Source of the DNA: an uncultured Solibacteraceae bacterium | GTDB lineage: Bacteria > Acidobacteriota > Terriglobia > Bryobacterales > Bryobacteraceae | Length of the DNA: 64,000 nt | Direction of reading: 5' to 3' | Assembly (NCBI GenBank): GCA_963792055.1 | Contig: CAWBUV010000017.1 | Span: 252,283-316,282 of the forward strand | In this document: positions 1 through 64,000 of the stretch, in pieces | How the letters are laid out: every line of letters starts with the position of its first letter | Numbering within the stretch: the first letter of the stretch is position 1 | Position numbers and translations under genes: made by a program | The notes under the pieces: generated by a model | What the model was told of the DNA's origin: nothing | What the model saw: the letters and a program-made list of their open reading frames with translations, nothing else | Database searches by the model: none

Positions 1-316
1 TGGATGTGGCGTGCGTGCCGGGGTAGGCATTGCGTAATTCGAGATTGGTGATGACGGTCAGTTGATCGGCAACCCGGGAGAGCGATTTCAGGGTTGGTGA
101 AAGTTCGCCAAGCGTGCCCGTGCCATTCGGCGTCCATTCCGGCATGTGGGCGCCCATGGGCATGTACACGAAGCCAAGGCGACGGACCGGGCGTGCCGGA
201 GTGGCGGCGAGCGCGGTCATGGACGGAATCATGGCGTCCAGCAGGGGCAGGGCCAGGGTGGTCCCCACGCCGCGGAGAAATGTGCGACGCGGCAGCGCCT
301 TTTTGGTGACGATCAT
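1..316 (-). CDS. DUF1552-family protein, N-terminal fragment (gene continues beyond window start)
   Basis: Minus-strand ATG at 316-314, then my translation MIVTKKALPRRTFLRGVGTTLALPLLDAMIPSMTALAATPARPVRRLGFVYMPMG... This is a twin-arginine-type signal and an N-terminus typical of DUF1552. ATGA start/stop overlap with the upstream DUF1592 gene. Not in the ORF track because it has no stop inside the window. Confidence 0.7.
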   Translation of the reverse strand, partial: MIVTKKALPRRTFLRGVGTTLALPLLDAMIPSMTALAATPARPVRRLGFVYMPMGAHMPEWTPNGTGTLGELSPTLKSLSRVADQLTVITNLELRNAYPGTHATS

Positions 317-2649
317 TGAGACCTCCTCATTTGAAACGGAGTGCTGTTGACGATACCGAGGATAAAGGACGAGAAACGGAAATTATCGGCCTGTGCGCTG
401 CGTACTACGGTGCGCACGGCGGGTGCGTCGTAGGCTTCGACGCCGCGCCCGAGCCCATAGGTCAAGAGCTTTTCGGTGAAGACGCCGGCGAAGACTTCGG
501 GGCGGCTTAAGATCGCGCGCTCCAGACCGGCCACGCCTTCGAACTTGCTGCCATCGGGCAATCCGCCGGAGACATCGATGGGCTTGCCGTCTTCGGCGGT
601 GCGCCAACGGCCTACCGCGTCGTAGTTTTCGAAGGTAAATCCGACGGGGTCCATCAGACGGTGACAGCCAGCGCAGGCCGGGTTCGCGCGATGCTCGGCC
701 ATGCGTTCCCGCATGGAGACCGCGTTACCGGCGGCGGGGCCTTCTTTCAAACTCGGGACGGCGCCGGGCGGTGGAGGCGGAGGCACACCGAGAATGTTGG
801 CGAGGATCCACTTGCCGCGAATCACGGGCGAGGTCCGCGTGGGGTAGGAGGTGACCGTCAGGATGCTGCCCTGGCGAAGGAGACCTCCACGCACCGCGTC
901 CGGCCCAAAAGTGACGCGGCGGAAGCGGCTGCCGTAAACGTTGGGAATTCCGTAGTGTTTGGCGAGGCGCTCGTTGAGGAAGGTGTAGTTGGCCCGGATG
1001 AGGTCGAGGATGCTGCGGTCTTCCCGCATCACGCTATCAAAGAACAGCTCGGTTTCCTGGTGGAAGGCCTGGCGCAGATTGTCGTCGAAATCGGGAAAGG
1101 CGCGCATGTCGGGATGCGAGGCATCGAGATTGCGAAGGTACAGCCACTGGTCGGCGAAGTTGGTGACCAGGGCGCGCGAGCGGGAATCGGCGAGCATCCG
1201 CCGCACCTGCTGCTCGAGCATAGGCGGGTTGTGAAGTTTGCCGCGGGTGGCTGCGTCCAGGAGTTCGTCGTCCGGGAGGCTGCTCCAGAGGAAAAAGGAA
1301 AGGCGCGTGGCGAGTTCGAGATCGCCGACGCGGTAGGCGGACCGGGTGGCAATTCCTGGCGGGTCCTCTTCTACGCGAAAGAGAAATTCGGGACTGACGA
1401 GGATGGAACGAAGGGCCATCTCAATACCGGCTTCGTGGCCGCTTTCGGTGCGCGTGTCGCGGTAGAACTTCATGGGTGCTTTGAGGTCGGCGTCTGTTAC
1501 GGGACGCCGGTAGGCGCGGCGCGCGAGGGTCATCAGAATGCGTTTGGCGCACGCTTCTTCCTCGCCGGGATTTGTGGGAGTACACAGCAGAATACGCTGG
1601 CGGCTTGGACTGTTGCCGGGCCCTTGCGCGTTGTAGGGACCGATCACGGAGATGGAGTAGACGGCGGTCTGGATGCGCGGGTGACGGTCCATATTGAAAT
1701 GGGCCTGGTAGGGCTGGCGCTCGGTTTCGAGCAGAGTGGAGTGCTGCTTTGGAAATGCGGCGGCAATCTGGTGGGGGCCGGACTTCACTGGAATGCGCAC
1801 GTGGACATCCTGATCGACCGCGTGGTGATCGTTGCCTGGCGCGGGTGGCTTGACGGTGAACAGGCCAACGCGCTCGCCATCGAGCAGAAGTTCCACCTGC
1901 TGAGATTCCGTCAGGCCTTCGACGTGTTCGTTGCGGTCGCGCGCCAATCGCACTTGAAGTTCGTAATCGGCATCGAGCGGGAACGTGTAGCGGAGGGAGA
2001 GTCCTCCGCGCGTACCGAGGGGAAGCTGGTCGAAATGCTCCTCCTGGGTGAGGTCCGGCGGGAGGTTGATGGTCTCACCGCCCGGTGATTTTGTGGGGCT
2101 GCCCAGGGCGAGGCGGCTGATTTTGCGGGCGGCGGAAACGTAGCGTTCGAGGAGGGTAGGAGAAAGCTCGCCGACGGTCACGTTGTCGAAACCGTAGCTT
2201 GCATCGTCGCTGGGGAGCAGCGGAGCGGCGTCGATGTCGAGTGCCAGGAGATCTCGGATGGCGTTCTGATATTCGGTGCGGTTGAGACGGCGGAAAGTGT
2301 CGGTGCGACCGGGGTTGGGGTGCAAAGCTGCGGCCTTGTCGAGGGAGGTTTCCAGCTCGGAGATCAGTGCGCGGTAAGTGGCATCGTCCGGGCGAGGCAG
2401 GCCGGCAGGAGGCATAGAGCGGACGCGCAGGCGGCGCACCACCTTCTCCCAGATCTCGGGGTGTGCGGCGGGTTCACCGGCCGCGGCAGCGTCGAGCGCG
2501 AGGCCGCCGGTTTTAAGCTTGCTGTTATGACAGCCGGTACAATATCGATCGAGAGTGGCGCGGGGTTGCTGGGCAATGGCGGAGCCGCAGGCGCCCACGA
2601 GGAGTGCGGTGAGGACACAGCACGGAATCCAATCCCTCCAGCCCTTCAT
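313..2649 (-). CDS. DUF1592/DUF1595/DUF1587/DUF1588/DUF1585-type haem-binding protein
   Basis: Intact 778-aa ORF with an ATG start. It has a signal peptide and two CxxCH motifs (YCTGCHN near the N-terminus, ACAGCHR near the C-terminus). Conserved blocks such as 'RLNRTEYQNAIRDLL' and 'FLFRVE' match the family that is normally paired with DUF1552. Confidence 0.85.
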   Translation of the reverse strand: MKGWRDWIPCCVLTALLVGACGSAIAQQPRATLDRYCTGCHNSKLKTGGLALDAAAAGEPAAHPEIWEKVVRRLRVRSMPPAGLPRPDDATYRALISELETSLDKAAALHPNPGRTDTFRRLNRTEYQNAIRDLLALDIDAAPLLPSDDASYGFDNVTVGELSPTLLERYVSAARKISRLALGSPTKSPGGETINLPPDLTQEEHFDQLPLGTRGGLSLRYTFPLDADYELQVRLARDRNEHVEGLTESQQVELLLDGERVGLFTVKPPAPGNDHHAVDQDVHVRIPVKSGPHQIAAAFPKQHSTLLETERQPYQAHFNMDRHPRIQTAVYSISVIGPYNAQGPGNSPSRQRILLCTPTNPGEEEACAKRILMTLARRAYRRPVTDADLKAPMKFYRDTRTESGHEAGIEMALRSILVSPEFLFRVEEDPPGIATRSAYRVGDLELATRLSFFLWSSLPDDELLDAATRGKLHNPPMLEQQVRRMLADSRSRALVTNFADQWLYLRNLDASHPDMRAFPDFDDNLRQAFHQETELFFDSVMREDRSILDLIRANYTFLNERLAKHYGIPNVYGSRFRRVTFGPDAVRGGLLRQGSILTVTSYPTRTSPVIRGKWILANILGVPPPPPPGAVPSLKEGPAAGNAVSMRERMAEHRANPACAGCHRLMDPVGFTFENYDAVGRWRTAEDGKPIDVSGGLPDGSKFEGVAGLERAILSRPEVFAGVFTEKLLTYGLGRGVEAYDAPAVRTVVRSAQADNFRFSSFILGIVNSTPFQMRRSQ

Positions 2650-3097
2650 GCCCAGTCTCCGTATAACTATGCAACAGTATATATGTGATTCGGGACGCTT
2701 GCATGCCTCTTGCCCAGTACTCCCCTATCGCACCGTTGTAATTCAGTGTTATCCAAGCAGTACAAACGGTTTCGGTCCATTGAGTACTTGCCGCCGGCTC
2801 CAATCCACGGCAAGATTTAGGAATGCCGAATGACGATCGTGAGGCAGAGGATGGACACGCGATGAGTTGCAGAGAACGAGACCACATCATCCTGGCGTTC
2901 GCGCTGGCTGCGAATGAAGGGAATATTGCGTCCGAAGATTTCGAGCTTGCCGCGAGCGAACGCGAACGTCAGCATGCGCAGAAATCCGTGGAGGCAGCGC
3001 GCAGCTATTGCCACCATCTGCGATCGGTGTTTCTGACTCACTGCGAGCAGCACGGGTGCTAAGCAAGGTTCGACGCGTTCCGCACCGTCTTTGGACG

Positions 3098-6000
3098 CTA
3101 ATCGCTATCCAGAGTTGCGCGCAGTAACTTTACCAGATCGCCGACCTGGAAGGGCTTCCTGATAAAGTCCTTGACGATGGAAGCGTCAATGGACTGAGCC
3201 ACCATCTCCCGGCTATAGGCGCTGGTAAGAACCACTTTGACGGATGGCCGGGTACGCTGCGCTTCCCGGATGACCTCGCGGCTCGGTGTTCCCGGAAGGG
3301 TCATGTCCAGCAGGATGATGTCAATTTGCGCCGGGTGATTGCGAAGCAGGTCCACGGCGGCAGACCCGTCGCGCGCACCCACTACACTGAAACCCTTCCT
3401 GGCAAGCATCTTGGAGACGGAAGTACGGAGAGCATCTTCGTCTTCTACCAAAAGTAGAGTGGCGGCCGCACCGTTGATTTCCGAGGCCAAATCAGGCGAC
3501 GTGGGAGCGCTGGGCCTCTCCGGAACATCGGCGCAGGGCAGGAAGATTTGAAAAGTGGAGCCTTGGCCGGGGGTGCTGCTCAGGTGGATGGCGCCAGCGT
3601 GGGCACGGACAATTCCCTGCACAACCGCCAGGCCGAGACCGCGGCCGGCGAACTTGGTAGTGAAGAAGGGGTCAAAGATTCTTGCCTGCTGCTCCTGGCC
3701 GATCCCGCTACCGGTATCCGAAACCGACAAGCAGAGGTAATCGGCATCGGCCAGGTTTGTGCCCGCAAACGCAGGAACGTTCCGCCCTGCGAAGGAGGTA
3801 GCGACGTGGATGAGACCGTCCTTCTCTCCGAGCGCTTCCGAAGCGTTAATGATCAGATTCATTACAATCTGCCGGACCTGTGCGGCATTGCCGCGAACGG
3901 CGGGAAGTCCATTGCGGAGATCGGTTTTCAATATCGCGTGCTTCGAGATGGAGACTTTGAGCAACTCCAGCATCTCTTCCACCAGCCTGGAGAGGTCTAC
4001 CGAGCCGAGATCGGCCTGATCCTGCCCCGAGTAGATCATGAGTTCACGCACGATTTCGGCGGCACGGACGGCTACCGCCTTAATCCTCTGGATATGCTCG
4101 GCCGGAGAGGCACCGCTTGCAGCCTCCAACTCCGCCAGTTCCGCATCCGCCAGGACGCTGCCCAACAGATTGTTAAAGTCATGGGCGATGCCCCTGGTCA
4201 GAGCACCCAAACTCTCCAGCTTTTGTCTTTCCGCGTCCTCCACCTGGGCACGTTTGAGATCCGTGATATCGATATCGGAGCCGATATAGCCGGCGAAGGC
4301 TCCACCCGGGGCGAAGTGAGGCACCCCGCTGCACAACAGCCACCGGTAGGCACCATCGGCACGGCGTATCCGGTATTCGATGTGGAAGTCCAGGCGAGCA
4401 TCAAAGGCCGAACAGTAAGCGGCAAAGCAGCGGTCGGCGTCGTCGGGGTGGATACCCTCGGCCCAGCCGTTGCCCAATTCCTGTTCCAGGGTCCGGCCCG
4501 TGAAGCTCAGCCAGGTCTTGTTGAAAAAGGTGCAGAGCTTGTCGACGCCGGACATCCACATCATTACAGGCGCGGTGTCGGCCAGATTACGGAAGAGTTC
4601 TTCGCTTTCGCGTAGAGCGGTTTCGGCCTGCTTGCGCTCGGTAATATCGAGGCTGACGCCAACCAGGCGAGCGGCTTCGCCGGCCTCGTTGAGCATGACC
4701 GCGGCCTGCGAGAGCGTCCAACGGAGGGTGCCATCGGGCAACACCACACGGAATTCCGTTTCCAGATTTTGCTTTTTGACGACACTCTCCGCCGCGAGCG
4801 CCAGCAGGCGTTTTTTGTCGTCGGGGTGGATCAGTGCAACCCATTCGGCGAATGTCCGGGGGTCGCCCAACGCGGCATTCGGCGGCGACAGCGTGATCGA
4901 CTTCTCCCGCAGATCGCAGTGCCACACCGAGAGGCGCGCGGCGCTTAGCGCTAGTGTCAGGCGCTGCTCACTTTCGCGAAGGGCGCTCTCCACCTGGATG
5001 CGTTCGGTGCTGTCTTCCATCACGCCGATGAAGTATTGCGGCTCGTGATTATGATCGCGCACCAATGAGACATTCACCCGCACCCAGACTGGCGAGCCGT
5101 TCTTGCGGAGGCAGCGTTTCTCTGTGGAGTACGACGTGATTTCGCCGTTCAAAAGTCTCTGAATTGCGTGGACACAGGCCTCGCAGTGATCGGGGTGTGT
5201 GATTTGGAGAAACGTCATCCCGAGCAATTCCGCGCGCGAATATCCGAGGATCTCGCAAATGCGATCGTTCACCAGCCGAAACTGCCCGGAAAGGGTGGCC
5301 TGGGTGATGCCGACCGCTGCCTGAAAAAAAGTGGCCCGGAAGAGCTCCTCACTGTCTCGCAGTGCCAGTTCCGTGTGCCGCCGTTCGGTTGCGAACCCGA
5401 CATGGGTGGCGATGGTTTGAGCGATCTGGAGTTCTTCTGTCCGAAACTCGTGCGGCTGGTTGTAATACAACATCAATTTGCCGATCACTCCGCCGTTTCC
5501 CAACAGGGGGATGAAGGCAAGTGCCCGAATCCCTTCCTTCTCGAGCGCCGGCAGCATCGTGGAGATTGACGGGTCCAGGAGGACGTCCGGAACGGCGATG
5601 GTCCGCGCGTCGGGGGCTCCTCGCCGCCAGGGTGAATGCCCGGTCACCGCCGAGCGGTATTCGTCCGATAACCCGCTCCAGGCCTTGAACCGCATGACGT
5701 CATCGGAGTCGAAGATAAGAACACCGGCGTTGTCGGCGCCCACCGCATGCGTCAATCCTTGCACTGCCGCCAGGTAGATCTCGGCAGGCTGATGAGCAAG
5801 GTTGACCGCCTCTGCGAGGCCGCTCAACACCTGCATCTGTTCCAACTTACTTTGCAGTTCGCGAGCGGCGCGCTTTTGTTCGGTGATGTCCACGGAGATG
5901 CCGAGCATCGTCGCGGGTTCACCTCGATCGTCGCGGGTGACTTTACCTCGCGAGTACAGGAAGTGCACACTGCCGTCGGGCCAGATGACGCGGAACTCGT

Positions 6001-6619
6001 GTGCAAGACTACCCTGCTGCATGCCGTCCCAGAATGCCCTTCTCAAAGCGTCCTGGTCTTCGGGATGGACAAGGGAAAGGACGGAATCTGTCTTGCCGTC
6101 AAAGGTACCCGCCGGCACGCCGTGAAGCGCTTCCAACTCCGGGGACCAGCGGACTCGCCGCGTCTTCAGGTCACATTCCCAAACGCCCATCTTGCCGAAG
6201 GAAAGGGCCAGGCGGAGACGCTCATCAAGATCCCTTGCCTGCTTTCTGGCGGAGGTAATGTCGCGGAGAATGACAAGCACACCAGCGCCTGACGGGTATA
6301 CGTCGGCTTCCAGCCATCGATCGACGCTGGGACAATATTCTTCGCAGTGGCCCCGCTGCGGGCGCTCGGAGGCAACGCGATGCAACTCGGTGTAAAAGGC
6401 ATTCCCGAAGGCATTCGGGAAGATGTCCCAAGTTGACTTACCAATCAGGTCTGACGCCGGACGTCCGGCAAATTGCGCTGCCGCCCGATTTAAATACGTC
6501 ACCCGCCATTCCGCATCGAGGACAACCACGGCGTCGTGGATATTCTCGAGAACCTGCTCGACCGGGATTTCCCTTCCTTCTCCCAAAGGCCAAGTTAGAG
6601 ACTGCTTCGGATTCGGCAT
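3098..6619 (-). CDS. Multi-PAS/GAF sensor hybrid histidine kinase with C-terminal receiver
   Basis: Intact 1173-aa ORF. It has several PAS/PAC-like units separated by 'DIT(E/S)RK'-type boundaries and one GAF-like unit. H-box 'GIAHDFNNLL'; HATPase_c boxes 'NLIINASEAL', 'DTGSGI', 'GRGLGLAVV'. Receiver domain 'LLVEDEDALR...ILLDMTLPG'. Confidence 0.9.
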   Translation of the reverse strand: MPNPKQSLTWPLGEGREIPVEQVLENIHDAVVVLDAEWRVTYLNRAAAQFAGRPASDLIGKSTWDIFPNAFGNAFYTELHRVASERPQRGHCEEYCPSVDRWLEADVYPSGAGVLVILRDITSARKQARDLDERLRLALSFGKMGVWECDLKTRRVRWSPELEALHGVPAGTFDGKTDSVLSLVHPEDQDALRRAFWDGMQQGSLAHEFRVIWPDGSVHFLYSRGKVTRDDRGEPATMLGISVDITEQKRAARELQSKLEQMQVLSGLAEAVNLAHQPAEIYLAAVQGLTHAVGADNAGVLIFDSDDVMRFKAWSGLSDEYRSAVTGHSPWRRGAPDARTIAVPDVLLDPSISTMLPALEKEGIRALAFIPLLGNGGVIGKLMLYYNQPHEFRTEELQIAQTIATHVGFATERRHTELALRDSEELFRATFFQAAVGITQATLSGQFRLVNDRICEILGYSRAELLGMTFLQITHPDHCEACVHAIQRLLNGEITSYSTEKRCLRKNGSPVWVRVNVSLVRDHNHEPQYFIGVMEDSTERIQVESALRESEQRLTLALSAARLSVWHCDLREKSITLSPPNAALGDPRTFAEWVALIHPDDKKRLLALAAESVVKKQNLETEFRVVLPDGTLRWTLSQAAVMLNEAGEAARLVGVSLDITERKQAETALRESEELFRNLADTAPVMMWMSGVDKLCTFFNKTWLSFTGRTLEQELGNGWAEGIHPDDADRCFAAYCSAFDARLDFHIEYRIRRADGAYRWLLCSGVPHFAPGGAFAGYIGSDIDITDLKRAQVEDAERQKLESLGALTRGIAHDFNNLLGSVLADAELAELEAASGASPAEHIQRIKAVAVRAAEIVRELMIYSGQDQADLGSVDLSRLVEEMLELLKVSISKHAILKTDLRNGLPAVRGNAAQVRQIVMNLIINASEALGEKDGLIHVATSFAGRNVPAFAGTNLADADYLCLSVSDTGSGIGQEQQARIFDPFFTTKFAGRGLGLAVVQGIVRAHAGAIHLSSTPGQGSTFQIFLPCADVPERPSAPTSPDLASEINGAAATLLLVEDEDALRTSVSKMLARKGFSVVGARDGSAAVDLLRNHPAQIDIILLDMTLPGTPSREVIREAQRTRPSVKVVLTSAYSREMVAQSIDASIVKDFIRKPFQVGDLVKLLRATLDSD

Positions 6620-6870
6620 TTCCGTTACGTGCGTTTCTGACGCGAGCCCTCACGGGCGGTATGCCTATCCTACCAAGCGTTCTGCATGGCGGGTTAACGG
6701 GCGGTTGTTTTGCGGCGGTTCGGTACCATCCGGCAGTACTTTCGGCACGGCAGCCAAACTGTGCCGAGGAATTTCGCAAAAAGTACCGTGACTTCGTGTA
6801 CCGCGGAAGTACCGCGAGGACTTACACATACAGGCCTCGTTAGTGCATGCTCTTAGCAGAGAAGGTACAG

Positions 6871-7512
6871 ATGAAGCCCGAAACCGATTACTACGAAATC
6901 CTGCAAATCAGCCGCCACGCGGACGTTGAAACCATTCATCGGGTTTTCCGCATTATGGCCACACGGTTTCATCCGGACAACCCCCGCACCGGGGATACGG
7001 AGACCTTCCTCCATCTGCAACGTGCTTACCAGGTGCTCTCGGATCCGGAGCAGCGCGCCAGGTACGACAGCAGCCGAGTGATCGAGGAAGAGTCGCCCCT
7101 GCCGATATTCGAGCTCAAGGATTTTGTCTACGGACTCAAAGGAGAAGTGAACCGGCGGCTGGGGGTGTTGTCTCTTCTCTATAATCGACGACGGGCCAAC
7201 GAAGACAATCCGGGGCTATCGGTGCTGGATCTGGAAAAGCGGATGGCTTTTCCACGTGAGCATCTGAACTTTGCCTTGTGGTATCTGAAAGCAAAAGGAT
7301 ACGTCCGACAGGAAGATAACTCCGATTGTGGAATTACCGCGGAAGGCATCGATTTTATCGAGACTCACTCGTCGAGCGACGATCTGGTGAAGCGGCTGAT
7401 CCACGCCGGTCCCACCGCGGGGGCGCAGTTCACGGATGGGAATGAGACGAGTTCAGGACAGGCGGGGGATACGGCGGAGTTGCAGTCTGCGCGATTAGCA
7501 TTGGCCTCTTAA
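6871..7512 (+). CDS. J-domain (DnaJ-like) protein with winged-helix-like C-terminal half
   Basis: J-domain with HPD motif: 'DYYEILQISRHAD...RFHPDNPRTGD...LQRAYQVLSDPEQRARYD'. GAGAAGG lies 6 nt before ATG 6871; the ORF-track start 6847 is also possible. The C-terminal segment 'LSVLDLEKRMAFPREHLNFALWYLKAKGYVRQ' looks wHTH-like. Confidence 0.8.
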   Translation: MKPETDYYEILQISRHADVETIHRVFRIMATRFHPDNPRTGDTETFLHLQRAYQVLSDPEQRARYDSSRVIEEESPLPIFELKDFVYGLKGEVNRRLGVLSLLYNRRRANEDNPGLSVLDLEKRMAFPREHLNFALWYLKAKGYVRQEDNSDCGITAEGIDFIETHSSSDDLVKRLIHAGPTAGAQFTDGNETSSGQAGDTAELQSARLALAS

Positions 7513-7524
7513 GTTCACAGTTCT

Positions 7525-7812
7525 ATGGCGTGGAAGTCCAATTGCTTAATTGGCTCTGTGCGAAGATTAGCTCATCATCTGCAGAACATACTGCTTGCCG
7601 GAGCCCTCCTCAGCCCGGCAATCTTTTCCGGCTGTGCCGTTCGTGCACGTTATTACGATCCCGTGCACTCCGATTATCACCGCTGGGGGCCTGCCGAACG
7701 GGAACCCTATGCTCGATGGGAAGTTGAAGGCCATCGTCCGCATTCCGACTATAAGAAGTTAAGAAAAGAAGATCGCCAAGCCTACTGGAACTGGCGTCAC
7801 GATCACCATTAA
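7525..7812 (+). CDS. Small putative lipoprotein, His/Tyr/Trp-rich
   Basis: 95-aa ORF. The hydrophobic N-terminus ends in a lipobox-like 'IFSGC'. The tail is YYDPVHSDYHRW...YWNWRHDHH. No family recognised. Confidence 0.45.
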   Translation: MAWKSNCLIGSVRRLAHHLQNILLAGALLSPAIFSGCAVRARYYDPVHSDYHRWGPAEREPYARWEVEGHRPHSDYKKLRKEDRQAYWNWRHDHH

Positions 7813-8019
7813 ATATTGGGCGAGGGGCGAAACGTCGATTCCTTCTCTCCAGATGGACTCCAAGATCTGACGGATCGCCCACTGGTCCGTGATGAGCGGC
7901 CAGACGGCGATCCACCTACTGGGGCGGAATCGCTGCCATACGCTGCTCGTCGGCGATGAGTTCCGGGCGCGATGCCACTCGCGAAACGGACTCATCAGAA
8001 GCTGCAAGGGCCGCTTACC

Positions 8020-10686
8020 TTAATTCCTCCGCCCTGCCAGCCGGCGATCCAGTTCCTCCCCGAAGTTCAGCAGAAACGTCGCATGCACCGTGCTGCTCTG
8101 CGGCGAGACGTCGCCGGGTGCAACGCCGGTCAACACCCGCTTGCCGTCTGGCGCAAGTTCGAATGTAGCGCGCCCGATGTTGGAGGCAATTCTTGTCTCG
8201 CTCCAAAGCCGCGGCCTTCCTGCGGAAAACACGCCACCTTTGATCTGATAGTCCACCGCCATGATATGGCCATCATCGGTCGCATAGAGGATCTGTTGCG
8301 CGGACGGCGACCACCGGGGATGGTATCCGCTGCCGCCTGAAATTTGCGAACGTGTGCCCGGTCCGGGGAATGGTCTTACATAGGCTTCCCATGCTCCGCT
8401 GTCGTTGGACGCGTAGGCAACCCATTGGCCATCTGGCGAAAAGGTGACATGGGTTTCTGTGCCGGGCGTCTGCAGGAAAGGCTCCGCAGCGCCGGGTTTG
8501 GGGTTTTCGGGATCGCTCTTGTCGATCGGCAGCGTCCAGATGTCCTCCATGCTTCCCGCCGTCGAGATCTGCGTATAGCCGATCCGGCGCCCATCCGGTG
8601 AAATAGACGAGGGTATGATTGGAAGCTTGGCCTCCAGTAGTGTACGCACCTGCCCACCGCCGTCAAAGCGCGCCCACGATAGCCCATAACCATCTTTCAC
8701 CAGCGATCGGAACGCCAAATGCCGCGAGTCGGGTGCCCACACCGGATAAGAGTGCCCGCGACCGTCGGTAGTCACCGAGACAAGCATTTCTCGTGTTGTA
8801 TCCCACACTTTGATGTCGCTGGTATCGATTCCGCCGGACGTGAAGGCGACAAGTTTTCCGTCCGGGGAGATTGAACTATCGGAGGTGCCTCCTGGAAAAG
8901 GCAAGGGGCTGACATCCCCTTTAGCGTCCAACCAAACCAGACGCGCGCTTACCTCGGCCGCGTTTCCACTCATGTAAGCGAACAGCAGCCCGCTCACAGA
9001 GGTCCCACCAAAGCTGTACCGCCCCGCGGCGCTGATTACGTTAGCGGCGACGTTCTCTAAAACGCGAACAGGCTGACCCTTCTCCTCCAACCGATCCGGG
9101 TCGAAAGCGGTCGCAAAGAGGACACCATCGTGGACGTACAGGAGCTTGCCCGGCGCGAGGTAGCGGCTAGCGAAGCCGCCGCGATGCACAGCCTTGATCT
9201 TCCCGCCACTAGCGTCGAGAACGTCGATTTCGGAATCGTTGAGTCCCCAGGTGGCCTTGTTCGCAGTGAAGAGAACGGCGCGGCTGCCCGGTAGCACAGC
9301 GGGCCAACGGTGCGTCGCTTGACCAGTCGATGTCGGGTTTGTCAGCGTCTGCACCGTCCCACCATTTTCGGAGACTCGCGACAGAGGGCCTGCCGGATTC
9401 CCGGCGAACACGATTTGGCCATCGTCGCCCCACGACCCACCGCGCGGATTGGCGCTGACATCGGCGAGCGCGATCGGAGCGCCGCCGTGGACCGAGACCT
9501 TCTTCAACTTTCCATCGGCAAAGAATCCGATCCACTCGCCACTCGGCGAAAAGAACGGCTCCTGGCCACCTTCTGTACCTCTCAGAAGATCCGCCCTTTG
9601 TTGATCCAGCGCGCGCAGTTCGAGGGTCGATTTTCCTTCCGCCGAGCGCGCCGTAAACACGAATCGGCGGGCGTCGGGCGAAATCGCGATCACGTCCAGC
9701 GCCGCTGCCACCGCCTCAGGCCCGAGGTCCACGCTGAATTGCATGAATGGCCGGTCGGCCGCGCCCGACGTTCTCCATGCGACTATTCCAGCTGCCGCTG
9801 CGGCCGTGGCCGCAATCATCGTCGCCGCGATCCAAGGCCAAACGCGGCGCGTCATGACTGGCACTGCTGCCGCCGCGGGCATCTCATCCAGCAACAGGCG
9901 CGCACCCGAAATATCGCGGAGCCGCGCACGAGGGTCGCGCGTCAGGCACAGACGCAGAAGCTTGCGAAAGCGGGCGGGGACAGGGCTCATGTCCGGATCC
10001 TGCCGCAACACAGACGCCAGCACATCGCTAACCGACTCACCGTCGAATAGAGCCTTGCCCGTCAGCAACTCGTACACCACGACGCCGAAGCTCCAGATAT
10101 CCGCGCGCTTATCGACATTTTGCCCGCGCGCTTGTTCGGGCGCCATGTACGCAGCCGTGCCCATGATCACGCCCGCCATCGTCGCGCGCATCGTAAGCGT
10201 GGGCAAATCGGCGCGGTCAGACGCGTTTACGGCGTCGGACGACAATGCCTTGGCCAGGCCAAAATCGAGCACCTTCACGCGCCCCTCCGGGGTGAGCTTG
10301 ATGTTCGCCGGCTTGAGGTCGCGATGGACGATGCCCTTTTCGTGCGCGTACTCGAGCGCATCGATCAACTGGTGAACAATGGGCAACGCTTCTTCCTCCG
10401 TCAGCGGGCCGGAAAGCGTCGAGCCTCCAACTAACTCCATCACCAGCGCACGCTCTTCGACTCCATGAATGACTGCGATGTTCGGGTGATTGAGTGACGC
10501 AAGCACTTGCGCCTCACGGCTGAATCGAGCGAGACGATCGGGGTCCTTGGCGAAAACGTCGGGCAGAACCTTAATGGCGACCTCGCGCTGGAGCTTGGTG
10601 TCGGTCGCACGATAGACCGCACCCATGCCGCCTTCGCCCAGCTTGCCGGAGATGCGATAGTGAGCGATGGAACTGATCGGACTCAT
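8020..10686 (-). CDS. Ser/Thr protein kinase fused to TolB-like (PD40) beta-propeller
   Basis: Intact 888-aa ORF. Hanks motifs GEGGMGAVYRA, AIK, HRDLKPANI, DFGLAK, APE. One TM segment (WIAATMIAATAAAAAGIVAW). Repeated 'SPDG...' propeller blades follow. Confidence 0.9.
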   Translation of the reverse strand: MSPISSIAHYRISGKLGEGGMGAVYRATDTKLQREVAIKVLPDVFAKDPDRLARFSREAQVLASLNHPNIAVIHGVEERALVMELVGGSTLSGPLTEEEALPIVHQLIDALEYAHEKGIVHRDLKPANIKLTPEGRVKVLDFGLAKALSSDAVNASDRADLPTLTMRATMAGVIMGTAAYMAPEQARGQNVDKRADIWSFGVVVYELLTGKALFDGESVSDVLASVLRQDPDMSPVPARFRKLLRLCLTRDPRARLRDISGARLLLDEMPAAAAVPVMTRRVWPWIAATMIAATAAAAAGIVAWRTSGAADRPFMQFSVDLGPEAVAAALDVIAISPDARRFVFTARSAEGKSTLELRALDQQRADLLRGTEGGQEPFFSPSGEWIGFFADGKLKKVSVHGGAPIALADVSANPRGGSWGDDGQIVFAGNPAGPLSRVSENGGTVQTLTNPTSTGQATHRWPAVLPGSRAVLFTANKATWGLNDSEIDVLDASGGKIKAVHRGGFASRYLAPGKLLYVHDGVLFATAFDPDRLEEKGQPVRVLENVAANVISAAGRYSFGGTSVSGLLFAYMSGNAAEVSARLVWLDAKGDVSPLPFPGGTSDSSISPDGKLVAFTSGGIDTSDIKVWDTTREMLVSVTTDGRGHSYPVWAPDSRHLAFRSLVKDGYGLSWARFDGGGQVRTLLEAKLPIIPSSISPDGRRIGYTQISTAGSMEDIWTLPIDKSDPENPKPGAAEPFLQTPGTETHVTFSPDGQWVAYASNDSGAWEAYVRPFPGPGTRSQISGGSGYHPRWSPSAQQILYATDDGHIMAVDYQIKGGVFSAGRPRLWSETRIASNIGRATFELAPDGKRVLTGVAPGDVSPQSSTVHATFLLNFGEELDRRLAGRRN

Positions 10687-10881
10687 AGGCCGGATTGCAA
10701 TCGTATCATTCTTCAGACCTATCCTGGATTGATACGTCTGTGTGCCGAGGTAAACGCGGTTGTATCAGGCTAACACCCCGGTTGTCGGCAACCCGGACGT
10801 TGAACGTCCGGGTACAGGTCACTTCCCAGTCATGGTGCGTCACCCGTCCGGAAAGTGATACGATGCCTGAATCCATTCTTC

Positions 10882-13452
10882 ATGGGGCCTCAAACGACGA
10901 TAGCTCATTACCGCATCACGGCCAAGCTGGGTGAAGGCGGAATGGGCGCGGTATATCGGGCGACGGATACCAAGCTGCAACGAGACGTCGCAATCAAGAT
11001 CCTACCGGAGTCCGTGGCGGAAGATCGCGACCGAATGGCGCGGTTCCAGCGCGAGGCGTACGTGCTGGCGTCACTGAATCACCCGAATATCGCGGCAATC
11101 TACGGCGTTGAAGAGCGGGCATTGGTACTCGAACTGGTTGATGGCCTCGAGCCGAAAGGGCCTCTTTCCGAACCCGAAGCGCTCGCGCTGATCCATCAAC
11201 TCATCGACGCGCTCGAATATGCGCATGAAAAAGGCGTGGTCCACCGCGACCTCAAGCCAGCCAACCTCAAGGTCACGCCCGATGGACGGCTAAAGGTTCT
11301 CGACTTTGGACTTGCGAAGGCCGTGTCGGAAGAAGCTGTACCGCCGGGTAACGCGACGATATCGCCGACGCTCACGATTGGCGCGACGCTGACGGGCGTC
11401 ATTATGGGAACCGCAGCCTATATGTCGCCGGAGCAGGCACGAGGCAGCGCTATTGACCGGCGCGCCGATATCTGGTCTTTCGGCGTCGTCGTGCACGAAC
11501 TCCTGGTCGGGAAGAGTCTGTTCGAAGCGTCAACCATCAGCGACACGATCGCAGCAGTTCTGACGCGAGATCCCAATATCGAGAGCGTGCCGCCCCGCTT
11601 TCGACGCCTGATACGAACGTGTTTGCAGCGAGATCCGCGGCTTCGACTCCGAGACATCAGCGGGGCGCGCATTTTGTTGGAGGAAGCCGAACCCGCGCCC
11701 AAGGCACGATCGGGCGCGATGGGGTGGCTTGGCTGGATTGCTGCAGCGTTGTTCTTTGCCGCAGCGGCGCGGCTTGCGTTCACGCACTTTCGCGAGACCG
11801 AACCCGATTCTATAATCACGCGGACGTTGATCCCGGCACCCGAGAAGGCCACGTTCAACTTCAGTGGCGGATTGGCTACAACTGCGCCACTTGCTCTTTC
11901 ACCCGACGGGCGCCGATTGATCTTCGGCGCCAAGGGGGCCGATGGTAAGACTCAACTCTGGCTGCGTTCGCTCGAATCAGTGACAGCCCAGCCGGTGGCG
12001 GGAACGGAAGACGCGATTCATCCCTTCTGGTCGCCCGATAGCCGCTTCATTGGCTTCTTTGCGGGTGGAAAGCTCAAAAGGATCGATCCGGCGGGTGGTC
12101 CTCCGGTGACGCTCTGCGATGCCGTCAGCGGCCGCGGCGGAACCTGGAATGAGTCTGGTGTGATCGTCTTCGCCCCAAGCGGAGGTAAGACCGAGCTACG
12201 TCGCGTATCCGCGGCAGGAGGTCCTTCGGTTGCGCTGGAACTCGATGAAAGTGGCCGCTGGCCGTGGTTCCTACCGGATGGCCGCCATTTCCTATTCTCC
12301 TCTTTCGGCGCAATCCGGTTAGGAACGCTCGATTCCAAGCAGACGAGGGCTCTGGTGGAGACCGTGTCGGACGCAATCTATGCGGAAGGACGACTCCTAT
12401 TCCTTCGGGACGATACACTGATGGCGCAGCCGTTCAATCTCCAGCAATTGGCGCTGAGCAGCGAGCCGGTGCCGATTGCCGAAGACGTCCGCAGCGTGGG
12501 AGCGCAGCGGCGTGGGATCTTCTCAGCGTCACGGCACGGCCTACTGGTATACCAGGCCGGTGTTTCTGGCGGGAGCCACGCATTGACCTGGATCGATCGG
12601 GCGGGGAAGAAACTTGGGACCATGGGAGAACCCGCCGACCTGATGTCTGTTGCCCTTTCGCCCGATGGGAAGCGGGCGGCAACATCGGTTCTGGATCCGG
12701 CGACTCACTCCTACGACATCTGGATCTATGACATCGGGCGCGACCGGCCGACTCGATTCACATTCGACCGTTCGCGCGGTTTCATGCCCGCCATCTGGTC
12801 TCCCGATGGGTCCAGCGTGGCCTTCGTTTGGCCAGCTCGTCAGGGCACATTCGGACTGTACCTCAAGGCAGCCGATCTATCTGGCAGGGAAGAACTCCTT
12901 CACACCGAGAAGTTCGCCATGCTCCCAATAACCTGGCCCTCTGGAGGGCAGGAAATCTTTCTGGGTGGATGGGGCATCGACAGCAGAAACGCAATTCTCG
13001 CCGTTCCCCTGGCAGACGTATCGAAGGTGGTGCGGGTTGTAAACGACAACATCACATCGCCGCGCATCTCGCCGAACGGACGTTCGGTCGTCTATTCATC
13101 CTTCGAATCGTCCCGTTCGGAGGTATACGTGAGAAGTTATCCGGAAGGCGCGGGCAAGATTCAAGTTTCCGTTAATGGGGGGATGCAACCGCGCTGGAGT
13201 CATGACGGAAAAGAGGTTTTCTACATCGCGCCCGACGGAACGCTCACCGCGGCCAAGGTCGAGGTAAACGGATCCAAGATGCAGATTGGCCGCGTTCAGC
13301 CGCTGTTTGGAGGACTGTCCGCGAGTAACACAGGCGCGATCCCCTATGATGTCGCGCCGGACGGCAAGCGGTTTCTCGTGGATATAAAAATGGCGCCTGC
13401 TGCCGCCGAAGCGTTGGTCGTTGTGCACAACTGGCGATCCGCACTTCCGTAG
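10882..13452 (+). CDS. Ser/Thr protein kinase fused to TolB-like (PD40) beta-propeller (paralogue of 8020..10686)
   Basis: Intact ORF; the track starts at GTG 10855 and the first ATG is 10882 (MGPQTTIAHYRI...). It has the same kinase motifs, TM segment and 'SPDG' blades as the divergent neighbour. Confidence 0.9.
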   Translation: MGPQTTIAHYRITAKLGEGGMGAVYRATDTKLQRDVAIKILPESVAEDRDRMARFQREAYVLASLNHPNIAAIYGVEERALVLELVDGLEPKGPLSEPEALALIHQLIDALEYAHEKGVVHRDLKPANLKVTPDGRLKVLDFGLAKAVSEEAVPPGNATISPTLTIGATLTGVIMGTAAYMSPEQARGSAIDRRADIWSFGVVVHELLVGKSLFEASTISDTIAAVLTRDPNIESVPPRFRRLIRTCLQRDPRLRLRDISGARILLEEAEPAPKARSGAMGWLGWIAAALFFAAAARLAFTHFRETEPDSIITRTLIPAPEKATFNFSGGLATTAPLALSPDGRRLIFGAKGADGKTQLWLRSLESVTAQPVAGTEDAIHPFWSPDSRFIGFFAGGKLKRIDPAGGPPVTLCDAVSGRGGTWNESGVIVFAPSGGKTELRRVSAAGGPSVALELDESGRWPWFLPDGRHFLFSSFGAIRLGTLDSKQTRALVETVSDAIYAEGRLLFLRDDTLMAQPFNLQQLALSSEPVPIAEDVRSVGAQRRGIFSASRHGLLVYQAGVSGGSHALTWIDRAGKKLGTMGEPADLMSVALSPDGKRAATSVLDPATHSYDIWIYDIGRDRPTRFTFDRSRGFMPAIWSPDGSSVAFVWPARQGTFGLYLKAADLSGREELLHTEKFAMLPITWPSGGQEIFLGGWGIDSRNAILAVPLADVSKVVRVVNDNITSPRISPNGRSVVYSSFESSRSEVYVRSYPEGAGKIQVSVNGGMQPRWSHDGKEVFYIAPDGTLTAAKVEVNGSKMQIGRVQPLFGGLSASNTGAIPYDVAPDGKRFLVDIKMAPAAAEALVVVHNWRSALP

Positions 13453-13611
13453 GCCCGCAATTGGTGCATGTGGTGATGGCCTTTGAGCTCTTCGAAAAGA
13501 TTCGCGGCGCCAAGCGTTGCCGCCAAGGGCGGGAGTCCCGCGTTTGGACTCCACTTGGACTCCAGAATGCCGCATTCAGACGGACTACCGTCCGTAAGTC
13601 TTAGAGGAATT

Positions 13612-13689
13612 TGGTCGGGCTGCCGAGATTTGAACTCGGGACCTCTTGCACCCCAAGCAAGCGCGCTAGCCAGGCTGCGCCACAGCCCG
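13612..13689 (-). tRNA. tRNA-Pro (anticodon GGG), CCA encoded
   Basis: Reverse complement CGGGCTGTGGCGCAGCCTGGCTAGCGCGCTTGCTTGGGGTGCAAGAGGTCCCGAGTTCAAATCTCGGCAGCCCGACCA folds by hand into a cloverleaf. Acceptor stem is 7 bp and D stem is GCGC/GCGC. Anticodon stem is CTTGC/GCAAG with loop TTGGGGT. T stem is CCGAG/CTCGG with loop TTCAAAT. Confidence 0.9.
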
Positions 13690-13784
13690 ATCCGGTTGGA
13701 AGAGACACCCAGAGCATCTTTGCCGCACTTCAATTTGGGGTATGCGGCGAATGCTTGCTGAGCCTCTCTGAGTTTATCACGGAA

Positions 13785-16700
13785 TCAAAACCGAAAACGC
13801 ACCGTTGCCTGCAGCGATCTGGGACCGCCGGTCTGCAGGATCGGGCGACAGTCCGCTGCCCGGACTGCCGGTGCCGAGCATCAGGTTCAGCATCGAGGTG
13901 GATTGGCCGAATACGGCGCTGCTCAGGAACCGCACCGGGTCGGCGAAATTCGCCTGGTTCAGCACGTTGAAGGCCTCCAGCCGCAGTTGAACCACTTTGC
14001 GCTCCCGCAAGCGAAATTCGCGCCGCAGCGCCAGATCCACTTGTCCCATGCCAAAGCCCGGGATCGAGTTGCGGCCCAGCGAACCCTGCGTGCCGTCCGG
14101 TGCGGCCTGAAACGCCGCGCGATTCAATCGCCTGCCGCCGGGCGCGGAGGCGTCGTCGATCCAGATGGGCTGACCGAGAATTCGGTCGGGGCGGAAAGCG
14201 TTGGCTAGCGCGATGCCCTGGTATTGTTCGTTCACCATCACCGAGATCGGAAAGCCGCTGCGCGCCCGCACCAGCGAATCGATCGCCCAACCGCCCAGCC
14301 ACCGCGACCATGCCGGTGGAGCGTGAAGGAAGTTCGTAGGTCACGCGCGGCGGTCAGCGGAGTGGCGCAGGTCGAAATCGCTGGAGGCGCGATCGAGCGC
14401 CGCGCTGAACCGGCGCCGGCCCACAGCAGGAACGCATCGCTCGAATCGTTATCCAGCGAGTGCGACCAGGAGTAGGACACCAGCGCCTGCAGGCCTTGCA
14501 GCACCTTGCGGCGGTATTGCAGCTGCAAGCCGTGGTATTCGGAAACGCCGTTATTGGTGGTGAGCGCGAACAGCGCCGTCGGCGTGTTGCCCGGACCCCC
14601 CGACTTCGCGCCGGAACAGGCGGCGTCCCGTGGACCCGACATAGCCCACCGAGAGCATGTCGTGCGCGCCCAGCGCCTGGTCCAGAGTGAAATTCCACTC
14701 GCGTCAGGCGCGGCAGTTGCAGATTGGGCGCGAAGGCGTAGCTCAGCAGCGACGAGACGAAGCCGTGGATGCCGTTGGTGAACTGCGTGATGTTGAACGG
14801 ACCGCTGTTGATCAGGTCGGTGGCGATGCTCAGGCTGGAATCGTAGAACAGGCCGCCGCCGGCGCGGAATACGGTGCGGCCGCTCTTGCGACGCGCCAGG
14901 CCGGCGCCCAGCCGCGGGGCGAAATTGTGCGTAGCGATACGGGCCAGAGTGGGCGGTTGTTGCGGTCGAAGAAGGTTCCGGTCTGCGGATCCAGAAAGAA
15001 CGTAGTCGGCGCGGCCTCCGGCGAGGGGTTGAATTCCCAGCGCAAGCCCGGCGTGATCACGAGCCGCGGCGAGATCTGCCAGGTGTCCTGCGCCCATAGC
15101 GAAAGCTCGGTCACCTCGGTCGCGGTGCTGAATTGCGGGCGAACTGCCGAGCCAGAGGTTGCTCTTATCGGTCAGCGAGGTGATGTCGTCGGCGATGGCG
15201 CTGAGCACGCCGGTGGCGTCGCGGCGGATCGGGCACCATGCGGCGGTAATCCACGCCGAAGCGCACGCGTGTGGGCGCCGCGCCTTCCAGGCGATCGGAT
15301 TCGACGAGTCTGGAACTGCCGCTGGCGGCGCGTGCCCTCGCGCCCGGTGACCACCTGGCCGACGCCGCCGATGGAAAAGCGCACCAGCGCGTTGCAGGTG
15401 CCGGCGGACGGGAAGAGGTAGGAGGTCATCGGCTCCAGGTCGCAGCCGGAAGGATTCGACTGCCCGGCGTGCGCCCAACTGGAGTCGCGCTTCGGCCTGG
15501 GATTCGTTGCCGCGCAAATCGATGGTCCAGTGCGTACCGGGGCGCAGGTTGAGACCCAGCGTCAGGCTCTGGAAACGCAGGTCCAGGCGATTGATCTGGG
15601 TGCTGCCGAATTCGTTGAAGGAGGGCGAATCGTTGTAGCGGGCGAAGAGAGTGGCGCGGGACGTAAGTGCATGGTCGACGCGCGCGAGGCCGCTATCGAG
15701 TTGCGAAGGCCGGACGTTGCGTCCGTTCCACGCGGCCAGACCGCTGCCCAAATCGGGGCCGTTGGCCTGCGGGTAAAGATCGAGGGCGGGCTGGACCCAG
15801 ATACGGCGCGCAGTCGCGGGTGGCCAGTCGGAGGGCACGGGCTGGCGGGAAACGTAGGAGCCGCGCAGCGTCATGTGCTGGTAGGAGAGGAAAAAGAAGG
15901 TGCGGTTGCGGCGGATCGGGCCGCCAAACGAAGGGGCGACATCGTGCAGGCGCAGGGGACCGCGGGGTTCGCCGGAGACGTTGGCGAACCAGTCGTTGGC
16001 GGCCAGAAGTTCGTGGCGGAAGCGGTAGACTGCGGAGCCGTGGAATTCGTTGGATCCGGAGCGGCTGGTGAGCGCCACATTGGCGCCCGGCAGGCGGCCG
16101 AGTTCGCTCATGGAGTTGGAGGTCTGCACGCGCAATTCGTCCACCGCCTCGACCGGGAGCAGGGAGTCCAGGCTGCCGAAGGCGCTCATCGCGGGCAGCA
16201 CGCCGCCGGTGGCCTGGGCGGGCAATCCGCCGGCGGTGACGCCGGTATTGGCGCTGGCGCCATCCACGGTGAAGTAGTTGGCGTTGGGCCGCTGGCCGTT
16301 GGCGGTGAACTGGCCGGCCTCGCCGCGGGTGGCCGGCGTGACGTTGGTGCCGGGAGAAAGTTCCAGCAGGCCCAGCACTCCGCGGCCATTGAGGGGCAGG
16401 CGCTGGATGTCTTCGCGGAAGACGCGCACTCCGATGGACGCCGTCCTCCTGGCCGGTGAGCGGCGCGCGTGCCTTCCACGGTGATGGTCTCCTGGACGGC
16501 GCCGACCCTGAGCGATGAAATCCACCTGGGCCGCTTCCAGATTCGGCCAGCTTGACGTTGAAGCGGATCATGGTGCGGAATCCGTCCTTGCGCACCGTGA
16601 CTTTGTAGGCGCCGGATTCGAGCGAGCCTACCGCATAGTCGCCTTCGGTGGCGGTCTGGGTGGTGCGGCGGAAACCGCTCTCCTGGTTGACGACCGTGAT

Positions 16701-16829
16701 GGCGGCCTCGGGCACGGCCGCCTGCGACGGGATCGAGCACGCGGCCGTGGATGTAGGCCGAGCGCTGGCCCATGCCGGCGGACTAAAAACGAGAAATGCG
16801 AGAAAAACGGCGACGCAGGGGCCCGGCAT
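13785..16829 (-). pseudogene. TonB-dependent receptor with CarboxypepD_reg-like N-domain; reading frame interrupted many times
   Basis: Homologue-like pieces are spread over all three minus frames. 15693..16829 gives the signal peptide plus 'AAITVVNQESGFRRTTQTATEGDYAVGSLESGAYKVTVRKDGF'. 14354..16525 gives 'FTANGQRPNANYFTVDGASAN...RTFFFLSYQ'. Further pieces are 14830..15114, 14238..14642 ('EYHGLQLQYRRKV...SYSWSHSLDN') and 13777..14271 ('LRLEAFNVLNQANF'). The terminal '...RSLQATVRFRF*' is in another frame and ends at TGA 13785-13787. Confidence 0.8.
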
Positions 16830-16843
16830 TCATTCTGAGGTGC

Positions 16844-18624
16844 CTAATGCGACAATCGTACGACAGAAGACGAGGGGATTGCCGGAGACGGATACCGAAT
16901 TTGGTGGAAATTGTACGGTCTACGCGGTCCGCGAGCAGGCGCTGGCACTGTTCGGCGCGGCTGGAGAGCTCAGCCAGAGCGACGAGCAACTGCGCCGGGT
17001 GCATTGGCCGGCGGCATTCTCCGCGGGCGCCACGCCCAGGATCACGGCGAGCAGGGTTTCGGCCCGGCGGGCGGACGTCAAGCAGTTCTTCGCTGGCGGC
17101 CTGCCAGGTGGCGGGCTCGCGGGCGAGCCTCGAGTCTGTGCCGTGCCGGGTGCCGATGCCCGGTCAGCACGGGGTTGACGGTGTTGGCGACGCGCTGCGC
17201 GTCTTTCGTAAGGCGGCCAGATGTTCGCGTGCCCAGTTTGCGCAGGGTGTGCCGGTCTTCGGCGGACATCTGGCTCTTCGGCCTCGGCGGAAAACTGTTG
17301 GGCCAGGCGGCGCAGGGCGTAAGCGCGCGTCATTGCGGAATCGGTCCAATCCAGAACGGAACAGCTGAAGCGCTCGAACTGCGGCCGGCCACCGAGGCGT
17401 TCTTCAATTCGCGCCGCGTACGTTGATTTTTCGGGGCCAGCCGCATCACGAGTTGCCGGCTCCGATTGAACCGGCGGTGTGCGCTTGCGGGGAAAGCGGG
17501 GTCGTCGAACCGCAGCGCCACATGGGGCAGGCGGTCCAAGCAGGCCGTGAATCTGTTGTTGACGTTGGGGTGTGATCCCGATGCCGGAGACCAGCACCTG
17601 CGCTGCCCTCGCGGCTGATTTCCAGAGGATCGCCCAGATCCGCACCCAACTGGTGCAGCGCGGAGACGACTTGGAGTTCCTCGGAGAAGGCGGAGGGTGC
17701 GGCAGTTTCGGCGGGGACGTTGATGAGGACCCGGCGGCACACCAGGTTGGCGAGGCATGCCGCCGGTGGTTCCAGCTACGGTGCTTGCGGGAGTTGTTTG
17801 CTGGTCGACCAATTCCGTCATTTCCACCCAGTCGCGATTGCGGAACTCGAAGCGGCCCTCGAGAGGCTCCAGATCGCGTGGAGCGGAGCTTGAGCGTGGC
17901 GCTCAGGAGTTCGCTATCCTGCGTGGTGGTTTTGATCTCGTAGGAATCCGGTTGGGACGCGACGGCGTCCTGAAAGCGCGGGAGTTGGGCGCGCCAGGCG
18001 GCAGTAGGCCTTCGGCGCTCAGCGGATCGTCCCAATCGTAGTGGGCGGCGTCGAACAGGCGTGCGATTTCGGTTTCGCGGGCGTGCTGGCTTGTAGCGCC
18101 ACACCGACGACGCGCGTCATCTGGCCGGTGCGCGTGGTGATGCGCAAGCGTTTGTGGGTGGCGCGCGCAGGACGGGCATTCCCGCGGCCGCCGACTGCCT
18201 TTTGCAGCAGGGCGGCCGCTTCCACCCGCGGAGTCTCGCGAAGTTGCCATACCAGGACGAAGCAGAGAGCCACAGCGACAGCGGCTCCGGACAGCGCCCA
18301 GCGCATGCCCGGATTCCGGCGCGGGGAGAAGAGCCGCGCCAACCGGACAAACAGAGACTGTGCAGCCAGTTCGGCTTCCACCAAGTCGAAATTCAGGCTG
18401 CCCCATTCGGCCGGCGGGAACGGCAGTCATGGGAGCCAGCACATCCTTCCGATACTCTCACGCATTCGGTAATAATTCCTTGTAATTCTTCGGCCTGCGC
18501 GCGGCATTGCCAGCACGCTTCGAGATGCGTGCGCACCTGGCGGGCCTTGCGGCCGGGCAGTTCGCCATCCAGGTAGCGCAGCAGGATGCCCGTCTTCGGG
18601 GTGGCGCAGATCGAGATTACTCAT
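16844..18624 (-). pseudogene. Anti-sigma factor (zf-HC2 type, single TM); frame interrupted, 3' end uncertain
   Basis: The ATG at 18624 overlaps the sigma-factor stop (GATGAGTAA). MSNLDLRHPEDG is followed, after a frame change, by 'ILLRYLDGELPGRKARQVRTHLEACWQCRAQAEELQ' (H-x3-C-x2-C). A TM segment 'WALSGAAVAVALCFVLVW' lies in ORF 18019..18384. Downstream pieces are in several frames. Candidate stops are at 16920, 16844 and 16783. Confidence 0.6.
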
Positions 18625-19188
18625 CGCGCACCTTCTTGAGCCGCACCATGGCGCGGCGCAGAAATTCCCCCACGGCACTGGCGCTGATTCCCAGCGTGGC
18701 CGCGATTTCCGGGTAGCGCAGGCCTTCCATGCGCAGAAACAGGCAGCGCCGCTGCTGTTCGCTCAGCCCTGCCACGGCGGAATGAAAGCGCGTCATGCGC
18801 TCGCGTTCCAGAAGTTCGCTTTCGGGAGTTTCGGCCTGGGTGGCGAGCTGGAGTCGCCCAATTCGGGGTTGAAGGGCTCTTCGGAATGCTGCCGGGCGCG
18901 GATTTTGAGGCCCAGATTGTGCGCCACGCGGAAGATCCAGGCGCGCGGGTTCTGAATCTCTTCCCCTTTGCGCAGAGTGGCATACAGGCGCAGAAAGACT
19001 TCCTGCGTGGCCTCCTGCGCCTGCGGCGGATACAAACCGAGGGTGAGCAGATAGCGGTAAACATCGTCCCTCGCCTCTTCGAACAGACGGGAGACCTGGT
19101 CCTGAAGAGACGTACCGGTTTGTTCCTGGCGTATCAAACCCACGAATTGTTCGTCGGACGCGAATGACGACATTCCCTCATACACCAA
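18617..19188 (-). pseudogene. ECF-type RNA polymerase sigma-70 factor; one frame change
   Basis: Region 2 is in ORF 18793..19188 ('DDVYRYLLTLG...EATQEVFLRLY...NPRAWIFRVAHN'). Region 4 is in another frame: 'ELLERERMTRFHSAVAGLSEQQRRCLFLRMEGLRYPEIAATLGISASAVGEFLRRAMVRLKKVRDE*' (my translation, TAA at 18617-18619). The start could be TTG 19188 or ATG 19173. Confidence 0.8.
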
Positions 19189-19286
19189 AGACCCCGGGAA
19201 TGTGATTTCAACTACACCTATTCCGGAGAAATTTTCGATCAGCGCTGACTTCAGTGTAGTTGGATTGACGATGGAGGGTCTTTGGA

Positions 19287-20363
19287 ATGAACAACGCTCA
19301 ACCCATGCCGGAACCGACCGTATGCATTTCCATCGTCACCTACAACAGCAGCCGGTACATCCGGCGCTGCCTGCACGCTGCGCTGGCCCAACAAGGGCAT
19401 ACACGGCCGACCGTGGTGGTGGTGGATAACGCTTCGCACGGATGACACGGCGGAGATCCTGCGGGAATTCGGCGACCGCATACAGGTGATTTGGAACCAC
19501 TCGCAATGTCGGGTTTGCCGCGGCCCAGAACCAGGGTATACGCAGCCAGCCCGGCGGATTGGGTGCTGACGCTCAATCCGGACCTGCTGATGGAGCCGGA
19601 TTTCGTCCGCCGCCTGGTGGATGCGGCGGAACTGGATCGCGGCGCGGGCGCGGTTTGCGGCAAACTGCTCTCGATCGGCCCCGGGTTCCAGCGGCTGCCC
19701 GAAACGCCGAATCGATTCCACGGGCCTGTTTTTCACTCCGACCATGCGCCACTTCGACCGCGGGTGGCATCAACTCGACGACGGCGCCTACGACCGGGCG
19801 GAGTACGTCTTCGGCGCCTGCGCCGCGGCGGCGCTGTACCGGCGGCAGATGATCGACGATGTCTCGATCGACGGCGATTTCTTCGACCCGGATTTCTTCG
19901 CCTACCGGGAAGATGCGGACGTGGCCTGGCGCGCGCAATTGCTGGGCTGGCGCTGTATTTACGCGCCGGCGGCGGTGGGCTGGCACGTGCGCAGCGTGGT
20001 GCCCGGGAAGCGGCGGTCGATCACCCCGTCGATCAACATGCACTCGGTGAAGAATCGCTTCCTGATGCGGATCAAGAATGCGACGCCGGGCCTCTACCGG
20101 CACTGCTGGCTGCCCATGACGGCGCGGGACTGGTGGTGGTGGCAGGATGCATGCTGTTGGAACCGCAGATCGTTGCCGGCACTTCTGGCAAGTTGCAAAG
20201 TGCTGGGGAACGATGTGGAAACGACGGAGGAAATCATGAGCCGGCGCCGGGTCAGCGACCAGGAACTGGTGCGCTGGTTCCGTTTCGACCTTACCGGCGA
20301 ACCATTGACACACGGAACGGTGACGGAAGCAGGACCGGGATACTGGCACCCGACGCAGCATAA
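19287..20363 (+). pseudogene. Family-2 glycosyltransferase (rhamnosyltransferase-like); several frame changes
   Basis: ATG 19287 gives 'MNNAQPMPEPTVCISIVTYNSSRYIRRCLHAALAQ...VVVVDNAS', then a stop. Continuation is 'TAEILREFGDRIQVIW', then 'WVLTLNPDLLMEPDFVRRLVDAAE' (ORF 19491), then 'FGACAAAALYRRQMIDDV...YREDADVAWRAQLLGWRCIYAPAAVGWHVRS' (ORF 19621). It is a paralogue of the intact GT2 at 49983..50993. The 3' end is approximate. Confidence 0.75.
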
Positions 20364-20366
20364 GAC

Positions 20367-20554
20367 CTACTTCCGGCTGGCTGCCAATGCGGCTTTCTGC
20401 TGTGCTTTCTTTTGCTTGCGAGGCAAGCGCGACTTATCTTTTTTGGCGAGCTTGGGGATCTTGATGCGGGGAGGGCTGGCGGGCTTGACCACTACCGCTG
20501 CAGGTGCACTTGCCGCTACTTCGGCATCTTCTTTTTCTTCTTTTTCTCTGCCAT
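20367..20554 (-). pseudogene. Possible small Lys-rich protein (~62 aa) broken in an A-run
   Basis: GAGG lies 5 nt before ATG 20554. MAEKKKKKKMPK* is in frame. Adding one A in 'gagaaaaagaagaaaaagaag' gives MAEKKKKKEDAEVAASAPAAVVVKPASPPRIKIPKLAKKDKSRLPRKQKKAQQKAALAASRK* (TAG 20367-20369). The length of 188 nt fits a 1-nt loss. No family recognised. Confidence 0.3.
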
Positions 20555-21079
20555 ATATCCTCGTTAAGTGTCCGCCCGCCCCAGGATAGCTGAGACCTCG
20601 GGCGAGCAGACAGGAGGAGTCAGGCGCGAAGCCACGCTACAGGCGCGTGGCGACGGCAAACTAGCAAGTGGCAACGGATTGATTCTTTTGGGTTGGGGCA
20701 GCAGTAGGTGGAAAATGTCGATGAAGATAGTTCTGGATCTGAACCTTCTGGCTGGCCAGAACGACCCTTCCCCATCGGATATCACCGGTACGCACATCAT
20801 ATTCGCCGACCACATAGGAGTTCGTCGTCAGCACAGAAATCGGCCCATCGGGCTTATTTCGCAAACAGTAGTAGGATTCGTTGATCGTTTGGGGACCCTG
20901 CATCTTATTATTATAGCGTGAATTACGCCAAAAGTGAGAGGAGTTTGACGAAAGCCGGATGAGTGGGCAGCCGCTCAGGTTGCCACTCAAGTGCATTTCG
21001 AACGGATCAATGGATAATTCGGCTATTGAGGTCTGTTTTACTTGAAACCGGGACGGCATCGGCGCGAAACTGGACCGAA

Positions 21080-24000
21080 ATGGGCATCAATATCGGTCTG
21101 GACATCGGGGCCATCAGCCTCAAACTCGCCGCATTGGGTAAACCGGCGGACCGGGCGACACTGGAATCGGTGTGCGCGGCGCATCCCGAGTTCCGGCTGA
21201 TCGCGCTGGACGACCGTCCGTTACTGCTCTCCGATTACCGCCGGATCTCGGGCAGCCCGATCCAATCCACCTACGATTTGTTGCGCGAACTCTACGAAGT
21301 CATTCCAGAAGACCGCGTGGAAGGCATGCGGGTGACGGGAAGCGGCAGCCGGACCATCGCCAAGGTGCTGGGACTGTTCTTCGAGAACGAGTTCAAGGCC
21401 ATCGCCCGCATGATCGGCACATGGTATCCCGGAGGCGCGCACAGTATTCGAACTGGGCGGCGAGAGTTCCAAGTACATCCGTCTGGAGAACGGCGGAATC
21501 CAGGACTACGACCGCTCGGGGGAATGCGCGGCGGGCACGGGATCGTTCCTGGACCAGCAGGCGCTGCGCATGCAGTACTCGGTGGAAGAGGTGGGCGAAC
21601 TGGTGTGCGGCGCGGGATGCGCGGCGCGGATTGCGGGGCGATGCAGCGTGTTCGCCAAGAGCGACATGATCCACGCGCAGCAGAAGGGCTACTCGCCGGC
21701 CGAGATTCTGCGCGGGCTGTGTGACGCGGTGGCGCGCAATTTCAAGAGTTCGGTGGTGAAGGGCCGGCCGGTGGAGGCGCCCGTGGCGCTGATCGGCGCG
21801 GTGTCGCAGAATGCCGGCGTGGTGCGGGCGTTGCGCGAGGCATTCTCATTGAGCGCGGAACAGCTCTTCGTTCCGGCGGAATACGCCTGGTGCGGCGCTA
21901 TCGGCACGGCGATTCTGGAGGCCGGAGGAGCAGCGCAAACGTTCCATTCTGGACGTGCACCGCTTGCGCCAGCACGATGTGGAAGAGAGCTTCCAGGACA
22001 CCAAGCCGCTCTCCACGGAGAACGTGGTGCAGTTGCGCGACCGTGTGGCGGTCTACGATGCCGCCGCGGCGGCGCGGTCAATTCCGGCGTATCTGGGACT
22101 GGACATCGGGTCGGTATCGACGAACGTAGTAGTGATCGACGAGTTCGGTACGGTGATCCACGACGTGTACCTGCGCACCGCGGGCCGGCCGATCGAGGCG
22201 GTGCAGCAGGGGTTGGCCGAGGTGGAGCGGAGTTGGGGCAGCCGGATGAAGATCTGCGGCGTGGGGACCACGGGCAGCGGGCGCGAACTGATCGCGGAGT
22301 TCGTAGGCGCGGACGTGGTGAACGACGAAATCACGGCGCACAAGACCGGCGCCATACACATCAGCAGCACGTTGGGCGGCGAGCCGGTGGACACGATCTT
22401 CGAGATCGGCGGACAGGATTCGAAGTTCATCTCGATCGAGAACGGGGTAGTGGTGGATTTCGCGATGAACGAGGCGTGCGCGGCAGGCACGGGCTCGTTC
22501 CTGGAAGAGCAGGCGGAGAAACTCGGCATCAGCATCAAGGGAGAGTTCGCGCGGCTGGCGCTCAGCGCGCAAAGTCCGACCCGGCTGGGTGAGCGCTGTA
22601 CCGTCTTCATGGAGCGCGACGTCACGGGATGGATGCATAAGGGTGAGAGTGTGCCGCACCTGGTGGCGGGATTGGCGTACTCGATCGCGCTGAACTATCT
22701 GAATCGCGTGGTGCGCGGGCGCAAGATCGGCAAGGTGATCTACTTCCAGGGCGGGACGGCATACAACGACGCGGTGACGGCGGCGTTCGCCAGCCTGCTG
22801 GGCAAGAAGATCACGGTACCGCCGTACAACGGCGTGATGGGCGCGATCGGCATGGCGCTGATTGCGCGCCAGTGGCATGCGGCGACGCAGGGAGCGAGCC
22901 GCTTTCGCGGCTACGATCTGCACAAGCTGGAACTCACGACGCGTGACTTCGTATGCAAGGCGTGCAGCAACTTGTGCGACATGAAGGAATTCGTCATCGA
23001 AGGACAGAAAAGCTTCTGGGGCGATAAGTGCTCCGACAAGTTCCGCAAGCCTTCGAGCACGGGCCGCAAGCCGGTGATCGACGACCTGTTCGCCTACCGC
23101 GAGGCGCTATTGGAGGCGCTGCCCGCAGCAGCCGGCGGGCAGATTCAAGATCGGCCTGCCGCGCGCGATGTCGATGCTGGACCGGCTGCCTTTCTGGAAG
23201 CGCTATTTCGCGGAACTGGGCATGGAGACGGTCCTCTCGCCGGTGACCGATCCGCGGATTTCGGCTGGCGGGATCGAACTCTCGGTGGCCGAGCCGTGCT
23301 ATCCGGTGCAGGTGGCGCACGGGCATGTGCAGGCGCTGACGACCGCGGGCGTGGATTACGTGTGGCTGCCGGTGATGGCGGACGCGGAGGCGGGCGAGGA
23401 TGGCTGCGCGTCGCACTATTGCCCCTGGAACCAGACGCTGCCGTGGGTATTGAAATCCGCGCCGGGGCTGGAGGCGCACGCACAGAGTTCCTGACGCCCA
23501 CGCTGCATTTCCGGTTGGGAGCCGAGCAGATCAAGAAGGCGCTGGCCGAAACGATGCGGCGGGTCGGCGTCACGCGCCGAGCAAGCGACCGCGCGGTGGA
23601 TGCCGCCTATACGGAGCAGCGCGGATTCCAGGAGCGGCTGATCGAGGCCGGGCGGAAGGCGTTGGCGGCGCTGGAAAAGAGCGGCGAACCGGGGATCGTA
23701 CTGGCGGGCCGCGGATACAACATGTACGATCGCGGCGTGAATTGCGACATCCCACGCAAACTGCGCCATCGCTACGGCGCCAACGTGATCCCGCTGGATT
23801 TCCTGGTGACCGGAAACGAGCCGCTCTCCGAGTTGCACGCCAACATGTTCTGGATCTCCGGCCGCAAGATTCTGGAGGCTGCGCGCATCGCATCGGAGAG
23901 GCCCAACCTGCACATGATCTACCTGACCAACTTCAAGTGCGGGCCGGACAGCTACATCAAGCACTTCGCGCGGGAGGCCGCCGGCGCGCCGCTGCTGATT

Positions 24001-25389
24001 TTGCAATTTGACGGCCACGGCAACGATGCCGGGCTACATGACGCGCTGCGAAGCGTACCTCGACAGCAAAGGAATTCTGCGATGCTACCAATCTACGACG
24101 GAGCTGCCGCCGGGGCAGACCACAGAGACAGCACACCAAAGCACAGCGGCGACCACCCACTAAAGGGCAAGCGGATCTACATTCCGCCGATGGCGTACGG
24201 CAGCGCGCGCGCGTTCGCGAGCGCCTTCCGCGCGATCGGGCTGGAGGCGGAGCCGACGCCGCCCTCGGACCATCGGACGCGCGAATTGGGCGCGCGTTAC
24301 ACCTCGGGCGACGAATGCTATCCGGCGAAAGTGACGGTGGGCGACTTCATGAAAGTGGTGGAGAACCCGGGCCGATAGACAACCGGAAAATCGCGCTGTT
24401 CATGCCGACGGCACAGGGTCCGTGCCGCTTCGGACAATATGCGCCGTACCTGCGGCAGATTCTGGATGCCAACGGATACGGCGAAGTCGAGATACTCTCC
24501 CCCACCAGCCAGAACGCGTACGATGGCCTCGGCAGCTCTGGCCGGCGCCTTCGTGCGCACCGGCTGGCGCGCGCTGCTGGCGGCCGATCTGTTGCAGAAG
24601 CTGCTGCTGATGTGGCGTCCCTACGAAGAGCGGCGCGGCGACAGCGAGCAGACATATGAAGATTCCCTGGCCGACCTGTGCCAAACGCTGGAAGCAGACG
24701 GCGGTCGAGCCTGGCATCCAACTGCGAGGCGCTGCGCGATTGCATGGTGCGCGTGCCGCGACCGTTTCCGCAGGCTGGGAAGCGCGGCGCGACCGGCGCA
24801 GCCGCTGATCGGGATCGTGGGCGAGATCTTCTGCCGCCTGAATACGTTCAGCAACGACAATCTGGTGGCGGCGCTGGAACAGTACGGCGCCGAGGCGTGG
24901 TTGAGCGACATCGTCGAGTGGATCTGGTACACCAATTCGGAGCACTTCCGCAAGTTGAAGCTGGAAGGGCGTCTGTGGACGTTGGAAGCTCTCGGCGCCT
25001 GGGTGCGCAAGCGGGTGCAGAAGCACGACGAGCATGTGCTGGTGGAGCCGTTCCGCGACGATTTCGCGGGCCGTGAGGAGCCGGATATCTACGAAGTGTT
25101 GGAATGCGCGCGCCCTTATCTGCCGCGGGAGGGCGCATTCGGCGAGATGGTGCTGAACGTCGGCAAGGTGGTGTACCTGGCCAAGAAGGGCGCCGCGGGG
25201 ATCATCGACATCAGCCCGTTCACGTGCATGAACGGAATCGTATGCGAGGCGATTTATCCGCGGATCAGCCGCGATCTGGGAGGTCTGCCGATCCGCAATT
25301 TCTACTTCGACGGCACGCAGTCGGACCTCGATCGGGATCTGGGCGTGTACATGGAGTTGGCGCGGACTTACCGCAAGAAAGTGGCGTAG
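21080..25389 (+). pseudogene. BcrAD/BadFG-type double ATPase ('CoA-substrate-specific enzyme activase') fused or coupled to two DUF2229/HAD-like modules; about 9 or more frame changes
   Basis: ATPase copy 1: 'MGINIGLDIGAISLKLA', '...GECAAGTGSFLDQQA', 'GRCSVFAKSDMIHAQQKG'. ATPase copy 2: 'YLGLDIGSVSTNVVVID', 'NEACAAGTGSFLEEQA', 'ERCTVFMERDVTGWMHKG'. DUF2229-like blocks follow: 'IGLPRAMSMLDRLPFWKRYFAELGMETVLS', 'NFKCGPDSYIKHFAREAAGAPLLILQFDGHGNDAG', 'FMPTAQGPCRFGQY', 'IIDISPFTCMNGIVCEAIYPRISRDLGGLPIRNFYFDG'. The pieces lie in ORFs 20963, 21570, 21955, 23168, 24315 and 24439 and in unlisted frames. Confidence 0.8.
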
Positions 25390-25402
25390 GCAAGCGCCGC
25401 GG

Positions 25403-26615
25403 CTACGCGTGTTCCATGCGTGGGCCGGTTTTCATGACTTCTTCGAAGCAGCGGGCGACGTGCTCCCAGGAGAAATTGGCGTTCACCATTTCCCAGGCGG
25501 CGCGGGCTTGACGCGCGCGGAGCTCGCGGACTGGCGAGAAGTTCCAGGCAGTGGGAGGCGAAGTCTTGCGGGGTATCGGCGATGCCGGATGTCGTGCGGG
25601 GGATTGACGGAGAGGCCCTCGGCGCCGATGGTGGTGGAGACTACGGGGATTTGTGCGGCCATGGCTTCGTAGATTTTCAAGCGGGTGCCGCCGCCGATGC
25701 GCAAGGGCACGATGGAGACGGCGGAGTTCCAGAGGTAGGGACGGATGTCGGGGACCGTGCCGGTGACTTGGATGTCGGGGATCTTCGGCGGCGAGTTCGA
25801 GGATTTTCGGCGGAGGCGTGCGGCCGACGATGGCGAGGGTGGCCTGCGGGCGATGCTTGCGGATCAAGGGAAGGATTTCGCGGACGAAATAAAACTACGC
25901 CATCCACGTTGGGGAGCCAGTCCATGGAGCCGACGAAGACGAGATCGGCGGCAGCGGCAGGGGGAGGCGTTGGGGGGAGGAAGTAGTCGATGTTGACGCC
26001 GGTGGGGATCTCGGTGACGCGAGTGACGTCAAAGAGGCGGCGCATTTCGTCGGCATCGGTTTGGGAAACGGCGACGATGTGGCCGGAGGCGCGGCTGACG
26101 CGGCGCTCGTAGCGATACATGCGGTCTGCCTGCAGCTTGAAATAGGCGCGGCGCAGGGGGTCTGGGGCATGCTCGACGTGGCGGCGCCAGATCACGGTTT
26201 CGACGTTGTGCTGGAAAAAGATGGCGTGGGGTAGGTCGGGGAAGTAGCCGGTGGGGGCGAGGTGATCGACGACGGCGCACTCGAAGCGTTCTTTGCGGAT
26301 GAGGTCTCTGAGGAAGGCGCGCATGCCGGGCGGATTGAAGCGTTCGACGGCAACCGGGGTGGGAGAGAAAAGACCGCGGACGAGTTCGGCATAGAACGCC
26401 GGGCTGGTCTTGGAGGGAACGCGGTAGGGGAAAGGATAGGACTTGTGCGAATACTCGTGCGCGCGTGCGGGGCCCTCGGGTTGGGCTGGGTTGTCGATGG
26501 CCACGTAATGGATTTCGTGCCAGCGGTGGAGATGGCGCAGCATCTCCAGCGTGCGGATCTGTCCACCCTTGGTGGTGGGGTGCATGAAATTGGAGTTGAC
26601 CCAGAGGGTCTTCAT
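25403..26615 (-). pseudogene. GT4-family (GT-B) glycosyltransferase; frame interrupted at least 3 times in the C-terminal half
   Basis: The N-terminal half is intact in ORF 25677..26615 ('MKTLWVNSNFMHPTTKGGQIRTLEMLRHL...'). The C-terminal half is pieced from 25403..25867 ('ILPLIRKHRPQATLAIVGRTPP', '...SWEHVARCFEEVM') and 25483..25710 ('VPLRIGGGTRLKIYEAMAAQIPVVSTTIGAEGL'). ATGA overlap with the upstream AsnB-like gene. Confidence 0.75.
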
Positions 26616-28552
26616 ACGGTGGGACGGGCGGCGGCCATGACGCCATCCCAGCGCTCTTCACGTTTGCCGGTGAGGAACATGTCGCCCCATAACTGGAGAG
26701 TGAGCAGGCGCCAGATACGGTCGGTGGCGTCTTCGCGGCCGGACACCTGAAGGTGCAGCAGGTTATCGAGCGCCGCAGGGTCGATGTAGGAGGCGAGCAG
26801 TCCGTCTTTGGCGCGCATGATGCTGGAAGAGGCGCGTCGGCGCGGGGATCGCGCAGCCACTGGCGGAGCGGAGTGGGAAATCCCATCTTCTTGCGATAGA
26901 TGATCTCGTGAGGGACGAGGCCTTCGATGGCTTTCTTGACGATGTACTTGCCCTCGCCATTGCGCAGTTTCATGTGCTCGGGGACGCGGGTGGAGAACTC
27001 GACGAACTCGTGGTCCAGGAAGGGGACGCGGCTTTCGATACTGGTGGCCATGCTCATCTGGTCCTGCTTCATGAGGAGTTCGATCAGGTAGGTCTTCTGG
27101 TCGGCGAAGAGAAGACGCGGAAGGGCCGCGAGTCCGGGTTTGGAGTCCCAGTACTTGCGGAAGTTGGCGTAGGGAGAAGCGGCCGGCAGATTCTGGAACA
27201 AGCGTTCGCTGTTCGGCGGCGGAGAAGGCGGAGTAGAAGTTGTCGAGGTATAGGGATTCCAGGTCCTCGCCGCGGCCGACGAAGGTGTGCTGGAGTTTGC
27301 GGCGGAGGGTGGAAGAGAGAAGGGGCGTGGTCGCGACCTGGTTACGAATGGCGGTGCGGGCGGCGCGGGGCAGAAGGCGATAGAGGCGCAGCCAGCGCTC
27401 GATTCATGGCGTAAAAGCGGTATCGCGCATAACCGCCGAACATTTCGTCGCTGCCTTCGCCCGTAAGAACGACGGTGACATGTTGCCGCGCCAGTTTGGA
27501 AACGAAGTAGAGCGAGACACTGGAAGGCCAGGTGATGGGCTCGTCCTCATGCCAGATGAGACGCGGCAGAGCGTTAAAGAAGCCCTCCATGCCGACGACG
27601 ACTTCGGTGTGTTCCGTTCCGATGGCTTGGGAGACCTGGCGGGCGTAGGAGAGTTCACTGAATTCGGCCTCCTGATAGCCGACGGCGAAGGTCTTGACGG
27701 GGCCATCGAAGTTTCGCTTCATCAAAGCGGCGATGGCTGAGGAATCGACGCCGCCGGAGAGAAACATGCCGAGAGGAACATCGCTCATGAGGCGCATGCA
27801 AACGGTCTGTTCCAGGCGGTCGCGGCATTCGGCGATCCAGGATGCATCGCTTCGGGTCTCGGGCTGGGGATCCGGAATCTCCCAATATTGGCTGGATGCG
27901 GGGCTGTGGAGATGCGCGCGGAGAGATCGAGCGTGAGGTGATGCCCGGGCATCAGTTTACGAATGCCGCGGAAGAGGGTGCGATCTTCGCTCACGTAGCC
28001 GAAGGCGAGGTATTCCGGCAGGAGGGACTCTTCGAATTGGGGAGAGATGGAGGGGTGTTCGAGGAGCGCCTTGATTTCACTGGCGAAGGCGAAGGTGCGG
28101 CCATCCCAATAGTAGTAGAAGGGCTTCTTGCCTAGACGATCCCTGGCGCAGAACAGTTTGCGCGTGTTCTTATCCCAGATGGCAAAGGCGAACATGCCGC
28201 GCAGGCGCAGAACACAATCGGCGCCATATTGCTCGTACGAGTGGAGGATGGTCTCGGTATCGGAGCGGTTGGTGTAGCGGTGTCCGGCCTGCTCCAGGGC
28301 GGGGCGCAGGCTGGCGTGATTGAAGATTTCGCCGTTGAAAATGATGAAGTGGGAAGCGTCTTCATTGGCCATGGGCTGGTGGCCGCCGGAGACATCGATG
28401 ATGGCCAGACGGCGGAAGCCGAGGGACGCCCAGGGATCGCGGTAATAGCCGGAGTCATCGGGGCCGCGGTGGCGGATGGTGTCCGTCATACGCTCGATGA
28501 TCGAGGGAGAGTCGGACGGTTGAACAGTTACGAATCCTGCGATTCCACACAT
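26612..28552 (-). pseudogene. Asparagine synthase (glutamine-hydrolysing)-like amidotransferase; frame interrupted at least 4 times
   Basis: 'MCGIAGF...RGPDDSG' is the Ntn-amidotransferase N-terminus (27785..28552). The PP-loop 'MSDVPLGMFLSGGVDSSAI' is in 27342..27797. 'LFADQKTYLIELLMKQDQMSMATSIESRVPFLDHEFVEF...KYIVKKA' is in 26029..27201. The C-terminus is in 26612..26860. Confidence 0.85.
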
Positions 28553-28809
28553 GAGCGAAGGGGACTATTCCTTACTCTACCATGCGGCACGACGGGAAGC
28601 CGGTTGGCAGCTAAGTTAGTGCGCGGGCCCGCGATTCATAGAGGTTTTGTCAGCGTCTACAAGATTTCATTGCTCGAACATTCATAAAATTATTCCAATT
28701 GATTTCAATTACTTGACTTTTCGGAGCAAGCGGATAAGCAAGGAGGCATAAGTTACTTTCGGCATAGAGGGGCTGGTTACCGAAACGACCGGCCAATTCA
28801 GTCAAAGAC

Positions 28810-31046
28810 ATGAAATTCAATAGAACCGCGCTGAGGTGGGTATGCGTGGCTGCGGCGATGAGCGGCGCGGCCCGCGGACAGACGCAGATCGACCTGCGTA
28901 CCCAAGGAAAGAGCATCGATTTTTCGTCGGCTGCACGGACGCGGCCATCCAAGACCGGAACGTTGGTACCGGCAGCCTGTACGATCGGAGAGACGTTCGT
29001 AAAAACCGATGCGGCGGCCGGAAAGAATCTTTATGTTTGTACGGACGTGAACGTCTGGACCGTTCAAGGCGTCGAGGTGCCGGACCCGGCGGGCAAGGCG
29101 AACCAGGTGCTGAGCAATGACGGCAGTGGATTTGCGTGGCAGGCATTCGGTGGGGATGTGAGCGGACGACCAGGCGCGCTTACGGTGACGGGACTGGGCG
29201 GCCGGAAACTCGGTAGCCTGACACCGCTGGATGGACAGTTTCTCAAATGGAATGCGACCTCCCAACAGTGGGAGGCGACGACCCTGGCCGGCGTGATCAG
29301 CGTCTTCGGGCGGACGGGGGCAATCGTGGCACAAATGGGAGACTACACATTTGCTCAGATCGCGGGCAGCGTGGCGGTGGGACAGTTGCCCGGCGCAGGC
29401 GGCGACCTGAGCGGTACGTTGAGCGCAGCCACTGTGGCGGGCATACAAAGCCGGCCGGTAGCGAATACGGCTCCATCAGTGGGACAGGTATTGGTATGGA
29501 GTGGGTCACAGTGGGCGCCGCAGGCAGTTACAGGCGTAAGTGTGACGAGTATCTTCGGACGTACCGGGGCGGTAACCGCACAGACCGGAGATTACAGCTT
29601 CGCGCAGATCTCGGGCACGGTGGGGAGCGGCCAGTTGCCCGGAGCCGGCGGAGATCTGAGCGGGACGTTGACGTCGGCGACAGTGAGCAGACTACAGAAT
29701 CGGCCGATGTCGGCCACTACCTCCGAGCAGCGGCCAGGTGCTCGCGTGGGACGGTTCGCAGTGGACACCCCAAACCGTGACATCCGGAGGCGGCGGGGGC
29801 GGCGGCGCAAATTCGGTTGATAAGAGTATCAGCAACACGTACACTGCAGGCGCGAAACAGACCTTCGTGCCAAGCCTCGCGACCAGCGGCATCAACATCA
29901 CTCCCGGTACGCTGCCGACCAATCCGGCGGCGGGCGATATTTCTCTCGATTCGGGGGATGCGAACAAATTAAAGGTATACGACGGCGGGCAGTGGAATAC
30001 GCTGGTCACGACAAGTAACTACGTGGCGGCCTTCACGGCGCAGACCCTGGTGACTATCAACGGGACGACACACCGACTGGGGACGGCGAACATCAACACG
30101 GAGTGCTATGATGGCGCAAACCCATCCGCGCGCGTGGAACCCGATAAAATAGTTGTCGACCCAGTGACGTTCAACGTCAACATCTATTTTGCGAGCGCGC
30201 AGACGGGACGGTGCATGATCACGGGAACTGGCGGTGTCACATCCTCAGGTGCGAGTGGCGCGGGAATGGCATCGCAACTGGGGGATTTGGGGCTGGTCCT
30301 GAGCAGTCCCACCATGCTGACCGCGGGACTCAACTGCTCCATCGCAACCCCCTGCAATACACGGTTAGGCAATACGGTATATTCCATAACCAGCAGCAGC
30401 ACGATCACGCTTTCGTCCGGAAGCGGAACGTTGTATCTGTACGTCGATGCTTCGGGCGCGCTGGCGGCAGGGCACAATCTATCGTTGACCTGCTCCGGAG
30501 TATGTGGCGCAATTGGCAGCGTAACTGCGTTTCCGCCAGGATCGATTCCGCTCTTCACATGGACCGCGACGAACGGAATCTGGGACACCAACGGCGGCAG
30601 CGACAAGCGGGCATTTCTGAGCACGCGAAATTTGGGCAGCGGTGCGGGTATTGTGTCCCTGGACACTGGTACGCAAACGGTGGTGGCCGTGGATTCAGCA
30701 GTCGTGCCGACGTACCTGACGGCGGCGGCAGTATTGGATCTTCGCGAGTATCATGCCGGGGGCATGCACCGATTCTACGCTGAGCCTGCCGGGCGCGTCG
30801 GCCGGGGACTCGGTAGCGCCCGGGTGGCCGGCGGGCCTTGAGAATGGCTTGATCGGGATGATGCGGATCAGCGCGAATAACACAGTGTCGGTAAGAGTCT
30901 GTAACTTCTCCGGCGCTTCAGTGGATCCGGCGGCGGCAATGTTCCGTGCGACGGTTGTGAGGAGTTTCTACGATGAAGAGGGCGATTCTATTGGCAACGT
31001 TCGCAACGTTATGCGGGGCGCAGACCACCGTGAACGGCGGACGTGA
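28810..31046 (+). pseudogene. Secreted protein with tail-fibre-like tandem repeats; at least 2 frame changes, 3' end uncertain
   Basis: Signal peptide MKFNRTALRWVCVAAAMSGAARGQ. There are two ~83-aa repeats of the form 'FGRTGAV.AQ.GDY.FAQI.G...GDLSGTL..ATV...GQVL.W.GSQW.PQ.VT'. The product continues in ORF 29738..30841 and then 30753..31046. The in-frame stop at 31046 overlaps the next gene. An ATGA-type stop at 30974-30976 exists in another frame. Confidence 0.65.
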
Positions 31047-32169
31047 CTACAAGGGAACACTGAAGGCAAGCGGGAGCGTCTCGGCGGTCGACTTCAGCAA
31101 TGCGGGAGGAACTGCGCCCGTGAAGGCCGGCTCTTCCGTTTCGCGGCCGACAGCGTGTGCGCAGGGACAGATTTATTTTGCTACGGACGTTGCGGCCGGG
31201 CAGAACCTGTACTTCTGTACGGTGACGGGAGCACCTGGAGTGTGGACTCAAATGAGCGGTAGCGGGGCAACGGCGATGACGGCCGGGACCGGCGCACCGG
31301 CAGGCAATTGCTCTCCGCCGGCTTTGTACACCGATACGGACAATCAGGATCTGTGGTATTGCGGCGCAATGAATTCCTGGAAGCGTCCGGCGGGAGCCAC
31401 GACGGGCGGCAGCGCAACTACGGCCTATGTTTCCTCATTGCTCACTGGCCCGGACCTTACCAGGACGGTCAGCGGGGCGACCCACGGGTTCGCTACCACG
31501 GCCTTACAGGTTGCCGTCTACGATAATGCGTCGCCACGCAACGCCATCGATGTGAACTATGCCGTAAACCCTTCTACTTACGACGTAGTGATCACGTTTG
31601 CCAGCCCGCAGAGTAGTTACTATGTAACGATCAACGGTGGCGTGGGCTTACAGGGTGACAATGGTGATAGTGGGCAGACCGGCGGGGGTGCGCCGGGCGG
31701 CGGCAGCGGGCAGGTACAAGTCAACTCAGGTGGAACGTTTGCGGGACAGACTTCTATCTTTAGCGGCGGGACGTTGGTACAGCGGGCCGTAGAGTGTGCA
31801 TCCGGGACCACAAGTTATACTGCGTTGACAGCGGCAGCGTCGAGTCAGGAAGTTACAATCCAGACTGGTATCTCAGGGAACGTTCGTTGGGACCAGGTGA
31901 CGGTATCGGAAAGCACTCAGTTCGCAGGGACGACCGGGCTGACGGTGTCCATGGGCCGCCCAGGAACCAACAACCACGAAATGACGGGCGCCCAGGTACC
32001 GTTGATGGTATCGGGCGGCGATGCGAATTTCTGGACGGCGCGTCCGATTCCCCCGCAACTGACAGGAACTTATTCGATCGTGCTCAATTTTGCTGTCACC
32101 TCAGGCACTGTGAATACGGCCACGGCCGGGGCGGTCACTTGGGAAGTGTGCGGCTATTCGGTTCGTTAG
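30973..32169 (+). CDS. Secreted protein sharing N-terminal and central modules with 28810..31046
   Basis: Intact 398-aa ORF. GGAG lies 8 nt before the ATG. Signal peptide MKRAILLATFATLCGAQ. It shares the module '...DFS.A..T.P.K.G......C..G..(F/Y)..TD.AAG.NLY.CT' and a central module 'G(T/A)TH...T......(Y)D.A.P......' with the upstream gene. Gly-rich linker 'GDNGDSGQTGGGAPGGGSG'. Confidence 0.75.
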   Translation: MKRAILLATFATLCGAQTTVNGGRDYKGTLKASGSVSAVDFSNAGGTAPVKAGSSVSRPTACAQGQIYFATDVAAGQNLYFCTVTGAPGVWTQMSGSGATAMTAGTGAPAGNCSPPALYTDTDNQDLWYCGAMNSWKRPAGATTGGSATTAYVSSLLTGPDLTRTVSGATHGFATTALQVAVYDNASPRNAIDVNYAVNPSTYDVVITFASPQSSYYVTINGGVGLQGDNGDSGQTGGGAPGGGSGQVQVNSGGTFAGQTSIFSGGTLVQRAVECASGTTSYTALTAAASSQEVTIQTGISGNVRWDQVTVSESTQFAGTTGLTVSMGRPGTNNHEMTGAQVPLMVSGGDANFWTARPIPPQLTGTYSIVLNFAVTSGTVNTATAGAVTWEVCGYSVR

Positions 32170-32235
32170 CGGTGCCGTCAGGACGGACCAGCCGGCCGGC
32201 CTTCAGACAGTTCAAACACGTTCAGGATTGATTCA

Positions 32236-35200
32236 ATGAAATTAGCGACAATCGTTCTGACCGCATCGTTGGCATACGGTGCGGTCGGCAATTTGCAGGT
32301 GCGGGGGGTGACATCCACGCAGGCCGTTATTGCTTACACTGCGCCGGATACGAGCGCGTGTTCGGTAGAGGTAAGCGAGTCGCCATCTTACCGTCCACTG
32401 GCGCACGACGTCGATCCTGCGCTATTCACGGGCTCTAGCCTGGACAACAGGCCGGAAGCGACGGCAAGCGGACGGCAGCGCGTATTCGTGGTGGGGAAAA
32501 GGCGGGCCGAGAGGGGCGCCGATAACCGCTGGTATTCGCGGGCACTGCAGACATTCACGACTCACTATTTTCGAATTACCTGCGGCAGCAGCCAGGCTAC
32601 CGGGCGGTTTCTGACAGCTAACATCGCACTGGGGAATACTTACAATGAGGCGTTACCTGCAGATCCCGGCGTGAGTGCCCGGCCATACTTCAGTTCCACC
32701 GGATCTTACGCATGGCCGGAGTTTCAGAATTGGAACAATCAGGATCCGGCGGCGCGTTCGGAATCCGTGATCGATCCCCAGACGGGTATGCTGCTCAAGC
32801 GCCTTGCGCTGCCCCAGGATCAGCCGATCACTTATTTGCCCGGTGGAGGGGACCATTACTTTTCGTCGGTTATCGATCCGGACGCAGCATGGGGAACGGC
32901 CAGCCGCGATACTCACCGATGATGGCACGGTGGCATCTTTCAAGGGAACCCAATCGAACGCACTCTTTTTAAGAGACCAGAACTTCTGGCCGGCAGGTGG
33001 GACCAACTTGTGGGATTTGACGCTACCCACGGAGTATGTGACAGTTTCCCTGAAGGGTTGGTGCTCGGGAACCTGCGCCGGTGAAGACGCAAAGATACAG
33101 GCCTGCCTGACGATTAACGGCGTCACCTGCTGGCCCACCAATGCAACAGCCAAGTATCAGGAAACCACACTCCCAACTTCCCAGACGAATAACTTCCTCA
33201 CTTTGGGGAGTCCGGTTGCAATTCTGGAATCGTGGACGCCTGCTGGATTCAGCCGGCTGAATCGTGCAGACCTCTCCTTTCGAACCGGAATTGTGAATGT
33301 CGATGTGGATGGCGGCGTGACCTGGCAATCAGGCGGTTACCCGAACACCTACTTCAATCCGAATTGGACTACGGGTAGCAAGATCAACATCGCGGGTTCG
33401 GAATGCAAGATCGCACTGATGGGAGGATTGACCCGCTTGACGATCGATCCTTCATCCTGCTCGACGCCGCTTTCCCTACCGCTGACGGGGGCATCGTTCA
33501 CGGGATCCAATTTTGGATTTCTGGTGCGGAAGAAGACGGGGAGCACCGATCAGATCAACCTGAAATACGCGAAATACACTACAGGAAGTTCTCAGTACAT
33601 CGATTTTACGGCGAGCGGTTCGGCGAAATTATGCGGTGACACACTTACGCAGAACAGCGTCACCGGTGGCTTAGGATATCACTGTGTGGTCCCCAGTGGC
33701 TGGCCTCTGTTGTACTGGGTCGATCATACAACCGGCGATGCGACTTACCTCGGTCTGTTCTACAGGGCGGGGGCAAACGGCCCGGACGGCTTCTCGGGCG
33801 GCTTTTGCGACGGAGGTTCCACGATGGTAGGAACCACACCGACAAAGCCGGAGAACTATTACTGCGGTGCTACCGATAACGAGACGCCGGCGAAACCGAT
33901 CATTGTGTCATGTACGCTGACCACCACAAACCAGCCGGGAGATCAGGCCGTCTCGTGTACGAATCTTACACCGGGCACGAAGGGCAGAGACCTTGTGACA
34001 CTGATCGCGGAGTTCACTGCGAACGACGTACCGGCCTTCGACAGTACAACATATGGATGCGGGATTGTGGGACGTCAGGGCGGAAAGCTGATCCTGGGAT
34101 GCGGACGAAGTGTTCAGGATACCCTGGGATGGACGGTCGTCTTTGACCCGAACAAGGTGGATAGCGCGCCCGGATGCGTGGGAGGCGGCGCACCGGGTTG
34201 TGTGGTTGCGGCCGCATCGACGTGGGCTACAGCGCCGGCACGGTGGTGCGTCGCCCATACAAGATTCGTCTCCGGAAATACGGACACCCTGTGGATCGCA
34301 GGAAAATTCTTCGCTCCAAACTACCCGCCCCGGTTGGACGATGGGCCGTATACGGCGACGATCTTATCGGGAGCGTTGACGGCAACACCCGCGATCGCAG
34401 CGGGTACGGGCGCTTGTCCGGTTGGAAGCGCGGGTTGCACTCAGGTGACCGTAGACGGCGAACCTTGCGATTCGTCCCCGGCGGACGGTGAGGTGACAGG
34501 CCGGAACGCATGTCCGAAAAATCCTCTGTGGGTGTACCTGCAGGACTGCGAAGGTTGGAGACGTATTTACAATCGACGCAGAGTTCGTCGTGCTGGTGGC
34601 AAAGACCGGAAATGAGTGGACGCTACAACGTGGCTACGGTTTGAGTGCGCCGTCCGATCATAGTTCCCCGACGCTGTGGGCACATTGCATGGCGCGGGAT
34701 TTCTTCCATGGCGTCTCGAACTGGTCGTGGACCTGGGATACGGCAAGGGATCCGCACGGAGTCAATAGTGACGGAACCACGGTGCGCGTGGCTTGGGACT
34801 ACGATCACCCGGTTCCTCGCACGGATGTCACTCTCGGGGGAATGCCGAGCTACGACAGCAATTGCCAGTCCGGCGCATGCTATGCGGTACGGGCCGACGC
34901 CGGCTCCATGGGCGATCCGCCCAACCGGTATGTGTCGCTGGCGCCGTCATTTTCGGGAGCGTCGGGCACGGCGTCTTACATCGAGCGTGCGCAGGACCAT
35001 CCAAGCTGGCTGCAGGACAATGCAGCCCGGTCAGAGAGGCAGTGGTTCACAGACGGAAGGCCATTGGCGCCTCTGATGGACATCAGCGACGCGGCGATCT
35101 CTGTATCGGGACAGTTGTATCGAGTTACCTCGACTACCACGGACGGGGATAATCTCGGCCGCGTAGGCTACAACATTTACGTGGTGAAGACATCAGCGAC

Positions 35201-36398
35201 GACGCTGCTTGCCGGCAGGAAATTGCTCGGCGGCCAACCCCTGTCCGATCTGGAGCGACACCTACCTGCTGGACTCGATTGTGCAGCCGTGCACGATCAC
35301 GCTGCTGGGCGGGAGTGGGACGGTTTATGTTTCGAGAATCAGTTCGGGCGGCCTGGGAGTTACGTATACCAACGGCCTGACAATCAGCTACCGATACGTG
35401 CCCGCTTTCGGAAGGAGCATGGCTTTCCCGGGGGATCGGTACCGTTGTGGACGTGGAGCGCAAATGTCGGGTACTTGGGCGGCGAGCGGCGCGGACACTC
35501 GCGGTGGTTCGTCCGGCTATCTTGGCGTAATCAATCGCAAGATTCAGCCAACGTGGGCGTACTGCGGGATGCAGCCGTTGATCGACGCGAGTAGTGCAGC
35601 GATGGGAGACGTACTCAGCGACACGCCTGCGGATTCCTACAAATATTGCGTGGCGCGCAAACCGGGCGAGTGCCGGTCGGCCTCGCACCCGGGCGACATC
35701 TACGTGAACTGCCCGAATGAAGTGAAGCGCAACGGCGGTTCGTATGGATGCATGTGGTACAGCCAGAATCAGGATATACCGGTGGATATCTGCGTAGGCA
35801 ACATGAGCGCTTATCTGAACTCGATCGTGCAGATGGGATTTAAGAAGAACGATTTCACGGGAGCTTTGGGGAGAACGCTGACGAAGGGGTTGACGCGCTA
35901 CAAACTCATCGACGGGTACTGGCACGGCAAGACCCTGTCGGACGCATCGTGGCTCATGTTTCGCTCGATGTATACGAGCGGTGCGTGGACCGAAATCCTG
36001 CTGGGAAAATTACCCCCGTATCCCCCACGGATTCCGTAGTGCGCTGGACGTTTCAGCCAATCCCGGTGAAATTGACGCCTCCTTCGGGGCTGGCGGTGGA
36101 TAATGCCGTGATCGAGTTTGGATACGCGGAGAACGGCGAACCGGGACAGTTCTACTGCACCAGCCGCCAGGAGAAGTGCCTGGCTACCGCTGCTACTGTT
36201 CCGGCGGTGCCATTTCTGTTCCCATCCGATGCCGCAGACGGGATGGAGTCCGGTGTCGCCGGCATGCCGTGTGCAAACGGTTGTAGTATCGCAATCCCGG
36301 CGATTTCGCAACGAGTGCTGTATTACCGCGTAAGGTATCGCGATGCGTCGAACCGGACCGTCGCGACCGGCCAGATTGAAACGATCGCGGTACCGTAG
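32236..36398 (+). pseudogene. Giant (~1380 aa) secreted Cys-rich protein; at least 5 frame changes
   Basis: Signal peptide MKLATIVLTASLAYGA, then an FN3-like 'NLQVRGVTSTQAVIAYTAPDTSACSVEVSES'. The product continues through ORFs 32804..34615, 34590..35594, 35209..36039 and 35949..36398, with sensible joins such as '...LQD..VGDVFTIDAEFVVLVAKTGNEWTLQRGYG'. I count more than 45 Cys in the joined reading. No family recognised. Confidence 0.6.
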
Positions 36399-36418
36399 GG
36401 CGCCGCAAGCGAGCCAGT

Positions 36419-37177
36419 TTAGGGCAGCGCCTTTGCAATCGCAGCTTCGGCAACCGGCGTCAGCAACGCGTAACCTTTGTCGTTCGGGTGCAGGCCATCG
36501 CCCGAAAACCCCTGCTTGAGCATGCCGGTGTCATCGACCAGCGCGGCATAATAGTCGGCGAAGATAGCATGTCGCGGTAGCGGCATACTCTCGCATCCAG
36601 GCATTCAACTTCAGAATGTCAGAGGGTGGACGCTGCACCGTTTGCTTGCGCGCGGTATAGTCGCTGATCGGAGTCACCGAGCACAGAATCACCTTGATCC
36701 CGTGCGCCTGTGCCAATTCGGTGATGGCCTGAAGATTGTCTTCAATCATGGTGAGCGTGGACGGACCGGTGTTACCCGCGATATCGTTGGTGCCCGCATA
36801 GACCAGGAGCGCAGCCGGCTTCAGAGCAATCACATCCGGAAACATGCGCACCAGCATCTGCGGAGTGGTTTGACCACTGATTCCGCGATTCACATACGGC
36901 TTGCCGGGAAAGTACTGGGCCAGCTTCCAGCCGTCGGTAATTGAGTCGCCCAGGAATACGACGCGGCCTGGCTCCGGCGGCAGTTGCTTCAGTCTTTGGT
37001 TATCGGCGTAATAACGGCCCAATTGATTCCAGTCCTGCAACTGATCGGCAAGACCCTTGGCGGCTGCCGGCAGACAACAATTGGCCCGAGCCGGGGCGAA
37101 CTGATCGACCACTTGGCCAGAGGCGCCAGCAGCCAGCAGGAATGTTCCAGTAAGAATGAGAGAGTATTCATATTCAT
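36419..37177 (-). pseudogene. SGNH/GDSL hydrolase; 2 frame changes
   Basis: 'VVFLGDSITDGW' (block I Ser), 'NRGISGQTT' and 'VYAGTNDI' are in ORF 36531..37406. Block V 'GDGLHPNDKGYALL' is in ORF 36419..36604. The signal peptide start MNMNTLS (ATG 37177) is in a third frame. Confidence 0.75.
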
Positions 37178-37180
37178 AGC

Positions 37181-38394
37181 TTAGCCACGGATCCCGATGG
37201 GCGGCGTGGGCACACTGCGCCGCCGTTTGCGAATGCCGGCGAAATCGAAGACGGCCTGCGCGATCGGCGTTCCGATTACCTCGATGCGTTTGAGGTCGCG
37301 CGTACCGATTCCGACCTCTTCGGCCAGCTTCAGAGTACTGTCGCAACGCTCGAAGGGAGGTGTGCCACGGTCGGCCATCGGGTCGAAACCCATCAGCGCC
37401 ATGCACACCGCATCAGTGGTCACGGGATTCGTTCCGGCGACGATCACGCCTGGGGCAGCCGGCTGCAGGTCCTCGCGAATCCACGGGCCCTCGCCGCCCG
37501 TCATTGTCTTAACACCTTCCACAATCGCCAGATGAATGGGACGCGCGGAAATCAGGTCCACTACGGTGCGCGGCACGCGGTAAGTGTCTTGCCTGGGCGT
37601 GGTCGGGTCTTTTTCGGACGGCGCGCTTTTTGAGGGCTGACGATTGCCCGCGTGCACCATGGTCCGGCCGCCGTTCGGAATCACCGAAGGCTCATCGACA
37701 CCGGCTCCGGCGCCGTAGATGGTGGCGGGCGTCAGGCCGAAGCAATTCTTCATGGAAAGCGTGATTCCCGCCGTGGCGTGCTCCTTCATTTTGGCGAGAC
37801 TCACAAAGACGTCGCAATCTTCGTAGGAGTGATTCAGGTCGAATGCCGGATAGATATAGCCGCCATAGGGGCACTACCATGCGCGAATATTTCTTCGCGC
37901 GTCCCAGGTAGTTGGTATTTTCGAACTCCACGTTCTGCGCGGCGCCCAGAATATCGCGCGGCTCCCAATTGGCTCGCATCACGTATTCTTCCACCGGATC
38001 GGCGGTGGACCACGGACTTTCCAGAATGCGGATCCGGCGAGCGCCGGCTTTGCCCATGAGGTGAGCGACGGCGGCGATCACGTACGGGTTGGTGTAGTGC
38101 GTATCTTCGAGCGGAAGGTAGCCGATGCGATACGTGGGCGCGCCGGTCAGATTGATCTTCATGGCGACGGTCTTGCCCTTGACCAGCCGTCCCAATCCGC
38201 CCAATTGGTCGAACATGGTTTCGAGCGCAGGCAGCAGCTCGCTGAGGAGTTATACGTCTTGCACCGTGAGACGGCCACCGGAGCGGTGGGCGCCTGCGCG
38301 GCGCGCGCGAGCGGGCGCACCGGCCAGCCATGCGCCGGAGAGCGCGCCGGCGGTGCGTGGAAAGCCATTGCCTGCGAGTATGACGGCACTGCAT
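37181..38394 (-). pseudogene. DUF362-domain protein with twin-arginine-type leader; several frame changes
   Basis: GGAGG precedes ATG 38394 ('MQCRHTRRQWLS...'). Then 'PVAVSRCKTY' and 'ELLPALETMFDQLGGLGRLVKGKTVAMKINLTGAP' follow in ORF 37692..38216 and unlisted frames. 'FVSLAKMKEHATAGITLSMKNCFGLTP...' is in ORF 37181..37804. Confidence 0.7.
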
Positions 38395-38419
38395 TTGTAC
38401 TGCCTCCTGCTTCCAATCT

Positions 38420-39753
38420 CTAAACTTCCAATTCCAATGCGACGTACTGCGAAACCTGCGGCAGATGAACTTCCACCGCCTCCTTCTGGGATACCATTTC
38501 CACGCTTCGCGCGGCCGGCTGGCCGGCGGTTGAAATCCGCGCAGTACGATAGCGGCCTACCACCCGAACGCTGGCCGCGTCCGGTCCGCGGTTGGCATAG
38601 AAAAGCAGATGAACGATCGCTTGCTTGCGGTCCGGCGAGACCGTGTAAAACGAGCCGGTCGCTCCGCCATTCCAGAACCGGACCAGGTCATAGCGGTGGC
38701 TAACCAGCACGACGGAATCGTTGGCCCACACGTAAGGGTCGGACTCCTCCTCCCTCGCGATCGCGATCCGGCCCTTGCCGTGTGCATGTAAAGCGAAGCG
38801 GGGGTGATCTTCCGCCGCCAGCGGGGGAGTCGAAACAGCGCCCCATTTTGGACCGGCGATGAGCATGCCGCCCGCCTGTACGAACGCCGCGATCCGGCTG
38901 CGCAGGGCTGGCGAGGGCGCGAGGGCGTCGGCGTAGACCACGGCCCGGAGCCCCAGGAAGGAATCGGCCGATAACTTGCCGCTCAGCAGAATCCGATAAT
39001 GTTGTCCCGCGCGGGACAGGAGATTCAGCAGCTCTCCGCCGAAGAATTCATGGTCTCTGGCGAAGTCCGAGATGACGCCGACGATTGCCTGGGGCGAATA
39101 CGCCGCCCACTCCTTGTGCCCGCAAAAAATCCGGCGACATCGCAGAGCTTTTTCCAGGACGCCATCGATTCGGGGCGCCGGGAAGCAAGGCCGGCGGCGA
39201 AGGCCGCATCCAAAGTAGATCACCCAGCGGCCGCCATGCGCGGCGCTGTCAGACATGGTAATGAGGTAGGAATCCGCGTGATCCGCGCACCCTCCGCAGG
39301 CGTCGCCTGCACCCATACGGCGGTATTGGGATGAAGCGTCGCGGCAAGCCGGATTGCCCATCCGTTCGAGTTGACCCATGGCACCCCGGTGGGACCTGCG
39401 CTGGTTCCGCCGCCCTGTCCCCGAGACATGCGTACGCCGGCCCACTCGCCTTTGACCAGGACAATCCCATCAGGCAGAGCCGCGGGATCGGCAACCTGGA
39501 ATCCTGCCTCACGTGCGCGCGATCTGATTCCGTCGTACTCACTTCCCTTATCGATCAGGATGTAATTGAATGCAGTTCCTTGTAACAGCGATAACAACGA
39601 GGGGTCTGTCCAATTACCCGGCCAGCGGAAGGGCGTCCAGTCCACAGTCATAGCACCGCCCAGTACGATATCACGCCGAAGTCCCGGGAGGGAATCGGTT
39701 CGCCGCGTTGGCCCGGCAGGCGGCTGGTGATAGCGAAGGCGCGGCAGAAGCAT
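38420..39753 (-). pseudogene. Hypothetical protein (~440 aa); at least 1-3 frame changes
   Basis: The N-terminal part is in ORF 39220..39807 ('MTVDWTPFRWPGNWTDPSLLSLLQGTAFNYILIDKGSEYD...'). The rest is in 38420..39445. A stretch around 39025-39213 reads more protein-like in another frame ('DAAFAAGLAS...SWKKLCDVAGFFAG'). Candidate starts are 39753 (TAATG junction with the upstream stop) or 39651. No family recognised. Confidence 0.5.
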
Positions 39754-40894
39754 TACTTGCCCAACCCTCGAAGAATTCCTAAGACTTGCGGAGTGAGTTC
39801 CAGCCATACACGCGGTGTCACGAGCAGAAGCGGCAGCCGGCTCAGAACACCCCCTTCCAGAAACTGAAACATGAGCAGCGGCGCCAGGATGCGGGAGCCG
39901 GCGAAAGGGTCGTCATAAACTCCGGGCGGCAGCATAATCCCAAAACACGCCCATAGAAAACAGGCGTTACGGACGGCGTCCTTGCCCAGTTTGCGCACGC
40001 TACCGAGGGCCAACACGATCGCGAGTACGATGCCTCCCAGTTGCAACCACCAGAGAGTCTGGATCACGACAACCACCGGAACGGAAAACGCATAGTGGCG
40101 TGGATGGAGCACTGCTTGCAACATGCCCCACACTGGAATCAGTTCCCGCAATCCGGAGGCGTCGCCTCCGGGCATGGAGCGGCGCACCCAAAACGTCCAG
40201 AGCACGGCGGGCACCACTGCCGTAGCGAAGATCACGATCTGGCGATAGCGCCGCAGAATCAGGAGGCGAATGGCATAAGCAGTAAACAAGAGGAAGCCTG
40301 TTTCCCGGCAGAGCGCGGCGGCCCCCAGCACAAGGTATAGCTTCCACTGGGCATCCGAATCCGAATCGAGATACACTGCGAAACCCAAGGCCAGCGATGC
40401 CACCGGGACATCCACGACCATGCGGTCCAGCGAAATGATGGCTACCGGGACCACAGCATAAAGGGCGGCGAACAATGGATGCACGCCGGCGCGTTCCAGC
40501 AATTGCGCCAGCCAATACGCGCCCAGTCCCAGGAACATCAGGTTGCAGAACAGAAGAGAAGCATCCACCCACCCGGCGTGGCCCAAAGCGAGAAGGTGCG
40601 CCATCCCCGGAAGCAGAATCCGCGGGTAGCGCAGCGAAGGGTCGGGCACGGCGCGGCCAATATCCGTGCGGTCGAACGGGTCATGCGCCATGTAGTGGTA
40701 ACTTTGCCCATCGTAGCCGCCGCTGTTGCGAAAGACGTAGATATGCTCCGCGGCCAGGCCGGCGGGGAGCGGGTACAGCGATCCGTGGCAGAAGAGTGCC
40801 GTCCAATTTCCGCCGTAATTAAAATGAACCGTAAGGAACTGCCAGCCCAGGCCAAGCATGCTGCACAATAATGCGGCAGCCAGCGGACCGCGTT

Positions 40895-40898
<4 letters not shown>
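39753..40898 (-). CDS. Polytopic integral membrane protein (possible glycopolymer-related)
   Basis: Intact 381-aa ORF with about 9-10 hydrophobic segments. ATGA overlap with the accC stop. No catalytic family recognised. Confidence 0.7.
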
Positions 40899-42236
<1,338 letters not shown>

Positions 42237-42256
<20 letters not shown>

Positions 42257-42728
42257 ATAGAGCCTCCCCGTACTCCACCGGCTGTCCGTTCATCACCAGC
42301 TTACTTTCGATGATGCCGCTGGTCTCAGATTCGATCTCATTCATCAGCTTCATGCTCTCGATGATGCAAAGCACCTTACCAGGCTGAACGCGCTCACCGA
42401 CGCGCACGAAAGGCTGGGCCTCAGGCGAGGCAGCCTCGTAAAACGTCCCGACAATGGGTGATTTGACCAGAACAAGGTTCGGGTCGTTCGGCTTTTCGCC
42501 AATCTCCTTGGCGCCGGCGACGGGAAGCGGCGGGCTCGGCGGAGCAGCAGCCAGAGCCGAGGGGGCGGACGCGGAGGTATACGAAGGTGCGGCGACCACG
42601 ATCTCCGGCGGTGTGGTGAACGAAGAGCGGCGAATCCGCACGCGGTTGTCCCCGCGCTGAACTTCCAGCTCGGCGATTCCGGATTCTGTGGCGAGGGCGA
42701 TCAGTTCACGGATTTCATCGACTGTCAT
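42237..42728 (-). CDS. accB: Biotin carboxyl carrier protein
   Basis: Ala/Pro-rich linker followed by the biotinyl domain with 'IIESMKLMNEIES' (the MKM-type biotinylation site is MKL here). ATG at 42728; the track starts one codon earlier at TTG. Confidence 0.9.
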
Positions 42729-42866
42729 CAATGGATTAGCTTAACAGAGGTGCAACAGAGCGCGCTTCAGGTCGGCCTCACCCGGTCACAAGCGCGGTGA
42801 AGGGACCGCGCGGGAAGCCCAGATCCCGTGAACTCCCTGTCCCCAGTTCGCGTATACTCCCTAAAC

Positions 42867-43802
42867 ATGCTGGAAGTGACCGGATTGCATAAGCGTTACG
42901 GGGATCTGGTAGCCGTGGAGGAGGTCTCCTTCGTGGCCAGGCCTGGTGAAATGGTGGGCCTGCTCGGGCCGAACGGCGCCGGAAAGACCACCACCGTCTC
43001 GATGATCGCCGGGTTACTGGCGCCGGACCGCGGCGAGGTGCGGATCGAAGGCGGTGTCGTCCGCGGCGAGACCGATCCGGTAAAACTGCGCCTTGGACTG
43101 GTGCCGCAGGAAGTGGCGCTGCACGACGAACTTTCGGCACGCGAAAATCTGGCATTATTCGGCGCCATCTACAATCTGCGCGGCGCCCAACTTTCCGGCG
43201 CGATGGAGGCGGCATTCGAAGTGGCCGGGCTGGCCGACCGTGCGAAGGATCGGGTAAGTACCTTCAGCGGCGGCATGAAGCGGCGGTTGAACCTGGCGGC
43301 AGCGCTGCTGCACGGACCACGAATTCTGCTGCTCGACGAGCCTACTGTTGGCGTCGATCCGCAGAGCCGCAATCAGATCTTCGCAAGCCTGGAGGAACTC
43401 AAGCGTCAAGGCAAGACGCTGGTCTACACCACTCACTACATGGAAGAGGCCGAGCGCCTCTGCGACCGCATTATCATCATCGACCACGGCAAGGTGATTG
43501 CCAACGACACGCTGGATGCGGTCCGCCGTATGGTGCCCAGCGTGAATGTGCTCGAAATCGGCGTGGAAAACCCGGGCCGCGACGGCTGGCTGGATGGCCT
43601 GCGTACCGTGGATGGCGTCTCGGCCGCGGTGTGGGACGGCAGCACGCTACGCGTGACCGTGCAGGATCTGCTGGAGAATTCGCCGCGGGTGCTGGTATGG
43701 CTGCGCGAACGGAGCTATCGCTGCAGCCACCTGACCAGCCAGCGCGCCGATCTGGAGACCGTATTCCTCTCGTTAACTGGAAGGAGGGTGCGCAACGCAT
43801 GA
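42867..43802 (+). CDS. ABC transporter ATP-binding protein (ABC-2/DrrA-like)
   Basis: Walker A 'GPNGAGKTT', signature 'FSGGMKRRL', Walker B 'ILLLDEPT'. First ATG is 42867 ([12 protein letters not shown]); the track starts at GTG 42828. Confidence 0.9.
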
Positions 43803-45094
43803 GTTACACGGCATTTCAGGTTTTGGTGCGGCGCGATCTACGCCTGTTCTTCCAGGACAGGCGCGCGGTAACTATGAGTTTTGTCGCGCCGATTGTGATT
43901 GGGTCGTTCTTCGGCTACGTTTTCGGCAGCGCCCAGGATCGCCCGCCTTCGAAGATCGAAGTGGCGGTGGTCAACCAGGACGACAGTGAGGTTTCGCACA
44001 ATGTGATCGCCGCGCTCGCGGCGGATTCCGCGTTGGACGTGAAAGGACGCAGCCTTGACGAGGCGCGCGAACTGGTTCGCGGTGGCAAGACCACCGTGGC
44101 GGCGGTATTTCCTCCCGGATTCGCGGAGCGGGCCGGAAAATCACTTTTCCGCGGTGGCGATAAGCCGGAGATTCAGTTGCTATACGACCCTTCGCACGCC
44201 ACGGAAGTGCAGGTGGTCCGCGGTGTCCTCACCCAGCATGTGATGGAAGTGGTCAGCCGGGAGGCTATGGGCGGACCGACTTCCAAGCGCCTGCTGGACG
44301 ACGCCCTGCGTGATCTGGACAAGTCTACGGGCATGAAGCCGGCCGACCAGGCAGCGCTGCGGCGCATGCTAGAGAGCGTCGGCGATTGGAACCAGCGTCA
44401 GAGCTCGTCTCCGCAGGTGCAGGCGAACGCCGGTTTCAACATGCCGTATACCGTAAAGCAGGAAGCTGTCACAGCGCGCCAGGGTGTGCAATACAACGGC
44501 ATGGCGCACTCGTTCGCGGGGATGTGTGTGCAGTTCATCCTGTTCATGGGAATCGATGCCGGAATGGTGGTGCTGACCCAGCGGCGCAGCGGACTCTGGA
44601 AACGTCTCCAGGCGGCGCCGCTGTCGCGTTATACCATCATCGGCAGCCGTGCGGCGAGCGCGGCGATTGTCGCCATCGTCATCATGCTGACCGTCTTCGG
44701 CTTTGCGCGCGTGGTCTTCGGTGTCCGGATCGAAGGCAGCTTTGCCGGCTTCCTCGGGGTCTGCGTGGCTTTCGCTATCATGACGGCGACCTTCGGGCTG
44801 CTGGTCGCCGTGCTCGGTAAGACTCCCGAGGCGACACGTGGCATTGCGATCCTGGTGACCCTGATTTTGGTCATGCTGGGCGGTAGCTGGGTACCCGCCT
44901 TCATCTTCCCGCAATGGCTCCAGACGGTCAGTTTTGCTGTCCCCACCCGCTGGGCGGTGGACGGGTTGGATGCGATGGTTTGGCGGGGCTCCGGCTTCGA
45001 AGCAGCTTTGGGTCCGATCGCCGCACTGCTTGCCTTCGCCGCCGTCTTCGGTGTGATTGCTGTGTGGCGCTTCCGCTGGGAAGCCGAAGGGTAA
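43799..45094 (+). CDS. ABC-2 type transporter permease
   Basis: ATGA overlap with the ATPase stop. '[20 protein letters not shown]', then a large extracytoplasmic loop and C-terminal TM bundle typical of ABC-2 permeases. Confidence 0.85.
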   Translation: MSYTAFQVLVRRDLRLFFQDRRAVTMSFVAPIVIGSFFGYVFGSAQDRPPSKIEVAVVNQDDSEVSHNVIAALAADSALDVKGRSLDEARELVRGGKTTVAAVFPPGFAERAGKSLFRGGDKPEIQLLYDPSHATEVQVVRGVLTQHVMEVVSREAMGGPTSKRLLDDALRDLDKSTGMKPADQAALRRMLESVGDWNQRQSSSPQVQANAGFNMPYTVKQEAVTARQGVQYNGMAHSFAGMCVQFILFMGIDAGMVVLTQRRSGLWKRLQAAPLSRYTIIGSRAASAAIVAIVIMLTVFGFARVVFGVRIEGSFAGFLGVCVAFAIMTATFGLLVAVLGKTPEATRGIAILVTLILVMLGGSWVPAFIFPQWLQTVSFAVPTRWAVDGLDAMVWRGSGFEAALGPIAALLAFAAVFGVIAVWRFRWEAEG

Positions 45095-45101
45095 AAAATA
45101 C

Positions 45102-45205
45102 TATTCAACGCAGAGGCGCGGAGAACGCAAAGGAAGCGCAGAGAAAACTAGCTCTTATGTCGTCTCTGCGTTTCCTCTGCGCTCTTGGCGTCTCTGCGTT
45201 GAATA
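45102..45205. repeat. Large imperfect palindrome (REP-like element / bidirectional terminator candidate)
   Basis: 47-nt arms TATTCAACGCAGAGGCGCGGAGAACGCAAAGGAAGCGCAGAGAAAAC and the reverse complement of GTCGTCTCTGCGTTTCCTCTGCGCTCTTGGCGTCTCTGCGTTGAATA match at 39 of 47 positions (hand alignment). Spacer is 10 nt. The arms contain reiterated CGCAGAG. It lies between convergent genes. Confidence 0.75.
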
Positions 45206-45246
45206 CTCAGCCGCGGCTTATCAAGTCCACCGTCGTTGAGGTGGAC

Positions 45247-46011
45247 TTAGCGCCGTTCGTAATCGCGCCAATCGCGGTCGTACCGGCGTGGATTGATTTC
45301 TACCGAACGCACCTGTCCGCTGTCGAAGTTCACCGAGCAGGAGAACCTGTAGCGGCCGTCCCATCTATCCCGTCCGCGAAATACATCGATCACGCCGACA
45401 ACCCAGTCATTCCGACCCGGATTATCATCCAGCTTTGTGCTCAGGAACTCCACCCTGCGGCCACGGAAGCGGTCGCCGGCCTGCCGGCGCACCGAATCCT
45501 GGCAGACACTGACCGCCTGCTCCGTAGTGAAGCGGCGGGACGGACGATCACGATCCGGAAAGCGTCCGCTCACGGGAGGCGGCGGAGGGGGATAGGCGCC
45601 GGGACCGGGTCCGGAATCGCCGCCCCAGAAGAGGTCAAAAGTATATCCCTCGGAGCCGCCCTGGGAATCTTCGATACGGACCACGGCGACGCCGCCGTTG
45701 CGCGGATCTCGCACCAGTTGCTGCCGGCCGCGGCCATCCACTCCCGCAAAGCGGAAACCAACGGGGTTGCGAGGCAGAGGCGCGTTGCACTCGAAACGGC
45801 GCCACTCCGCCGGCCGTCCCGCAAGATTCCTTATGGTCCCCTGATCGCCGCGGATCTCGACCTCGGCCGCTCCGTCAACGACCACCTCTACGGTGCACTT
45901 GCCGCGGTCACCGCCGCCGCCAACCATCGTGGCACGCCGCTGGAATTGTTGCGCACCCGCGGATGACGCCACCGCGGACGCAGCCGCGAGAACTGTGAGT
46001 AAACGATACAT
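45247..46011 (-). CDS. Secreted two-domain hypothetical protein with Pro-rich linker
   Basis: GGGGAGG lies 5 nt before ATG 46011. Signal peptide MYRLLTVLAAASAVASSAGAQ. Linker 'GPGPGAYPPPPPP'. The track start 46068 is a TTG. Confidence 0.7.
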   Translation of the reverse strand: MYRLLTVLAAASAVASSAGAQQFQRRATMVGGGGDRGKCTVEVVVDGAAEVEIRGDQGTIRNLAGRPAEWRRFECNAPLPRNPVGFRFAGVDGRGRQQLVRDPRNGGVAVVRIEDSQGGSEGYTFDLFWGGDSGPGPGAYPPPPPPVSGRFPDRDRPSRRFTTEQAVSVCQDSVRRQAGDRFRGRRVEFLSTKLDDNPGRNDWVVGVIDVFRGRDRWDGRYRFSCSVNFDSGQVRSVEINPRRYDRDWRDYERR

Positions 46012-46064
46012 TTCTGCCTCCCCAGACAACTTAATAGCAATCGGAGGGCCACTGCTAGAAAAAC

Positions 46065-47160
46065 TCAACAGGCGCTCTGCAGGGCCTCGAGGATACCGTG
46101 CGCCGTAGTGCGCCAGGAAAACTCCGCAGCGCGTCTCGGACCTGCAGCCGCAAGCCGTCGGCGGAGTTCCTCGTCCGCCACCAGCCGGTGCATTGCCGCG
46201 GCGATCGCCGAAGGTTCCTTGGGATCGAATTTCAGTGCCGCATCCCCGGCGATGCTATCCATCGGCTCGATCCCGGAACAAGCCTGCAGGAACGCCGGCA
46301 GCCAGCGCTTCCAGCACCGGCAGCCCGAAGCCTTCGAACAAGCTGGGATAGAGAAATGCCGCGGCGCGCGCATAAAGATCGTATAACTGTTCACGCGGAA
46401 TCCACCCCGGGAATTCGACACGATCCGACAGTTGGAGCCGGTCGCGCAGCGCGTGCAGTTCGCTCGAGTAGAACCCGTGAATCCCACTGACAATGAGGCG
46501 GTACTCCGGATGATCCTCCCGGAAAATAGCGAATGCGCGCAGCAGGCCATCCAGATTCTTGTGCGGGTGCAGGGTGGAGACCGCGAGCAGGAACGGTTCC
46601 GGACGCCGGCAGGCCGCCAGGTCGAAAAAGTGCGGATCCACACCGGAAGGGACGGTGCGTATCCGGCTGGCCGGCAAACGGTACCAGCGCTTCAGGTCGT
46701 CGGCTGTTGCGCCGGAAACGGCCACGATGAGGCGCGAGACCGTAACGCTCCAGAACAGGAAGAAATTCCAGAACGGCAGATCGAACCAGCGGAAGTATTC
46801 GGGGTGACGCTTGTGCTGCAGGTCGTGAAATACCGTGACCTGGGGACACCCGCAAAGGATAGGCGCGGTGAAGCCCGGATTCAAAAGAACGTCGATGCGG
46901 CGGCGCAGCACCGCCAGTGGGAGCAGGGTCTGTTCCCAGAGCAGACGCGCTGGCCGGTTGGCGGCTTGGACGGCCTGCGGCACCCGGGTAAAATTGGCCT
47001 GCCCGGGAACCAGGTCGGGGCCGGTTTCGCGATTGGTGAAGATGAAGTAGTGGTTGTGGTGGTCGATTTCAGCCAGTGCGGTTAAAAGCGACCGCAGGTA
47101 GATCTCGGTACCGCCGACGCCACCCGGAATCAGGTAGAGCGCGTTCACGCCGATGCGCAT
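46065..47160 (-). pseudogene. GT4-family glycosyltransferase; one frame change near the 3' end
   Basis: ORF 46255..47160 runs to '...FLYPSLFEGFGLPVLEALAAGVPA'. The expected continuation 'ACSGIEPMDSIAGDAALKFDPKEPSAIAAAMHRLVADEELRRRL...' is in ORF 46065..46643. Confidence 0.8.
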
Positions 47161-47162
47161 GT

Positions 47163-48884
47163 TCAGCGGCCGCTCAGTTGCTGCTGTGCCGTGCTGAGCC
47201 CCTGCCGCGCGATGGCGAGTGAGGGGTCAAGCGCCAGCGCGTGCTGGAATTCAGTCACCGCAGCGGCAGGCTCGTTGGTAGCCAGGCGCACCTGTCCCTT
47301 ATACATATAGGTGATGGCGAAGTTGGCATCCAGCTTCTGCGCGGTATCGAAGGCCTCCATAGCCTCTTTCCATGCGGCACGTTTGGCCAGAACATAGCCG
47401 ATCTGCGTGTAAATGTGTGCCGTGGGTTCGATAGCGGCAGCCTGCCGGAACTTCTCCAGAGCTTTTTCCGGCTGGTTCAAGCCGTCGTATGCGAGGCCCC
47501 AGTCCACCAGAAGGTCCGTCGTCGGAGGCTCCCGGCTGGCCGTCTTCTCAAATTCGGCAACGGCGAGATCGTAGCGCCCCTGGTCGAAGTACGCGAAGGC
47601 CAGTTGGAAGTGGGCGCGAGACTTATTTGGTGATTTGAGTGCCGTATCCTGCCAGAGCAGGACGGGGTCGCTCCAAACCTCGGCCCGTGCATGCGTGGCA
47701 ACCGTGGCTGCCAATATCACTATCGCCGCGCCCGTGGCCAGCACCTTGGGCTCCACCTTTACGCGGCGTAGAAGATCAATCGCGACCAGGACCAGGCCGA
47801 GCATCGGCAGGTACATGCGGCGGTCGGCGATGGGATCTTTGATGGGCAGGATGCTCGAAGTAGGAGCCAGCAGCACCAGGAACATGAAGTAGCCATAGCC
47901 CGCCAGCGGAAAGCTGCGGCGATAGCGCCACGCCAGCGCCGCCAGCGCCAGCAATCCGGCGAGCCCGAAGATGGCTCCGTGGTCGAAGAGGCTGCGTGAG
48001 ATCGGGAAGTCCCAGTCCACATTGAGGCGCACCGGTAATACAAAGTTAAAGAGGTACGCGTAAATCACGCGGAACTGCGTGAACAGGTATTGATACCACG
48101 TAAAATCCTTCATCGCGAAACCGGCGCTGCCCGCGGTGCCCACACCGAGAATCAGTCTCCAGAAGAGCGCAACGCCCGCGGCGGCTCCCGCTGCCAGCAC
48201 GACGTACAGCTTCCAATTGGCGAGCACGCTGCGCAGCGGGGAGTCCGGATTCCACCAGATATCGGTCAGGACAAACAGAACCGGCAACACCACTGCCTGC
48301 TCCTTGGTGAGCACGGCGGCTCCGAACAGGGCCACCACCGCGGCCACGCCGGCCCACGAAATGGCCGCCGAGCGGCGGTAAAGGAACGCCGCCAGGCACG
48401 CGGCGCTGAACATTCCGCAGAGCGACTCCGAGCGGCCGGAAATATAAGCGACGCTTTCCGTCTGCAAAGGATGCAGCAGAAACAGGAATGCGCCGAAGGC
48501 CGCAAACGGCGTCCGGCTGCTCTCCTCAGCGCCAGCCCACTCCATCAGGCGCCGAATCACCAGGAACACCAGAATCCCCGCCAGAATGTGGATGACGATG
48601 TTGAAAAAGTGATACGACCAAGTATCCTGCAGCGAAATCCGCGTGTTGACAAAGTAGGTGAACATCAACAGCGGGCGCACCGGACCGATCCACGATGAAA
48701 GCGGTTCCGACGCGGAGGACGTGGCAAACTGCTGCTTGCTGTCGTCGAACAGAAACGCCGCGTGCATCGTCGGGCTGTATGCCCAGAGGAGCGCGGCCAG
48801 CGATACGAACGCGGCGGCGTACCAGACAACGGCAGGCGTGGCAGTGGTCTCCGCCTTCGCGGGTTTAGGCTTCTTGGTTTTCAT
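47163..48884 (-). CDS. TMTC/DUF1736-like membrane protein with C-terminal TPR repeats (PMT-type glycosyltransferase-like)
   Basis: Intact 573-aa ORF with multiple TM segments. DUF1736-like block 'LLHPLQTESVAYISGRSESLCGMF'. C-terminal TPR units, for example 'AHFQLAFAYFDQGRYDLAVAEFEK'. Confidence 0.8.
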   Translation of the reverse strand: MKTKKPKPAKAETTATPAVVWYAAAFVSLAALLWAYSPTMHAAFLFDDSKQQFATSSASEPLSSWIGPVRPLLMFTYFVNTRISLQDTWSYHFFNIVIHILAGILVFLVIRRLMEWAGAEESSRTPFAAFGAFLFLLHPLQTESVAYISGRSESLCGMFSAACLAAFLYRRSAAISWAGVAAVVALFGAAVLTKEQAVVLPVLFVLTDIWWNPDSPLRSVLANWKLYVVLAAGAAAGVALFWRLILGVGTAGSAGFAMKDFTWYQYLFTQFRVIYAYLFNFVLPVRLNVDWDFPISRSLFDHGAIFGLAGLLALAALAWRYRRSFPLAGYGYFMFLVLLAPTSSILPIKDPIADRRMYLPMLGLVLVAIDLLRRVKVEPKVLATGAAIVILAATVATHARAEVWSDPVLLWQDTALKSPNKSRAHFQLAFAYFDQGRYDLAVAEFEKTASREPPTTDLLVDWGLAYDGLNQPEKALEKFRQAAAIEPTAHIYTQIGYVLAKRAAWKEAMEAFDTAQKLDANFAITYMYKGQVRLATNEPAAAVTEFQHALALDPSLAIARQGLSTAQQQLSGR

Positions 48885-49228
48885 GGTTCGTGAGGTTTCG
48901 AAGGTGATATTCGAGAATGGCGACGCGCTGCGCCGAGGCGATATTGTCGTCGCGCAGGTGCGAAATGATCACCGAGAAGCGGAAGAACATGATCAGGAAG
49001 ACGCCTGCGGCGAGCAGGAAAAGGGTCAGCGGGGAATCCGGCAATCCGATCAGGTTTCGCACCGCATCCAGCAGCGGGCGCGCCCGCGAGAGAATCAGCA
49101 TGGCCGCCGGCGGCCAGCAGCCAGCTTACCGAATACTCCACCCGAATGTGCGCCCGGCGCACGCTGACCAGGACCAGGATGAGCAGAATGACGCTCAAAC
49201 CGGTGGTGACGTTCAAGAGGCGGTCCAT
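48865..49228 (-). pseudogene. DUF2304-like small membrane protein; one frame change
   Basis: 'MDRLLNVTTGLSVILLILVLVSVRRAHIRVEYSVSWLLAAG' (ORF 48881..49228) continues as 'MLILSRARPLLDAVRNLIGLPDSPLTLFLLAAGVFLIMFFRFSVIISHL...' in ORF 48865..49101. Confidence 0.7.
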
Positions 49229-49986
49229 CTATCCTCCAGCGCCGCGTTCCCGTTGCGCGCGGTGATAGCGGCGGTCGAATTTCAGTACGTTCACAAAAAC
49301 TCCCAGCAGCACGTGTACCACATAGTAGAGAGACTTGAGCGCCGTGATGGTGGACCGGCCGGTGGTGCGCGGCCGCATCTTGCAGGGCACCTCTTCGAAT
49401 CGGAAACGCCGCCGCTGCAACACGACGAGCGCCTCGATCTCAGGATATTCGAGCGGGAAACTGTCGCGGAAGACGTTCAGCGCGCGGCGGTTGACACCCA
49501 CGAAACCGGACGTGGGGTCCTGCACGTCCTTGCCCAGTACCGGCCGCAGCACCAGGCGAAAAAAGCGGATGCCGAGCGAGCGTATCGCGCCCGTCCGCAG
49601 AGCCGCTCTCGCCGGCAAAGCGCGAGCCGATCACCATTTCACAGCCGCTAGTTTTGAGCCTGTCGAAGACACGGGGAATATCGCGCGCATCGTGCTGCCC
49701 ATCGCCATCCACCCGAATCACGTATTGAAACCCGAGTTCGTAGGCCAGCTTGTAGCCGGCCTGCACACAGCCGCCGAGACCCAGATGGTGGGGCATGGGC
49801 AGCACCTCGGCGCCGGCCTCGCGCGCCACCGCAATCGTGCTATCCGAAGAGCAATCGTCGATCACCAGCACGGGCACGCCCGGGAACGTGTTGATGAATC
49901 TCGCGGACCACGCCGCCGATGGCGCCTTCCTCGTTGAGGGCGGGTACGATGACCAGCAGGGAATCCTGCGTGAGGACGCGGGTCAC
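49229..49986 (-). pseudogene. Family-2 glycosyltransferase (polyprenol-phosphate sugar transferase-like); 2 frame changes
   Basis: GTG 49986 (GTGA overlap with the upstream stop) gives 'VTRVLTQDSLLVIVPALNEEGAIGGVV'. Then 'VLVIDDCSSDSTIAVAREAGAEVL...RVDGDGQHD' (ORF 49440..49877). Then 'IRSLGIRFFRLVLRPVLGKDVQDPTSGFVGVNRRAL...' (ORF 49229..49618). Confidence 0.8.
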
Positions 49987-50993
49987 AGGGCGGCCATCCT
50001 TCGGCGCATGATGGCGTGGCTGCGCAGCAGGCGGCGGAAGATGGCGGGGGTGATCCGCGCGCGTGCGCGGATTTCGCGCCGCTGCCGCCACAAGCGCCCC
50101 AGATTTCCCAGCAGCGCGGCATGCGCGCGAACCACGTACCAAAGCATCCTGGGCCCGGCGTTGCCTTCGGCGCGGAAACGTGCGGCGCTTCCCTGCCCCT
50201 GGAAAATGTACCAGGCGTGCCACAAATATCGCGTCAGCGCGACCAGCGGCGCCGCCAGCAGCATCGGCGCCGGAAAGTTCTTGACCAGCACGAACAGCCG
50301 GTTCCGTTCCACGTAGTAGGCCTTCACCGGCGAGGCGCGCCCGGCGGAGTGCGAGTAGTGGTGCTCCACCACGGCACGAGGGGCATACAGGCACTTCCAG
50401 CCGGCCCAGCGGGCGCGCAAACCGAGGTCGGTATCCTCGCAGTAGAGGAAAAAGTGGTCGTCGAAGCCGCCGATGTCTTCGAGCATGGTGCGCCGGTAGA
50501 GCGCCGACGAACCGCTGGGCATGAGGACTTCCTCCAGCACCGGAAAGTCTTCCGGCAGCCGGCCGTGGCCGCGCTGCTTGCTGCTGCCGTCGCGCGCCAC
50601 CAGCATTCCGGCGGAATCGAGCCGCGGCTCACCGAAGAGGCGCACCTGCGAAGCGCACATGCCCGCATCGGGACGCGCCTCCAGGGCAGCCACCAGTTCG
50701 GCGAGCCAGTCCGGATGGGCCACCGCATCGTCATTGAGCGTGGCCAGATAGGGCGAAGTGGAGGCGCGAAGTCCCTGGTTGATGGCCGTGCCGAAACCGG
50801 CGTTGCGAGCATTTTCGATCACCCGCGCGCCCGGCCCCGTGCCGTTCCGGCGGACCAGGCCGCAGCCGCTGTTATCGACAATCACCACTTCGAGATCCGG
50901 CCTCGTCTGCCGGGAGAGGGACTGCACACACTCCAGAAGCCTCGAATCCGCAGCGAGGGTGGGGATTACCACCGTTACGAGGAAATCAGACAA
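49983..50993 (-). CDS. Family-2 glycosyltransferase (rhamnosyltransferase-like)
   Basis: Intact 336-aa ORF: 'VTVVIPTLAADSRLLECVQSL', 'VIVDNSG', 'LNDDAV', 'FFLYCEDTDLGLRARWAGWKCLYAPRAVVEHH'. Confidence 0.9.
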   Translation of the reverse strand: MSDFLVTVVIPTLAADSRLLECVQSLSRQTRPDLEVVIVDNSGCGLVRRNGTGPGARVIENARNAGFGTAINQGLRASTSPYLATLNDDAVAHPDWLAELVAALEARPDAGMCASQVRLFGEPRLDSAGMLVARDGSSKQRGHGRLPEDFPVLEEVLMPSGSSALYRRTMLEDIGGFDDHFFLYCEDTDLGLRARWAGWKCLYAPRAVVEHHYSHSAGRASPVKAYYVERNRLFVLVKNFPAPMLLAAPLVALTRYLWHAWYIFQGQGSAARFRAEGNAGPRMLWYVVRAHAALLGNLGRLWRQRREIRARARITPAIFRRLLRSHAIMRRRMAAL

Positions 50994-51170
50994 TTCTTGA
51001 TTCTACCCCGCGGCACGGGCGCGATGGCGCAGTGCCGGTGCGCCGGAACGTGAAACGCTGGCGCCGCTACGATCACCATACCGGAAGGGACCCGCTCATA
51101 TGACCCTCCCAACTAGGCGTTGAAGCGGTAAACTATCGAAAGTTCGAATCCGAAACGCAGGAGTCGTGGG

Positions 51171-53810
51171 ATGTCTACGGGTGATGCACTCAGCCCTCAA
51201 TTGGTGTCTTTACAGCGCTTCCAGATGGAGGCGAACTTCGAAGGACTGATCCAACTTCTGGCGAAGAACCTGTATCCGGAGCCGGACGTCTTTGTCCGCG
51301 AGTTGATTCAGAATTCGCACGACAGCGCCGTACTAAGGCAAAAGGACGAACCGGGCTTCATTCCGGAGATCGACGTCTCTTTCGACATCGAGAAGCGTAC
51401 TATTACATTCTCGGATAATGCGCGCGGGATGAACCTGGACGAGATCCGCGGCTTTCTGTCGGTGATCGGCTCGACGGGTACTGGCGCGGAAAGGGAAAGC
51501 CTTGCGAAGCAGGGCCGCGAGAGCGCGCGGAAACTGATCGGCCAGTTTGGCATTGGGATGCTTTCGGCTTTTGTCGTCGCCAGCGAGGTTGTGGTACGGA
51601 CCAGGCGGGTAGGTTCGGAACAGGCCTATATTTGGGTGAATCGGGGCAGCCAGGAATGTACGGTTTATGCGGGGGTCAAGGACGAGTTCGGAACCGAAGT
51701 GACCCTCAGCGTGCGCGAGAGCTTCTCTTACATGCTCGATGAGGGGCGGCTTTCGAAGACCATCACGCGCTATTGCGATTTCCTCCCCATTCCCGTCCGC
51801 TTGAACGGCCGCGGTCCCGTGAATGCCCTCAGCGCGCCCTGGCACCGGGATCAGTGGACTTCGCCGGCGGAAAAAGAGGAGGCCTATGAGCAATTTATCA
51901 TCCGTCATTACAACCCGGACTTGCCGCTGCTGGTTATCCCCATCGATATCGATGAACAGTTCCAGGCACGAGGGGTCTTGTATATACCGGATCGAAAGGT
52001 GTCGAACTCCAATTCCACCGGTGTAATCGACATCTTCGTGCGGCGGATTTTCTTGAGGGGCAACGACAACTCGTTTCTTCCCTCCTGGGCCGGCTTTGTA
52101 CGCGGCGTCATCGACAGTCCGGATCTACAGCCCACCGCGGCACGCGACAACGTGCAACGCAATGAAAACCCGGCCTTCGAGTTTCTCCGGCGCCGCGTCG
52201 CCGATCTGATCATCACGAGGCTCCTGCAGCTTGCGGAAAAGGAGCCCGTACGGTTCCGCCAGGTAAATCACTGGCACCATACGCAGATGAAGGATATGGC
52301 CTTTCAGAACCAGGAAGCCTTTGATCAACTTGCCGGCCTGCTTCTGGTGGACACCAACAAAGGATTGATCTCTCTCAGGGACTACCTGAGCCGGAATCCA
52401 CGCCGAGCCGATAAAGAAAACAAAGCGGCCATCTATTACTTCGTTCATCGTAGCGCCACCTCGCAGTTCTACCGCCTGGCGGACGCCCGCGGGTGGGTCG
52501 TGATCAACGGTTCCGACCGCTCTGAAGAGCGGGTGCTCGAAAAATATGCCAAGCTGAACCACCGCACCATTCATCTGGCGCGAATCGACGATCCGGACAG
52601 TCCCGACCTCTTCGAGTCGATTGGGGAGGAGGATCAAAAGCTTCTGCGGCCCTTAGAAATCGAGCTCGAAAGTGAGATCAGGCGGCGCGGGTTTTCGAAC
52701 GTGCTGGTGAGGACACGTCGTTTCGCGCCGACCGATCTTCCGGCGGTGCTGATCACCACGCCCGAGGGCGAGGTAGACGAAAAGCTCCGCAGCCTGCGCG
52801 ACGATCCCTACTACATGTCCACCATGGACGACGTTGCCCGAGACTTCCTCTCGCAGGGTCCGGCCCGGCCGAGCTACCTCTCGCTCAACGCATCCAATAG
52901 CCTGATCCAAAAGCTGGCCGCAATCGACCGGCGGGAGGATGCAGTGCGGGATGTCATGGCGGGCATCTATCAGAGCGCGGTGCTTCATTCCGAGAATCTG
53001 TTGAATCCGCGAACCGTGAAATCGCTGCATCAGCACCTGGTGGCGCTGCTCGATGCGGTCGTGCAGAAAGACGAAAAGGTTCGTAAGCTGCAACAGAGGC
53101 TGGATCAGGCAGTGAAGGAACTGGCACAGCCACGCGCAGTTGAGGCGGCGCCGCAGGAAAGGGCGGACCATATCCTGCTGTTCATGATCACACCGTTCGG
53201 CGCCGAATATAAGCCGCTCGAAGAGGCCGTGCGACGGGTGTTTGAAACCAAGCCTTACTTCTTTGAATTGCGGCTGGCGCGCGACTACACACACAACTCC
53301 GAAAGCGTGCTCGCCAACGTCCGTGAACACATGCGCCGCGCCAACGGATTCGTGGCCGAGATCACCGAACTGAAGCCCAACGTCATGTTCGAACTAGGTG
53401 CCGCCATGGTTACCAATGGCGGACGTCCTGTATTTGCCCTGCGGGCCGCAACTGCGGACCTGACAAACATACCGGCTGACGTCGGTACCAAGTTGTATGT
53501 CAGCTACAGTTCCTTAAAGGACTCCGTGGAAGCGATCGAAAAGCAGATTCGCGAGGCGTTCGAACAAGGTGGGAGATCGCGTAGCGATGAGATTCAGGGT
53601 TTGCTCGATCAGCGGCGGCAGAAGTTCCTGTCTCGAACACTGCTGCGCAGCCTGGAGCGGCTAAAGGAACTCGAAATCGACGCCCTCACGGGATCCTACC
53701 GGTACGTAGAAGAACTGGTCGCCGCGGATTCCGCCGATGTCGCCAAACGCACAAACTTGCGGGAACGCGTGGTCCTGGCAGTCCAGGACGAGTTACAGCA
53801 GCAGTTATGA
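51171..53810 (+). CDS. Hsp90/HtpG-family paralogue with ~220-aa C-terminal extension (Rossmann-like TIR/NDT-like domain + helical tail)
   Basis: Intact 879-aa ORF; AGGAG lies 9 nt before the ATG. GHKL/Hsp90 blocks: 'VRELIQNSHDSA', 'FSDNARGM', 'VIGSTGTGA', 'IGQFGIGMLSAFVVA'. Middle domain: 'FVRGVIDSPDLQPTAARDNVQRN'. Extra C-terminal domain: 'ILLFMITPFG...FVAEITELKPNVMFELGAAM...RPVFAL'. Confidence 0.85.
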   Translation: MSTGDALSPQLVSLQRFQMEANFEGLIQLLAKNLYPEPDVFVRELIQNSHDSAVLRQKDEPGFIPEIDVSFDIEKRTITFSDNARGMNLDEIRGFLSVIGSTGTGAERESLAKQGRESARKLIGQFGIGMLSAFVVASEVVVRTRRVGSEQAYIWVNRGSQECTVYAGVKDEFGTEVTLSVRESFSYMLDEGRLSKTITRYCDFLPIPVRLNGRGPVNALSAPWHRDQWTSPAEKEEAYEQFIIRHYNPDLPLLVIPIDIDEQFQARGVLYIPDRKVSNSNSTGVIDIFVRRIFLRGNDNSFLPSWAGFVRGVIDSPDLQPTAARDNVQRNENPAFEFLRRRVADLIITRLLQLAEKEPVRFRQVNHWHHTQMKDMAFQNQEAFDQLAGLLLVDTNKGLISLRDYLSRNPRRADKENKAAIYYFVHRSATSQFYRLADARGWVVINGSDRSEERVLEKYAKLNHRTIHLARIDDPDSPDLFESIGEEDQKLLRPLEIELESEIRRRGFSNVLVRTRRFAPTDLPAVLITTPEGEVDEKLRSLRDDPYYMSTMDDVARDFLSQGPARPSYLSLNASNSLIQKLAAIDRREDAVRDVMAGIYQSAVLHSENLLNPRTVKSLHQHLVALLDAVVQKDEKVRKLQQRLDQAVKELAQPRAVEAAPQERADHILLFMITPFGAEYKPLEEAVRRVFETKPYFFELRLARDYTHNSESVLANVREHMRRANGFVAEITELKPNVMFELGAAMVTNGGRPVFALRAATADLTNIPADVGTKLYVSYSSLKDSVEAIEKQIREAFEQGGRSRSDEIQGLLDQRRQKFLSRTLLRSLERLKELEIDALTGSYRYVEELVAADSADVAKRTNLRERVVLAVQDELQQQL

Positions 53811-54961
53811 GTCAGGCAGCGAACGCGAACGCAAGTGCGATTGCTCAGGGCCGAAAGCGGATGGAAGAGTTGATTGACGCCGCTGACAGCTTATACACGC
53901 GCTCTGAATATGAGCAGGCTGGCGATCTCTACCGTCGGGCTTGCGAAATTGCCGACGCGATTGGGGCGCGCGAGGAGTGGTTCCAATATCGCCTGTGGTG
54001 GGCCGAATCCCGAAGACTGCACGGGCGGCTTCGGGAGGCATTTGTGCTTGTCGAGCCACTCTTGAAGGACGACGATACCCCAGCAAGACCCGCTGATCGC
54101 AGTATGGCAGTCCAAGTCTATACAAAGCTGGTAATCAATCTTCCTGTGGCACTGGCGACTATAGAGAAAACCCTGGAGCGGGCTGAGACTTTAGCACTCG
54201 ATTCGGGTGTTCCAAAAACGCTGTCGGTGTATACTCACCTGCGTGCCCGCTTGGCCTTGTGGAGCGGAGAGTATGATCGCGCAGAGACCTACGAGGAGGA
54301 GGCCTGGGCTATATGGTCTTCAGACTACCCCAACGTCGTGGCCGACCATTACTTCGTTCTCCGTGGCACGATCAGTCTTTTGAAACGCAGGCCGGACGCA
54401 CTCGACGCGTTGTTTAAAGAGTGGAGTACCTGCGAAGACGAACTCCCGACATTGCGTGAGGCTTCTCAATTGGATCTACGATCGCGCCGTGCAAGGCTGG
54501 AAAAGAATTTGCCCCTGGCTATCGATTATGGCCGGCGTTGCCGCCTCATCAATAACGAGGCAGTCGCACCTCTGATCCGGGCCTTTTTGAGCACTGGAGA
54601 TATTGCGCTTGCAATCGAGCCATTATTGCAGATGCGTCGCGATTGCAGAAGAAGCGAGGGAGGGCGTGCACGATTCGAAACCGCTCGCTTGAACCTGGAC
54701 TTTCATCTTGCGGCGACACGCTCCGTGGCCGGCATGGCCCCCGCAGATGACGAATTCGATCTCGATTTTCCCGCGCCGGCGTCGATTCGAGATCCCAAAG
54801 CCACGGCGAAGGCCCTCCGTCGAACTCGTAGGGCCCTACGGACTGTGCAAGAGATCGCGCGCTCTCTCGACGAAAAGCTGGAATGCACTTCTCACCTCGA
54901 AGAAGTTCGCAAACGTCAGAAGCGCATCGAAGATATCGAGGACGCCCTGGAACGTTCCTAA
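53807..54961 (+). CDS. All-helical TPR-like repeat protein, translationally coupled to the Hsp90 paralogue
   Basis: Intact 384-aa ORF with an ATGA overlap at 53807-53810. TPR-like units such as 'ADSLYTRSEYEQAGDLYRRACEIA' and 'ALWSGEYDRAETYEEEAWAIW'. Charged coiled-coil-like C-terminus. Confidence 0.75.
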   Translation: MSQAANANASAIAQGRKRMEELIDAADSLYTRSEYEQAGDLYRRACEIADAIGAREEWFQYRLWWAESRRLHGRLREAFVLVEPLLKDDDTPARPADRSMAVQVYTKLVINLPVALATIEKTLERAETLALDSGVPKTLSVYTHLRARLALWSGEYDRAETYEEEAWAIWSSDYPNVVADHYFVLRGTISLLKRRPDALDALFKEWSTCEDELPTLREASQLDLRSRRARLEKNLPLAIDYGRRCRLINNEAVAPLIRAFLSTGDIALAIEPLLQMRRDCRRSEGGRARFETARLNLDFHLAATRSVAGMAPADDEFDLDFPAPASIRDPKATAKALRRTRRALRTVQEIARSLDEKLECTSHLEEVRKRQKRIEDIEDALERS

Positions 54962-54962
54962 T

Positions 54963-55328
54963 CTACCGCCGCGCCAGCAGAGCACCCAGCCAGACCGCCG
55001 CGTAGCCAAACACGACGCTGCCCACCACATTCGCCAGCCCGATCCAGAAGCCGCCTCCACGCACCGCCGCATAGGTCTCCCATTCGAAACTGGAAAATGT
55101 CGTGTAGCCGCCCAGGAACCCCACCACCAACACCAGCCGCCAATAAGGATGAGGTTGGCGCTCCGTGAGCAGCGTCATGATCAGTCCGATCAGGAAGCAC
55201 CCGGTAACGTTGACCACCATCGTGCCCGTCGGAAAGCGCGTGCCGAACCGGCTGGCGATCACGGAACTCGCAAAGTACCGCGCCAGCGAACCTACACCGC
55301 CTCCCAGCAGGATCAGCAGGTACTTCAT
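54963..55328 (-). CDS. crcB: Fluoride ion channel CrcB/FluC
   Basis: ATG 55328 gives 'MKYLLILLGGGVGSLARYF...FPTGTMVVNVTGCFLIG...GFLGGYTTFSSF', a typical CrcB of 121 aa (122 codons including the stop). The ORF track fuses it in frame to tsaC; see the findings. Confidence 0.9.
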   Translation of the reverse strand: MKYLLILLGGGVGSLARYFASSVIASRFGTRFPTGTMVVNVTGCFLIGLIMTLLTERQPHPYWRLVLVVGFLGGYTTFSSFEWETYAAVRGGGFWIGLANVVGSVVFGYAAVWLGALLARR

Positions 55329-55356
55329 CGGCGCCGGCCCGATCTTCGACGGCGCC

Positions 55357-55994
55357 TTACGACGATTCCAGGCACTCCGCGATTTCCTTCTCCGCAATCG
55401 CGCCGCCTTGATGACGCGCCAATACGGCTCGGTGATATCGATGGTAGTCGCGCCCTCGCCCGCGCAATGCCCGCCATCCAGCACCAGGTCCACACGGCCG
55501 TCCATCATGCCGAACACATCGATGCCGCTGTGGCACGTGGGATGTCCCGAAATATTGGCGCTCGTCGAAATCAATGGCTGGTCCAACAGCGCGATCAGCC
55601 TCGTTGCCGTCTCCGAGCGCGAATGGCGTAGCGCCAGGCGTCCCGTATTGCCGGTCACCTTGAGGGGAATCTTCGCCGCCGCCGGCACGATCATCGTCAG
55701 CGGCCCTGGCCAGAACCGCCGCGCCAGGATGAAAAAGCGCGCCGTCAGTTCGCTCGCCAGTTCCTCCGCCATCATCGTGTCGCGGATGAGGATGGGCAGC
55801 GCGCGGCTGGATTCGCGCCCCTTGGCGTGAAACACGCCGGTGACGGCGCGCAGGTTGTAGGGGTCGGCCACCAGGATGTACAGCGCGTCGGTGGGGATCG
55901 CCACCACCTTTCCGCGGCGCACGGCGGCGGCGGCTCGCTCCAGCGCTTCCGGCTGGGGATCCTGGGGATCGATTTCGACCAGGTCGGTTGCCAT
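55357..55994 (-). pseudogene. tsaC: L-threonylcarbamoyladenylate synthase (YrdC/TsaC domain); one frame change near the 3' end
   Basis: 'VVAIPTDALYILVADP', 'RFWPGPLTMIVP' and 'ISTSANISGHP' are in the 55994 frame. The family-typical end 'GAIAEKEIAECLESS*' is in ORF 55357..56073. One base added within aaggcggcgcg (about 55401-55410) joins them. Confidence 0.8.
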
Positions 55995-56020
55995 TCTTGA
56001 GCTCTTTGTCCGTTCCGATC

Positions 56021-57887
56021 TTAGCGGGCTTCGATGGCCTCGGCAACGTCGATTGCCATCTGATAACGGCCAAACGGGGCGCTAAGTTGCACGCCCTGCA
56101 CCATCTTACTCACCCGGAAAACCATTTCCCGCGCGATCGCGACGCCTTCCTCGCGGGCCTTCTCGGCGTTATCCACCCGCCGCATACGTTCCATGAACAC
56201 ATCCGGCACCGGCACGCGCAGTTCGTTGACCATGAACTCCGCGTTGCGGAAGCTGGTGAGCGGCCAGATGCCGCAAAGAACCGGAATCTTGACGTGCTCG
56301 ATGCGCTTCAGAAACGCCTCCAGCAGATCCAGATCGAAGACCGGCTGGGTCACCACGTACTCCGCGCCCGCCTCCACCTTCCATTCGAAGCGGCGAATTT
56401 CCTCATCCATATTCAACGCGCCCGGGTTGGCGCCGACGCCGATCAATAGCGCCGTCTGCGACCCCATCGGATTGCCGCCGATATCCAGGCCGTGATTCAG
56501 ATTGCGCACGATATTCACCAGCCCGATGGCGTCCACATCGAACACCGCGGTGGCATCCGGGTACGCACCCATGCGCGGCGGATCGCCCGTGATGCAGATC
56601 AGGTTGCGCACGCCCAGGCTGTGCGCCCCCAGCAGTTCGCTCTGTATGCCGAGAATGTTCCGGTCGCGGCAGCAGAAGTGGTTGACCGCTTCGATGCCCG
56701 CCTGTTCCTGGATCAACTGGCAGGTGACCTGTGCGCTCATGCGCGCGCTGGCGCGCGGGCCGTCGGGAACATTGATCGCGTCGATGCCATGGTCGGCGCA
56801 CAGTTTCGCGCCCGCGATCTCGCGCGTCGCATCCACGCCGCGCGGCGGCAGAATCTCGACAAAGGAGACGAACTGCCCGGCCGCCAGTTTGGCGCCGACC
56901 TTGGATTTCTCGGCCACCGGAACCGGCGTGAGCGCCTGCGCCTTGACCTTCGGCTCTTCCACCGTCACCGCCAGCTTCTTCTGCAGCGGCTGCAGCGACC
57001 GGGTCTCCGAGCGGATCAGCTTGATGTGGTCCGGCGTGGTGCCGCAGCAGCCGCCGATCACCTTGACGCCCGCCCACAGCAGCCGGCGCGCGTATTGCGA
57101 CATGTACTCCGGCGAGCAGAGGTAAATGTTGCGGCCTTCCACCCGCATCGGCAGCCCGGCGTTGGGCATCGCGCTCAGCGGTTTGGTGGCATGCTCCATC
57201 ATGCGCTCGACGGTTTCGAGCGTCGCCTTGGGACCCACCGAGCAATTCAGGCCGATCGCATCCACCGGCCACGTATTCATTTCGCGCGTGAAGGTCTCGG
57301 TATCGGTGCCGCCCGGCAGATGGCCGAAATCGTCGATGGTCACCTGCGCGATCATCGGAATTTCGCCGCCCGCGGCTTCGTGCGCCGGCCATGACCGCTT
57401 CGCGCAGTTCGTCCAGATTGCCGAAGGTCTCGAAGATCAGCAGGTCGACACCGGCCTCCAGCAGGGCATCGATCTGTTCGCGGAACGCGGCGCGCGCCTC
57501 CGCGAAGGAAGTGGGGCCCAGCGGCTCGATGCGGACGTTGAGCGGTCCCACGGCGCCGGCCACAAACGCGCCATTGGCCGCTTCGCGCGCCAGCCGGACC
57601 CCGGCCAGGTTGATGGCGTGCAGCTTTTCCGCAAAGCCGAACGCTCCCAAACGTTGCCGGGTGGCGCCGAACGTGTTGGTCTCCAGGATCTCGGCGCCCG
57701 CCTTCGCGTATTCCTGATGGATCTGGCGAACCATGTCGGGCGACGAGAGGTTCAACTCGTCGAAGCAGCGATTGATGAACACGCCGCGCGAGTAAAGCAT
57801 GGTACCCATCGCGCCATCGGCCACGATCACGCGGCTCGCCAGTTGGTCACGGAATTCCTGGGCGCGGGTACGGATAGATGTAGTCAT
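56021..57887 (-). pseudogene. Bifunctional homocysteine S-methyltransferase / 5,10-methylenetetrahydrofolate reductase (YitJ-like); one frame change
   Basis: The N-terminal Hcy-binding domain 'VIVADGAMGTMLY...ILETNTFGA' is in ORF 56403..57902 (ATG 57887). From about 57380 the product continues in ORF 56021..57355 ('GLNCSVGP', 'GGCCGTTPDHI'), then the MTHFR domain ('FVSFVEILPPRG...ICITGDPP'). Confidence 0.85.
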
Positions 57888-57995
57888 GAGTGACGGTCGC
57901 AAATGCCGTTCGCAATGCGCGAAATGCGATAGTTTTCAGTTTAACGCACGTGGACTCCACGGCGCTCATCCACCTGATACCATGTGCATCAAACC

Positions 57996-59476
57996 ATGCG
58001 ACGTCGTGATCTTCTCCGTACCTGCGCGGCCGCTCCCCTCGCGCTTGCCGCCGGCAACCGCGCCTTCGGCCAGAATCGCTATCAGCCCACCTGGGAATCC
58101 ATCGACCAGCGCCCCAGCCCCGCCTGGTACACCGATTCCAAGTTCGGCATCTTCATTCACTGGGGCGTCTACTCCGTCCCCTCGTATGCCCCCGTCAAGT
58201 CCAAGGGCGAAACCATGTACGCCGAGTGGTATTGGAACTCGCTCAACAAGCCGAATTCCTCCACCCGCAAGTTCCATGATCGCAACTACGGCGCCAACTT
58301 CCCCTACTTCGATTTCGCTCCCATGTTCCGCGCCGAACTCTACAATCCGGACCACTGGGCCGACGTCTTCACCCGCTCCGGCGCGAAGTACGTCGCTCTC
58401 ACCTCCAAGCATCACGAGGGCTTCACCCTATGGCGCAACGAGCAGGCCAACAAGACCTGGGGACGCCCGTGGAACGCGGTGGATATCGGACCAAAACGCG
58501 ACATTGCGCTGGACCTGATGGAGGCCGGCCGCCGGCGCGGGCTGCACATGGGAATCTACTACTCGCTCTACGAGTGGTACAACCCGCTCTGGCTGTCCGA
58601 CAAGAAACGCTACGTGGCGGAGCACATGTTCCCGCAGTTCAAGGACGCCGTCACGCATCTCAAGCCGAGCATCATCTTCTCGGACGGCGAATGGGAGCTG
58701 ACCAGCGCCGAATGGCGCTCGCCCGAGCTGCTGGCGTGGCTCTTCAACGAATCGCCGGTGCGCGACGAAGTCGTGATCGACGACCGCTGGGGCAAGGACA
58801 CCCGCCACAAACACGGCGGTTACTACACCACCGAGTACACGTCCGGCATGCAGCAGGCGGCTCACCCCTGGGAAGAGAGCCGCGGCATGGGCTATTCCTA
58901 CGGATACAACCGCATGGAGACGCTGGCCGATTACCACAGCGACCGCGAACTGCTCATGATGCTGCTCGACATCGTGGCGCGCGGCGGCAATCTGCTGCTC
59001 GATATCGGACCCACCGGCGACGGACGCATCCCCGTCGTGATGGAAGAGCGCCTCATCCAGATCGGCGACTTCCTCGCGCCCCAACGGCGAAGCCATCTAC
59101 GGCACTCACGCGCGCCACACGCCGCGCCAGTGGAGTAAGGGCGCCATCCCCAAGCTCGAAGAGAAGGAGTTCATGTCGGACTACGACATCACCAAACTGG
59201 TGGATACTCCGCCCGCGGGCTACGCTCGCGTAGACGCCTTCTACACGGCGAAGAACGACGCGGTCTACGCAATTCTGCCGCGCCGCCCCGTCCGCGAAGT
59301 CGTGCTCGACGATATCGATGCTCCCTCGGGCGTGCGCGTCACCCTACTCGAAGGCGGCCAGCAGTTGGAATCCACGCGTCAGGGCAGGCAATTGCAAATC
59401 CGCATCCCCGACGCAGTATCGGCCAGCGTTACCGGCACGCCAGGCATACGTCTTGAAGCTCGCCGGCGCCAAGTAA
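57996..59476 (+). pseudogene. GH29 alpha-L-fucosidase with twin-arginine leader; 2 frame changes
   Basis: 'MRRRDLLRTCAAAPLALAAG', 'KFGIFIHWGVYSVP' and 'HHEGFTLW' are in ORF 57984..59138. After the CCCC run at 59079-59082 the expected 'NGEAIYGTH...' is in the frame of ORF 59173..59508. The end 'LPARQAYVLKLAGAK*' (TAA 59474-59476) is in a third frame. Confidence 0.85.
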
Positions 59477-59619
59477 GCGCATGTGGGGCAGGTTGGCAAC
59501 CTGCGTGACCGATTGCGCAACGGTCCGAGGCGTTCGTCCGTCCCCTTACGCCACGTCCGCCTGAACTTCCGGCAGATTCGCCGCGGGAGCCGTGAACGTG
59601 TAAAGCACGTCCGGCGTGA

Positions 59620-60033
59620 GCCTTCCGCGAACGGCGGCGCTCGCGCAAGCCCAGACGATGCATGATGCGTCCCGCATGATCCGGATCGTAGCGCACGCCG
59701 AACTGCGTGAAAATCACCTCGGCGAAGCGGGCCGTGGTCCAGCGGTCGGTGTCGAAGCCGGACGCGCGCGGTCCCGCCTGATAGATGTCGGTGAGGACTT
59801 TGAGTTGATCCGCGGTCAAGCGGCTGGGACGGCCCGGTGCGCGCCGTTTGCGGAGCGACTCGACGCCTTTTCCGCTCAAGCGTACGGTTCCACCGGGAAG
59901 CCGTAGTGCGGCTGACACCGAATTTTCGGGCGATTTGGGACTGCGAGAGCCCCGTTTGCAGGTCCTGTGCGGCTAACAGGCGCCTGCTCTCCATTTCATC
60001 GCGACTCAGAAGACTTTGTGCGGCTGTGTCCAT
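59620..60033 (-). mobile_element. IS630-family transposase remnant (N-terminal HTH part only, frame-shifted, no DDE domain)
   Basis: 'MESRRLLAAQDLQTGLSQSQIARKFGVSRTTASRWNRTL' (ORF 59344..60033) is followed by 'GVESLRKRRAPGRPSRLTADQLKVLTDIYQAGPRASGFDTDRWTTARFAEVIFTQFGVRYDPDHAGRIMHRLG' (ORF 59379..59918). There is no room for a catalytic domain before the fucosidase 3' end at 59476. Confidence 0.65.
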
Positions 60034-60264
60034 AGTCTCGCGCGGTTGTTTGAGTTACCAGAGCGTTTCCAGAATATCAGAAAACATTTGCAATGCAAAT
60101 TGTTTTTTGAACCTGGTGTCCGCGTACCCTCCGCATGTCGGAAGCGATGCAGGAATCGGCGCTGGGGCGCTATGATCCGAAGGTACATGGATTCCGAACT
60201 GTGTCACAGCGTACCGGCCGCGGCACGACTGCTGAGGCATCCAGCGTGCATCGCGAAGAGTGTA

Positions 60265-62029
60265 ATGCTTCGTCTGACCGTCTTCTCCCTGGCAATCTGT
60301 GTGTCTGGCAGCGCCCAGTTTTCCGGTCTTGCCACGCCTGCCGACGGCTCACGGGTTTACTTTGCCACGGTGCTGCGGCAAAAGAACACGACCCAACCCG
60401 CTTATGGCAAGCTCTTCTCCGTCGATTCCGCGGGACTGAAACTGTTCCTTTCCCGCGACGCGCAGATTCCCACTCCGCCTCCTCCGGGCACGTTCCCCAT
60501 CCCGCTGACAAACGCATACAACTTGAAAGCCGCGAGCATTTCCTCCGATAGCAAAGTCTTTGCAGCCGTGGGGATTCGATACTGTGACGGCCCGGGCGAA
60601 TTCTGCACCAGACAGGAGTCCTACGTCACCACCATCACCGCCGCGGGCCAGGAGAAGGACTACCCCGGCGATCTGCGCCTCAGCGCGGGCGGCACTTGGG
60701 CGTTCGGAGTGAGCAGCGTGGCGCCTACAGGTATTTTCACGGGGTACCTGGTGAATGTCGCCACGGCCCAACAAACGGCCTTGGGCACGGTCTTCGGACG
60801 CTTACAGGTCACGTCCGCCGGGCGGCCGGTAGCGGATGACGGTACCGCGGTATATTCGGACTTCTCGTCGGTGGCGGTGGTCCACGGCACCGAAACGCGC
60901 CACATCACTCCGGGCGACATCACTCCGGGCAACGCCTTCCCCGATGGACGCGGTGATCGACCGGGCGGGCGCCACAATCGTCTTCGCGGTCTGCGCGTCG
61001 AATGCCTGCTCGCTGCGCCTGGCGGACGCCGCCGGCTCTGGGAGCAGCCTCCTGTTTGCGGATGGTTTCGCGCCTTCACTCTCCGACGATGGCAAGACGC
61101 TGCTCTACCTCTCAACCCGCACCGGTTCTACCCAGATGCGCGTCGCCAACCTGAATGGCGGCGTCACCCTCGACCGGCAACTCGGATTCGAGGTCGGCGG
61201 TATCGCGCAGGCGACCCTCTCGGGTGACGGTTCCACCGTTTACGCAGTCACCAAAAATGGCCGGCTGGAGAAGATCTCGGTGGCCACGCGCGCGGTGCAG
61301 GAACTGATTCCGCGCACGGCACATTGGGAGTCCGCCAGCACATTGGCGCCGGGCAAACTCGTGGCGTTCGCAGGGGGCGGGCTGACCGACCTGCCATTCA
61401 CCGCCACTCCGCCACTGCCGGAAAATCTCAATGGCATCTCCGTAACCATTCAGGGCATGAAGGCGCGGATCCTCAGCGTGGCGCCGGACGCCATCATGGC
61501 GGTGGTTCCACCGGACGTGACCCCTCGGCGGACTCAGGCATCACCAGCCCGTTGGAGATCGCGCTTGCGTCGCCATCGCCATTCGACGACGCGCCGCGCG
61601 GCGCCCTGAACATTGCGCCATTCGCGCCGGAGTTCGTCACCGGCGGGGCAAACTGCTGATTGCCGCTCACCAGGATTGGAGCGGCCTGGTCACCGTGGAT
61701 AATCCGGCGCGTCCCGGTGAGGCGTTCACGCGTACGGGCTGGGTCTCGGGCCCACCAGTCCAGCCGTACCGTACGGTAGCGCCGCGCCCGCGCAGGAGCC
61801 GTTCGCGCGCCTTACCACGCCGTTTGGTTGCGCCGCGTCGAACGACGCCTCCAGGCCCGTAGAGATTTTCTTCCAGGGACTGGCGCCGAACCTTACGGCC
61901 GTCTATCAATTCGATTTCCGCATACCAGTGAACACGCCCAACGGCAATTTCGTCCTGTACTGCGTACTAGGAGGAGTCGGGAGCGGCGGCCCGAGTATCT
62001 TCGCGAATGTGCCGGTGGCGGCACAATAG
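60265..62029 (+). pseudogene. Secreted protein with 'Solibacter uncharacterized C-terminal domain'-like end; at least 4 frame changes
   Basis: Signal peptide MLRLTVFSLAICVSGSAQ (ATG 60265). Pieces are in ORFs 60016, 60836 and 61324 and in unlisted frames. C-terminal blocks by my translation: 'LNGISVTIQGMKARILSVAPDAIMAVVPPDV', 'AAHQDWSGLVTVDNPARPGEAFT', 'FFQGLAPNLTAVYQFDFRIPVNTPNGNFVLYCVLGG...VPVAAQ*' (TAG 62027-62029). Confidence 0.65.
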
Positions 62030-62058
62030 GCCAGGCACATCTCATAGAATGAGGTCAG

Positions 62059-62754
62059 ATGCCCTCACCCCGCCTGGAACTCCGCGGCGTATCCAAAACA
62101 TATTCCAACGGAGAGCAGCCTCTCGAGGTGCTGCACGGCGTCTCGCTGGCGGCCGAAGCCGGCACGGTCACCGCGCTGCTGGGCCGCAGCGGCTGCGGCA
62201 AGACCACCCTGCTGAACCTGGCCGGCGCCATGGACTTTCCCTACCGACGGCGAAGTGCGCATCGACGGCCGCGCCACCACCGCGCTCTCGGAGAACGAAC
62301 TGACCGCCCTGCGCCGCAAGCGCGTCGGCTTCGTCTTCCAGTTCTTCCAACTGCTGCCCACCCTCACCGTACTCGAAAACGTCGAACTGCCGCTGCTGCT
62401 GGCCGGCGCCGCCAATACCGCCGAGGCCGCGCGCGAACGGCTGCGCTGGGTGGGCCTCGAAGAGAAGGCAGCGAGCATGCCCTACCAGCTTTCCGGCGGC
62501 CAGATGCAGCGCGTCGCCATCGCCCGCGCGCTGGTGCATTCGCCCGACCTCCTGATGGCCGACGAACCCACCGGCAACCTGGACACCGCCAGCGGCGACC
62601 AGGTGCTGGCGCTCCTCCGCGAGGCCGCCACCCGCTTCGGCGCCACCGTCCTGATGGCCACGCACAGCGCCGAAGCCGCCGCCATCGCCGACGTGCGTGT
62701 CCGCCTGCGCGACGGCCGCATTCAAGGCATCGACGGCGCCACCGACCGCCATGA
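62059..62754 (+). pseudogene. ABC transporter ATP-binding protein (MacB/LolD-like); 2 frame changes
   Basis: GAGG lies 4 nt before the ATG. Walker A 'GRSGCGKTTLLNL' is in the 62059 frame. Q-loop to H-loop ('FVFQFFQLLP', '[15 protein letters not shown]', '[12 protein letters not shown]', 'MATH') is in ORF 62255..63013. The only stop forming an ATGA junction with the permease (62751-62754) is back in the first frame. Confidence 0.8.
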
Positions 62755-64000
62755 AACTGCTGCGCACCCTGATCCTGCGCCCGCTGCGCCGCGACCTGCT
62801 GCGCACCGCGCTCACCATCCTCTCGGTGGCGCTGGGCGTCGCGGTGGTGGTGGCCATCGACCTGGCCGGCGAGCCGCCACCGGCTGCTTCCGTTCCTCGA
62901 TGCAGACGCTCGCCGGCAAGACGGATCTGGAGATCGTCGCCAACGGCGGCATCGACGAGAGCTGGATGGCACGCCTGGCCGCGCTGCCGTTCGACGCGCA
63001 CTTGCGCCGCTGATGGAAGCGCAGGTCGTCCTGCCCGGAATCGGCGCCGTGCCGCTCTACGGCGCAGATCTCGCCGGCGCGCCCGAGGGCGCTGTCGTCT
63101 CCAAGTCGCTCGCCGCACGCCTCCACTCGAGATACCGTCACCGGCACCCTCGCTGGCCGCCCCCTCACCGTCCCCATCGGTGCAAACCGCTCGATTCCGG
63201 CGGCGAGTTCCTGGTGCTCGACATCGCCGAAGCGCAGCAGGCGCTCGCCGCTACGGCAAGCTGGACCGCATCGACGTCACGTGGGCCCGGGGAGGATTTC
63301 GCGCGCGTCGAGAAGGCCATCCGCGGCGCCCTGCCCGCCGTCCATCCGCGTGGAAAAACCCGGCGACGCGCAGCGAAGAGAACCAGCGCATGCTGCGCGC
63401 CTTCCGCTGGAATCTGCGCGTGCTCAGCTACATCTCGCTGGTGGTGGGCGCGTTCCTGATCTACAACACCATCTCGGTGAGCGTGGTGCGGCGGCGCGCC
63501 GAAATCGGCATTCTGCGCGCCCTGGGCGCCGGCGCGCGCCGCCATTCTCGGACTGTTCCTGGGCGAAGCGCTGCTCTTCGGCCTGGCCGGCGCCGCGCTC
63601 GGGGTGTTGCTGGGCCGCTTGCTGGCCGGCGGCGCCGTGCGGCCTGATCGCCGGCACGGTGAACGCGCTCTACACCACCAGCCGTCCCGCGCCCGTCGCG
63701 CTGACCGCTAGCCGAAGCCTGGACGGGCATTCTCGCCGGGCACTGCGTCGCCTTCGCTCAGCGCGTTCGGCTCCGGCGCGCGAAGCCATGCGAGTCGCGC
63801 CCACGAGGCCATGAGCCGCGGCGCGCACGAGCACCACGCGCGGCTGCGCTGGCGGCGCGGCCTGGCATGGTCCGCCCTGCTGCGCCGCGCTCGCGCTGGC
63901 CGCTTCGCAGGCCGGCCCGGTGGCGGGTACCCCTGGGCGGATACGCCGCCGCGCTGCTGGCCATCGGCGCCGCGGCCATGGCCGCGCCCGCGGTGGTCTG
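62751..64000 (+). pseudogene. FtsX/MacB-type ABC permease, 5' part (runs off window); several frame changes
   Basis: 'MKLLRTLILRPLRRDLLRTALTILSVALGVAVVVAIDLAG' is followed by periplasmic-domain pieces. The FtsX core 'RMLRAFRWNLRVLSYISLVVGAFLIYNTISVSVVRRRAEIGILRALGA' is in ORF 62697..63647. Other pieces are in 63013.. and 63281.. frames. Confidence 0.75.

Follow-up and report, generated by a model that had tools for sequence, protein, structure and literature searches.

Frame-broken genes along a 64-kb metagenome contig: most probably insertion-biased residual errors of long-read assembly over intact genes

In pseudogene-rich genomes, such as those of Mycobacterium leprae and of recently host-restricted pathogens and symbionts, many frameshifted genes stand beside intact ones. 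In real pseudogenes the frameshifts come together with nonsense mutations, larger deletions and relaxed substitution patterns, and bacterial mutation is biased to deletion. Indel errors of long-read (Nanopore/PacBio) sequencing leave a comparable picture, since single-base indels cut ORFs into adjacent pieces that match consecutive parts of a protein family; the usual account of Nanopore consensus errors is one of homopolymer deletions. Errors in long-read assemblies are a known source of pseudogenised genes (PMC12007338), and the long-read MAGs of Microflora Danica, assembled with Flye and one round of Medaka, display low coding density where their coverage is low (PMC12313526). In a diploid eukaryote, apparent frameshifts from merged alleles vanish once the haplotypes are resolved (PMC8445201).

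The window studied here is the whole 64-kb stretch of a soil Acidobacteria contig that was analysed. Scoring frame breaks by Pfam matches on ORF pieces and by DNA alignments with syntenic relatives, we found ~24 of ~43 genes to be frame-broken, interspersed with long unbroken stretches (intact genes at 313-13452, 39753-45094, 47163-48884 and 49983-54961). The initial annotation, which counted 22 frame-broken loci among 41 and unbroken stretches including 3098-13452 and accBC, is thus borne out. Both the mixture of broken and intact genes known from pseudogene-rich genomes and the consecutive family pieces known from long-read errors are present. Pieces of one Pfam model fell in differing frames in the OMP_b-brl_4/TonB-type receptor, sigma-70, GT2, BcrAD/DUF2229 activase, GT4 and AsnB genes, in the GDSL lipase, DUF362, second GT4, DUF2304 and second GT2 genes, and in the S-methyl_trans+MTHFR, GH29 and ABC_tran genes. 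DNA alignment over the ~37 kb compared revealed 125 small window-specific indels common to no relative (103 insertions and 22 deletions), a number far above what the initial annotation could see, many of them forming compensating pairs. Our own 3-periodic Markov frame model located isolated frameshifts well, missed compensating pairs, and scored the anti-sigma gene (~14 indels/kb) as non-coding. From 55.9 to 64 kb, where GC is highest (70-73%), breaks were placed by Pfam and the frame model, with protein alignment for GH29. The blocks and genes are as follows (L numbers denote contigs used for comparison).

313-13452: pristine block, every ORF of full length and with all its Pfam domains (PSD-domain protein, PAS histidine kinase, DnaJ-domain protein, two Ser/Thr kinase-PD40 genes)
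13450-21000: error block 1 (TonB-type receptor, anti-sigma, sigma, GT2, small Lys-rich ORF), from three-way alignment with L084 and L085; 9.3 small indels/kb (60 insertions, 12 deletions)
13780-16835, minus strand: CarboxypepD_reg/OMP_b-brl_4 TonB-type receptor; 24 insertions, 2 deletions; ~1007 aa in relatives
16925-18625, minus strand: zf-HC2 anti-sigma factor, the window's densest damage; 22 insertions, 1 deletion; 556 aa in L085
18618-19335, minus strand: ECF sigma-70 factor, r2 and r4 in different frames; one deletion at 18845
19446-20586, plus strand: GT2 glycosyltransferase; 6 insertions, 3 deletions
20531, minus strand: single-base deletion in a small conserved Lys-rich ORF (61-62 aa), adjoining a T5 (A5) run
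21000-28600: error block 2 (activase pair, GT4, AsnB); 3.4 small indels/kb (24 insertions, 2 deletions)
21073-25390, plus strand: acyl-CoA dehydratase activase (two BcrAD and DUF2229, 1024-1029 aa) and a 397-aa DUF2229 gene; 13 insertions, 2 deletions
25486-26657, minus strand: GT4 glycosyltransferase; 4 insertions; 402 aa in L085
26615-28564, minus strand: AsnB-type asparagine synthase; single-base insertions at 26822, 26835, 27200, 27402, 27890 and 27916; 644 aa in L085
28600-39750: error block 3 (genes without assigned function at 28.8-36.4 kb, GDSL lipase, DUF362, a 410-aa gene); 1.7 small indels/kb, from three-way alignment with L086 and L087, pairwise alignment with L086, Pfam splits and relatives of ~1000 aa
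39753-45248: pristine block with complete Pfam domains (381-aa gene, accC, accB, ABC ATPase and ABC-2 permease)
46282, minus strand: single-base insertion breaking a GT4 gene; 364 aa in L088 and L090
49110, minus strand: single-base insertion breaking a DUF2304 gene; 120 aa in L088 and L090
49600 and 49884, minus strand: two single-base insertions breaking a GT2 gene; 251 aa in L090
55404-55405, minus strand: single-base deletion at the 3' end of tsaC (Sua5/YciO/YrdC domain), fusing the tsaC frame to crcB
56024-57935, minus strand: S-methyltransferase+MTHFR gene split near 57383 (Pfam and frame model); S-methyl_trans model positions 1-159 and 162-281 in different frames
57978-59505, plus strand: GH29 alpha-L-fucosidase; one extra base in or adjoining the C4 run 59079-59082
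59977-64000, plus strand: PD40-repeat gene and MacB-like ABC ATPase/FtsX permease pair; frame changes near 60945, 62245, 62747, 62873, 62997, 63353 and 63537 (approximate, frame model and Pfam); ABC_tran split between model positions 1-30 and 37-136

We consider that these breaks were left behind as residual errors by a long-read metagenome assembly and are not mutations in the organism, with a probability of about 0.9. The initial annotation had preferred assembly error to pseudogenisation, and this preference is strongly supported by intact near-identical contigs, stop-free repaired genes and third-position substitutions. Its proposed check against close relatives could be carried out on a Logan contig (L001, 99.6% identity to the window) and three JGI contigs (L089, 98.75%; L090, 96.8%; L088, 96.5%), which come from other assemblies. 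The genes were intact in these contigs at all eight window indels that they covered between 45.2 and 55.9 kb (46060, 46282, 49110, 49600, 49884, 50003/50009 and 55404), and the window had no gaps relative to L090 in 43762-45084. As with long-read indel errors elsewhere, the breaks vary in severity by region and are missing from the near-identical JGI and Logan contigs.

Syntenic relatives extend the comparison to the most damaged region. Across 13450-26950, 80 one- or two-base insertions and 14 one-base deletions were private to the window relative to L084 and L085, which themselves carried 7 and 6 frame-changing indels in this alignment. Once the indels were removed, seven genes (~3,900 codons) read through with no internal stop, at 82-97% amino-acid identity to L085, near the values of L084; ~85 frame-changing indels thus stand against zero nonsense codons. 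In the receptor, for instance, OMP_b-brl_4 model positions 2-79, 351-441, 535-565, 594-638 and 685-830 lay on five different ORFs (13780-16829, minus strand), while relatives P0122 and P0125 are intact and the window copy is stop-free after repair. In the AsnB gene, Pfam separated GATase_7, Asn_synthase 2-149 and Asn_synthase 198-298. L082 and L083 were syntenic with the window solely over the activase pair.

Sister assemblies are broken elsewhere: the PAS kinase in L084 and accC in L086 are both intact in the window, L087 carries 13 insertions and 6 deletions, and the window has no coding indel relative to L084 and L085 in 2142-6640. That the window itself is a long-read product is deduced, as to platform and pipeline, from its relatives, and a pipeline common to the window and the sister assemblies from their naming. 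The kinase at 10855-13452, used as a contig-search query, retrieved only paralogues of at most 50% identity without synteny, serving for taxonomic placement and as a source of a few reference ORFs; an exact-protein look-up of the same kinase gave no match.

All three single-base repairs proposed initially were checked. After removal of a C from the CCCC run at 59079-59082, the GH29 protein aligned unbroken to human fucosidase 7pls through '...NGEAIYG...'. One base is indeed missing at 20531 in the Lys-rich ORF, beside T5 (A5 on the minus strand), and this ORF is also called in L082, L083 and L084. For tsaC, a base is missing at 55404/55405 relative to L001, L089 and L090 as proposed, but not within a homopolymer; at the missing position L001 has A, and both L089 and L090 have G.

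The signature of the errors differs from the usual description of long-read errors as homopolymer deletions: insertions outnumbered deletions ~5:1 (103 vs 22), runs were avoided and doublets were split. Only 8 of the 94 single-base insertions fell in runs of at least 3, 70 matched neither neighbour, and one third split a doublet (GG to GCG, CC to CGC, AA to AGA). Run-extending insertions were depleted, with 24 observed against 43 ± 5 expected. The doublet-splitting context recurred in the sister long-read assemblies, in 13 of their 29 insertions. Inserted bases (C 31, G 29, A 20, T 14) were close to base composition, and this full set did not bear out the strand-specific purine insertion suggested by the first 12 events. 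Codon phase was uniform (23, 19 and 25 insertions), and intergenic and overlap sequence had a density similar to that of coding sequence (14 indels in ~1.1-1.5 kb vs ~7/kb). The insertion bias and the doublet splitting do not match the usual Nanopore description and weigh against the reading as assembly error.

The rate also departs from that description in keeping to one level across each block of 5-11 kb. Small indels changed stepwise along the window (0, 9.3, 3.4, 1.7, 0 and 0.75 per kb; block boundaries at about 13.45, 21, 28.6, 39.75, 45.2-46, 51 and 55 kb), with near-Poisson counts within blocks (variance/mean 1.1-1.3) and a local peak of ~1% indels over 7.5 kb adjoining error-free blocks. 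The initial annotation had placed the breaks in the most GC-rich stretches; this stands only as a weak overall trend (Spearman rho 0.39, 500-nt bins) and disappears within the three main error blocks (rho 0.02-0.20, not significant). Local GC was slightly raised at indel sites (0.640 vs 0.616), low-GC bins of block 1 still held 7-9 indels/kb, and bins of 64-66% GC elsewhere held 0-3. Inside those three main blocks, GC does not drive the frequency of errors. GC skew was also considered as an error footprint and rejected: broken regions reach +0.1 to +0.25 on the plus strand, and the activase orthologues of relatives show 0.10-0.175, so that the skew is intrinsic.

A stepwise rate fits steps in read depth, and low coverage is a plausible cause of the errors. 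In the preferred reading the breaks are mostly spurious single-base insertions, random as to reading frame and to coding or intergenic position, and they lie in blocks of several kb, each with its own roughly constant rate. These blocks would most likely arise where the effective read depth steps up or down from one part of the contig to the next; with one or a few reads under the consensus, polishing would be unable to clear raw-read errors. The genes beneath the errors are intact and probably under purifying selection.

The substitution pattern points to purifying selection on broken as well as intact genes. Of the window-specific substitutions, 192 of 270 in the activase pair and 373 of 561 in region A fell at third codon positions, and the block 2 genes had 35 substitutions at positions 1+2 combined against 143 at third positions, the window being like its relatives. 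In 55005-55319, six of the seven substitutions unique to the window lie at third positions, which indicates natural variation and not error. Block 1 had an excess at codon positions 1 and 2 (153 vs 66 in L084) that rises with the density of indels, as substitution errors in raw reads or misaligned bases beside indels would. The initial annotation had held that intactness is weak evidence for selection; this is reversed here, in that brokenness is uninformative about selection, and the substitutions point to purifying selection in both classes.

Among the other readings, we give a subordinate but appreciable weight to a consensus of collapsed strains, in which reads of co-occurring strains would have been placed on one contig, with both alleles of a SNP kept in series (an insertion) or the site dropped (a deletion). 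The breaks would still be an artefact, driven by microdiversity instead of low depth. Many insertions do resemble a base followed by an alternative allele, 70 of 94 matching neither neighbour, and the tsaC deletion hits precisely a position that differs between strains (A in one, G in two others). At both edges of the error-rich zone (~13.45 kb and ~39.75 kb) the window also differs structurally from relatives in a strain-specific way, so that strain mixing or a chimeric path, instead of depth alone, could be involved. Microdiversity is moreover named as a problem in the Microflora Danica paper (PMC12313526). The collapsed-haplotype artefacts of the diploid eukaryote (PMC8445201) share with the window the apparent frameshifts and, for one deletion, a polymorphic site. 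Unlike them, the window insertions have no preference for the third codon position, which argues against allele merging as their main source: SNPs between close strains are mainly third-position, so few insertions would be expected at the codon 1/2 junction, yet 19 were seen there against 23 and 25. Retention of both SNP alleles as the main cause, suggested by several insertions, is ruled out by this uniform phase, and the extra substitutions of block 1 fall on every codon position, the distribution that raw error would give.

Classical homopolymer length miscalls concentrated at high GC, the version advanced initially, are largely refuted by the indel tabulation, and we regard them as very improbable. 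Two of the three initial repairs do touch runs (C4 at 59079, T5 at 20531), and the GC difference at indel sites and the overall correlation point the same way. Against this stand the scarcity of insertions in runs, the depletion of run extension, an excess of insertions where deletions should predominate, and indel rates that do not correlate with GC inside the three main error blocks.

True pseudogenes, formed very recently in a region of this strain that serves surface polysaccharides and a receptor, would account for indels that are present in the deposited sequence and for the kinds of genes affected, a receptor, a sigma/anti-sigma pair and glycosyltransferases being often dispensable, but this reading is hardly credible given the lack of any nonsense codon, the dominance of third-position substitutions, an insertion excess opposed to the deletional bias of bacterial mutation, equal intergenic and coding density with uniform codon phase, the damage to essential or core genes (tsaC and the methionine-synthase-like gene), intact near-identical strains at every testable site, and sister assemblies broken in other genes, including accC. 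Unlike pseudogene-rich genomes, the window showed no nonsense mutations or larger deletions and no clear relaxation of its substitution pattern, and its relatives are intact as well as the near-identical strains. Just as far-fetched is the idea that some indels are real, the 25-kb receptor/exopolysaccharide region of this soil strain decaying by an unusual doublet-splitting +1-insertion process and the other assemblies representing undecayed strains.

Under the preferred reading of residual assembly error, the finding is foremost a caution for users of MAGs, as about half of the genes in a 64-kb public long-read MAG contig are mis-called as fragments. Such errors would inflate the number of pseudogenes, divide protein families, reduce the coding density and lead to false inference on selection or gene loss. 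Most of them would escape polishing or frameshift-repair software built around homopolymers, because the signature is insertion-biased, run-avoiding and doublet-splitting. For the biology of the organism itself the breaks carry no weight, its genes being almost certainly intact in the living cell.

Many frame switches on the same strand were detected along the window (~62% GC) with a 3-periodic Markov frame model, and Pfam searches on its stop-to-stop ORF pieces placed consecutive pieces of single models in different frames, most clearly in the cases listed below. Both approaches bore out the mixture of broken and intact genes described by the initial annotation, whose 22 broken loci out of 41 lie close to the present count (~24 of ~43 genes). 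Unbroken stretches lie at 313-13452, 39753-45094, 47163-48884 and 49983-54961.

Pfam models recovered in pieces from the window
TonB-type OMP_b-brl_4 receptor: model positions 2-79, 351-441, 535-565, 594-638 and 685-830, in five ORFs
Sigma-70: r2 separated from r4 by frame
AsnB: three separate pieces (GATase_7, Asn_synthase 2-149, Asn_synthase 198-298)
BcrAD/DUF2229 activase: split across frames
Two GT4 genes: split across frames
Two GT2 genes: split across frames
GDSL lipase, DUF362 and DUF2304: split across frames
S-methyltransferase/MTHFR gene, GH29 and MacB-like ABC ATPase: split across frames

The genomes nearest to the window were Acidobacteriota MAGs (Bryobacterales/Terriglobia), many of them from the Microflora Danica long-read catalogue and carrying Flye-style 'contig_N' names. 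This catalogue was assembled with Flye --meta --nano-hq followed by one Medaka round, and its authors remarked on the low coding density of low-coverage MAGs (PMC12313526). The window itself is probably the product of such a long-read assembly.

Among the comparators, the repaired activase retrieved intact proteins, 94-95% identical (loci L082 and L083), and the repaired receptor two syntenic ENA contigs, L084 and L085, which align to 345-7512 and 13450-26950 of the window with a nucleotide identity of 85-89%; a third search added L086, syntenic with window 22308-42484, and L087. Near-identical JGI and Logan sequence spans 43.8-55.9 kb (L001 99.6%, L089 98.75%, L088 96.5%, L090 96.8%).

Over 13450-26950, the window carries 72 one-base and 8 two-base insertions, together with 14 one-base deletions, absent from both L084 and L085, which have 7 and 6 frame-changing indels of their own, respectively. 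Across the activase pair (21073-25390, plus strand), no frame-changing indel separates L082 from L083, and the window has a dozen. With the AsnB region and the stretches at 28.6-39.75 and 45.2-55.9 kb added to 13450-26950, the comparison spans ~37 kb, in which the window shows 125 small indels (103 insertions, 22 deletions).

Near-identical contigs were intact at the window indel sites that they covered; a comparison with close relatives had been recommended by the initial annotation. The indels at 46060, 46282, 49110, 49600, 49884, 50003/50009 and 55404 are all absent from these JGI/Logan contigs, two or three of which agree independently at each site, and the genes concerned are called full length there. 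When the window was projected onto the L085 reading frame, thereby removing insertions, seven proteins (~3,900 codons) showed 82-97% identity to L085, close to that of L084, and contained no internal stop; ~85 frameshifts without any nonsense codon are unlike decay. Window-specific substitutions fall predominantly at third codon positions, as in relatives. Surplus changes at positions 1 and 2 occur only in the genes densest in indels and fit substitution error or local misalignment. Insertions are equally distributed over codon junctions (23, 19, 25) and as dense in intergenic as in coding DNA. Mutation in bacteria is biased towards deletion; the window's ratio of insertions to deletions is ~5:1. 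Absence from near-identical contigs, lack of stops, third-position substitutions, even codon phase and insertion excess thus argue together for the sequencing or assembly artefact suspected initially. Breaks in other genes of sister assemblies, the essential accC among them, round off this case: the PAS kinase has no indel in the window and ~9 in L084, and accC none in the window and five in L086.

In these assemblies, which are ENA long-read assemblies of related strains, the PAS histidine kinase of L084 (15827-21230) lies in three or more ORFs and the accC of L086 (18910-21416) in two. The frame-broken genes of L084, L086 and L087 show the same insertion contexts as the window (AgA, GcG, CgC). 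Within the JGI/Logan-covered part, crcB (55005-55319) holds seven window-unique substitutions in 315 nt, six of them at third codon positions, a pattern that suggests natural strain variation or a short recombination tract more than error. At 51171-54961, an Hsp90-like protein (879 aa) and the product of an overlapping gene without Pfam match (384 aa) have 100% identical protein sequences in several unrelated metagenomes (JGI, Logan), and their flanking genes differ by 1-4%.

The proposed homopolymer nature of the errors did not hold. Only 8 of 94 single-base insertions lie within runs of three or more. Fewer insertions than expected lengthen a run (24 observed, 43 +/- 5 expected), 70 of the 94 equal neither neighbour (null ~50.5 +/- 5), and insertions between two identical bases are in excess (33 observed, 17 +/- 3.7 expected), most often as GcG (12) and CgC (7). 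The doublet-splitting context recurs in 13 of 29 lineage-specific insertions of L084, L086 and L087, and GcG or CgC in all four single-base breaking insertions of the L086 accC. Inserted bases match base composition, with no strand bias among the single-base insertions of the window. Gene-breaking error in long-read assemblies is an already known kind of problem (PMC12007338), for which the signature here is atypical. Among the individual one-base repairs, that of GH29 at 59079-59082 is correct, the repaired protein aligning with PDB 7pls across the junction, as is that of the Lys-rich ORF at 20531, where the deletion adjoins a T5 run; at 55404 (tsaC) the site was rightly located, but the missing base belongs to no run. 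The Lys-rich ORF (61-62 aa; window ~20450-20640, minus strand; L082 9346-9531; L083 4738-4923; L084 6320-6508) is called immediately upstream of the activase genes in each of three relatives, also where the neighbourhood otherwise differs.

High GC as a driver fared no better. Indel sites are slightly richer in GC (0.640 vs 0.616) and indels correlate with GC over 500-nt bins (Spearman rho 0.39), but not significantly inside the three main error blocks (rho 0.02-0.20). Bins of 57-60% GC in the first block (13450-21000) still hold 7-9 indels per kb, and indels and GC are weakly correlated only in the low-rate block at 45.2-55.9 kb (rho 0.36, p 0.018). Separately, plus-strand GC skew is +0.1 to +0.25 over 13450-36000 regardless of gene orientation, and cumulative skew climbs until ~54 kb, then drops; the skew is intrinsic, since the activase genes of relatives have it too.

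Small indels per kb along the window
2.1-6.6 kb: 0
7.5-13.45 kb: no frameshift, judging by two kinase ORFs of full length
13.45-21 kb: 9.3
21-28.6 kb: 3.4
28.6-39.75 kb: 1.7
39.75-45.2 kb: 0
45.2-55.9 kb: 0.75
~55.4 kb to window end: frames broken anew, from the frame model and Pfam pieces

Counts within blocks are near-Poisson (variance/mean 1.1-1.3), and depth steps in the long reads would produce such a piecewise-constant error rate over 5-11 kb segments. By our estimate, the first block differs by ~0.9% indels and at most ~2% substitutions, a level that resembles one barely polished single read. A strain-related or graph-path cause of the blocks is still conceivable, because relatives differ structurally from the window right at the edges of the error zone (13.45 and 39.75 kb); its version in which both alleles were kept fails the codon-phase test (23, 19, 25).

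At 8020-13452 lies a divergently oriented pair of paralogues (888 and 865 aa), both of the Ser/Thr kinase-PD40 beta-propeller type, where L084 and L085 have PhoD and other genes instead, and the end of this strain-specific insertion is the exact start of the error-dense block. Their family has many paralogues in Acidobacteriota; of 577 related stretches, none exceeds 50% identity. At 28810-36400 (plus strand), ~7.6 kb of genes without Pfam match adjoin the AsnB/GT4 cluster. One of these genes is a member of a small family with 27 database proteins (~1000 aa at full length), all named hypothetical and from acidobacterial or unlabelled metagenome records.

Taken as a whole, the patchwork of broken and intact genes is strongly supported as an artefact rather than a biological feature.

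Follow-up and report, generated by a model that had tools for sequence, protein, structure and literature searches.

A chromosomal three-gene cassette of predicted exported proteins related to phage fibers in a soil acidobacterium

The 64,000-nucleotide stretch of DNA analyzed here (the window) contains three co-directional plus-strand genes at positions 28810-36398, each encoding a Sec-type signal peptide-like N terminus; the genes probably form one operon. Two minus-strand genes, encoding a GT4 glycosyltransferase (25403-26615) and an AsnB-type amidotransferase (about 26612-28552), are frameshifted in the window and diverge from gene 1 across an intergenic region (28553..28809) that presumably holds the promoters of the divergent genes. 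A sequence-only reading of this DNA had placed the cluster directly downstream of this pair, which is instead encoded on the other strand and transcribed away from the cluster. The best NCBIfam matches were TIGR03087 for the glycosyltransferase (222 bits versus a cutoff of 317) and TIGR03108 for the amidotransferase (573 bits versus a cutoff of 817). Because both scores are below the cutoffs, the pair is related to the XrtA/PEP-CTERM set without belonging to it. On the other side, minus-strand genes for a GDSL/SGNH esterase (about 36419-37177) and a DUF362 protein (about 37181-38394) converge with gene 3, and this flank is kept in loci L001 and L003. No phage genes were found in the annotated parts of the window, in agreement with the earlier claim that no others lie nearby, and searches near the cluster revealed no sheath, tube, baseplate, or lysis genes.

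The open reading frames (ORFs) of genes 1 and 3 are broken by single-base indels in the raw window (three in gene 1 and seven in gene 3); gene 2 is intact. The indels in gene 1 are two +1 insertions (near 29720 and near 30740) and one -1 deletion (30970), which costs the gene its stop codon; those in gene 3 are six +1 insertions (32904, 34547, 35216, 35386, 35418, and 35472) and one -1 deletion (36024). Edits at only these bases yielded ORFs of 719 aa (gene 1) and 1385 aa (gene 3) with no internal stops, which aligned gap-free with the intact metagenomic proteins P0281 (99.0% identity) and P0140 (96.5% identity), respectively. About 45 single-base insertions are spread across the 20- to 40-kb part of the window, where every gene is affected. 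Because the indels extend to all genes in this part and the corrected ORFs have intact orthologs, we read those in genes 1 and 3 as assembly errors rather than pseudogenization.

Gene 1 (28810..30972; plus strand), delimited by ORF calls, indel correction, and comparison with P0281, encodes a modular fiber protein. Its predicted signal peptide (MKFNRTALRWVCVAAAMSGAARG, followed by Q; 28810..28878; simple heuristic) precedes an N-terminal "knob" (..LP..C..GE.F.KTDA..GKNLY.CT..N.W; 28879..29070) that also occurs in gene 2. Tail-fiber-like repeats span 29149..29783 and consist of two full 83-aa units (29149-29397 and 29398-29646) and a partial third, with the pattern GGDLSGT...GQVL.W.G.QW.P...FGRTGAV.AQ.GDY.FAQI. 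The units are 54 to 57% identical to each other (tblastn E value of about 1e-30) and contain FGRTGA[IV]..Q.GDY.FAQI, which bears out the FGRTGAV..Q.GDY.FAQI repeats noticed earlier. Downstream are an Ig-like middle module also present in gene 2 (30020..30250; pLDDT, 80-89), an "NCS" module (..GLNCS.ATPCN.RLGN.VY....S.ITL.SGSGT.YLY..; 30287..30640; pLDDT, 84-96) that has relatives in five viral contigs and a copy inserted in gene 3, and a C-terminal beta-sandwich domain (30741..30968; pLDDT, 82-94) with 35% identity to a small protein of podovirus MW202554.

The AlphaFold2 (AF2) model of gene 1 comprises confident small beta domains separated by low-confidence linkers; the GQVL.W mini-domains have block pLDDT values of about 60-85 (moderate to good confidence), and the FGRTGAV stretches have values of <50. 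The suggested tail-fiber-like nature of the protein was upheld by PHROG profile matches (phrog_16348, 2e-11; phrog_9627, 7e-8; and phrog_9729, "tail fiber protein," 7e-4) and by a Foldseek structure search run as a check. The best PDB fold matches, all with E values of >1e-3 and low whole-chain TM-scores, were exclusively phage or pyocin fibers and spikes (i.e., lambda gpJ, the Klebsiella phage depolymerases 6tku and KP32gp38, the R1 pyocin fiber [probability, 0.96], and the Pam1 tailspike), with capsule depolymerases and endosialidase among them. KP32gp38 has C-terminal carbohydrate-binding and lectin-like modules for capsule binding and trimerization (PMC13082707). There were 57 BFVD matches at an E value of <=1e-3, including entries annotated as lambda Stf repeat, Mtd-N, collagen repeat, and tail fiber. 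A domain of ~84 aa in the model, probably the C-terminal beta-sandwich, can be superposed on many Caudovirales proteins at 0.9-2 A.

Gene 2 (30973..32169; plus strand) encodes a mosaic fiber protein of 398 aa that is 100% identical to metagenomic P0001. Its predicted signal peptide (MKRAILLATFATLCGA, followed by Q; 30973..31020; heuristic) is followed by an N-module with knob motifs (31021..31407), the Ig-like middle module (31420..31647), a short collagen-like Gly-X-Y/Gly-rich linker of about 5-6 triplets (31636..31707), and a C-module recognized by sequence comparison (31708..32166). The N-module is 83% identical to the N terminus of ~690-aa proteins with unrelated C-terminal parts. Members of a large family of ~251-aa exported proteins have a C terminus with 83% identity to the C-module, and a 456-aa protein encoded on a myovirus-like contig matches it at 65-68% identity. 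The linker is GPQGPKGDKGDTGAAGG in L001, and the homologs P0037 and P0052 carry PF01391 (Collagen); Pfam gave no collagen match for the window's own linker, and neither an LPXTG nor an exosporium-targeting motif was found in gene 2.

Gene 3 (32236..36398; plus strand; corrected with P0140) encodes a giant, predicted exported protein with 40 Cys residues. The signal peptide predicted by heuristic (MKLATIVLTASLAYGA; 32236..32283) is followed by an Fn3-like domain (32284..32625; family model; Foldseek Fn3 match probability, 1.0), which is the most conserved part of the protein (TQA..YTAPD, HDVDP.LF.GSN.D.R, and SRALQ). A loop holds a 110-aa NCS-type insertion (aa 978-1087; 35169..35502, mapped via DNA alignment), which is a homolog of the NCS module in gene 1 and is found only in the Solibacter clade; in more distant homologs, the subject residues matching query positions 1-977 run directly into those matching 1088-1385. 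At the C terminus, the family model and cysteine conservation delimit an Ig-like beta-sandwich (36048..36395) in which two Cys pairs are conserved. The family model is all-beta and rigid (pLDDT, 91.9; pTM, 0.91), with Fn3, beta-sandwich, and propeller-like parts. Its Foldseek matches were Fn3 and beta-propeller proteins only, with no specific enzyme family and with query-normalized TM-scores of <=0.15. Many Asp, Glu, and His residues are invariant across the family, and a search for Asp-box motifs found none. The family forms 1467 clusters at 50% identity, and fusions to LamG, beta-helix, He_PIG, or PG_binding_1 domains occur in some homologs.

The sequence-only reading had described three module-sharing proteins, and the sharing, seen by BLASTP, was upheld by profile-profile hhalign for three modules: the knob of genes 1 and 2 (probability, 98.7; E value, 4e-16), the Ig-like module of the same genes (probability, 98.0), and the NCS module of gene 1 and the gene 3 insertion (probability, 99.3; E value, 1e-20). 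However, the set does not consist of three equivalent proteins; it is a unit of one or more fibers and a giant protein. The three N-terminal sequences previously quoted match exactly at 28810, 30973, and 32236, and each has a K/R n-region, a hydrophobic core, and a small-x-small site (signal peptides were called by a crude heuristic and by eye). Signal-peptide-like N termini occur in 51 of the 72 gene 3 family members with M starts, and seven of the Cys pairs in gene 3 are kept throughout the family. These predicted signal peptides, together with the 40 gene 3 cysteines and their seven conserved pairs, support the earlier view that the proteins are exported and not destined for cytoplasmic virion assembly; they could be periplasmic. 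Searches of Pfam, NCBIfam, PADLOC, and PDB sequences returned no match for any of the three, consistent with the earlier reading, in which no characterized family was recognized, and neither Pfam nor NCBIfam revealed a YadA-type or other known anchoring domain. The proteins end in ...VVRSF, ...GYSVR, and ...TIAVP, with no PEP-CTERM motif. Some homologs bear the JGI automatic name "trimeric autotransporter adhesin."

The order of fiber(s) followed by giant protein is conserved across Bryobacterales, and about 22 of 30 representative genomes have the cassette. Flanks and order are also unchanged in L001, L003, and many metagenome-assembled genomes (MAGs), down to 28% identity. As judged from dN/dS values of 0.07-0.16 (0.067 for gene 2 versus L001), the three genes are under purifying selection. 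Some genomes have a gene 3 homolog alone (e.g., between ffh and relA); thus, the partnership between fibers and giant protein is not obligatory. The cassette usually lies among sugar-nucleotide/polysaccharide genes, outside prophages. A Pfam census of +/-3 ORFs at 28 genome loci gave, as raw counts with no statistical background, Epimerase (10), GDP_Man_Dehyd (6), RmlD (6), Asn_synthase (5), Polysacc_synt_2 (5), GT2 (4), and PMT_2 (3), and there were no phage families among the 25 most frequent. The window annotation and the flanks in relatives thus agree with the chromosomal, nonprophage setting beside polysaccharide-type genes proposed earlier.

Soil viral contigs contain homologs of all three genes, in unchanged order, beside terminase, portal, head, neck, sheath, or spike genes, so the link to phages is one of whole-cassette homology and not of a single repeat. 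Prophage embedding in related genomes had been named as a finding that would speak against a surface role: the close relatives carry the cassette in the chromosome, whereas the soil viral contigs carry it beside structural genes. The cassettes of these uncultivated soil phages also have signal peptide-like N termini and matching Cys pairs, and their positions appear moron-like (e.g., between neck and sheath genes in L017 and adjoining glycosyltransferase genes in L013 and L022). Neighbors of the phage cassettes carry viral BACON, Kelch, beta-helix, or LamG domains. In GenBank phages, gene 1 had only two weak matches, and neither gene 2 nor gene 3 had a homolog.

We lean, with moderate confidence, toward a resident chromosomal cassette of Sec-exported envelope proteins that are relatives of phage receptor-binding proteins and that would bind or process surface glycan; we infer a cell-surface or matrix role for the cluster. 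The three proteins would be exported and their signal peptides then cleaved by signal peptidase. The fibers (genes 1 and 2) may oligomerize, probably as trimers, a proposal based on the collagen-like Gly-X-Y linker of gene 2 and on shaft segments that cannot be placed in a monomer model. By analogy with phage depolymerase receptor-binding proteins, their C-terminal beta-sandwich heads may bind the cell's own surface polysaccharide. The giant protein, which in the Solibacter clade seems to have gained a copy of the fiber NCS module, would be their partner, as a docking platform or a glycan-processing protein. Acting together, the cassette proteins would decorate, remodel, or mask the glycan layer at the cell surface, and phages with the cassette may do likewise to the infected or lysogenic cell. 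The cassette, which is described in no database, is a conserved three-gene set for predicted exported proteins built like phage host-recognition fibers; it is carried by a soil acidobacterium and is also present in soil phages.

A cryptic prophage remnant, in which decayed tail-fiber genes have no cellular function and the frameshifts are true pseudogenizing mutations, would fit the homologous cassettes in phage genomes and the 10 indels in genes 1 and 3. This explanation is largely refuted and very improbable: indels are equally frequent in all nonphage neighbor genes, their removal restores full ORFs close to intact orthologs, dN/dS is low, flanks and order are kept in distant MAGs, and phage genes are absent from the annotated window and the top flank families. 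The glycan-locus context lends itself to an EPS/LPS-processing set, in which gene 3, and perhaps the fibers, would act as a secreted glycanase or lyase to trim or release the polysaccharide that the neighboring biosynthesis genes produce. Known analogs are PslG, AlgL, and BcsZ of EPS operons and phage depolymerase spikes. The propeller-like fold is frequent among glycoside hydrolases and lyases, and the depolymerase and endosialidase fold matches of gene 1, the invariant Asp, Glu, and His residues of gene 3, and the adjoining GDSL esterase point the same way. We nevertheless consider this unlikely, given that no glycoside hydrolase, polysaccharide lyase, or carbohydrate esterase was matched in Pfam, NCBIfam, or PDB sequence searches, that Foldseek singled out no enzyme family, and that neither Asp-box motifs nor an active site was found in gene 3.

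Exported kin of phage receptor-binding proteins, encoded beside glycan genes of the kind that usually specify phage receptors, might alternatively shield the cell's own receptor glycans or trap virions, with the copies in phages and prophages serving superinfection exclusion. Reshuffling of modules among paralogs at 83% identity and the moron-like phage positions are compatible with such a mask or decoy, which we rate as quite unlikely in view of the absence of a PADLOC match, the low dN/dS with no whole-gene signal of diversifying selection, and the fact that the exclusion proteins Llp and Cor are small lipoproteins, unlike 700-1400-aa fibers. Still more doubtful are adhesin or substrate-capture fibers that bind external plant or microbial polysaccharides or surfaces for attachment and foraging, with the cell's own glycans uninvolved. 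The fibrous modular architecture with lectin-like heads (models and fold matches), the LamG, BACON, or Kelch domains in related cassette proteins, and the automatic adhesin name accord with that role; however, a YadA-type or other known anchor domain was not found, the recurrent neighbors are biosynthetic (sugar-nucleotide, glycosyltransferase, and PMT_2) and not catabolic or for uptake, and foraging hardly explains the cassette in phage genomes.

The envelope cassette that we favor can be compared with several known systems. In Foldseek, the gene 3 family model matched the ROS1 and Sevenless ectodomains best over the whole chain (E values, 1.7e-8 to 3.7e-6), which likewise combine Fn3 with beta-propeller-type domains in one large extracytoplasmic protein; with TM-scores of <0.1 and about 8% identity, this is an architectural analogy and not homology. 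The neighboring GT4/amidotransferase pair recalls XrtA/PEP-CTERM exopolysaccharide loci in its nearest families, but it scores below the curated cutoffs, and no cassette protein ends in the sorting motif. T5 Llp and Cor of phi80/N15 are phage-encoded exported exclusion proteins, i.e., small lipoproteins that block an outer-membrane receptor. The phage copies of the cassette are similarly genes with export signals among tail genes, and action at the envelope is a feature of Llp and Cor; the cassette, in contrast, encodes 400-1400-aa fibers and a propeller-like protein and is also fixed in host chromosomes. Collagen-like bacterial surface fibers include Bacillus BclA and Streptococcus Scl. Like these, gene 2 is predicted to be exported and has a Gly-X-Y stretch followed by a C-terminal head, and some homologs match the Pfam collagen family, but its own stretch has only about 5-6 triplets and gives no Pfam match, and it has no targeting motif of either kind. 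Tailocins (R- and F-type pyocins) are also phage-tail-derived proteins kept in the chromosome, where they serve the cell itself, and the R1 pyocin fiber is among the best structural matches of gene 1, whereas the cassette has none of the sheath, tube, baseplate, and lysis genes nearby and its proteins apparently leave by Sec export and not by lysis. Phage tail fibers and tailspikes (lambda Stf/gpJ, the R-type pyocin fiber, and the KP32gp38 type) differ in that the cassette has predicted Sec-type export signals and conserved Cys pairs, sits at a stable chromosomal locus without baseplate, tube, sheath, or head genes, and reaches no Pfam fiber family threshold. The cassette nevertheless resembles them in its small linked domains and shaft segments, its fold matches to fiber and spike domains, its PHROG fiber matches, its module mosaicism, its C-terminal tandem of beta-sandwich modules, and its homologs beside structural genes in phage contigs.

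Three consecutive plus-strand genes make up the cassette (gene 1, 28810 to 30972; gene 2, 30973 to 32169; gene 3, 32236 to 36398). The sequence-only reading had quoted an N terminus for each, and these sequences are present at 28810, 30973, and 32236; however, genes 1 and 3 are frameshifted, and that reading had silently read through the breaks. In the raw window, gene 2 (398 aa) is the sole uninterrupted open reading frame (ORF) of the three, whereas gene 1 spans three reading frames and gene 3 has five frame changes. Alignment of 21 kb of the window to L001, a syntenic intact locus from a related metagenome-assembled genome (MAG; 86% DNA identity), showed that the interval from 20 to 40 kb contains approximately 45 dispersed one-base insertions as well as a few deletions, none of which lie in homopolymers. 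These indels frameshift every gene in the region, including the BcrAD/DUF2229, GT4, AsnB, GDSL, and DUF362 genes in addition to genes 1 and 3. Deleting the extra bases at 29720 and 30740 and returning one base at 30970 yields a plus-strand gene 1 of 719 aa, which ends in TGA immediately before the gene 2 ATG. The corresponding correction of gene 3 (bases at 32904, 34547, 35216, 35386, 35418, and 35472 removed and one base added at 36024) yields a plus-strand ORF of 1385 aa. Both corrected ORFs have zero internal stops and align without gaps to intact metagenomic orthologs (99.0% identity to P0281 for gene 1 and 96.5% to P0140 for gene 3). Because the scattered indels also strike neighboring genes and the corrected ORFs are stop-free and match intact orthologs gaplessly, we conclude that the frameshifts in genes 1 and 3 are assembly errors.

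Further error regions were noted at 43631 to 45966, 53807 to 55631, and 56021 to 57902. Long ORFs are intact elsewhere in the window (3098 to 6619, 8020 to 10686, 10855 to 13452, and 51171 to 53810), and the indel density is therefore uneven. The related MAGs (MFD isolates) hint that the window may derive from a long-read metagenome assembly, which is a guess.

Each of the three N termini consists of a basic n-region, a hydrophobic core, and a small-x-small site, so that the classical signal peptides proposed from the sequence were borne out by this heuristic check. The residue after the small-x-small site is Gln in genes 1 and 2. A lipoprotein signal was rejected for these two genes, as the residue at -1 before Cys is not A, G, or S and does not fit a lipobox. 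Exosortase (PEP-CTERM/XrtA) cargo was likewise rejected, the C termini (...ATVVRSF, ...VCGYSVR, and ...IETIAVP) being devoid of the sorting motif. Gene 3 encodes 40 cysteines, and its family has seven conserved pairs (42/116, 290/298, 466/483, 1136/1144, 1170/1184, 1306/1313, and 1344/1348), as expected of a protein that folds outside the cytoplasm. With signal-peptide-like N termini on all three proteins and these cysteine pairs in the gene 3 family, the products do not resemble the cytoplasmic proteins without export signals that phage fibers are; both features argue for export rather than cytoplasmic virion assembly, as had been suggested.

The FGRTGAV..Q.GDY.FAQI repeats previously recognized in gene 1 correspond to two 83-aa units and a partial third (54 to 57% identity between units), each consisting of a GGDLSGT...GQVL.W.G.QW.P mini-domain and an FGRTGAV.AQ.GDY.FAQI stretch. 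The module sharing reported for the three genes also holds, and BLASTP and profile-profile comparison resolve it into an N-terminal knob (genes 1 and 2; probability, 98.7), an Ig-like middle module (genes 1 and 2; 98.0), and a module designated NCS (genes 1 and 3; 99.3). Apparent similarity between the gene 2 C-module and the Ig-like modules (hhalign) was discarded as an artifact, since one alignment (A2) places the middle modules of other proteins under the C-module columns. The gene 3 copy of the NCS module is an insertion of 110 aa (aa 978 to 1087) whose flanks are contiguous in homologs at or below approximately 50% identity; it was therefore secondarily acquired by the Solibacter clade. 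Gene 2 is a mosaic, with residues 1 to 145 being 83% identical to the N terminus of ~690-aa proteins and residues 246 to 398 being 83% identical to the C terminus of a large family of ~251-aa exported proteins. It represents a fusion of parts that are encoded separately in three Solibacter MAG loci (L026, L029, and L033) by an N-module gene (525 to 918 aa) and a C-module gene (266 to 348 aa). These three loci also carry an additional unannotated gene (555 to 890 aa) immediately upstream of gene 3, and an extra cassette protein in L026 has a weak LamG-like match below the Pfam threshold.

None of the three proteins had a match above threshold in Pfam, NCBIfam, or PADLOC, and neither the single proteins nor a 73-sequence profile retrieved anything significant from the PDB by sequence, in agreement with the earlier statement that no characterized family is recognizable. 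A literature search found nothing relevant. Searches (tblastn) of 50,697 GenBank phages gave no matches for genes 2 and 3 and two weak matches for gene 1. Only gene 1 matched PHROGs, namely, a "tail fiber protein" (7e-4) and two groups of unknown function (2e-11 and 7e-8). The gene 1 pieces of the window scored 18.8 bits against DUF6087 (PF19565; gathering cutoff, 27.1), and PTR (PF12789) was not reported at E<=1; some homologs have precomputed matches to one or the other.

The AF2 model of the gene 1 ortholog P0281 (707 aa; mean pLDDT, 69.5; pTM, 0.28) describes an elongated, modular protein with shaft repeats and small domains rich in beta structure, in which confident domains (27 to 148, 195 to 231, 269 to 312, 349 to 461, 478 to 591, and 622 to 707) are joined by low-confidence linkers. 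The NCS module and the C-terminal sandwich are predicted well (pLDDT, 84 to 96 and 82 to 94, respectively), and the FGRTGAV..GDY stretches score under 50, as would be the case for segments that make up an inter-chain shaft. In Foldseek comparisons with the PDB, the top matches were all phage or pyocin fibers or spikes, i.e., lambda gpJ, the Klebsiella phage depolymerases 6tku and KP32gp38, the R1 pyocin fiber (probability, 0.96), and the Pam1 tailspike, with best local probabilities of 0.84 to 0.96 and all E values at or above 4.8e-3, so that none reaches 1e-3. Among the predicted viral structures of BFVD, 57 matches were obtained at E<=1e-3. One gene 1 domain of ~84 aa superposes at 0.9 to 2 Å on many Caudovirales proteins, and among the proteins matched over the whole chain are some with the annotations lambda Stf repeat, Mtd-N, collagen repeat, and tail fiber. 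The PHROG matches point the same way. In KP32gp38, a C-terminal tandem of carbohydrate-binding and lectin-like domains mediates capsule binding and trimerization (PMC13082707), which makes it a plausible analogy, and no more than that, for the tandem of the NCS and C-terminal modules in gene 1.

Gene 2 of the window has approximately five Gly-X-Y triplets and no Pfam match to PF01391; its homologs P0037 and P0052 carry PF01391, and orthologs have a short collagen-like Gly-X-Y stretch, which hints at trimers. The YadA-type anchor and head/stalk repeats of trimeric autotransporter adhesins were not found in any of the three proteins (Pfam and NCBIfam), and the label "trimeric autotransporter adhesin" is an automatic JGI annotation on two homologs only.

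A model of a gene 3 family member (P0212, 1166 aa; 73-sequence alignment) is all-beta and of high confidence (pLDDT, 91.9; pTM, 0.91). From its strand pattern and fold matches, we read a probable layout of an Fn3-like domain at the N terminus, beta-sandwiches, many consecutive four-stranded blades, and an Ig-like domain at the C terminus. Whole-chain Foldseek matches comprised the ROS1 and Sevenless ectodomains, assorted propellers, and Fn3, which are architectural analogs only, the propeller matches being generic with low TM-scores. No glycoside hydrolase or polysaccharide lyase was matched by sequence in Pfam or the PDB, and a motif search found neither Asp-boxes nor other motifs. Using P0212 as a single query, a HMMER search of 1.84 billion cluster representatives recovered 1,467 clusters at E<=1e-3 and 660 at E<=1e-30.

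In line with the earlier remark that other phage genes are absent nearby, none were found in the annotated parts of the window or near the cassettes in L001 and L003, a second syntenic locus. Other genes of the window encode a PSD/PSCyt protein, a PAS histidine kinase, two Ser/Thr kinases, an outer-membrane barrel protein, an ABC-2 transporter, and an Hsp90-like protein. The PSD/PSCyt protein (313 to 2649, minus strand) is of the Planctomycete type (DUF1592, DUF1588, DUF1585, DUF1587, and DUF1595) with a weak cbb3-type cytochrome c match, and the kinases are divergently encoded paralogs with PD40 beta-propeller repeats (8020 to 10686, minus strand; 10855 to 13452, plus strand). A tRNA-Pro(GGG) gene (13612 to 13689) lies beyond the second kinase gene; it was the only hit of the Rfam and tRNA scans and is 15 kb from the cassette, which therefore has no island boundary signal. 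The promoter and terminator scan performed no better than shuffles.

In L001 and L003, the flanks are conserved, with GT4 and AsnB-type amidotransferase genes divergent on one side (25403 to 28552, minus strand, in the window) and genes for a GDSL esterase and a DUF362 protein convergent with gene 3 on the other. The GT4 and amidotransferase resemble XrtA/PEP-CTERM genes with scores below curated cutoffs. Directly past GT4 are a gene for a large BcrAD_BadFG/DUF2229 protein, a relative of 2-hydroxyacyl-CoA dehydratase activators, and a second DUF2229 gene (21955 to 25389, plus strand), an arrangement kept in L001 (141 to 4435) but not in L003. A scan of GTDB species representatives identified 30 loci, mostly from Solibacter, Bryobacterales, and Bryobacteraceae, with two from Verrucomicrobiia and one from Acidiferrales. 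In approximately 22 of the 30, a gene 1-like fiber gene lies directly upstream of a gene 3 homolog on the same strand, usually accompanied by a gene resembling the N-terminal part of gene 2; the fiber genes number one to four per locus, and the order persists where gene 3 identity is only 28 to 30%. In a Pfam census of 119 flanking ORFs at 28 genome loci, sugar-nucleotide and polysaccharide functions predominated (Epimerase, 10; GDP_Man_Dehyd, 6; RmlD, 6; Asn_synthase, 5; Polysacc_synt_2, 5; GT2, 4; PMT_2, 3; methyltransferases, 7), and no phage family was among the 25 most frequent families. Pairwise dN/dS values were 0.07 to 0.16 for all three genes. Given the conserved order, the glycan-locus flanks, and the low dN/dS, the cassette is an ancient, functional unit of the chromosome with a tendency to reside in surface-glycan loci. 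In more distant genomes (the contexts of homologs P0193 and P0180), a conserved NUDIX and LPG_synthase_TM pair precedes the fiber and giant pair, whose flanks also hold GT2 and PMT_2 (GT39/83-like) genes and, at one locus, two N_methyl pilin-like genes; these neighbors hint at periplasmic glycosylation or at a link to type II secretion or pili.

Relatives of the cassette also occur in viral contigs. In IMG/VR scans, 5 contigs had relatives of gene 1, and 14 had full-length relatives of gene 3. The fiber-type gene precedes the gene 3-like gene in L007 (662 aa, then gene 3-like), L010 and L014 (1045 aa, then 1330 aa), and L018 (914 aa, then 1259 aa); in L017, a 456-aa protein with the gene 2 C-module (65 to 68% identical) precedes a 1661-aa gene 3-like protein. 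Hallmark phage genes adjoin the cassette in five contigs. It lies between head protease, virion protein, and Neck1 genes and tail sheath and tape measure genes in L017; between terminase, portal, and major head protein genes and a tailspike gene in L022; between tail protein genes and tailspike, terminase, and portal genes in L015; between a head-morphogenesis or portal-like gene and QueE and terminase genes in L013; and after a terminase gene in L007. Thus, embedding among phage genes, which would have counted against the original proposal, is found for the viral homologs but not in the related genomes of L001 and L003. The viral and MAG copies interleave by similarity (for instance, the L013 copy shares 47% identity along its whole length with a copy from a Verrucomicrobiia MAG), and the viral gene 3-like proteins retain the conserved cysteine pairs. 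In these five contigs, signal-peptide-like N termini (heuristic) are confined to fiber-, spike-, and gene 3-like proteins, including ones with PHROG "tail spike" and "tail protein" matches, and none were found on terminase, portal, head, sheath, neck, or tape-measure proteins; the sole exception, a terminase fragment, was dismissed as an internal-Met artifact. We know of no explanation for exported fiber or spike proteins in tailed phages. Large viral proteins encoded nearby have viral BACON, Kelch, beta-helix, or He_PIG domains, as is typical of extracellular proteins that bind carbohydrates.

The L013 terminase large subunit (21413 to 23712) is split into two ORFs (21413 to 22357 and 22786 to 23712) with an HNH endonuclease-like ORF between them (22350 to 22844, by eye), which may be a homing-endonuclease or intron-type interruption. 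The QueE-like gene of this phage (PHROG match) is joined by a QueD-like ORF (by eye), which suggests 7-deazaguanine DNA modification.

The best-supported reading is that of a domesticated, or at least shared, exported cassette related to phage receptor-binding proteins, whose products leave the cytoplasm. The analysis shows export (by heuristic signal peptides), the fold class, the conservation of the cassette, selection on it, its setting in glycan loci, and its homology to phage genes; oligomerization, glycan binding, the fiber-giant partnership, and the biological role are inferred for a system in which two probably trimeric fibers with lectin-like heads, partnered by a giant rigid protein, would act on or with the cell's own surface polysaccharide. 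A decayed prophage remnant is essentially excluded, and the pseudogene reading of genes 1 and 3 was rejected together with it. That the cassette is a set of glycan-processing enzymes is plausible, against which stands the lack of matches to catalytic families. A putative role as an anti-phage receptor mask or decoy would be attractive in view of the phage copies of the cassette; the same copies fit outward-facing adhesins more poorly.

A domesticated or shared cassette could also be one form of something broader, namely, an undescribed class of Sec-exported, disulfide-bonded, phage-receptor-binding-type proteins common to Bryobacterales chromosomes and phages, with the chromosomal form being domesticated. 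We regard this proposal as unlikely. If it were true, phages would add periplasm-matured fibers to virions after lysis, or giant exported fibers would mask or destroy the phage's own receptor, and the chromosomal cassette would be the domesticated form, serving as a surface-glycan coat or anti-phage shield. Independently of this broader proposal, the conserved cassette would extend domestication beyond tailocins to receptor-binding-like exported proteins in polysaccharide loci, under purifying selection and with a cellular surface function. The Acidobacteriota, whose envelope biology is, to our knowledge, almost unstudied, rank with the most abundant bacteria of soil. The gene 3 family of ~1,470 clusters (50% identity) and the hundreds of fiber-family members have no model in the libraries searched. 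The phage copies with signal peptides and cysteine pairs provide a lead into soil phage biology and exported fiber and spike proteins, and the heads, the NCS module, and the giant protein are concrete targets for glycan-binding, structural, and phage-adsorption work.

The three proteins belong to no described family. No anti-phage defense model of PADLOC matches the cassette, and gene 2 of the window has no match to PF01391, the repeat region of collagen-like surface proteins (BclA/Scl). The sheath/tube, tape-measure, and baseplate genes of R- and F-type tailocins were not found adjoining the window cassette, and a phage tail-gene module is absent around it and in L001 and L003, in contrast to its presence around the viral-contig homologs. 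The nearest known kind is the phage fiber and spike class along with its domesticated derivatives (i.e., tailocins), from which the cassette differs in being free of tail machinery and in having export signals, conserved cysteines, and a chromosomal glycan-locus setting.

Follow-up and report, generated by a model that had tools for sequence, protein, structure and literature searches.

The window analysed here, a stretch of 64,000 nucleotides, carries on its forward strand two overlapping genes, whose parts are listed below by their positions in the window.

50994..51170, + strand: upstream intergenic region of 177 nt, presumed promoter and RBS (sequence read)
51171..53810, + strand: 879-aa gene, Hsp90 paralogue ending in an NDT/TIR-like domain plus HhH-like tail (ORF call, profiles)
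51222..51875, + strand: GHKL (Bergerat-fold) ATPase N-domain, aa ~18-235 (HATPase_c_3 match)
51876..53090, + strand: Hsp90 middle and C-terminal (dimerisation) domains, aa ~236-640 (Pfam HSP90, PRK14083)
53091..53171, + strand: poorly conserved linker, aa 641-667 (conservation profile; low pLDDT at the model's first residues)
53172..53561, + strand: flavodoxin-like NDT/DNPH1/TIR-like domain, aa 668-797 (AF2 model, Foldseek)
53562..53807, + strand: tail of helices, (HhH)2/SAM-like by signature, aa 798-879 (family profiles, model)
53807..54961, + strand: 384-aa partner gene, all-alpha TPR-like solenoid of 17 helices (AF2 model)

Both reading frames are intact, at exactly the coordinates first proposed, and overlap as claimed: the TGA stop of the Hsp90 gene and the ATG start of the partner share ATGA, a 4-nt overlap, at the junction ...TTATGAGT... 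A GGAG is found 8 nt 5' of the ATG of the 879-aa gene, while a sigma-70 consensus scan of 50994..51170 returned nothing above the shuffled expectation. The flanks, which had been described as a glycosyltransferase operon and crcB, were confirmed: upstream is a cluster of GT2/GT4/TPR glycosyltransferase genes and downstream, in convergent orientation, a Sua5-CrcB ORF. The GC content is 0.579 in the Hsp90 gene and 0.62-0.67 in the neighbouring genes, and the partner has the lowest values of the region (GC 0.567, GC3 0.59). The pair is a low-GC, low-GC3 two-gene islet amid housekeeping genes.

The first gene encodes a full-length Hsp90 paralogue with every ATPase residue present. HATPase_c_3 spans aa 42-155, Pfam HSP90 matches aa 235-638 (1.1e-18; profile positions 97-499 of 518) and the NCBIfam model PRK14083 'HSP90 family protein' covers aa 18-636 with 312 bits (profile 7-601 of 604), in agreement with the whole Hsp90 architecture claimed in the preliminary description. 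The NCBIfam HtpG model gives 279 bits; since the protein lies under the equivalog cut-offs of both HtpG and PRK14083 and its identity to canonical HtpG is only 25-30%, it should be regarded as a distinct paralogue and not as the housekeeping gene. The motifs quoted previously, including E44/N48/D51 and E741, are all where they had been placed: ELIQNSHDS contains E44 (51300-51302), N48 and D51, FSDNARGM contains D82, VIGSTGTGA and IGQFGIGMLSAF are present, and GVIDSPDLQPTAARDNVQ contains the catalytic-loop arginine R325 (52143-52145). GQFGIG corresponds to aa 124-129 of the N-domain. In 88 long-form relatives E44, N48, D51, D82, G86, G124-Q-F-G-x-G and R325 are invariant.

The DxGxG ATP-binding motif reads A84-R85 here (51420-51425) but G-I in 87 of the 88 relatives, an oddity that had not been flagged before. 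G84A/I85R occurs only in the window copy and in the near-identical P0001, present on two metagenomic contigs (JGI, ENA), and could weaken ATP binding in the window copy. PADLOC v2 returned no significant full-length match to any model, only N-terminal GHKL similarity to TmtA (E=1e-8, aa 21-142) and to a BbrUII-type REase (E=8e-8; PADLOC/NCBIfam). These matches cover ~100 aa of profiles of 1300-1650 aa or ~660 aa, and the rest is unrelated, so that membership in Tiamat (TmtA) or in the GHKL type II REases was rejected.

Concerning the C-terminus, an extra ~220 residues had been reported; the extension amounts to ~240 aa and is well folded rather than disordered, being modelled by AF2 with pLDDT 91 and pTM 0.88. 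Its first domain has five beta-alpha units, the motifs FMITPF, LARD (D705, 53283-53285), NPNVMFELG (E741, 53391-53393; a beta3-loop-helix motif in the style of NDTs) and RPV, and the invariant residues F671, R688, P695, D705, N737, E741, G743, R752, P753, D770 and Y779. Foldseek matches it to DNPH1 (TMt 0.65-0.72), NDTs and MilB, and also to the TIR domains of MyD88, IL-1RAcP and SPARTA; in a viral library it matches NDTs, a CMP/hmCMP hydrolase and a TIR protein of CAP12/Pycsar type. Neither PF05014 (E=0.011) nor PF10137 (E=0.02) reaches threshold in the window copy; PF10137, the CAP12/Pycsar TIR family, matches 12 of 24 relatives, with P0206 clearing the gathering score.

The last ~80 aa, modelled as 6 helices (pLDDT 93-98) with the pattern FLSRTLL ... 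Y.TVEDLL.A....LA..TGL, are predicted to be an (HhH)2-like domain, a nature that had gone unrecognised. Among 41 family tails, HHH_5 was found in 16 (best E=4.6e-4), RAD51D_N in 5 and HHH_2 in 4; the window copy's own tail had no HHH match in the profile search. Against the PDB, the tail profile gave weak matches (E 0.03-0.7), though consistent in theme, to RAD51D-N, Hef, Topo V, ERCC1, RNAP alpha-CTD, ligase, UvrC and XPF.

The same C-terminal module recurs in other fusions: on a 2620-aa STAND-like NTPase (P0187), on proteins combining EAD8 with a trypsin-like peptidase (P0168, P0167), on L014, a receptor-like protein of BspA-LRR-TM type, and on helical-repeat N-termini. EAD8 is by definition an adaptor that recruits effectors in conflict systems (PMC7159879). 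Such reuse across STAND, EAD8-trypsin and LRR-TM fusions is typical of conflict-system effectors, and together with the DNPH1/NDT/MilB/TIR fold matches it bears out the label 'effector-like' given previously.

The partner (AF2, pLDDT 88, pTM 0.84) models as a MalT-domain-III-like TPR solenoid of sensor-like type. MalT is a STAND protein whose domain III is the sensor, and this domain (1hz4) is the best Foldseek match (TMq 0.59/TMt 0.61), with further matches to APC5, LGN, Rap and NprR. The TPR-like character attributed to the partner is supported by model and Foldseek, although its own Pfam TPR matches are insignificant (E 0.35-0.9); a profile of the family finds true TPR proteins (E=3e-8), and weak TPR_MalT matches occur among relatives. 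The partner diverges fastest: its mean pairwise identity is 21.5%, that of the module 35% and that of the Hsp90 core 41%.

Eukaryotic Hsp90 pairs with TPR co-chaperones (Hop/Sti1, PP5), and SGT1-RAR1-HSP90 takes part in plant NLR immunity. The preliminary description had drawn the comparison with eukaryotic TPR co-chaperones, which stands for the genetic coupling of an Hsp90 to a TPR protein but not for the type of partner: instead of a Hop/Sti1-type carboxylate clamp of 3 TPRs, the partner is a MalT-III-like solenoid with ~17 helices, and the tails inspected in the family have no conserved MEEVD-like C-terminus, so that the analogy is loose. The support that an Hsp90/TPR co-chaperone gives to plant TIR-NLR immune receptors is a conceptually close parallel, with no evidence of homology between the eukaryotic and bacterial Hsp90/TPR partnerships. 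Neither is linkage to TPR genes the special feature among bacterial Hsp90s that it had been taken for, because the more distant Listeria PRK14083-type paralogue has TPR genes downstream too.

In GTDB species-representative genomes the partner adjoins the Hsp90 gene in 16/16 intact long-form loci, where the genes usually overlap or lie within 20 nt of each other. A Mantel test shows co-evolution of the two proteins (r=0.92, p=2e-4), and the genes are conserved and inherited together. The extension is not commonly lacking, as 88 of the best 120 homologues of the 879-aa protein have 840-910 aa. Forms of ~640 aa are nested within the long forms in the tree and so represent secondary losses of the extension from an ancestral long form. 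The short forms keep the adjacent partner too: the effector module was lost, and the Hsp90+partner pair kept, in at least three lineages, among them Pyrinomonadaceae, where the pair belongs to a MerR-VWA-Hsp90-partner block that is syntenic and apparently passed on vertically. It follows from this retention that the conserved core has an effector-independent function, and a chaperone-type role is possible for it. The spread, about which the preliminary description had asked, is patchy, over at least nine phyla: the pair was found in Acidobacteriota, Cyanobacteriota, Actinomycetota, Clostridia, Methylococcaceae, Abditibacteriota, Chloroflexota and Alphaproteobacteria, and split copies without the partner in Armatimonadota and Bacteroidota. 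The pair is predicted to be horizontally mobile, moving between distant bacteria as one unit.

Neighbourhoods differ between phyla, and integrases, IS elements and defence genes are frequent in them, with a phage integrase within 4 kb in 5/21 loci. PADLOC matches among 119 neighbours, counted as a census and not as a controlled enrichment test, comprise ThsA+ThsB, PDC-S03, LmuA, mad3/mad6, PDC-M50B, PDC-S25, Dsr2-like and NYN; the PD-T4-6 kinase matches may be generic. Single loci carry type I R-M with D5 primase, IS110, RHS and RadC, and a copy on a mobilizable Pseudanabaena plasmid adjoins a ThsB-like TIR gene, an N6-methylase and a 1417-aa helicase. As to defence islands, the pair in this window is not inside one. 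No heat-shock context was seen at any neighbourhood examined across phyla, as had been observed for the window.

No description of the pair was found in PADLOC or in the searchable literature. It looks like an immune-type module rather than a housekeeping chaperone, and we consider it somewhat more probable than an even chance that it is a conflict module composed of a TPR sensor, an Hsp90 ATP switch and an N-glycosidase effector, its target being most likely a phage or an MGE. This reading is based on the invariant Hsp90 ATPase residues and the NDT/TIR-like module with invariant D705/E741, on module reuse, the fast-diverging partner, tight linkage, patchy spread, mobile or defence neighbours and the low-GC islet in the window, and on the precedent of VcSduA. 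The Hsp90 paralogue would be a constitutive dimer through its C-terminal domain, in which two NDT/DNPH1/TIR-like domains are held adjacent and inactive, and the fast-evolving MalT-III-like partner would bind the clamp as a specificity subunit, either recognising an invader protein or delivering it as a 'client'. Engagement of client or partner could drive ATP-dependent clamp closure using E44, N48, D82 and R325, and clamp rearrangement or oligomerisation would switch the effector domain on. The Asp705/Glu741 NDT-type site might then cleave an N-glycosidic bond in NAD+ or a (deoxy)nucleotide, or, with the help of the HhH tail, the target could be nucleic acid; metabolite depletion or growth arrest would result. 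Counted against the conflict module were the absence of a significant full-length PADLOC v2 match, the lack of a defence island here, module loss with the pair kept in at least three lineages, the sub-threshold PF10137/PF05014 scores of the window copy, and G84A/I85R.

VcSduA, a paraMORC3-type Shedu, is a validated anti-phage protein with a GHKL ATPase, a clamp-like middle domain and a C-terminal PD-(D/E)xK nuclease, and requires both its ATPase Glu and its effector residue (PMC12137116). The pair would resemble it as a dimer in which the GHKL ATPase and middle clamp domain carry an effector enzyme at the C-terminus, but its GHKL part is a bona fide Hsp90 and not MORC/MutL-like, with no sequence relation other than the Bergerat fold, and its effector is NDT/TIR-like, of N-glycosidase type, with a separate, obligatory TPR partner. 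Repeat sensor, NTP-driven switch and effector also recall the logic of STAND/NLR-like proteins (Avs, bNACHT, MalT-type), as do the partner's best fold match and the occurrence of the module on a STAND-like giant; unlike in those proteins, the switch is a GHKL Hsp90 clamp instead of a P-loop NTPase, the sensor is a separate polypeptide and the effector lies beside a constitutive dimerisation domain. The TIRs of CAP12 (CBASS) and PycTIR (Pycsar), PF10137, and the NDT/DNPH1 family, PF05014, share with our domain the flavodoxin-like fold and a conserved acidic residue within the opening turn of the helix that follows beta3 (NVMFELG). Unlike members of these families, the window copy is under threshold for both families and fused to Hsp90 and an HhH tail, with no CD-NTase or pyrimidine cyclase nearby and no cyclic-nucleotide sensor domain.

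The pair could instead be a specialised chaperone of Hsp90B/C type with a TPR co-chaperone, folding or assembling particular host clients, the NDT-like/HhH module being a regulatory or nucleotide-sensing appendage and no toxin, which we consider unlikely. The Hsp90 architecture is complete with invariant catalytic residues, the Hsp90+partner core outlasts module loss and is syntenic across Pyrinomonadaceae, the Listeria paralogue suggests a general Hsp90-paralogue/TPR partnership, and the pair in the window is surrounded by ordinary genes. Moreover, hsp90B and hsp90C are recognised ancient bacterial paralogues, uncharacterised according to PMC3708813, which cites Chen et al. 2006. Like these and HtpG (hsp90A), the pair has the three-domain layout, the Glu/Asn of motif I, DxGxG, the GQFGxG lid and the catalytic Arg; unlike them, it has the enzymatic/HhH extension and the constant TPR gene of the long form, a patchy, mobile spread and no heat-shock context. 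A housekeeping co-chaperone would be expected to evolve far more slowly than this partner, no client-type neighbour is conserved in contexts that vary by phylum, and the HGT-like spread with integrases, IS elements and plasmid carriage, the atypical GC in the window, the invariant enzyme-like Asp/Glu site in a module common to STAND, EAD8-trypsin and LRR-TM proteins, and the ancestral long form all argue against a chaperone.

It is rather improbable that the pair acts on DNA as a glycosylase-type restriction module, in which the Hsp90-type GHKL dimer would clamp nucleic acid as MutL, MORC or GyrB do, the HhH tail would bind DNA, the NDT/DNPH1-like domain would excise bases from modified invader DNA or hydrolyse its precursors, and the TPR protein would regulate. 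HHH_5 in 16/41 tails, the consistent if weak ERCC1, Hef, RAD51D, Topo V, UvrC and XPF matches, and the N-terminal similarity to REase-associated GHKL models are in keeping with this. So are the best fold matches, among which are enzymes of modified pyrimidine nucleotides: DNPH1, which hydrolyses 5-hydroxymethyl-dUMP, and MilB/CMP-hmCMP hydrolases. Other GHKL proteins in R-M and defence contexts do act on DNA (PMC12137116, with its citation of Iyer et al. 2008). Against it, the ATPase is a true Hsp90 with middle and C domains matched to the end, and Hsp90 is a protein clamp with no known role on DNA. The HhH support is also sub-threshold and missing from the window copy, (HhH)2/SAM-like folds serve protein contacts as well, and methylase or modification genes are not regularly linked.

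Very unlikely, finally, is a signal generator whose TIR-like domain makes a nucleotide-derived second messenger for an effector encoded elsewhere, Hsp90 and TPR protein only sensing. Thoeris ThsB makes such a messenger, one locus adjoins ThsA/ThsB and the plasmid copy a ThsB-like TIR gene, PF10137 matches indicate TIR-family affinity, and effector-less short forms mark the core as separable from the module. However, in the 21-locus census no gene for a receptor or effector (SLOG, Macro, SAVED etc.) regularly accompanied the pair, beta1 'TPF', beta3 'NVMFELG' and the best folds are nearer to hydrolytic NDT/DNPH1 than to signalling TIRs, and the two-gene unit travels by itself.

The locus carries two forward-strand genes, and the ORF listing returned both exactly as they had been given in the preliminary description, whose quoted motifs were also all found, with the residue numbers as stated.

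51171..53810, forward strand: Hsp90-module gene, ATG start, 879 aa (Hsp90 core plus C-terminal module)
53807..54961, forward strand: partner gene, ATG start, 384 aa (TPR-like)

At the junction, cagcagTTATGAgtcag, the Hsp90 stop codon TGA and the partner's ATG overlap as ATGA. A near-identical protein (cluster P0001, three substitutions relative to the window copy) is present on two metagenomic contigs, from JGI and ENA, and the gene order on the JGI contig is that of the window (GT2-GT2-DUF2304-TPR-GT4 upstream, CrcB downstream), so that an assembly artefact is unlikely for these ORFs. The flanks are ordinary genes. The GC content of the pair is 0.57-0.58 against 0.62-0.67 for the neighbours, and its GC3 is 0.71 and 0.59 against 0.72-0.84, which is consistent with a recent acquisition as a two-gene islet. 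A scan of the window for insertion scars found no att-like or flanking direct repeats at the pair and no adjoining tRNA, the sole tRNA of the window being a tRNA-Pro(GGG) at 13612-13689. No promoter was identified for the pair, the promoter and terminator scan with the sigma-70 consensus being uninformative.

Judged from its sequence, the region of residues 1-640 is a complete Hsp90. The Pfam HSP90 profile (PF00183) matches aa 235-638 with 67.9 bits against a cut-off of 24.4 (profile positions 97-499 of 518), HATPase_c_3 matches aa 42-155, and the PRK14083 'HSP90 family protein' profile (NF010683) aligns aa 18-636 with its positions 7-601 of 604. The equivalog cut-off is reached neither for PRK14083 (312 bits, with 455 required) nor for canonical HtpG (NCBIfam NF003555; 279 bits, with 371 required). 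Annotated htpG genes are only 25-30% identical by tblastn, and a Listeria PRK14083-type protein falls outside the family in an NJ tree with Enterobacter HtpG as its root. The ATP site of the Bergerat fold is complete (E44, N48 and D51 of motif I, E-x3-N-x2-D; D82; G86; the GQFGIG lid at 124-129) and, according to the profile coverage, a middle domain with its catalytic-loop Arg (R325) and a C-terminal, predicted dimerisation domain are also present. Since E44, N48, D51, D82, G86, the GQFGxG lid and R325 are invariant among 88 aligned relatives of the long form (Hsp90 plus module, 840-910 aa), the family is under selection for ATPase activity. Within the DxGxG motif the window copy has A84-R85 (51420-51425) where 87 of the 88 relatives have G-I; the same residues occur in P0001 on both its contigs, which makes a sequencing error unlikely. 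The equivalent residue of yeast Hsp90, G81, is the site of a temperature-sensitive allele, and the window copy may be a hypomorph with a weakened ATPase. Divergent bacterial Hsp90 paralogues, hsp90B and hsp90C, have already been recognised, their function being left aside (PMC3708813).

The structure of the module (aa 655-879) was modelled on an alignment of 24 family members, with pLDDT 91.0 and pTM 0.88. In the model aa 668-797 form a five-stranded beta/alpha, flavodoxin-like domain, whose Foldseek matches in the PDB (E about 1e-3, probability 1.0) are human and rat DNPH1/Rcl (TMt 0.65-0.72), nucleoside 2'-deoxyribosyltransferases (NDTs), the CMP N-glycosidase MilB and the TIR domains of IL-1RAcP, MyD88 and SPARTA; overall, matches to the NDT/DNPH1 fold lie at TMt 0.6-0.72. 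The best matches among viral models are a CMP/hydroxymethyl-CMP hydrolase, a CAP12/Pycsar-TIR protein and phage NDTs. On the window copy PF05014 (E=0.011, 16.3 bits, cut-off 28.8) and PF10137, the CAP12/Pycsar TIR family (E=0.02, 12.9-15.4 bits, gathering threshold 24.7), both stay below their thresholds; PF10137 matches 12 of the 24 family members at E<1, and P0206, a non-Hsp90 relative, exceeds its gathering score with 25.8 bits. No CD-NTase or pyrimidine cyclase was found in the window or in the 25 commonest families of 119 neighbouring ORFs from a census of 21 loci. Invariant in the domain across the 24 members are F671, R688, P695, D705, N737, E741, G743, R752-P753, D770 and Y779, which fall, among others, in the strand-1 'TPF' and the beta3-loop-helix 'NPNVMFELG' motifs. 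D705 and E741 occupy in the model the topological positions expected for the NDT Asp and Glu. As NDT/DNPH1 enzymes have their Glu nucleophile in a motif of the NPNVMFELG type, with an Asp upstream, E741 is a sensible candidate for a catalytic residue and D705 for a second one.

The tail of the module (aa 798-879) is modelled as a helical bundle with pLDDT 93-98. HHH_5 matches 16 of 41 family tails (best E=4.6e-4), RAD51D_N five and HHH_2 four, the window copy's own tail having no match to an HHH profile. Searched against the PDB, the profile of the tail family gives matches that are weak but uniform in theme (E 0.03-0.7): RAD51D-N, Hef, Topo V and ERCC1, and further RNAP alpha-CTD, ligase, UvrC and XPF. 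The Gly-rich hairpins of HhH are not conserved in the family. The tail can be described as (HhH)2-like, with putative DNA binding.

The 384-aa partner has no significant Pfam match, its own TPR matches being insignificant, and a direct database search with its sequence returned two relatives only, because the protein diverges too fast for a word-based prefilter. The family was therefore gathered from the neighbourhoods of Hsp90-module genes; the AF2 model is based on an alignment narrower than the one obtained in this way. It is a 17-helix solenoid (pLDDT 88.3, pTM 0.84), for which Foldseek ranks MalT domain III (TMq 0.59, TMt 0.61) first among the PDB structures, ahead of APC5, LGN, Rap and NprR (probability 1.0, TM about 0.6). 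A search with the family profile finds annotated TPR proteins at E=3e-8, and several members have weak TPR_MalT matches. The MalT-III fold and the profile match together uphold the earlier designation of the protein as TPR-like. As modelled, the partner is predicted to be a TPR protein of the sensor-solenoid type, not of the three-repeat type that clamps Hsp90.

Whether the long Hsp90 and the TPR gene are conserved as a unit had been asked of this locus, and the survey indicates that they are. Directly 3' of the long-form Hsp90, Streptosporangium roseum and three metagenomic contigs have a 368-408-aa gene without Pfam match, and a Nostoc contig stops 160 codons into the gene downstream of its Hsp90-module gene. 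When one genome per GTDB species was scanned with the C-terminal module and the ORFs were classed by HMM, a partner-family gene adjoined every one of the 16 intact Hsp90-module genes whose flanks were long enough; the spacing in the measured loci is -40 to +20 nt, and the order is inverted in one locus (Microcoleus, L021). The two proteins co-evolve, with a Mantel r=0.92 (p=2e-4) between the distance matrices of 18 pairs; compared pairwise across this set, Hsp90 cores are on average 41% identical, modules 35% and partners 21.5%. Intact pairs are hosted by Acidobacteriota, Cyanobacteriota, Actinomycetota, Clostridia/Lachnospiraceae, Methylococcaceae, Abditibacteriota, Chloroflexota and Alphaproteobacteria. 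In two further hosts, from Bacteroidota and Armatimonadota, the Hsp90-module gene is split in two overlapping ORFs and has no partner-family gene nearby:

L010 (Ferruginibacter), 7992-10639: split Hsp90-module locus
L018 (Armatimonadota), 7861-10630: split Hsp90-module locus

These may be decaying copies, or an assembly frameshift or mis-assembly; a partner upstream of the split genes was sought by hhalign, with negative result. The family is also mobile: the mobilizable plasmid NZ_AP017561 of Pseudanabaena sp. ABRG5-3 (L081:8228-13807) bears a basal relative, in which a divergent ThsB-like TIR gene (PF08937, 1.3e-25) is followed by an 877-aa Hsp90-module protein, a 232-aa protein and, one gene away from the Hsp90, a 474-aa TPR protein of the partner family (HMM E=7e-26), with an N6-methylase, a 1417-aa DEAD helicase, VWA and AAA genes in the vicinity. 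In two related metagenomic loci (L004:11891-13390 and L006:11845-13308) a third gene, absent from the window, directly follows the partner and encodes a spermine-synthase-like domain and an SEC-C motif, to which L006 adds a peptide deformylase domain.

The module is reused on other scaffolds. An exhaustive HMMER search with aa 655-879 gave 289 clusters at E<=1e-3, in which other architectures occur besides fusions to Hsp90 and fragments. The 2620-aa protein P0187 combines a STAND-like NTPase with a C-terminal copy of the module; in P0168 the module precedes an EAD8 adaptor and a trypsin-like peptidase, and in P0167 such a peptidase alone. EAD8 is defined in PMC7159879 as an effector-recruiting adaptor of NTP-dependent conflict systems. 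In proteins of about 570-640 aa without Hsp90, a helical-repeat N-terminus of about 340 aa is fused to the module:

L015:97-1986 and L019:4516-6432: helical-repeat-module proteins, Acidobacteriota
P0213, P0217, P0230, P0240, P0209 and P0245: helical-repeat-module protein clusters

A Rosetta-stone link, in which this N-terminus would be a fused partner, was considered, and the hhalign probability of 1.9% leaves homology with the partner unsupported. Immune effector cassettes are typically shuffled in this way between sensor and switch scaffolds, and the NDT/TIR-like plus HhH-like module represents a new reusable cassette, found on STAND, EAD8-protease and LRR-TM bacterial proteins as well as on Hsp90. 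The LRR-TM case is a 630-aa protein of a Lachnospiraceae MAG (JBGUWZ010000076, L014:8771-10660, forward strand) with, in order, a signal/TM segment, BspA-type LRRs (PF13306, 2.6e-56), a second TM, a coiled coil and the module; its layout of LRR ectodomain, TM and TIR-like domain resembles that of a Toll-like receptor, in a gut Firmicute.

Concerning the neighbourhoods, the Nostoc locus has a type I R-M system and a D5-like primase, and other individual loci have IS110 and HTH transposases, tyrosine integrases, RadC, NYN and RHS toxins. A census of ORFs lying up to 4 kb from 21 long-form loci (119 in all), which is uncontrolled for enrichment, contained Phage_integrase in five and Uma2 in two, and at E<=1e-10 the PADLOC families ThsA and ThsB, PDC-S03 (twice), LmuA, mad3/mad6, PDC-M50B, PDC-S25, Dsr2-like and NYN; it is suggestive of a defence association. 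Neither protein has a full-length match to a component model of PADLOC-DB v2.0, and the partner has no match. The matches of the Hsp90 protein are partial and N-terminal (TmtA, REase_II) and, as the PADLOC and NCBIfam matches span only about 100 aa of the GHKL domain, membership in the Tiamat, MADS or REase GHKL families was rejected. Carriage by phages was also discarded, there being no long-form homologue among 50,697 phage records.

The model that these data support best, with moderate confidence, is a two-gene conflict module that combines TPR recognition, an Hsp90 switch and an N-glycosidase-type effector. The TPR solenoid would be the variable recognition subunit and the Hsp90 dimer the ATP-driven conformational switch, while the NDT/TIR-like domain, beside a constitutive dimer interface, would act as the effector; its activation would lead to depletion of NAD+ or nucleotides, or to an attack on nucleic acids aided by the HhH-like tail. 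The analysis shows the identities of the domains, the conservation of their residues, the linkage, co-evolution and mobility of the genes and the reuse of the effector; the contacts, the trigger, the substrate and the phenotype in this model are what we infer. The pattern of sensor, NTPase switch and effector is shared with immune-type modules, in which, however, a full-length Hsp90 as the switch is unprecedented. VcSduA offers a validated precedent in which a GHKL clamp governs a C-terminal effector, its anti-phage activity needing both the ATPase Glu and the nuclease Lys (PMC12137116); a Shedu preprint speculates on the sensing of misfolded proteins by Hsp90-like GHKL N-domains. In a more specific version, which we regard as tentative and rather doubtful, the immune switch would have been recruited from a real Hsp90 chaperone cycle, with the TPR protein presenting an invader 'client' and ATP clamp closure licensing the fused N-glycosidase. 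If true, the pair would be the first Hsp90 with a TPR co-chaperone in bacteria, it would stand as a prokaryotic counterpart to, or forerunner of, the eukaryotic immune axis of Hsp90, TPR co-chaperones and TIR/NLR proteins, and it would give the long-ignored paralogues of the hsp90B/C type a first function.

The conflict module has to be weighed against a dedicated chaperone/co-chaperone pair, for which the short forms speak. About a quarter of the close homologues are of about 640 aa and have no module; in the NJ tree they are nested inside the long forms in at least three places (a large Pyrinomonadaceae clade, the cyanobacterial clusters P0064/P0077, and P0102), so that the module appears to be ancestral and secondarily lost. 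The short forms retain the partner, which implies a module-independent function for the Hsp90/TPR core and is the main caveat to a pure 'toxin-delivery' reading. In Pyrinomonadaceae the short forms (638-640 aa) lie in a conserved block, which points to a system that has been domesticated or is wired differently:

L007:5786-11125 and L086:4901-10201: MerR-VWA-Hsp90(short)-partner blocks, Pyrinomonadaceae

The neighbourhoods give no sign of a heat-shock regulon, with no chaperone genes beside the pair in the window or in any examined locus. The acidic peptide of the MEEVD type that marks the eukaryotic Hsp90/TPR pair is absent from this family: across 78 tails no C-terminal motif is conserved, the C-termini being variable and non-acidic (…DELQQQL in the window copy), and docking in the style of eukaryotic co-chaperones was dropped. 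Bacterial Hsp90 is usually considered to act without co-chaperones. We regard a dedicated chaperone pair as unlikely. TPR linkage may be general to non-canonical bacterial Hsp90 paralogues: in Listeria monocytogenes NCTC7974 (NZ_LR134399, L083:2986-7613) the more distant, PRK14083-type Hsp90 is followed by two TPR proteins of about 320 aa (TPR_8, E=7.5e-6 and 2.6e-3) and then by an SMI1/KNR4 gene. These TPR proteins were considered as members of the partner family, and neither HMM nor hhalign revealed homology.

More improbable still is a DNA-directed, glycosylase-type restriction variant, and the least credible is a Thoeris-like signal generator, which could be imagined from the Thoeris-type neighbours and the TIR-like fold.

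What emerges from the locus is a family of Hsp90 proteins that is widespread and moves horizontally, with intact catalytic residues and an obligatory, fast-evolving TPR partner; in this family the Hsp90 appears to have been joined ancestrally to an effector-type domain that resembles nucleotide N-glycosidases. ATPases known in defence include those of the STAND, AAA+/MoxR and MORC types, and plant and animal NLRs depend on Hsp90/SGT1. Were the pair an immune module, a protein-folding clamp would be a new class of NTP-driven switch beside those three, the two genes would offer a tractable system for following Hsp90 client recognition to an enzymatic output, and the dependence of NLRs on Hsp90/SGT1 would have an evolutionary parallel. 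An Hsp90-effector/TPR system is undescribed in the openly accessible full-text literature searched, beyond which a prior description may exist, and neither of the two papers by Kaur et al. (2020, 2021) mentions Hsp90, HtpG or GHKL.

Beside the pair, an uninterrupted 343-aa ORF (54963-55994, reverse strand) joins a Sua5/YciO/YrdC domain (aa 24-196) and a CrcB fluoride channel (aa 226-337); it is convergent with the partner, very tightly, the stops lying 1 nt apart, and on the sister contig JGI annotates CrcB as its own 121-aa gene. Farther away the window contains the following genes, which give a hint of the host lineage:

313-2649, reverse strand: PSCyt/PSD protein (DUF1585/1587/1588/1592/1595), typical of Planctomycetota-like genomes
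3098-6619, reverse strand: hybrid histidine kinase, 1173 aa, multi-PAS/GAF
8020-10686, reverse strand, and 10855-13452, forward strand: twin Ser/Thr-kinase-PD40 genes, divergent

What the first reader, a model, noticed from the sequence alone, without database searches (positions are those of the whole stretch)
53160..53580. C-terminal extension of the Hsp90 paralogue looks like a TIR/nucleoside-deoxyribosyltransferase-like Rossmannoid domain
Residues ~665-790 read 'ILLFMITPFGAEYKPLEEAVRRVFETKPYFFELRLARD...VLANVREHMRRANGFVAEITELKPNVMFELGAAMVTNGGRPVFALR...KLYVSY'. This is an alternating strand/helix pattern. It contains the signature I associate with NDT/TIR-like flavodoxin-fold domains: 'hhhhMPF' in strand 1 and 'ADhT..NPNVhhELG.A...kPVhhh' with a conserved Glu, here E741 (GAA 53391-53393). 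In known systems such domains act as NAD(+)/nucleotide-cleaving effectors or nucleotide sensors. The final ~70 aa ('LTGSYRYVEELVAADSADVAKRTNLRERVVLAVQDEL') resemble a helix-hairpin-helix unit.
Basis: inference. Interest (0 to 1): 0.7.

Follow-up and report, generated by a model that had tools for sequence, protein, structure and literature searches.

The report
Hsp90 paralogue carrying TIR/NDT-like module
The tail of this bacterial Hsp90-like protein is a real two-part module: a TIR/nucleoside-deoxyribosyltransferase-like domain with a conserved catalytic-type glutamate, then a helix-hairpin-helix domain. The gene is always paired with a TPR partner gene, which suggests an undescribed chaperone-based conflict (immunity-type) system.

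Summary
ORF 51171..53810 (+, 879 aa) is an Hsp90 paralogue with intact GHKL ATPase motifs. Its C-terminal about 215 residues form a conserved two-domain module.

- **Rossmannoid domain.** Residues about 667-798 fold (AlphaFold2 pLDDT 94) as a five-stranded flavodoxin-like domain. The best structural matches are DNPH1/Rcl, nucleoside deoxyribosyltransferases and TIR domains.
- **Sequence support.** The family profile hits only DNPH1/Rcl among solved structures and aligns E741 with the Glu of the DNPH1 'GYELG' motif. 21 of 48 family members hit Pfam PF10137 (CAP12/Pycsar TIR), but the window protein itself stays below threshold.
- **E741.** It is conserved in 185 of 186 Hsp90-fused copies.
- **(HhH)2 domain.** Residues about 818-879 are a degenerate (HhH)2 domain of the UvrC/XPF/ERCC1/RAD51-N type.
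- **Mobility.** The same module is fused elsewhere to TIR_2, LRR, TPR, cNMP-binding, STAND and EAD8+trypsin domains. In some operons, Glu-less copies sit on trypsin proteases beside the Hsp90 gene.
- **Partner.** A translationally coupled TPR gene (53807..54961) follows the Hsp90 gene in at least 27 of 32 loci across about ten phyla.

Best reading: an assembly-dependent N-glycosidase/adaptor module of an undescribed Hsp90-TPR conflict system. The fold assignment is solid. The enzymatic activity and any defence role are inferred.

The parts
51171..53810 (+). Complete ORF, 879 aa: Hsp90 paralogue with a C-terminal two-domain extension.
   Evidence: ORF list. A 100%-identity protein P0010 exists in public metagenomes, and about 80 full-length orthologues of 850-900 aa cover 98% of it.
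51294..51635 (+). GHKL (Hsp90-type) ATP-binding domain core, residues 42-155.
   Evidence: Pfam HATPase_c_3 at E 7.8e-7. E44, N48, D51, D82, G86 and GQFGxG are invariant in 120 homologues. The window protein uniquely reads DNARGM instead of DNGIGM.
51873..53084 (+). Hsp90 middle and C-terminal (dimerisation) region, residues 235-638.
   Evidence: Pfam HSP90 scores 67.9 bits against a gathering score of 24.4. NCBIfam PRK14083 'HSP90 family protein' matches residues 18-636 at 312 bits, below its 455-bit cut-off. The middle-domain Arg (R325, 'TAARDN') is invariant.
53085..53168 (+). Linker between the Hsp90 C-domain and the module, residues 639-666 (KDEKVRKLQQRLDQAVKEL...QERAD).
   Evidence: It lies between the end of the Pfam HSP90 match and strand 1 of the model. 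Extension-less 630-644 aa paralogues cover only about 70% of the query. The linker's structure was not modelled.
53169..53564 (+). NDT/DNPH1/TIR-like Rossmannoid (flavodoxin-like) domain, residues 667-798.
   Evidence: AlphaFold2 pLDDT 94 with a (beta-alpha)x5 layout. Foldseek PDB and BFVD hits. Profile hits to DNPH1/Rcl. PF10137 and PF05014 hits across the family.
53391..53393 (+). GAA codon of E741, the catalytic-position glutamate in 'NVMFELG'.
   Evidence: Sequence read. Conserved in 185/186 Hsp90-fused and 85/90 other copies. Aligned to the Glu of DNPH1 'GYELG'.
53565..53621 (+). Connecting segment with one helix, residues 799-817, including the start of the conserved 'R..KRFLSRTLL' motif.
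   Evidence: Helix 145-153 of the model corresponds to residues 806-814. Conserved columns L820/S821 follow immediately.
53622..53807 (+). Degenerate (HhH)2 domain, residues 818-879. The hairpins read 'RLKELE' and 'RTNLRE' and lack the canonical GhG.
   Evidence: Profile A5 hits UvrC, XPF, Topo V, RAD51D, Hef and ERCC1. Per-member hits to HHH_5, HHH_2 and RAD51D_N. In the AlphaFold2 model, residues 20-80 have pLDDT above 90 with five helices. Foldseek top hits are RadA/RAD51-paralogue N-domains.
53807..54961 (+). Translationally coupled partner gene, 384 aa, a TPR-repeat protein. Its ATG overlaps the stop codon of the Hsp90 gene (ATGA).
   Evidence: Sequence read. Homologous partners follow the Hsp90 gene in S. 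roseum, Nostoc and other loci. Profile A6 hits consensus TPR at 1.8e-10, KLC1 at 1e-6 and IFIT1 at 8e-5. 8/24 members hit TPR_12.

Best explanation
The C-terminal about 215 residues are a mobile two-domain module grafted onto a dimeric, ATPase-competent Hsp90 paralogue. The module is a divergent NDT/DNPH1/TIR-type Rossmannoid domain followed by a degenerate (HhH)2 domain. The Hsp90 paralogue works with a dedicated TPR partner encoded by the overlapping downstream gene.

**Proposed mechanism**
1. The Hsp90 dimer holds two modules side by side behind its C-terminal dimerisation domain.
2. The TPR protein acts as a co-chaperone-like sensor or adaptor.
3. On a trigger, most likely an invading phage or mobile-element component, the ATP-driven Hsp90 conformational cycle rearranges or oligomerises the modules.
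4. A composite active site around E741 then becomes competent. This follows the logic of NDT/DNPH1 dimers and TIR assemblies.
5. The site cleaves an N-glycosidic bond of NAD+ or of a (deoxy)nucleotide. The (HhH)2 domain contributes module-module contacts and/or DNA contact.
6. In larger operons the same module, sometimes without the Glu, sits on trypsin-like proteases or TIR_2 proteins. There it serves as a homotypic docking domain that recruits extra effectors to the Hsp90 core.

**Shown:** the folds, the conserved residues, the domain architectures, the operon conservation and the intact ATPase motifs.

**Inferred:** the enzymatic activity, the substrate, the trigger, the role of the TPR partner and any defence function.
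For: **Fold and active-site position**
- AlphaFold2 pLDDT 94.
- Foldseek hits to DNPH1, NDT and TIR.
- E741 aligned to the Glu of DNPH1 'GYELG'.
- PF10137 and PF05014 hits across the family.

**Conservation**
- The conserved polar residues all sit at the C-terminal ends of strands, where Rossmannoid folds bind ligands: T674/P675, R704/D705, N716, E730, N735/N737, E741, R752/P753, D770, Y779.
- Glu is kept in 185/186 Hsp90-fused copies.

**Effector-like usage**
- The module follows sensor-type domains: LRR_5 (P0156, P0203, L026), TPR (P0186, L047), cNMP-binding (P0142) and a 2620-aa STAND-like protein.
- P0142 has the CNBD-TIR order of Pycsar effectors as described in 10.64898/2026.08.12.744502.

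**Adaptor usage**
- L012 encodes Hsp90-module, then TPR, then module-EAD8-trypsin.
- L033 and L036 encode trypsin-module with Glu changed to V or M, a module-only protein (L033 only) with Glu changed to L, the TPR partner, and an Hsp90-module that keeps Glu.
- L047 encodes TPR-module next to module-TIR_2.

**Hsp90 competence:** the GHKL motifs and the middle-domain Arg are invariant.

**Operon**
- A 4-nt ATGA overlap links the two genes.
- The partner is adjacent in at least 27 of 32 loci across about ten phyla.
- The partner is a TPR protein.

**Conflict-type contexts elsewhere:** type I restriction-modification plus primase genes (L003), integrases, NYN and RHS genes (L004, L006), and an integrase plus D5-like primase next to a TIR_2-module gene (L010).
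Against: - No activity or phenotype data exist, and no literature was found.
- PADLOC models match only the generic GHKL N-domain.
- The window protein is below the gathering score of PF10137 and PF05014.
- Foldseek E-values are only about 1e-3, and CheY-like receivers also appear.
- In the window the pair is flanked by housekeeping-type genes (glycosyltransferases, YrdC/CrcB, a methionine-pathway gene), not by a defence island.
- Fusion of the module to bona fide effectors (TIR_2, trypsin) fits an adaptor or sensor role as well as an enzymatic one.
- Extension-less paralogues of 630-644 aa exist, and the one locus examined (L007) keeps the TPR partner. The module is therefore not essential to the Hsp90-TPR core.
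- The window's HhH hairpins lack the DNA-binding GhG signature.
- Its GHKL motif II carries a unique G84A/I85R change.
Confidence: 0.45

Rival explanations
1. The module is mainly a homotypic adaptor or assembly domain, in the sense of an effector-associated domain. It has the TIR/NDT fold but is not itself the killing enzyme. It would dock module-bearing effectors (trypsin-like proteases, TIR_2 NADases), encoded in cis or in trans, onto the Hsp90-TPR core. The conserved pocket would be structural or would bind a regulatory ligand.
For: - Several module-bearing proteins are encoded in one operon, with the module fused to recognised effectors. L012 has module-EAD8-trypsin. L033 and L036 have trypsin-module. 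L047 has TPR-module plus module-TIR_2.
- The catalytic-position Glu is lost exactly in the accessory copies (V, M or L in L033/L036; Q in the TIR_2-fused P0272).
- The module lies directly next to EAD8 in P0132.
- Scaffold TIRs (MyD88, MAL filaments) are among the top structural matches.
- (HhH)2 domains of ERCC1/XPF and RAD51 paralogues are protein-protein interfaces (my own knowledge; hits).
Against: - The window's system, and most loci, encode only the Hsp90-module and TPR proteins. No other effector is present to recruit.
- Near-invariance of E741 and about a dozen polar pocket residues over about ten phyla is unusual for a pure adaptor.
- Architectures with a sensor-type domain and no other effector (LRR, TPR, CNBD plus module) need the module to be the output.
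Confidence: 0.25
2. The module is a nucleotide- or DNA-sensing regulatory domain of a specialised but non-immune chaperone. It would bind a nucleotide-derived ligand in the E741 pocket, or DNA through (HhH)2. It would thereby tune the ATPase or client cycle of an Hsp90 paralogue whose TPR partner is a co-chaperone for housekeeping or stress clients.
For: - The Hsp90 core is fully conserved and ATPase-competent.
- The Hsp90-TPR pair also exists without the module.
- The window locus sits among housekeeping-type genes.
- Folds of this type include ligand sensors (my own knowledge). DisA-type proteins use HhH domains to couple DNA state to an enzymatic domain, and DisA appears among the weak hits.
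Against: - The distribution is patchy and phylum-hopping.
- Related loci lie next to integrases, restriction-modification, RHS, NYN and primase genes.
- The module is shuffled combinatorially with TIR_2, STAND, LRR and EAD8/trypsin.
- The partner evolves fast, at 16-34% identity between loci.
- All of these are hallmarks of conflict systems rather than proteostasis genes.
Confidence: 0.15
3. The module is a DNA-directed N-glycosidase. The (HhH)2 domain would clamp DNA and the NDT-like domain would excise bases, possibly modified phage bases, from DNA rather than acting on free NAD+ or nucleotides.
For: - The closest sequence and structure relatives are deoxyribose-specific N-glycosidases (DNPH1/Rcl, NDT, hmCMP hydrolase).
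- The fused domain belongs to the UvrC/XPF/RAD51-N class of DNA-binding (HhH)2 domains.
- NDT domains in Abi-like proteins have already been proposed to attack DNA (PMC3710099).
Against: - The hairpins lack the GhG motif in the window protein, and only one hairpin keeps a single Gly in the family consensus ('TGL').
- No known NDT-family enzyme acts on polymeric DNA (my own knowledge).
- More members hit the NADase-type PF10137 than PF05014.
Confidence: 0.1

Closest known systems
DNPH1/Rcl and nucleoside 2-deoxyribosyltransferases (Pfam PF05014)
   Same: - Both have a five-stranded flavodoxin-like fold.
- The strand-3/helix motif 'hhAEhs..p.V.hELG' places the Glu at the nucleophile position.
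- A polar residue in the preceding helix (the 'NV' of NVREH) aligns near DNPH1 D80.
- The enzymes act as dimers, and here dimerisation would be provided by the Hsp90 C-domain (inference).
   Different: - The window protein scores 17.5 bits against PF05014's gathering score of 28.8.
- Strand 1 reads 'FMITPF' rather than the 'YF(A/C)G' of NDT/DNPH1.
- No phosphate-binding Gly-rich loop is recognisable.
- The domain is fused to (HhH)2 and to an Hsp90 paralogue, whereas NDT/DNPH1 enzymes are free-standing.
CAP12/Pycsar-type TIR effector domain (Pfam PF10137) and bacterial TIR NADases
   Same: - This is the most frequent Pfam hit in the family: 21/48 members, and one passes the threshold.
- TIR structures (MyD88, MAL, SPARTA TIR-APAZ, B. 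cereus TIR) are top Foldseek hits.
- One family member has the CNBD-then-effector order of PycTIR/PucTIR (10.64898/2026.08.12.744502).
- Homotypic use of the domain in several proteins of one operon resembles TIR-TIR assembly.
   Different: - Only the C-terminal third of the PF10137 profile (positions about 72-118 of 119) is matched.
- No cyclase or CD-NTase gene is among the ORFs examined around the window locus, 48000-58000.
- The window protein is sub-threshold at 16.7 bits against 24.7.
- The domain always carries a C-terminal (HhH)2 domain, which I do not know from Cap12/PycTIR.
Chaperone-centred, effector-associated-domain conflict systems (MoxR-vWA and GTPase/Hsp70 ternary systems; Kaur et al. 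2020, PMC7159879)
   Same: - An NTP-driven chaperone is paired with a peptide-binding co-chaperone-like partner.
- Effectors are variable (trypsin, TIR).
- A shared docking domain is present on both the core and the effector proteins.
- EAD8 is fused to one version of the module.
- The system is enriched in multicellular or filamentous lineages such as Nostoc, Microcoleus, Streptomyces and Myxococcales.
   Different: - The engine is an Hsp90/GHKL ATPase with a TPR partner, not MoxR-vWA or a GTPase.
- Neither eLife paper mentions Hsp90 or GHKL.
- The docking domain is itself a catalytic-looking TIR/NDT fold.
Eukaryotic Hsp90 with TPR co-chaperones (Hop, SGT1 and others), including HSP90-SGT1 support of TIR-NLR immune receptors
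   Same: An Hsp90 ATPase has a dedicated TPR protein and is linked to a TIR-like domain. This is a resemblance of components only.
   Different: - No MEEVD-type C-terminal peptide is present; the protein ends ...DELQQQL.
- The TPR partner has no detectable CS/SGS or Hop-like domains.
- Homology of the pairing, as opposed to convergence, was not tested.
(HhH)2 domains of UvrC, XPF/ERCC1/Hef and the RAD51/RadA N-terminal domain
   Same: - Both have five helices with two helix-hairpin-helix units.
- Profile hits lie at E 1e-3 to 2e-2.
- The model superposes at 1.4-2.0 A over about 50 residues and shares 30% identity with the RAD51D N-domain.
   Different: - The hairpin Gly residues are largely lost: the family consensus has 'RL....' in hairpin 1 and 'TGL' in hairpin 2, and the window has 'TNL'.
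- No single Pfam HhH model matches the window's own tail.

Membership tests
Hsp90 family (GHKL ATPase + S5-fold middle domain + C-terminal dimerisation domain) | GHKL motifs I-III (E..N..D, D.G.G, GQFG.G) and the catalytic Arg of the middle domain. | tested here: met
   E44, N48, D51, D82, G86, G124-QFG-x-G129 and R325 are all present and invariant in 120 homologues. The only deviation is G84A/I85R in motif II of the window protein.
Hsp90 family (GHKL ATPase + S5-fold middle domain + C-terminal dimerisation domain) | Curated profile score above threshold. | tested here: met
   Pfam HSP90 scores 67.9 bits against a gathering score of 24.4, and HATPase_c_3 scores 29.6 against 25. As an equivalog of HtpG or PRK14083 the test is NOT met (279 vs 371 bits and 312 vs 455 bits). 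It is therefore a paralogue, not HtpG.
Nucleoside 2-deoxyribosyltransferase / DNPH1 family (PF05014) | Flavodoxin-like fold with the nucleophile Glu in the strand-3/helix motif. | tested here: met
   AlphaFold2 model. Foldseek hits to DNPH1 and NDT with target-normalised TM 0.5-0.7. HMM alignment of 'VMlELG' to DNPH1 'GYELG'.
Nucleoside 2-deoxyribosyltransferase / DNPH1 family (PF05014) | Profile score above the gathering threshold, plus the other active-site residues (Tyr in strand 1, Asp pair binding the deoxyribose hydroxyls). | tested here: not met
   The window protein scores 17.5 bits against 28.8. Only 9/48 family members hit at E<=0.1. Strand 1 is 'LLFMITPF' with no equivalent Tyr. Asp equivalents are ambiguous: N716 aligns next to the DNPH1 D80 position.
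CAP12/Pycsar-type TIR domain (PF10137) / TIR NADases | Profile score above the gathering threshold. | tested here: not met
   The window protein scores 16.7 bits against 24.7. 21/48 relatives hit at E<=0.1, and one relative (P0188) reaches 26.6 bits. Only profile positions about 72-118 are matched.
CAP12/Pycsar-type TIR domain (PF10137) / TIR NADases | Conserved catalytic Glu and assembly-dependent NAD+ hydrolysis. | not testable with these tools
   The Glu is conserved. Its structural equivalence to the TIR catalytic Glu could not be checked, because residue-level structural alignments and coordinates are not returned. Activity needs a biochemical assay.
Pycsar / CBASS effector | A cognate nucleotide cyclase or CD-NTase in the operon, and a ligand-sensing domain (CNBD, SAVED, STING) on the effector. 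| tested here: not met
   The window neighbours are glycosyltransferases, the TPR partner and a YrdC/CrcB-like gene. No CNBD, SAVED or STING domain is found in the 879-aa protein. One distant family member (P0142) does carry a CNBD, but its contig is too short to show a cyclase.
(HhH)2 domain | Two helix-hairpin-helix units joined by a linker helix (five-helix fold). | tested here: met
   The helices are predicted at pLDDT above 90. Foldseek top hits are RadA/RAD51/RAD51C/D N-domains at 1.4-2.0 A, although E is only 0.1-1 for this 60-residue domain. Profile hits to UvrC, XPF, Hef and ERCC1.
(HhH)2 domain | GhG-type hairpin signature that contacts DNA phosphates. | tested here: not met
   The window hairpins read 'ERLKELEID' and 'KRTNLRERV'. 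The family consensus keeps only 'TGL' in hairpin 2.
Effector-associated-domain (EAD) type adaptor, in the sense of Kaur et al. 2020 | The same domain is present on a core component and on separately encoded effectors of one operon. | tested here: met
   This pattern is seen in loci L012, L033, L036 and L047. It is not seen in the window's own two-gene locus. Physical homotypic binding was not tested.
Known anti-phage defence systems (PADLOC-DB v2) | A match of the proteins to a defence-system model. | tested here: not met
   Only the generic GHKL N-domain matches TmtA and REase_II models (E 1e-8 to 3e-2). The tail gives a TIR 'Effector' model at E 0.024, and the partner gives no hit.

The most novel reading that the evidence does not exclude
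The locus would be the minimal form of an undescribed, widely transferred prokaryotic immune system. Its engine is an Hsp90 paralogue with its own TPR co-chaperone, and its output is a TIR/NDT-like domain that both assembles and cleaves NAD+ or nucleotides. This would be a bacterial counterpart, possibly an evolutionary relative, of the HSP90/TPR-co-chaperone/TIR-receptor logic of plant and animal innate immunity. It would also be the first dedicated TPR co-chaperone of a bacterial Hsp90.
Probability: 0.15. Interest if true: 0.85.

Novelty: new variant of a known kind. Interest (0 to 1): 0.62.

Why it matters
- **Bacterial Hsp90 biology.** As far as I know, bacterial Hsp90 (HtpG) is regarded as lacking co-chaperones and as having only a diffuse proteostasis role. 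Here an Hsp90 paralogue has an obligatory TPR partner gene and, in a large subfamily, a built-in TIR/NDT-like catalytic-looking domain. Its relatives are shuffled with TIR_2, STAND, LRR, CNBD and EAD8-trypsin modules. If the operon is an immune system, GHKL/Hsp90 chaperones would join MoxR, Hsp70 and STAND ATPases as engines that set the threshold for suicide effectors.
- **A tractable test system.** The minimal version has two genes. It would allow direct study of how a chaperone cycle controls TIR-like enzyme assembly.
- **Annotation.** The work defines a family of roughly a thousand 50%-identity cluster representatives, made of a Rossmannoid domain plus (HhH)2. Current Pfam models mostly miss it, and databases label these proteins simply 'molecular chaperone HtpG' or 'ATP-binding protein'.

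Tried and rejected
- **Single-sequence searches of the tail.** Pfam, NCBIfam, PADLOC and PDB gave only sub-threshold or spurious hits, such as DARPin-type designed repeats and VPS28. Family profiles were needed.
- **Word-indexed homology search.** With the tail alone it found only 9 relatives. With the TPR partner it found only 2. Relatives had to be recovered through the full-length protein, the exhaustive profile search and a genome scan.
- **Structure prediction of the TPR partner.** The partner was classified by profile-versus-PDB and per-member Pfam hits instead.
- **P0132 (module-EAD8-trypsin).** I suspected it was a truncated Hsp90 fusion. Its N-terminus shows no Hsp90 similarity, and its downstream gene is not the TPR partner, so I rejected that idea.
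- **P0142 (CNBD-module).** Its contig is too short to look for a cyclase.
- **Literature searches.** Six searches on Hsp90/HtpG/GHKL combined with TIR, NDT, defence or conflict systems, and text searches within four candidate papers, found no description of this fusion or operon.
- **SLOG fold.** It was not specifically recovered by any search.
- **'CheY-like receiver' reading.** NarL and StyR appear in Foldseek, but with rmsd 14-16 A over the whole two-domain model, and no receiver-family profile hit was obtained. I rejected this reading.

Full report
**1. What is there**

The finding lies in ORF 51171..53810 (+), 879 aa.
- Residues 1-638 are an Hsp90 paralogue. Pfam HATPase_c_3 matches residues 42-155, and Pfam HSP90 matches residues 235-638 at 67.9 bits against a gathering score of 24.4.
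- NCBIfam PRK14083 'HSP90 family protein' matches residues 18-636 at 312 bits, below its 455-bit equivalog cut-off. HtpG scores 279 against 371. The protein is therefore a paralogue, not HtpG.
- The GHKL motifs (E44, N48, D51, D82, G86, GQFGxG) and the middle-domain arginine (R325) are invariant in 120 homologues. The window protein alone has DNARGM instead of DNGIGM.
- The stated coordinates 53160..53580 are residues 664-804. Codon 53391-53393 is GAA = E741.

**2.

- The C-terminal 236 aa find homologues at E 1e-47 to 1e-66.
- A profile of them finds 995 representatives at E<=1e-3 and 217 at E<=1e-10, among 1.84 billion 50%-identity clusters.
- About 80 full-length orthologues of 850-900 aa cover 98% of the protein. 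They come from Nostoc, Streptosporangium roseum, Actinoplanes, Acidobacteria and other groups. A sister group of 630-644 aa proteins lacks the extension.
- In a 62-sequence non-redundant alignment the invariant residues are P695, N737, M739, E741, G743, P753, Y779 and L820.
- Over 285 module copies, Glu occupies the E741 column in 185/186 Hsp90-fused and 85/90 other copies.

**3. Fold of residues 667-798**

- AlphaFold2 on the 62-sequence alignment gives pLDDT 94.2 and pTM 0.91, with five beta-alpha units followed by a helical domain.
- Foldseek against PDB is headed by human DNPH1/rat Rcl, MyD88 and MAL TIR filaments, SPARTA TIR-APAZ, purine and nucleoside deoxyribosyltransferases, and a Bacillus cereus TIR. 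E is about 1e-3 and target-normalised TM is 0.63-0.70. Response regulators also appear, but with rmsd 14-16 A.
- Against BFVD the top matches are CMP/hydroxymethyl-CMP hydrolase, NDTs and a CAP12/Pycsar TIR protein (E 9e-5 to 1e-3).
- At the sequence level the window protein alone is sub-threshold: PF05014 at 17.5 bits and PF10137 at 16.7 bits.
- In a 48-member diverse alignment, 21 members hit PF10137 (best 1.8e-6) and 9 hit PF05014 (best 1.1e-4). One relative passes PF10137's gathering score (26.6 vs 24.7 bits).
- The family profile searched against all PDB sequences returns only DNPH1/Rcl chains at E<=0.11 (E 0.009-0.11). Three unrelated chains follow at E about 1. The profile aligns '...adgfIAEiselnpnVmlELGav' to 'ADVVVAEVTQPSLGVGYELGRAV'.
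- E741 thus sits on the Glu that, from established knowledge of NDT (Glu98; cited in PMC3710099) and DNPH1, is the catalytic nucleophile.
- The other conserved polar residues all lie at the C-terminal ends of the strands, the usual ligand crevice of such folds. They are T674/P675, R704/D705, N716, E730, N735/N737, R752/P753, D770 and Y779.

**4. Fold of residues 818-879**

- A 43-member profile of the tail hits the (HhH)2 domains of UvrC (1.2e-3), XPF (1.5e-3), Topo V, RAD51D, Hef, ERCC1 and NAD-ligase.
- 15/43 members hit HHH_5, 5 hit HHH_2 and 4 hit RAD51D_N.
- A separate AlphaFold2 model has pLDDT above 90 for residues 20-80. It superposes on RadA/RAD51/RAD51C/D N-terminal domains at 1.4-2.0 A over about 50 residues. 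The E-values (0.1-1) are not significant for so small a domain.
- The hairpins are degenerate. The family consensus keeps only 'TGL' in hairpin 2, and the window has 'TNL'.
More precisely, this is a degenerate (HhH)2 domain, and its DNA-binding competence is uncertain.

**5. The module is mobile**

The Rossmannoid domain and (HhH)2 travel together; most hits cover profile positions 1-212. Besides Hsp90, the module is fused to the following:
- TIR_2 (P0175, P0188, P0226, P0272, L047)
- BspA-type LRR (P0156, P0203, L026)
- TPR (P0186, L047)
- a cNMP-binding domain (P0142)
- Clp_N (P0131)
- a 2620-aa STAND-like ATPase (P0154)
- EAD8 plus a trypsin-like peptidase (P0132, P0133, L012)
- a trypsin-like peptidase in N-terminal position (L033, L036)

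The CNBD-then-effector order matches Pycsar/Pucsar TIR effectors (10.64898/2026.08.12.744502).

**6. Operon**

- The stop codon of the Hsp90 gene overlaps the ATG of a 384-aa ORF, 53807..54961, through an ATGA overlap.
- Homologous partners follow the Hsp90 gene in S. roseum, Nostoc and gut Firmicutes. One also follows an extension-less 638-aa paralogue, at 30% identity and E 2e-36.
- A scan of one genome per species found 36 loci. They span Cyanobacteria, Acidobacteriota, Streptomyces, Lachnospiraceae/Faecalibacterium, Bacteroidota, Planctomycetota, Myxococcales, Proteobacteria, Abditibacteriota and Chloroflexota.
- The partner is adjacent in at least 27 of 32 Hsp90-type loci.
- The partner evolves fast, at 16-34% identity, and is a TPR protein. 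Its profile hits consensus TPR at 1.8e-10, kinesin light chain at 1e-6 and IFIT1 at 8e-5, and 8/24 members hit TPR_12.
- Some loci add more genes. L012 encodes Hsp90-module, TPR, then module-EAD8-trypsin. L033 and L036 encode trypsin-module, a module-only protein (L033 only), TPR, then Hsp90-module. L047 encodes TPR-module next to module-TIR_2.
- In L033 and L036 the accessory copies have lost the Glu (V, M or L), while the Hsp90-fused copy keeps it.
- Neighbourhoods elsewhere include type I restriction-modification and primase genes, integrases, NYN and RHS. The window's own flanks look like housekeeping genes.

**7. Interpretation**

- Shown: a bona fide NDT/DNPH1/TIR-like domain with a conserved catalytic-position Glu, followed by a degenerate (HhH)2 domain. 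It sits on an ATPase-competent Hsp90 paralogue that is genetically coupled to a TPR protein. The module also behaves as a shuffled unit typical of conflict systems.
- Inferred, confidence about 0.45: the Hsp90 dimer, with the TPR partner acting as a sensor or co-chaperone, uses its ATP cycle to bring modules into an active dimer or oligomer. That assembly cleaves NAD+ or a (deoxy)nucleotide. Glu-less copies on proteases dock extra effectors.
- Rivals: a pure adaptor (0.25), a regulatory ligand or DNA sensor of a non-immune chaperone (0.15), and a DNA-directed glycosidase (0.10).
- Against all functional claims: there are no experimental data, no literature was found, and PADLOC does not recognise the system.

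**8. Comparison and novelty**

- The domain works like, and is a distant relative of, NDT/DNPH1 and PF10137-type TIR domains. The window protein does not meet the curated threshold of either family, so I do not file it as a member.
- The system resembles the chaperone-plus-EAD conflict systems of Kaur et al. (PMC7159879), but its engine is Hsp90-TPR, which those papers do not mention.
- I rate it a new variant of a known kind, with interest 0.62. The fold call itself is unsurprising once profiles are used. The Hsp90-TPR-TIR/NDT-like operon architecture, and its parallel with eukaryotic HSP90/TPR co-chaperone immunity, would surprise specialists and can be tested directly.

Noticed in passing
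window 51414-51431 (residues 82-87): GHKL motif II reads DNARGM in the window protein. All other 119 aligned homologues have DN-G-[ILV]-GM, so G84A and I85R are unique to this sequence. This could weaken ATP binding, or it could be a harmless variant.
   Followed up: partly
window 49229-49937 (- strand): A family-2 glycosyltransferase appears split over two overlapping reading frames (ORFs 49440..49877 and 49229..49618). This suggests a frameshift near 49.6 kb, either a pseudogene or an assembly indel.
   Followed up: no
window 56021-57902 (- strand): A homocysteine S-methyltransferase/methylenetetrahydrofolate-reductase-like gene is split between two frames (ORFs 56403..57902 and 56021..57355). 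This suggests a frameshift near 57.36-57.40 kb.
   Followed up: no
window 54963-55994 (- strand): One uninterrupted ORF joins a YrdC/Sua5-like N-terminal part to a CrcB-like membrane part (MKYLLILLGGGVGSLARY...). It is either a fusion or two genes in the same frame with no intervening stop codon (assignment by eye, not by profile).
   Followed up: no
L033:825-6636 and L036:1608-6630 (Microcoleus, Oscillatoriaceae): These are expanded operons with the order trypsin-module, module-only protein (L033 only), TPR partner, Hsp90-module. The accessory modules have lost the catalytic-position Glu (V, M or L), while the Hsp90-fused copy keeps it.
   Followed up: partly
L012:4045-9855 (Microcoleus): A third gene directly after the TPR partner encodes an N-terminal region of unknown type, the module, EAD8 and a trypsin-like peptidase. 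Here the Glu is retained.
   Followed up: partly
L007:7001-10125 (Pyrinomonadaceae-like metagenome contig): The 638-aa paralogue without the extension keeps the overlapping TPR partner (30% identity, E 2e-36). The Hsp90-TPR pair is therefore the core, and the module is an accretion. A vWA gene and a MerR gene lie immediately upstream.
   Followed up: partly
P0142 / L008:1414-2493: This protein has a cNMP-binding domain followed by the module, the same order as Pycsar/Pucsar CNBD-TIR effectors. Its contig is only 2.8 kb, so the presence of a cyclase could not be checked.
   Followed up: partly
P0039 (909 aa), residues 669-904: The module matches the profile in two overlapping pieces (profile positions 1-117 and 93-212). 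This indicates an internal duplication or insertion of about 25 residues around the 'PADL..KL' segment.
   Followed up: no
L016 and L019 (Ideonella, Planctomycetaceae): A more divergent Hsp90 clade (E about 1e-38 to the window's Hsp90 part) carries the module but has no detectable TPR partner downstream. L016 instead has a 369-aa ORF directly upstream.
   Followed up: no
window 52001-54000: G+C is 0.584 here, against 0.61-0.64 in the neighbouring 2-kb bins. This slight dip over the 3' half of the Hsp90 gene and the start of the partner would fit horizontal acquisition.
   Followed up: no
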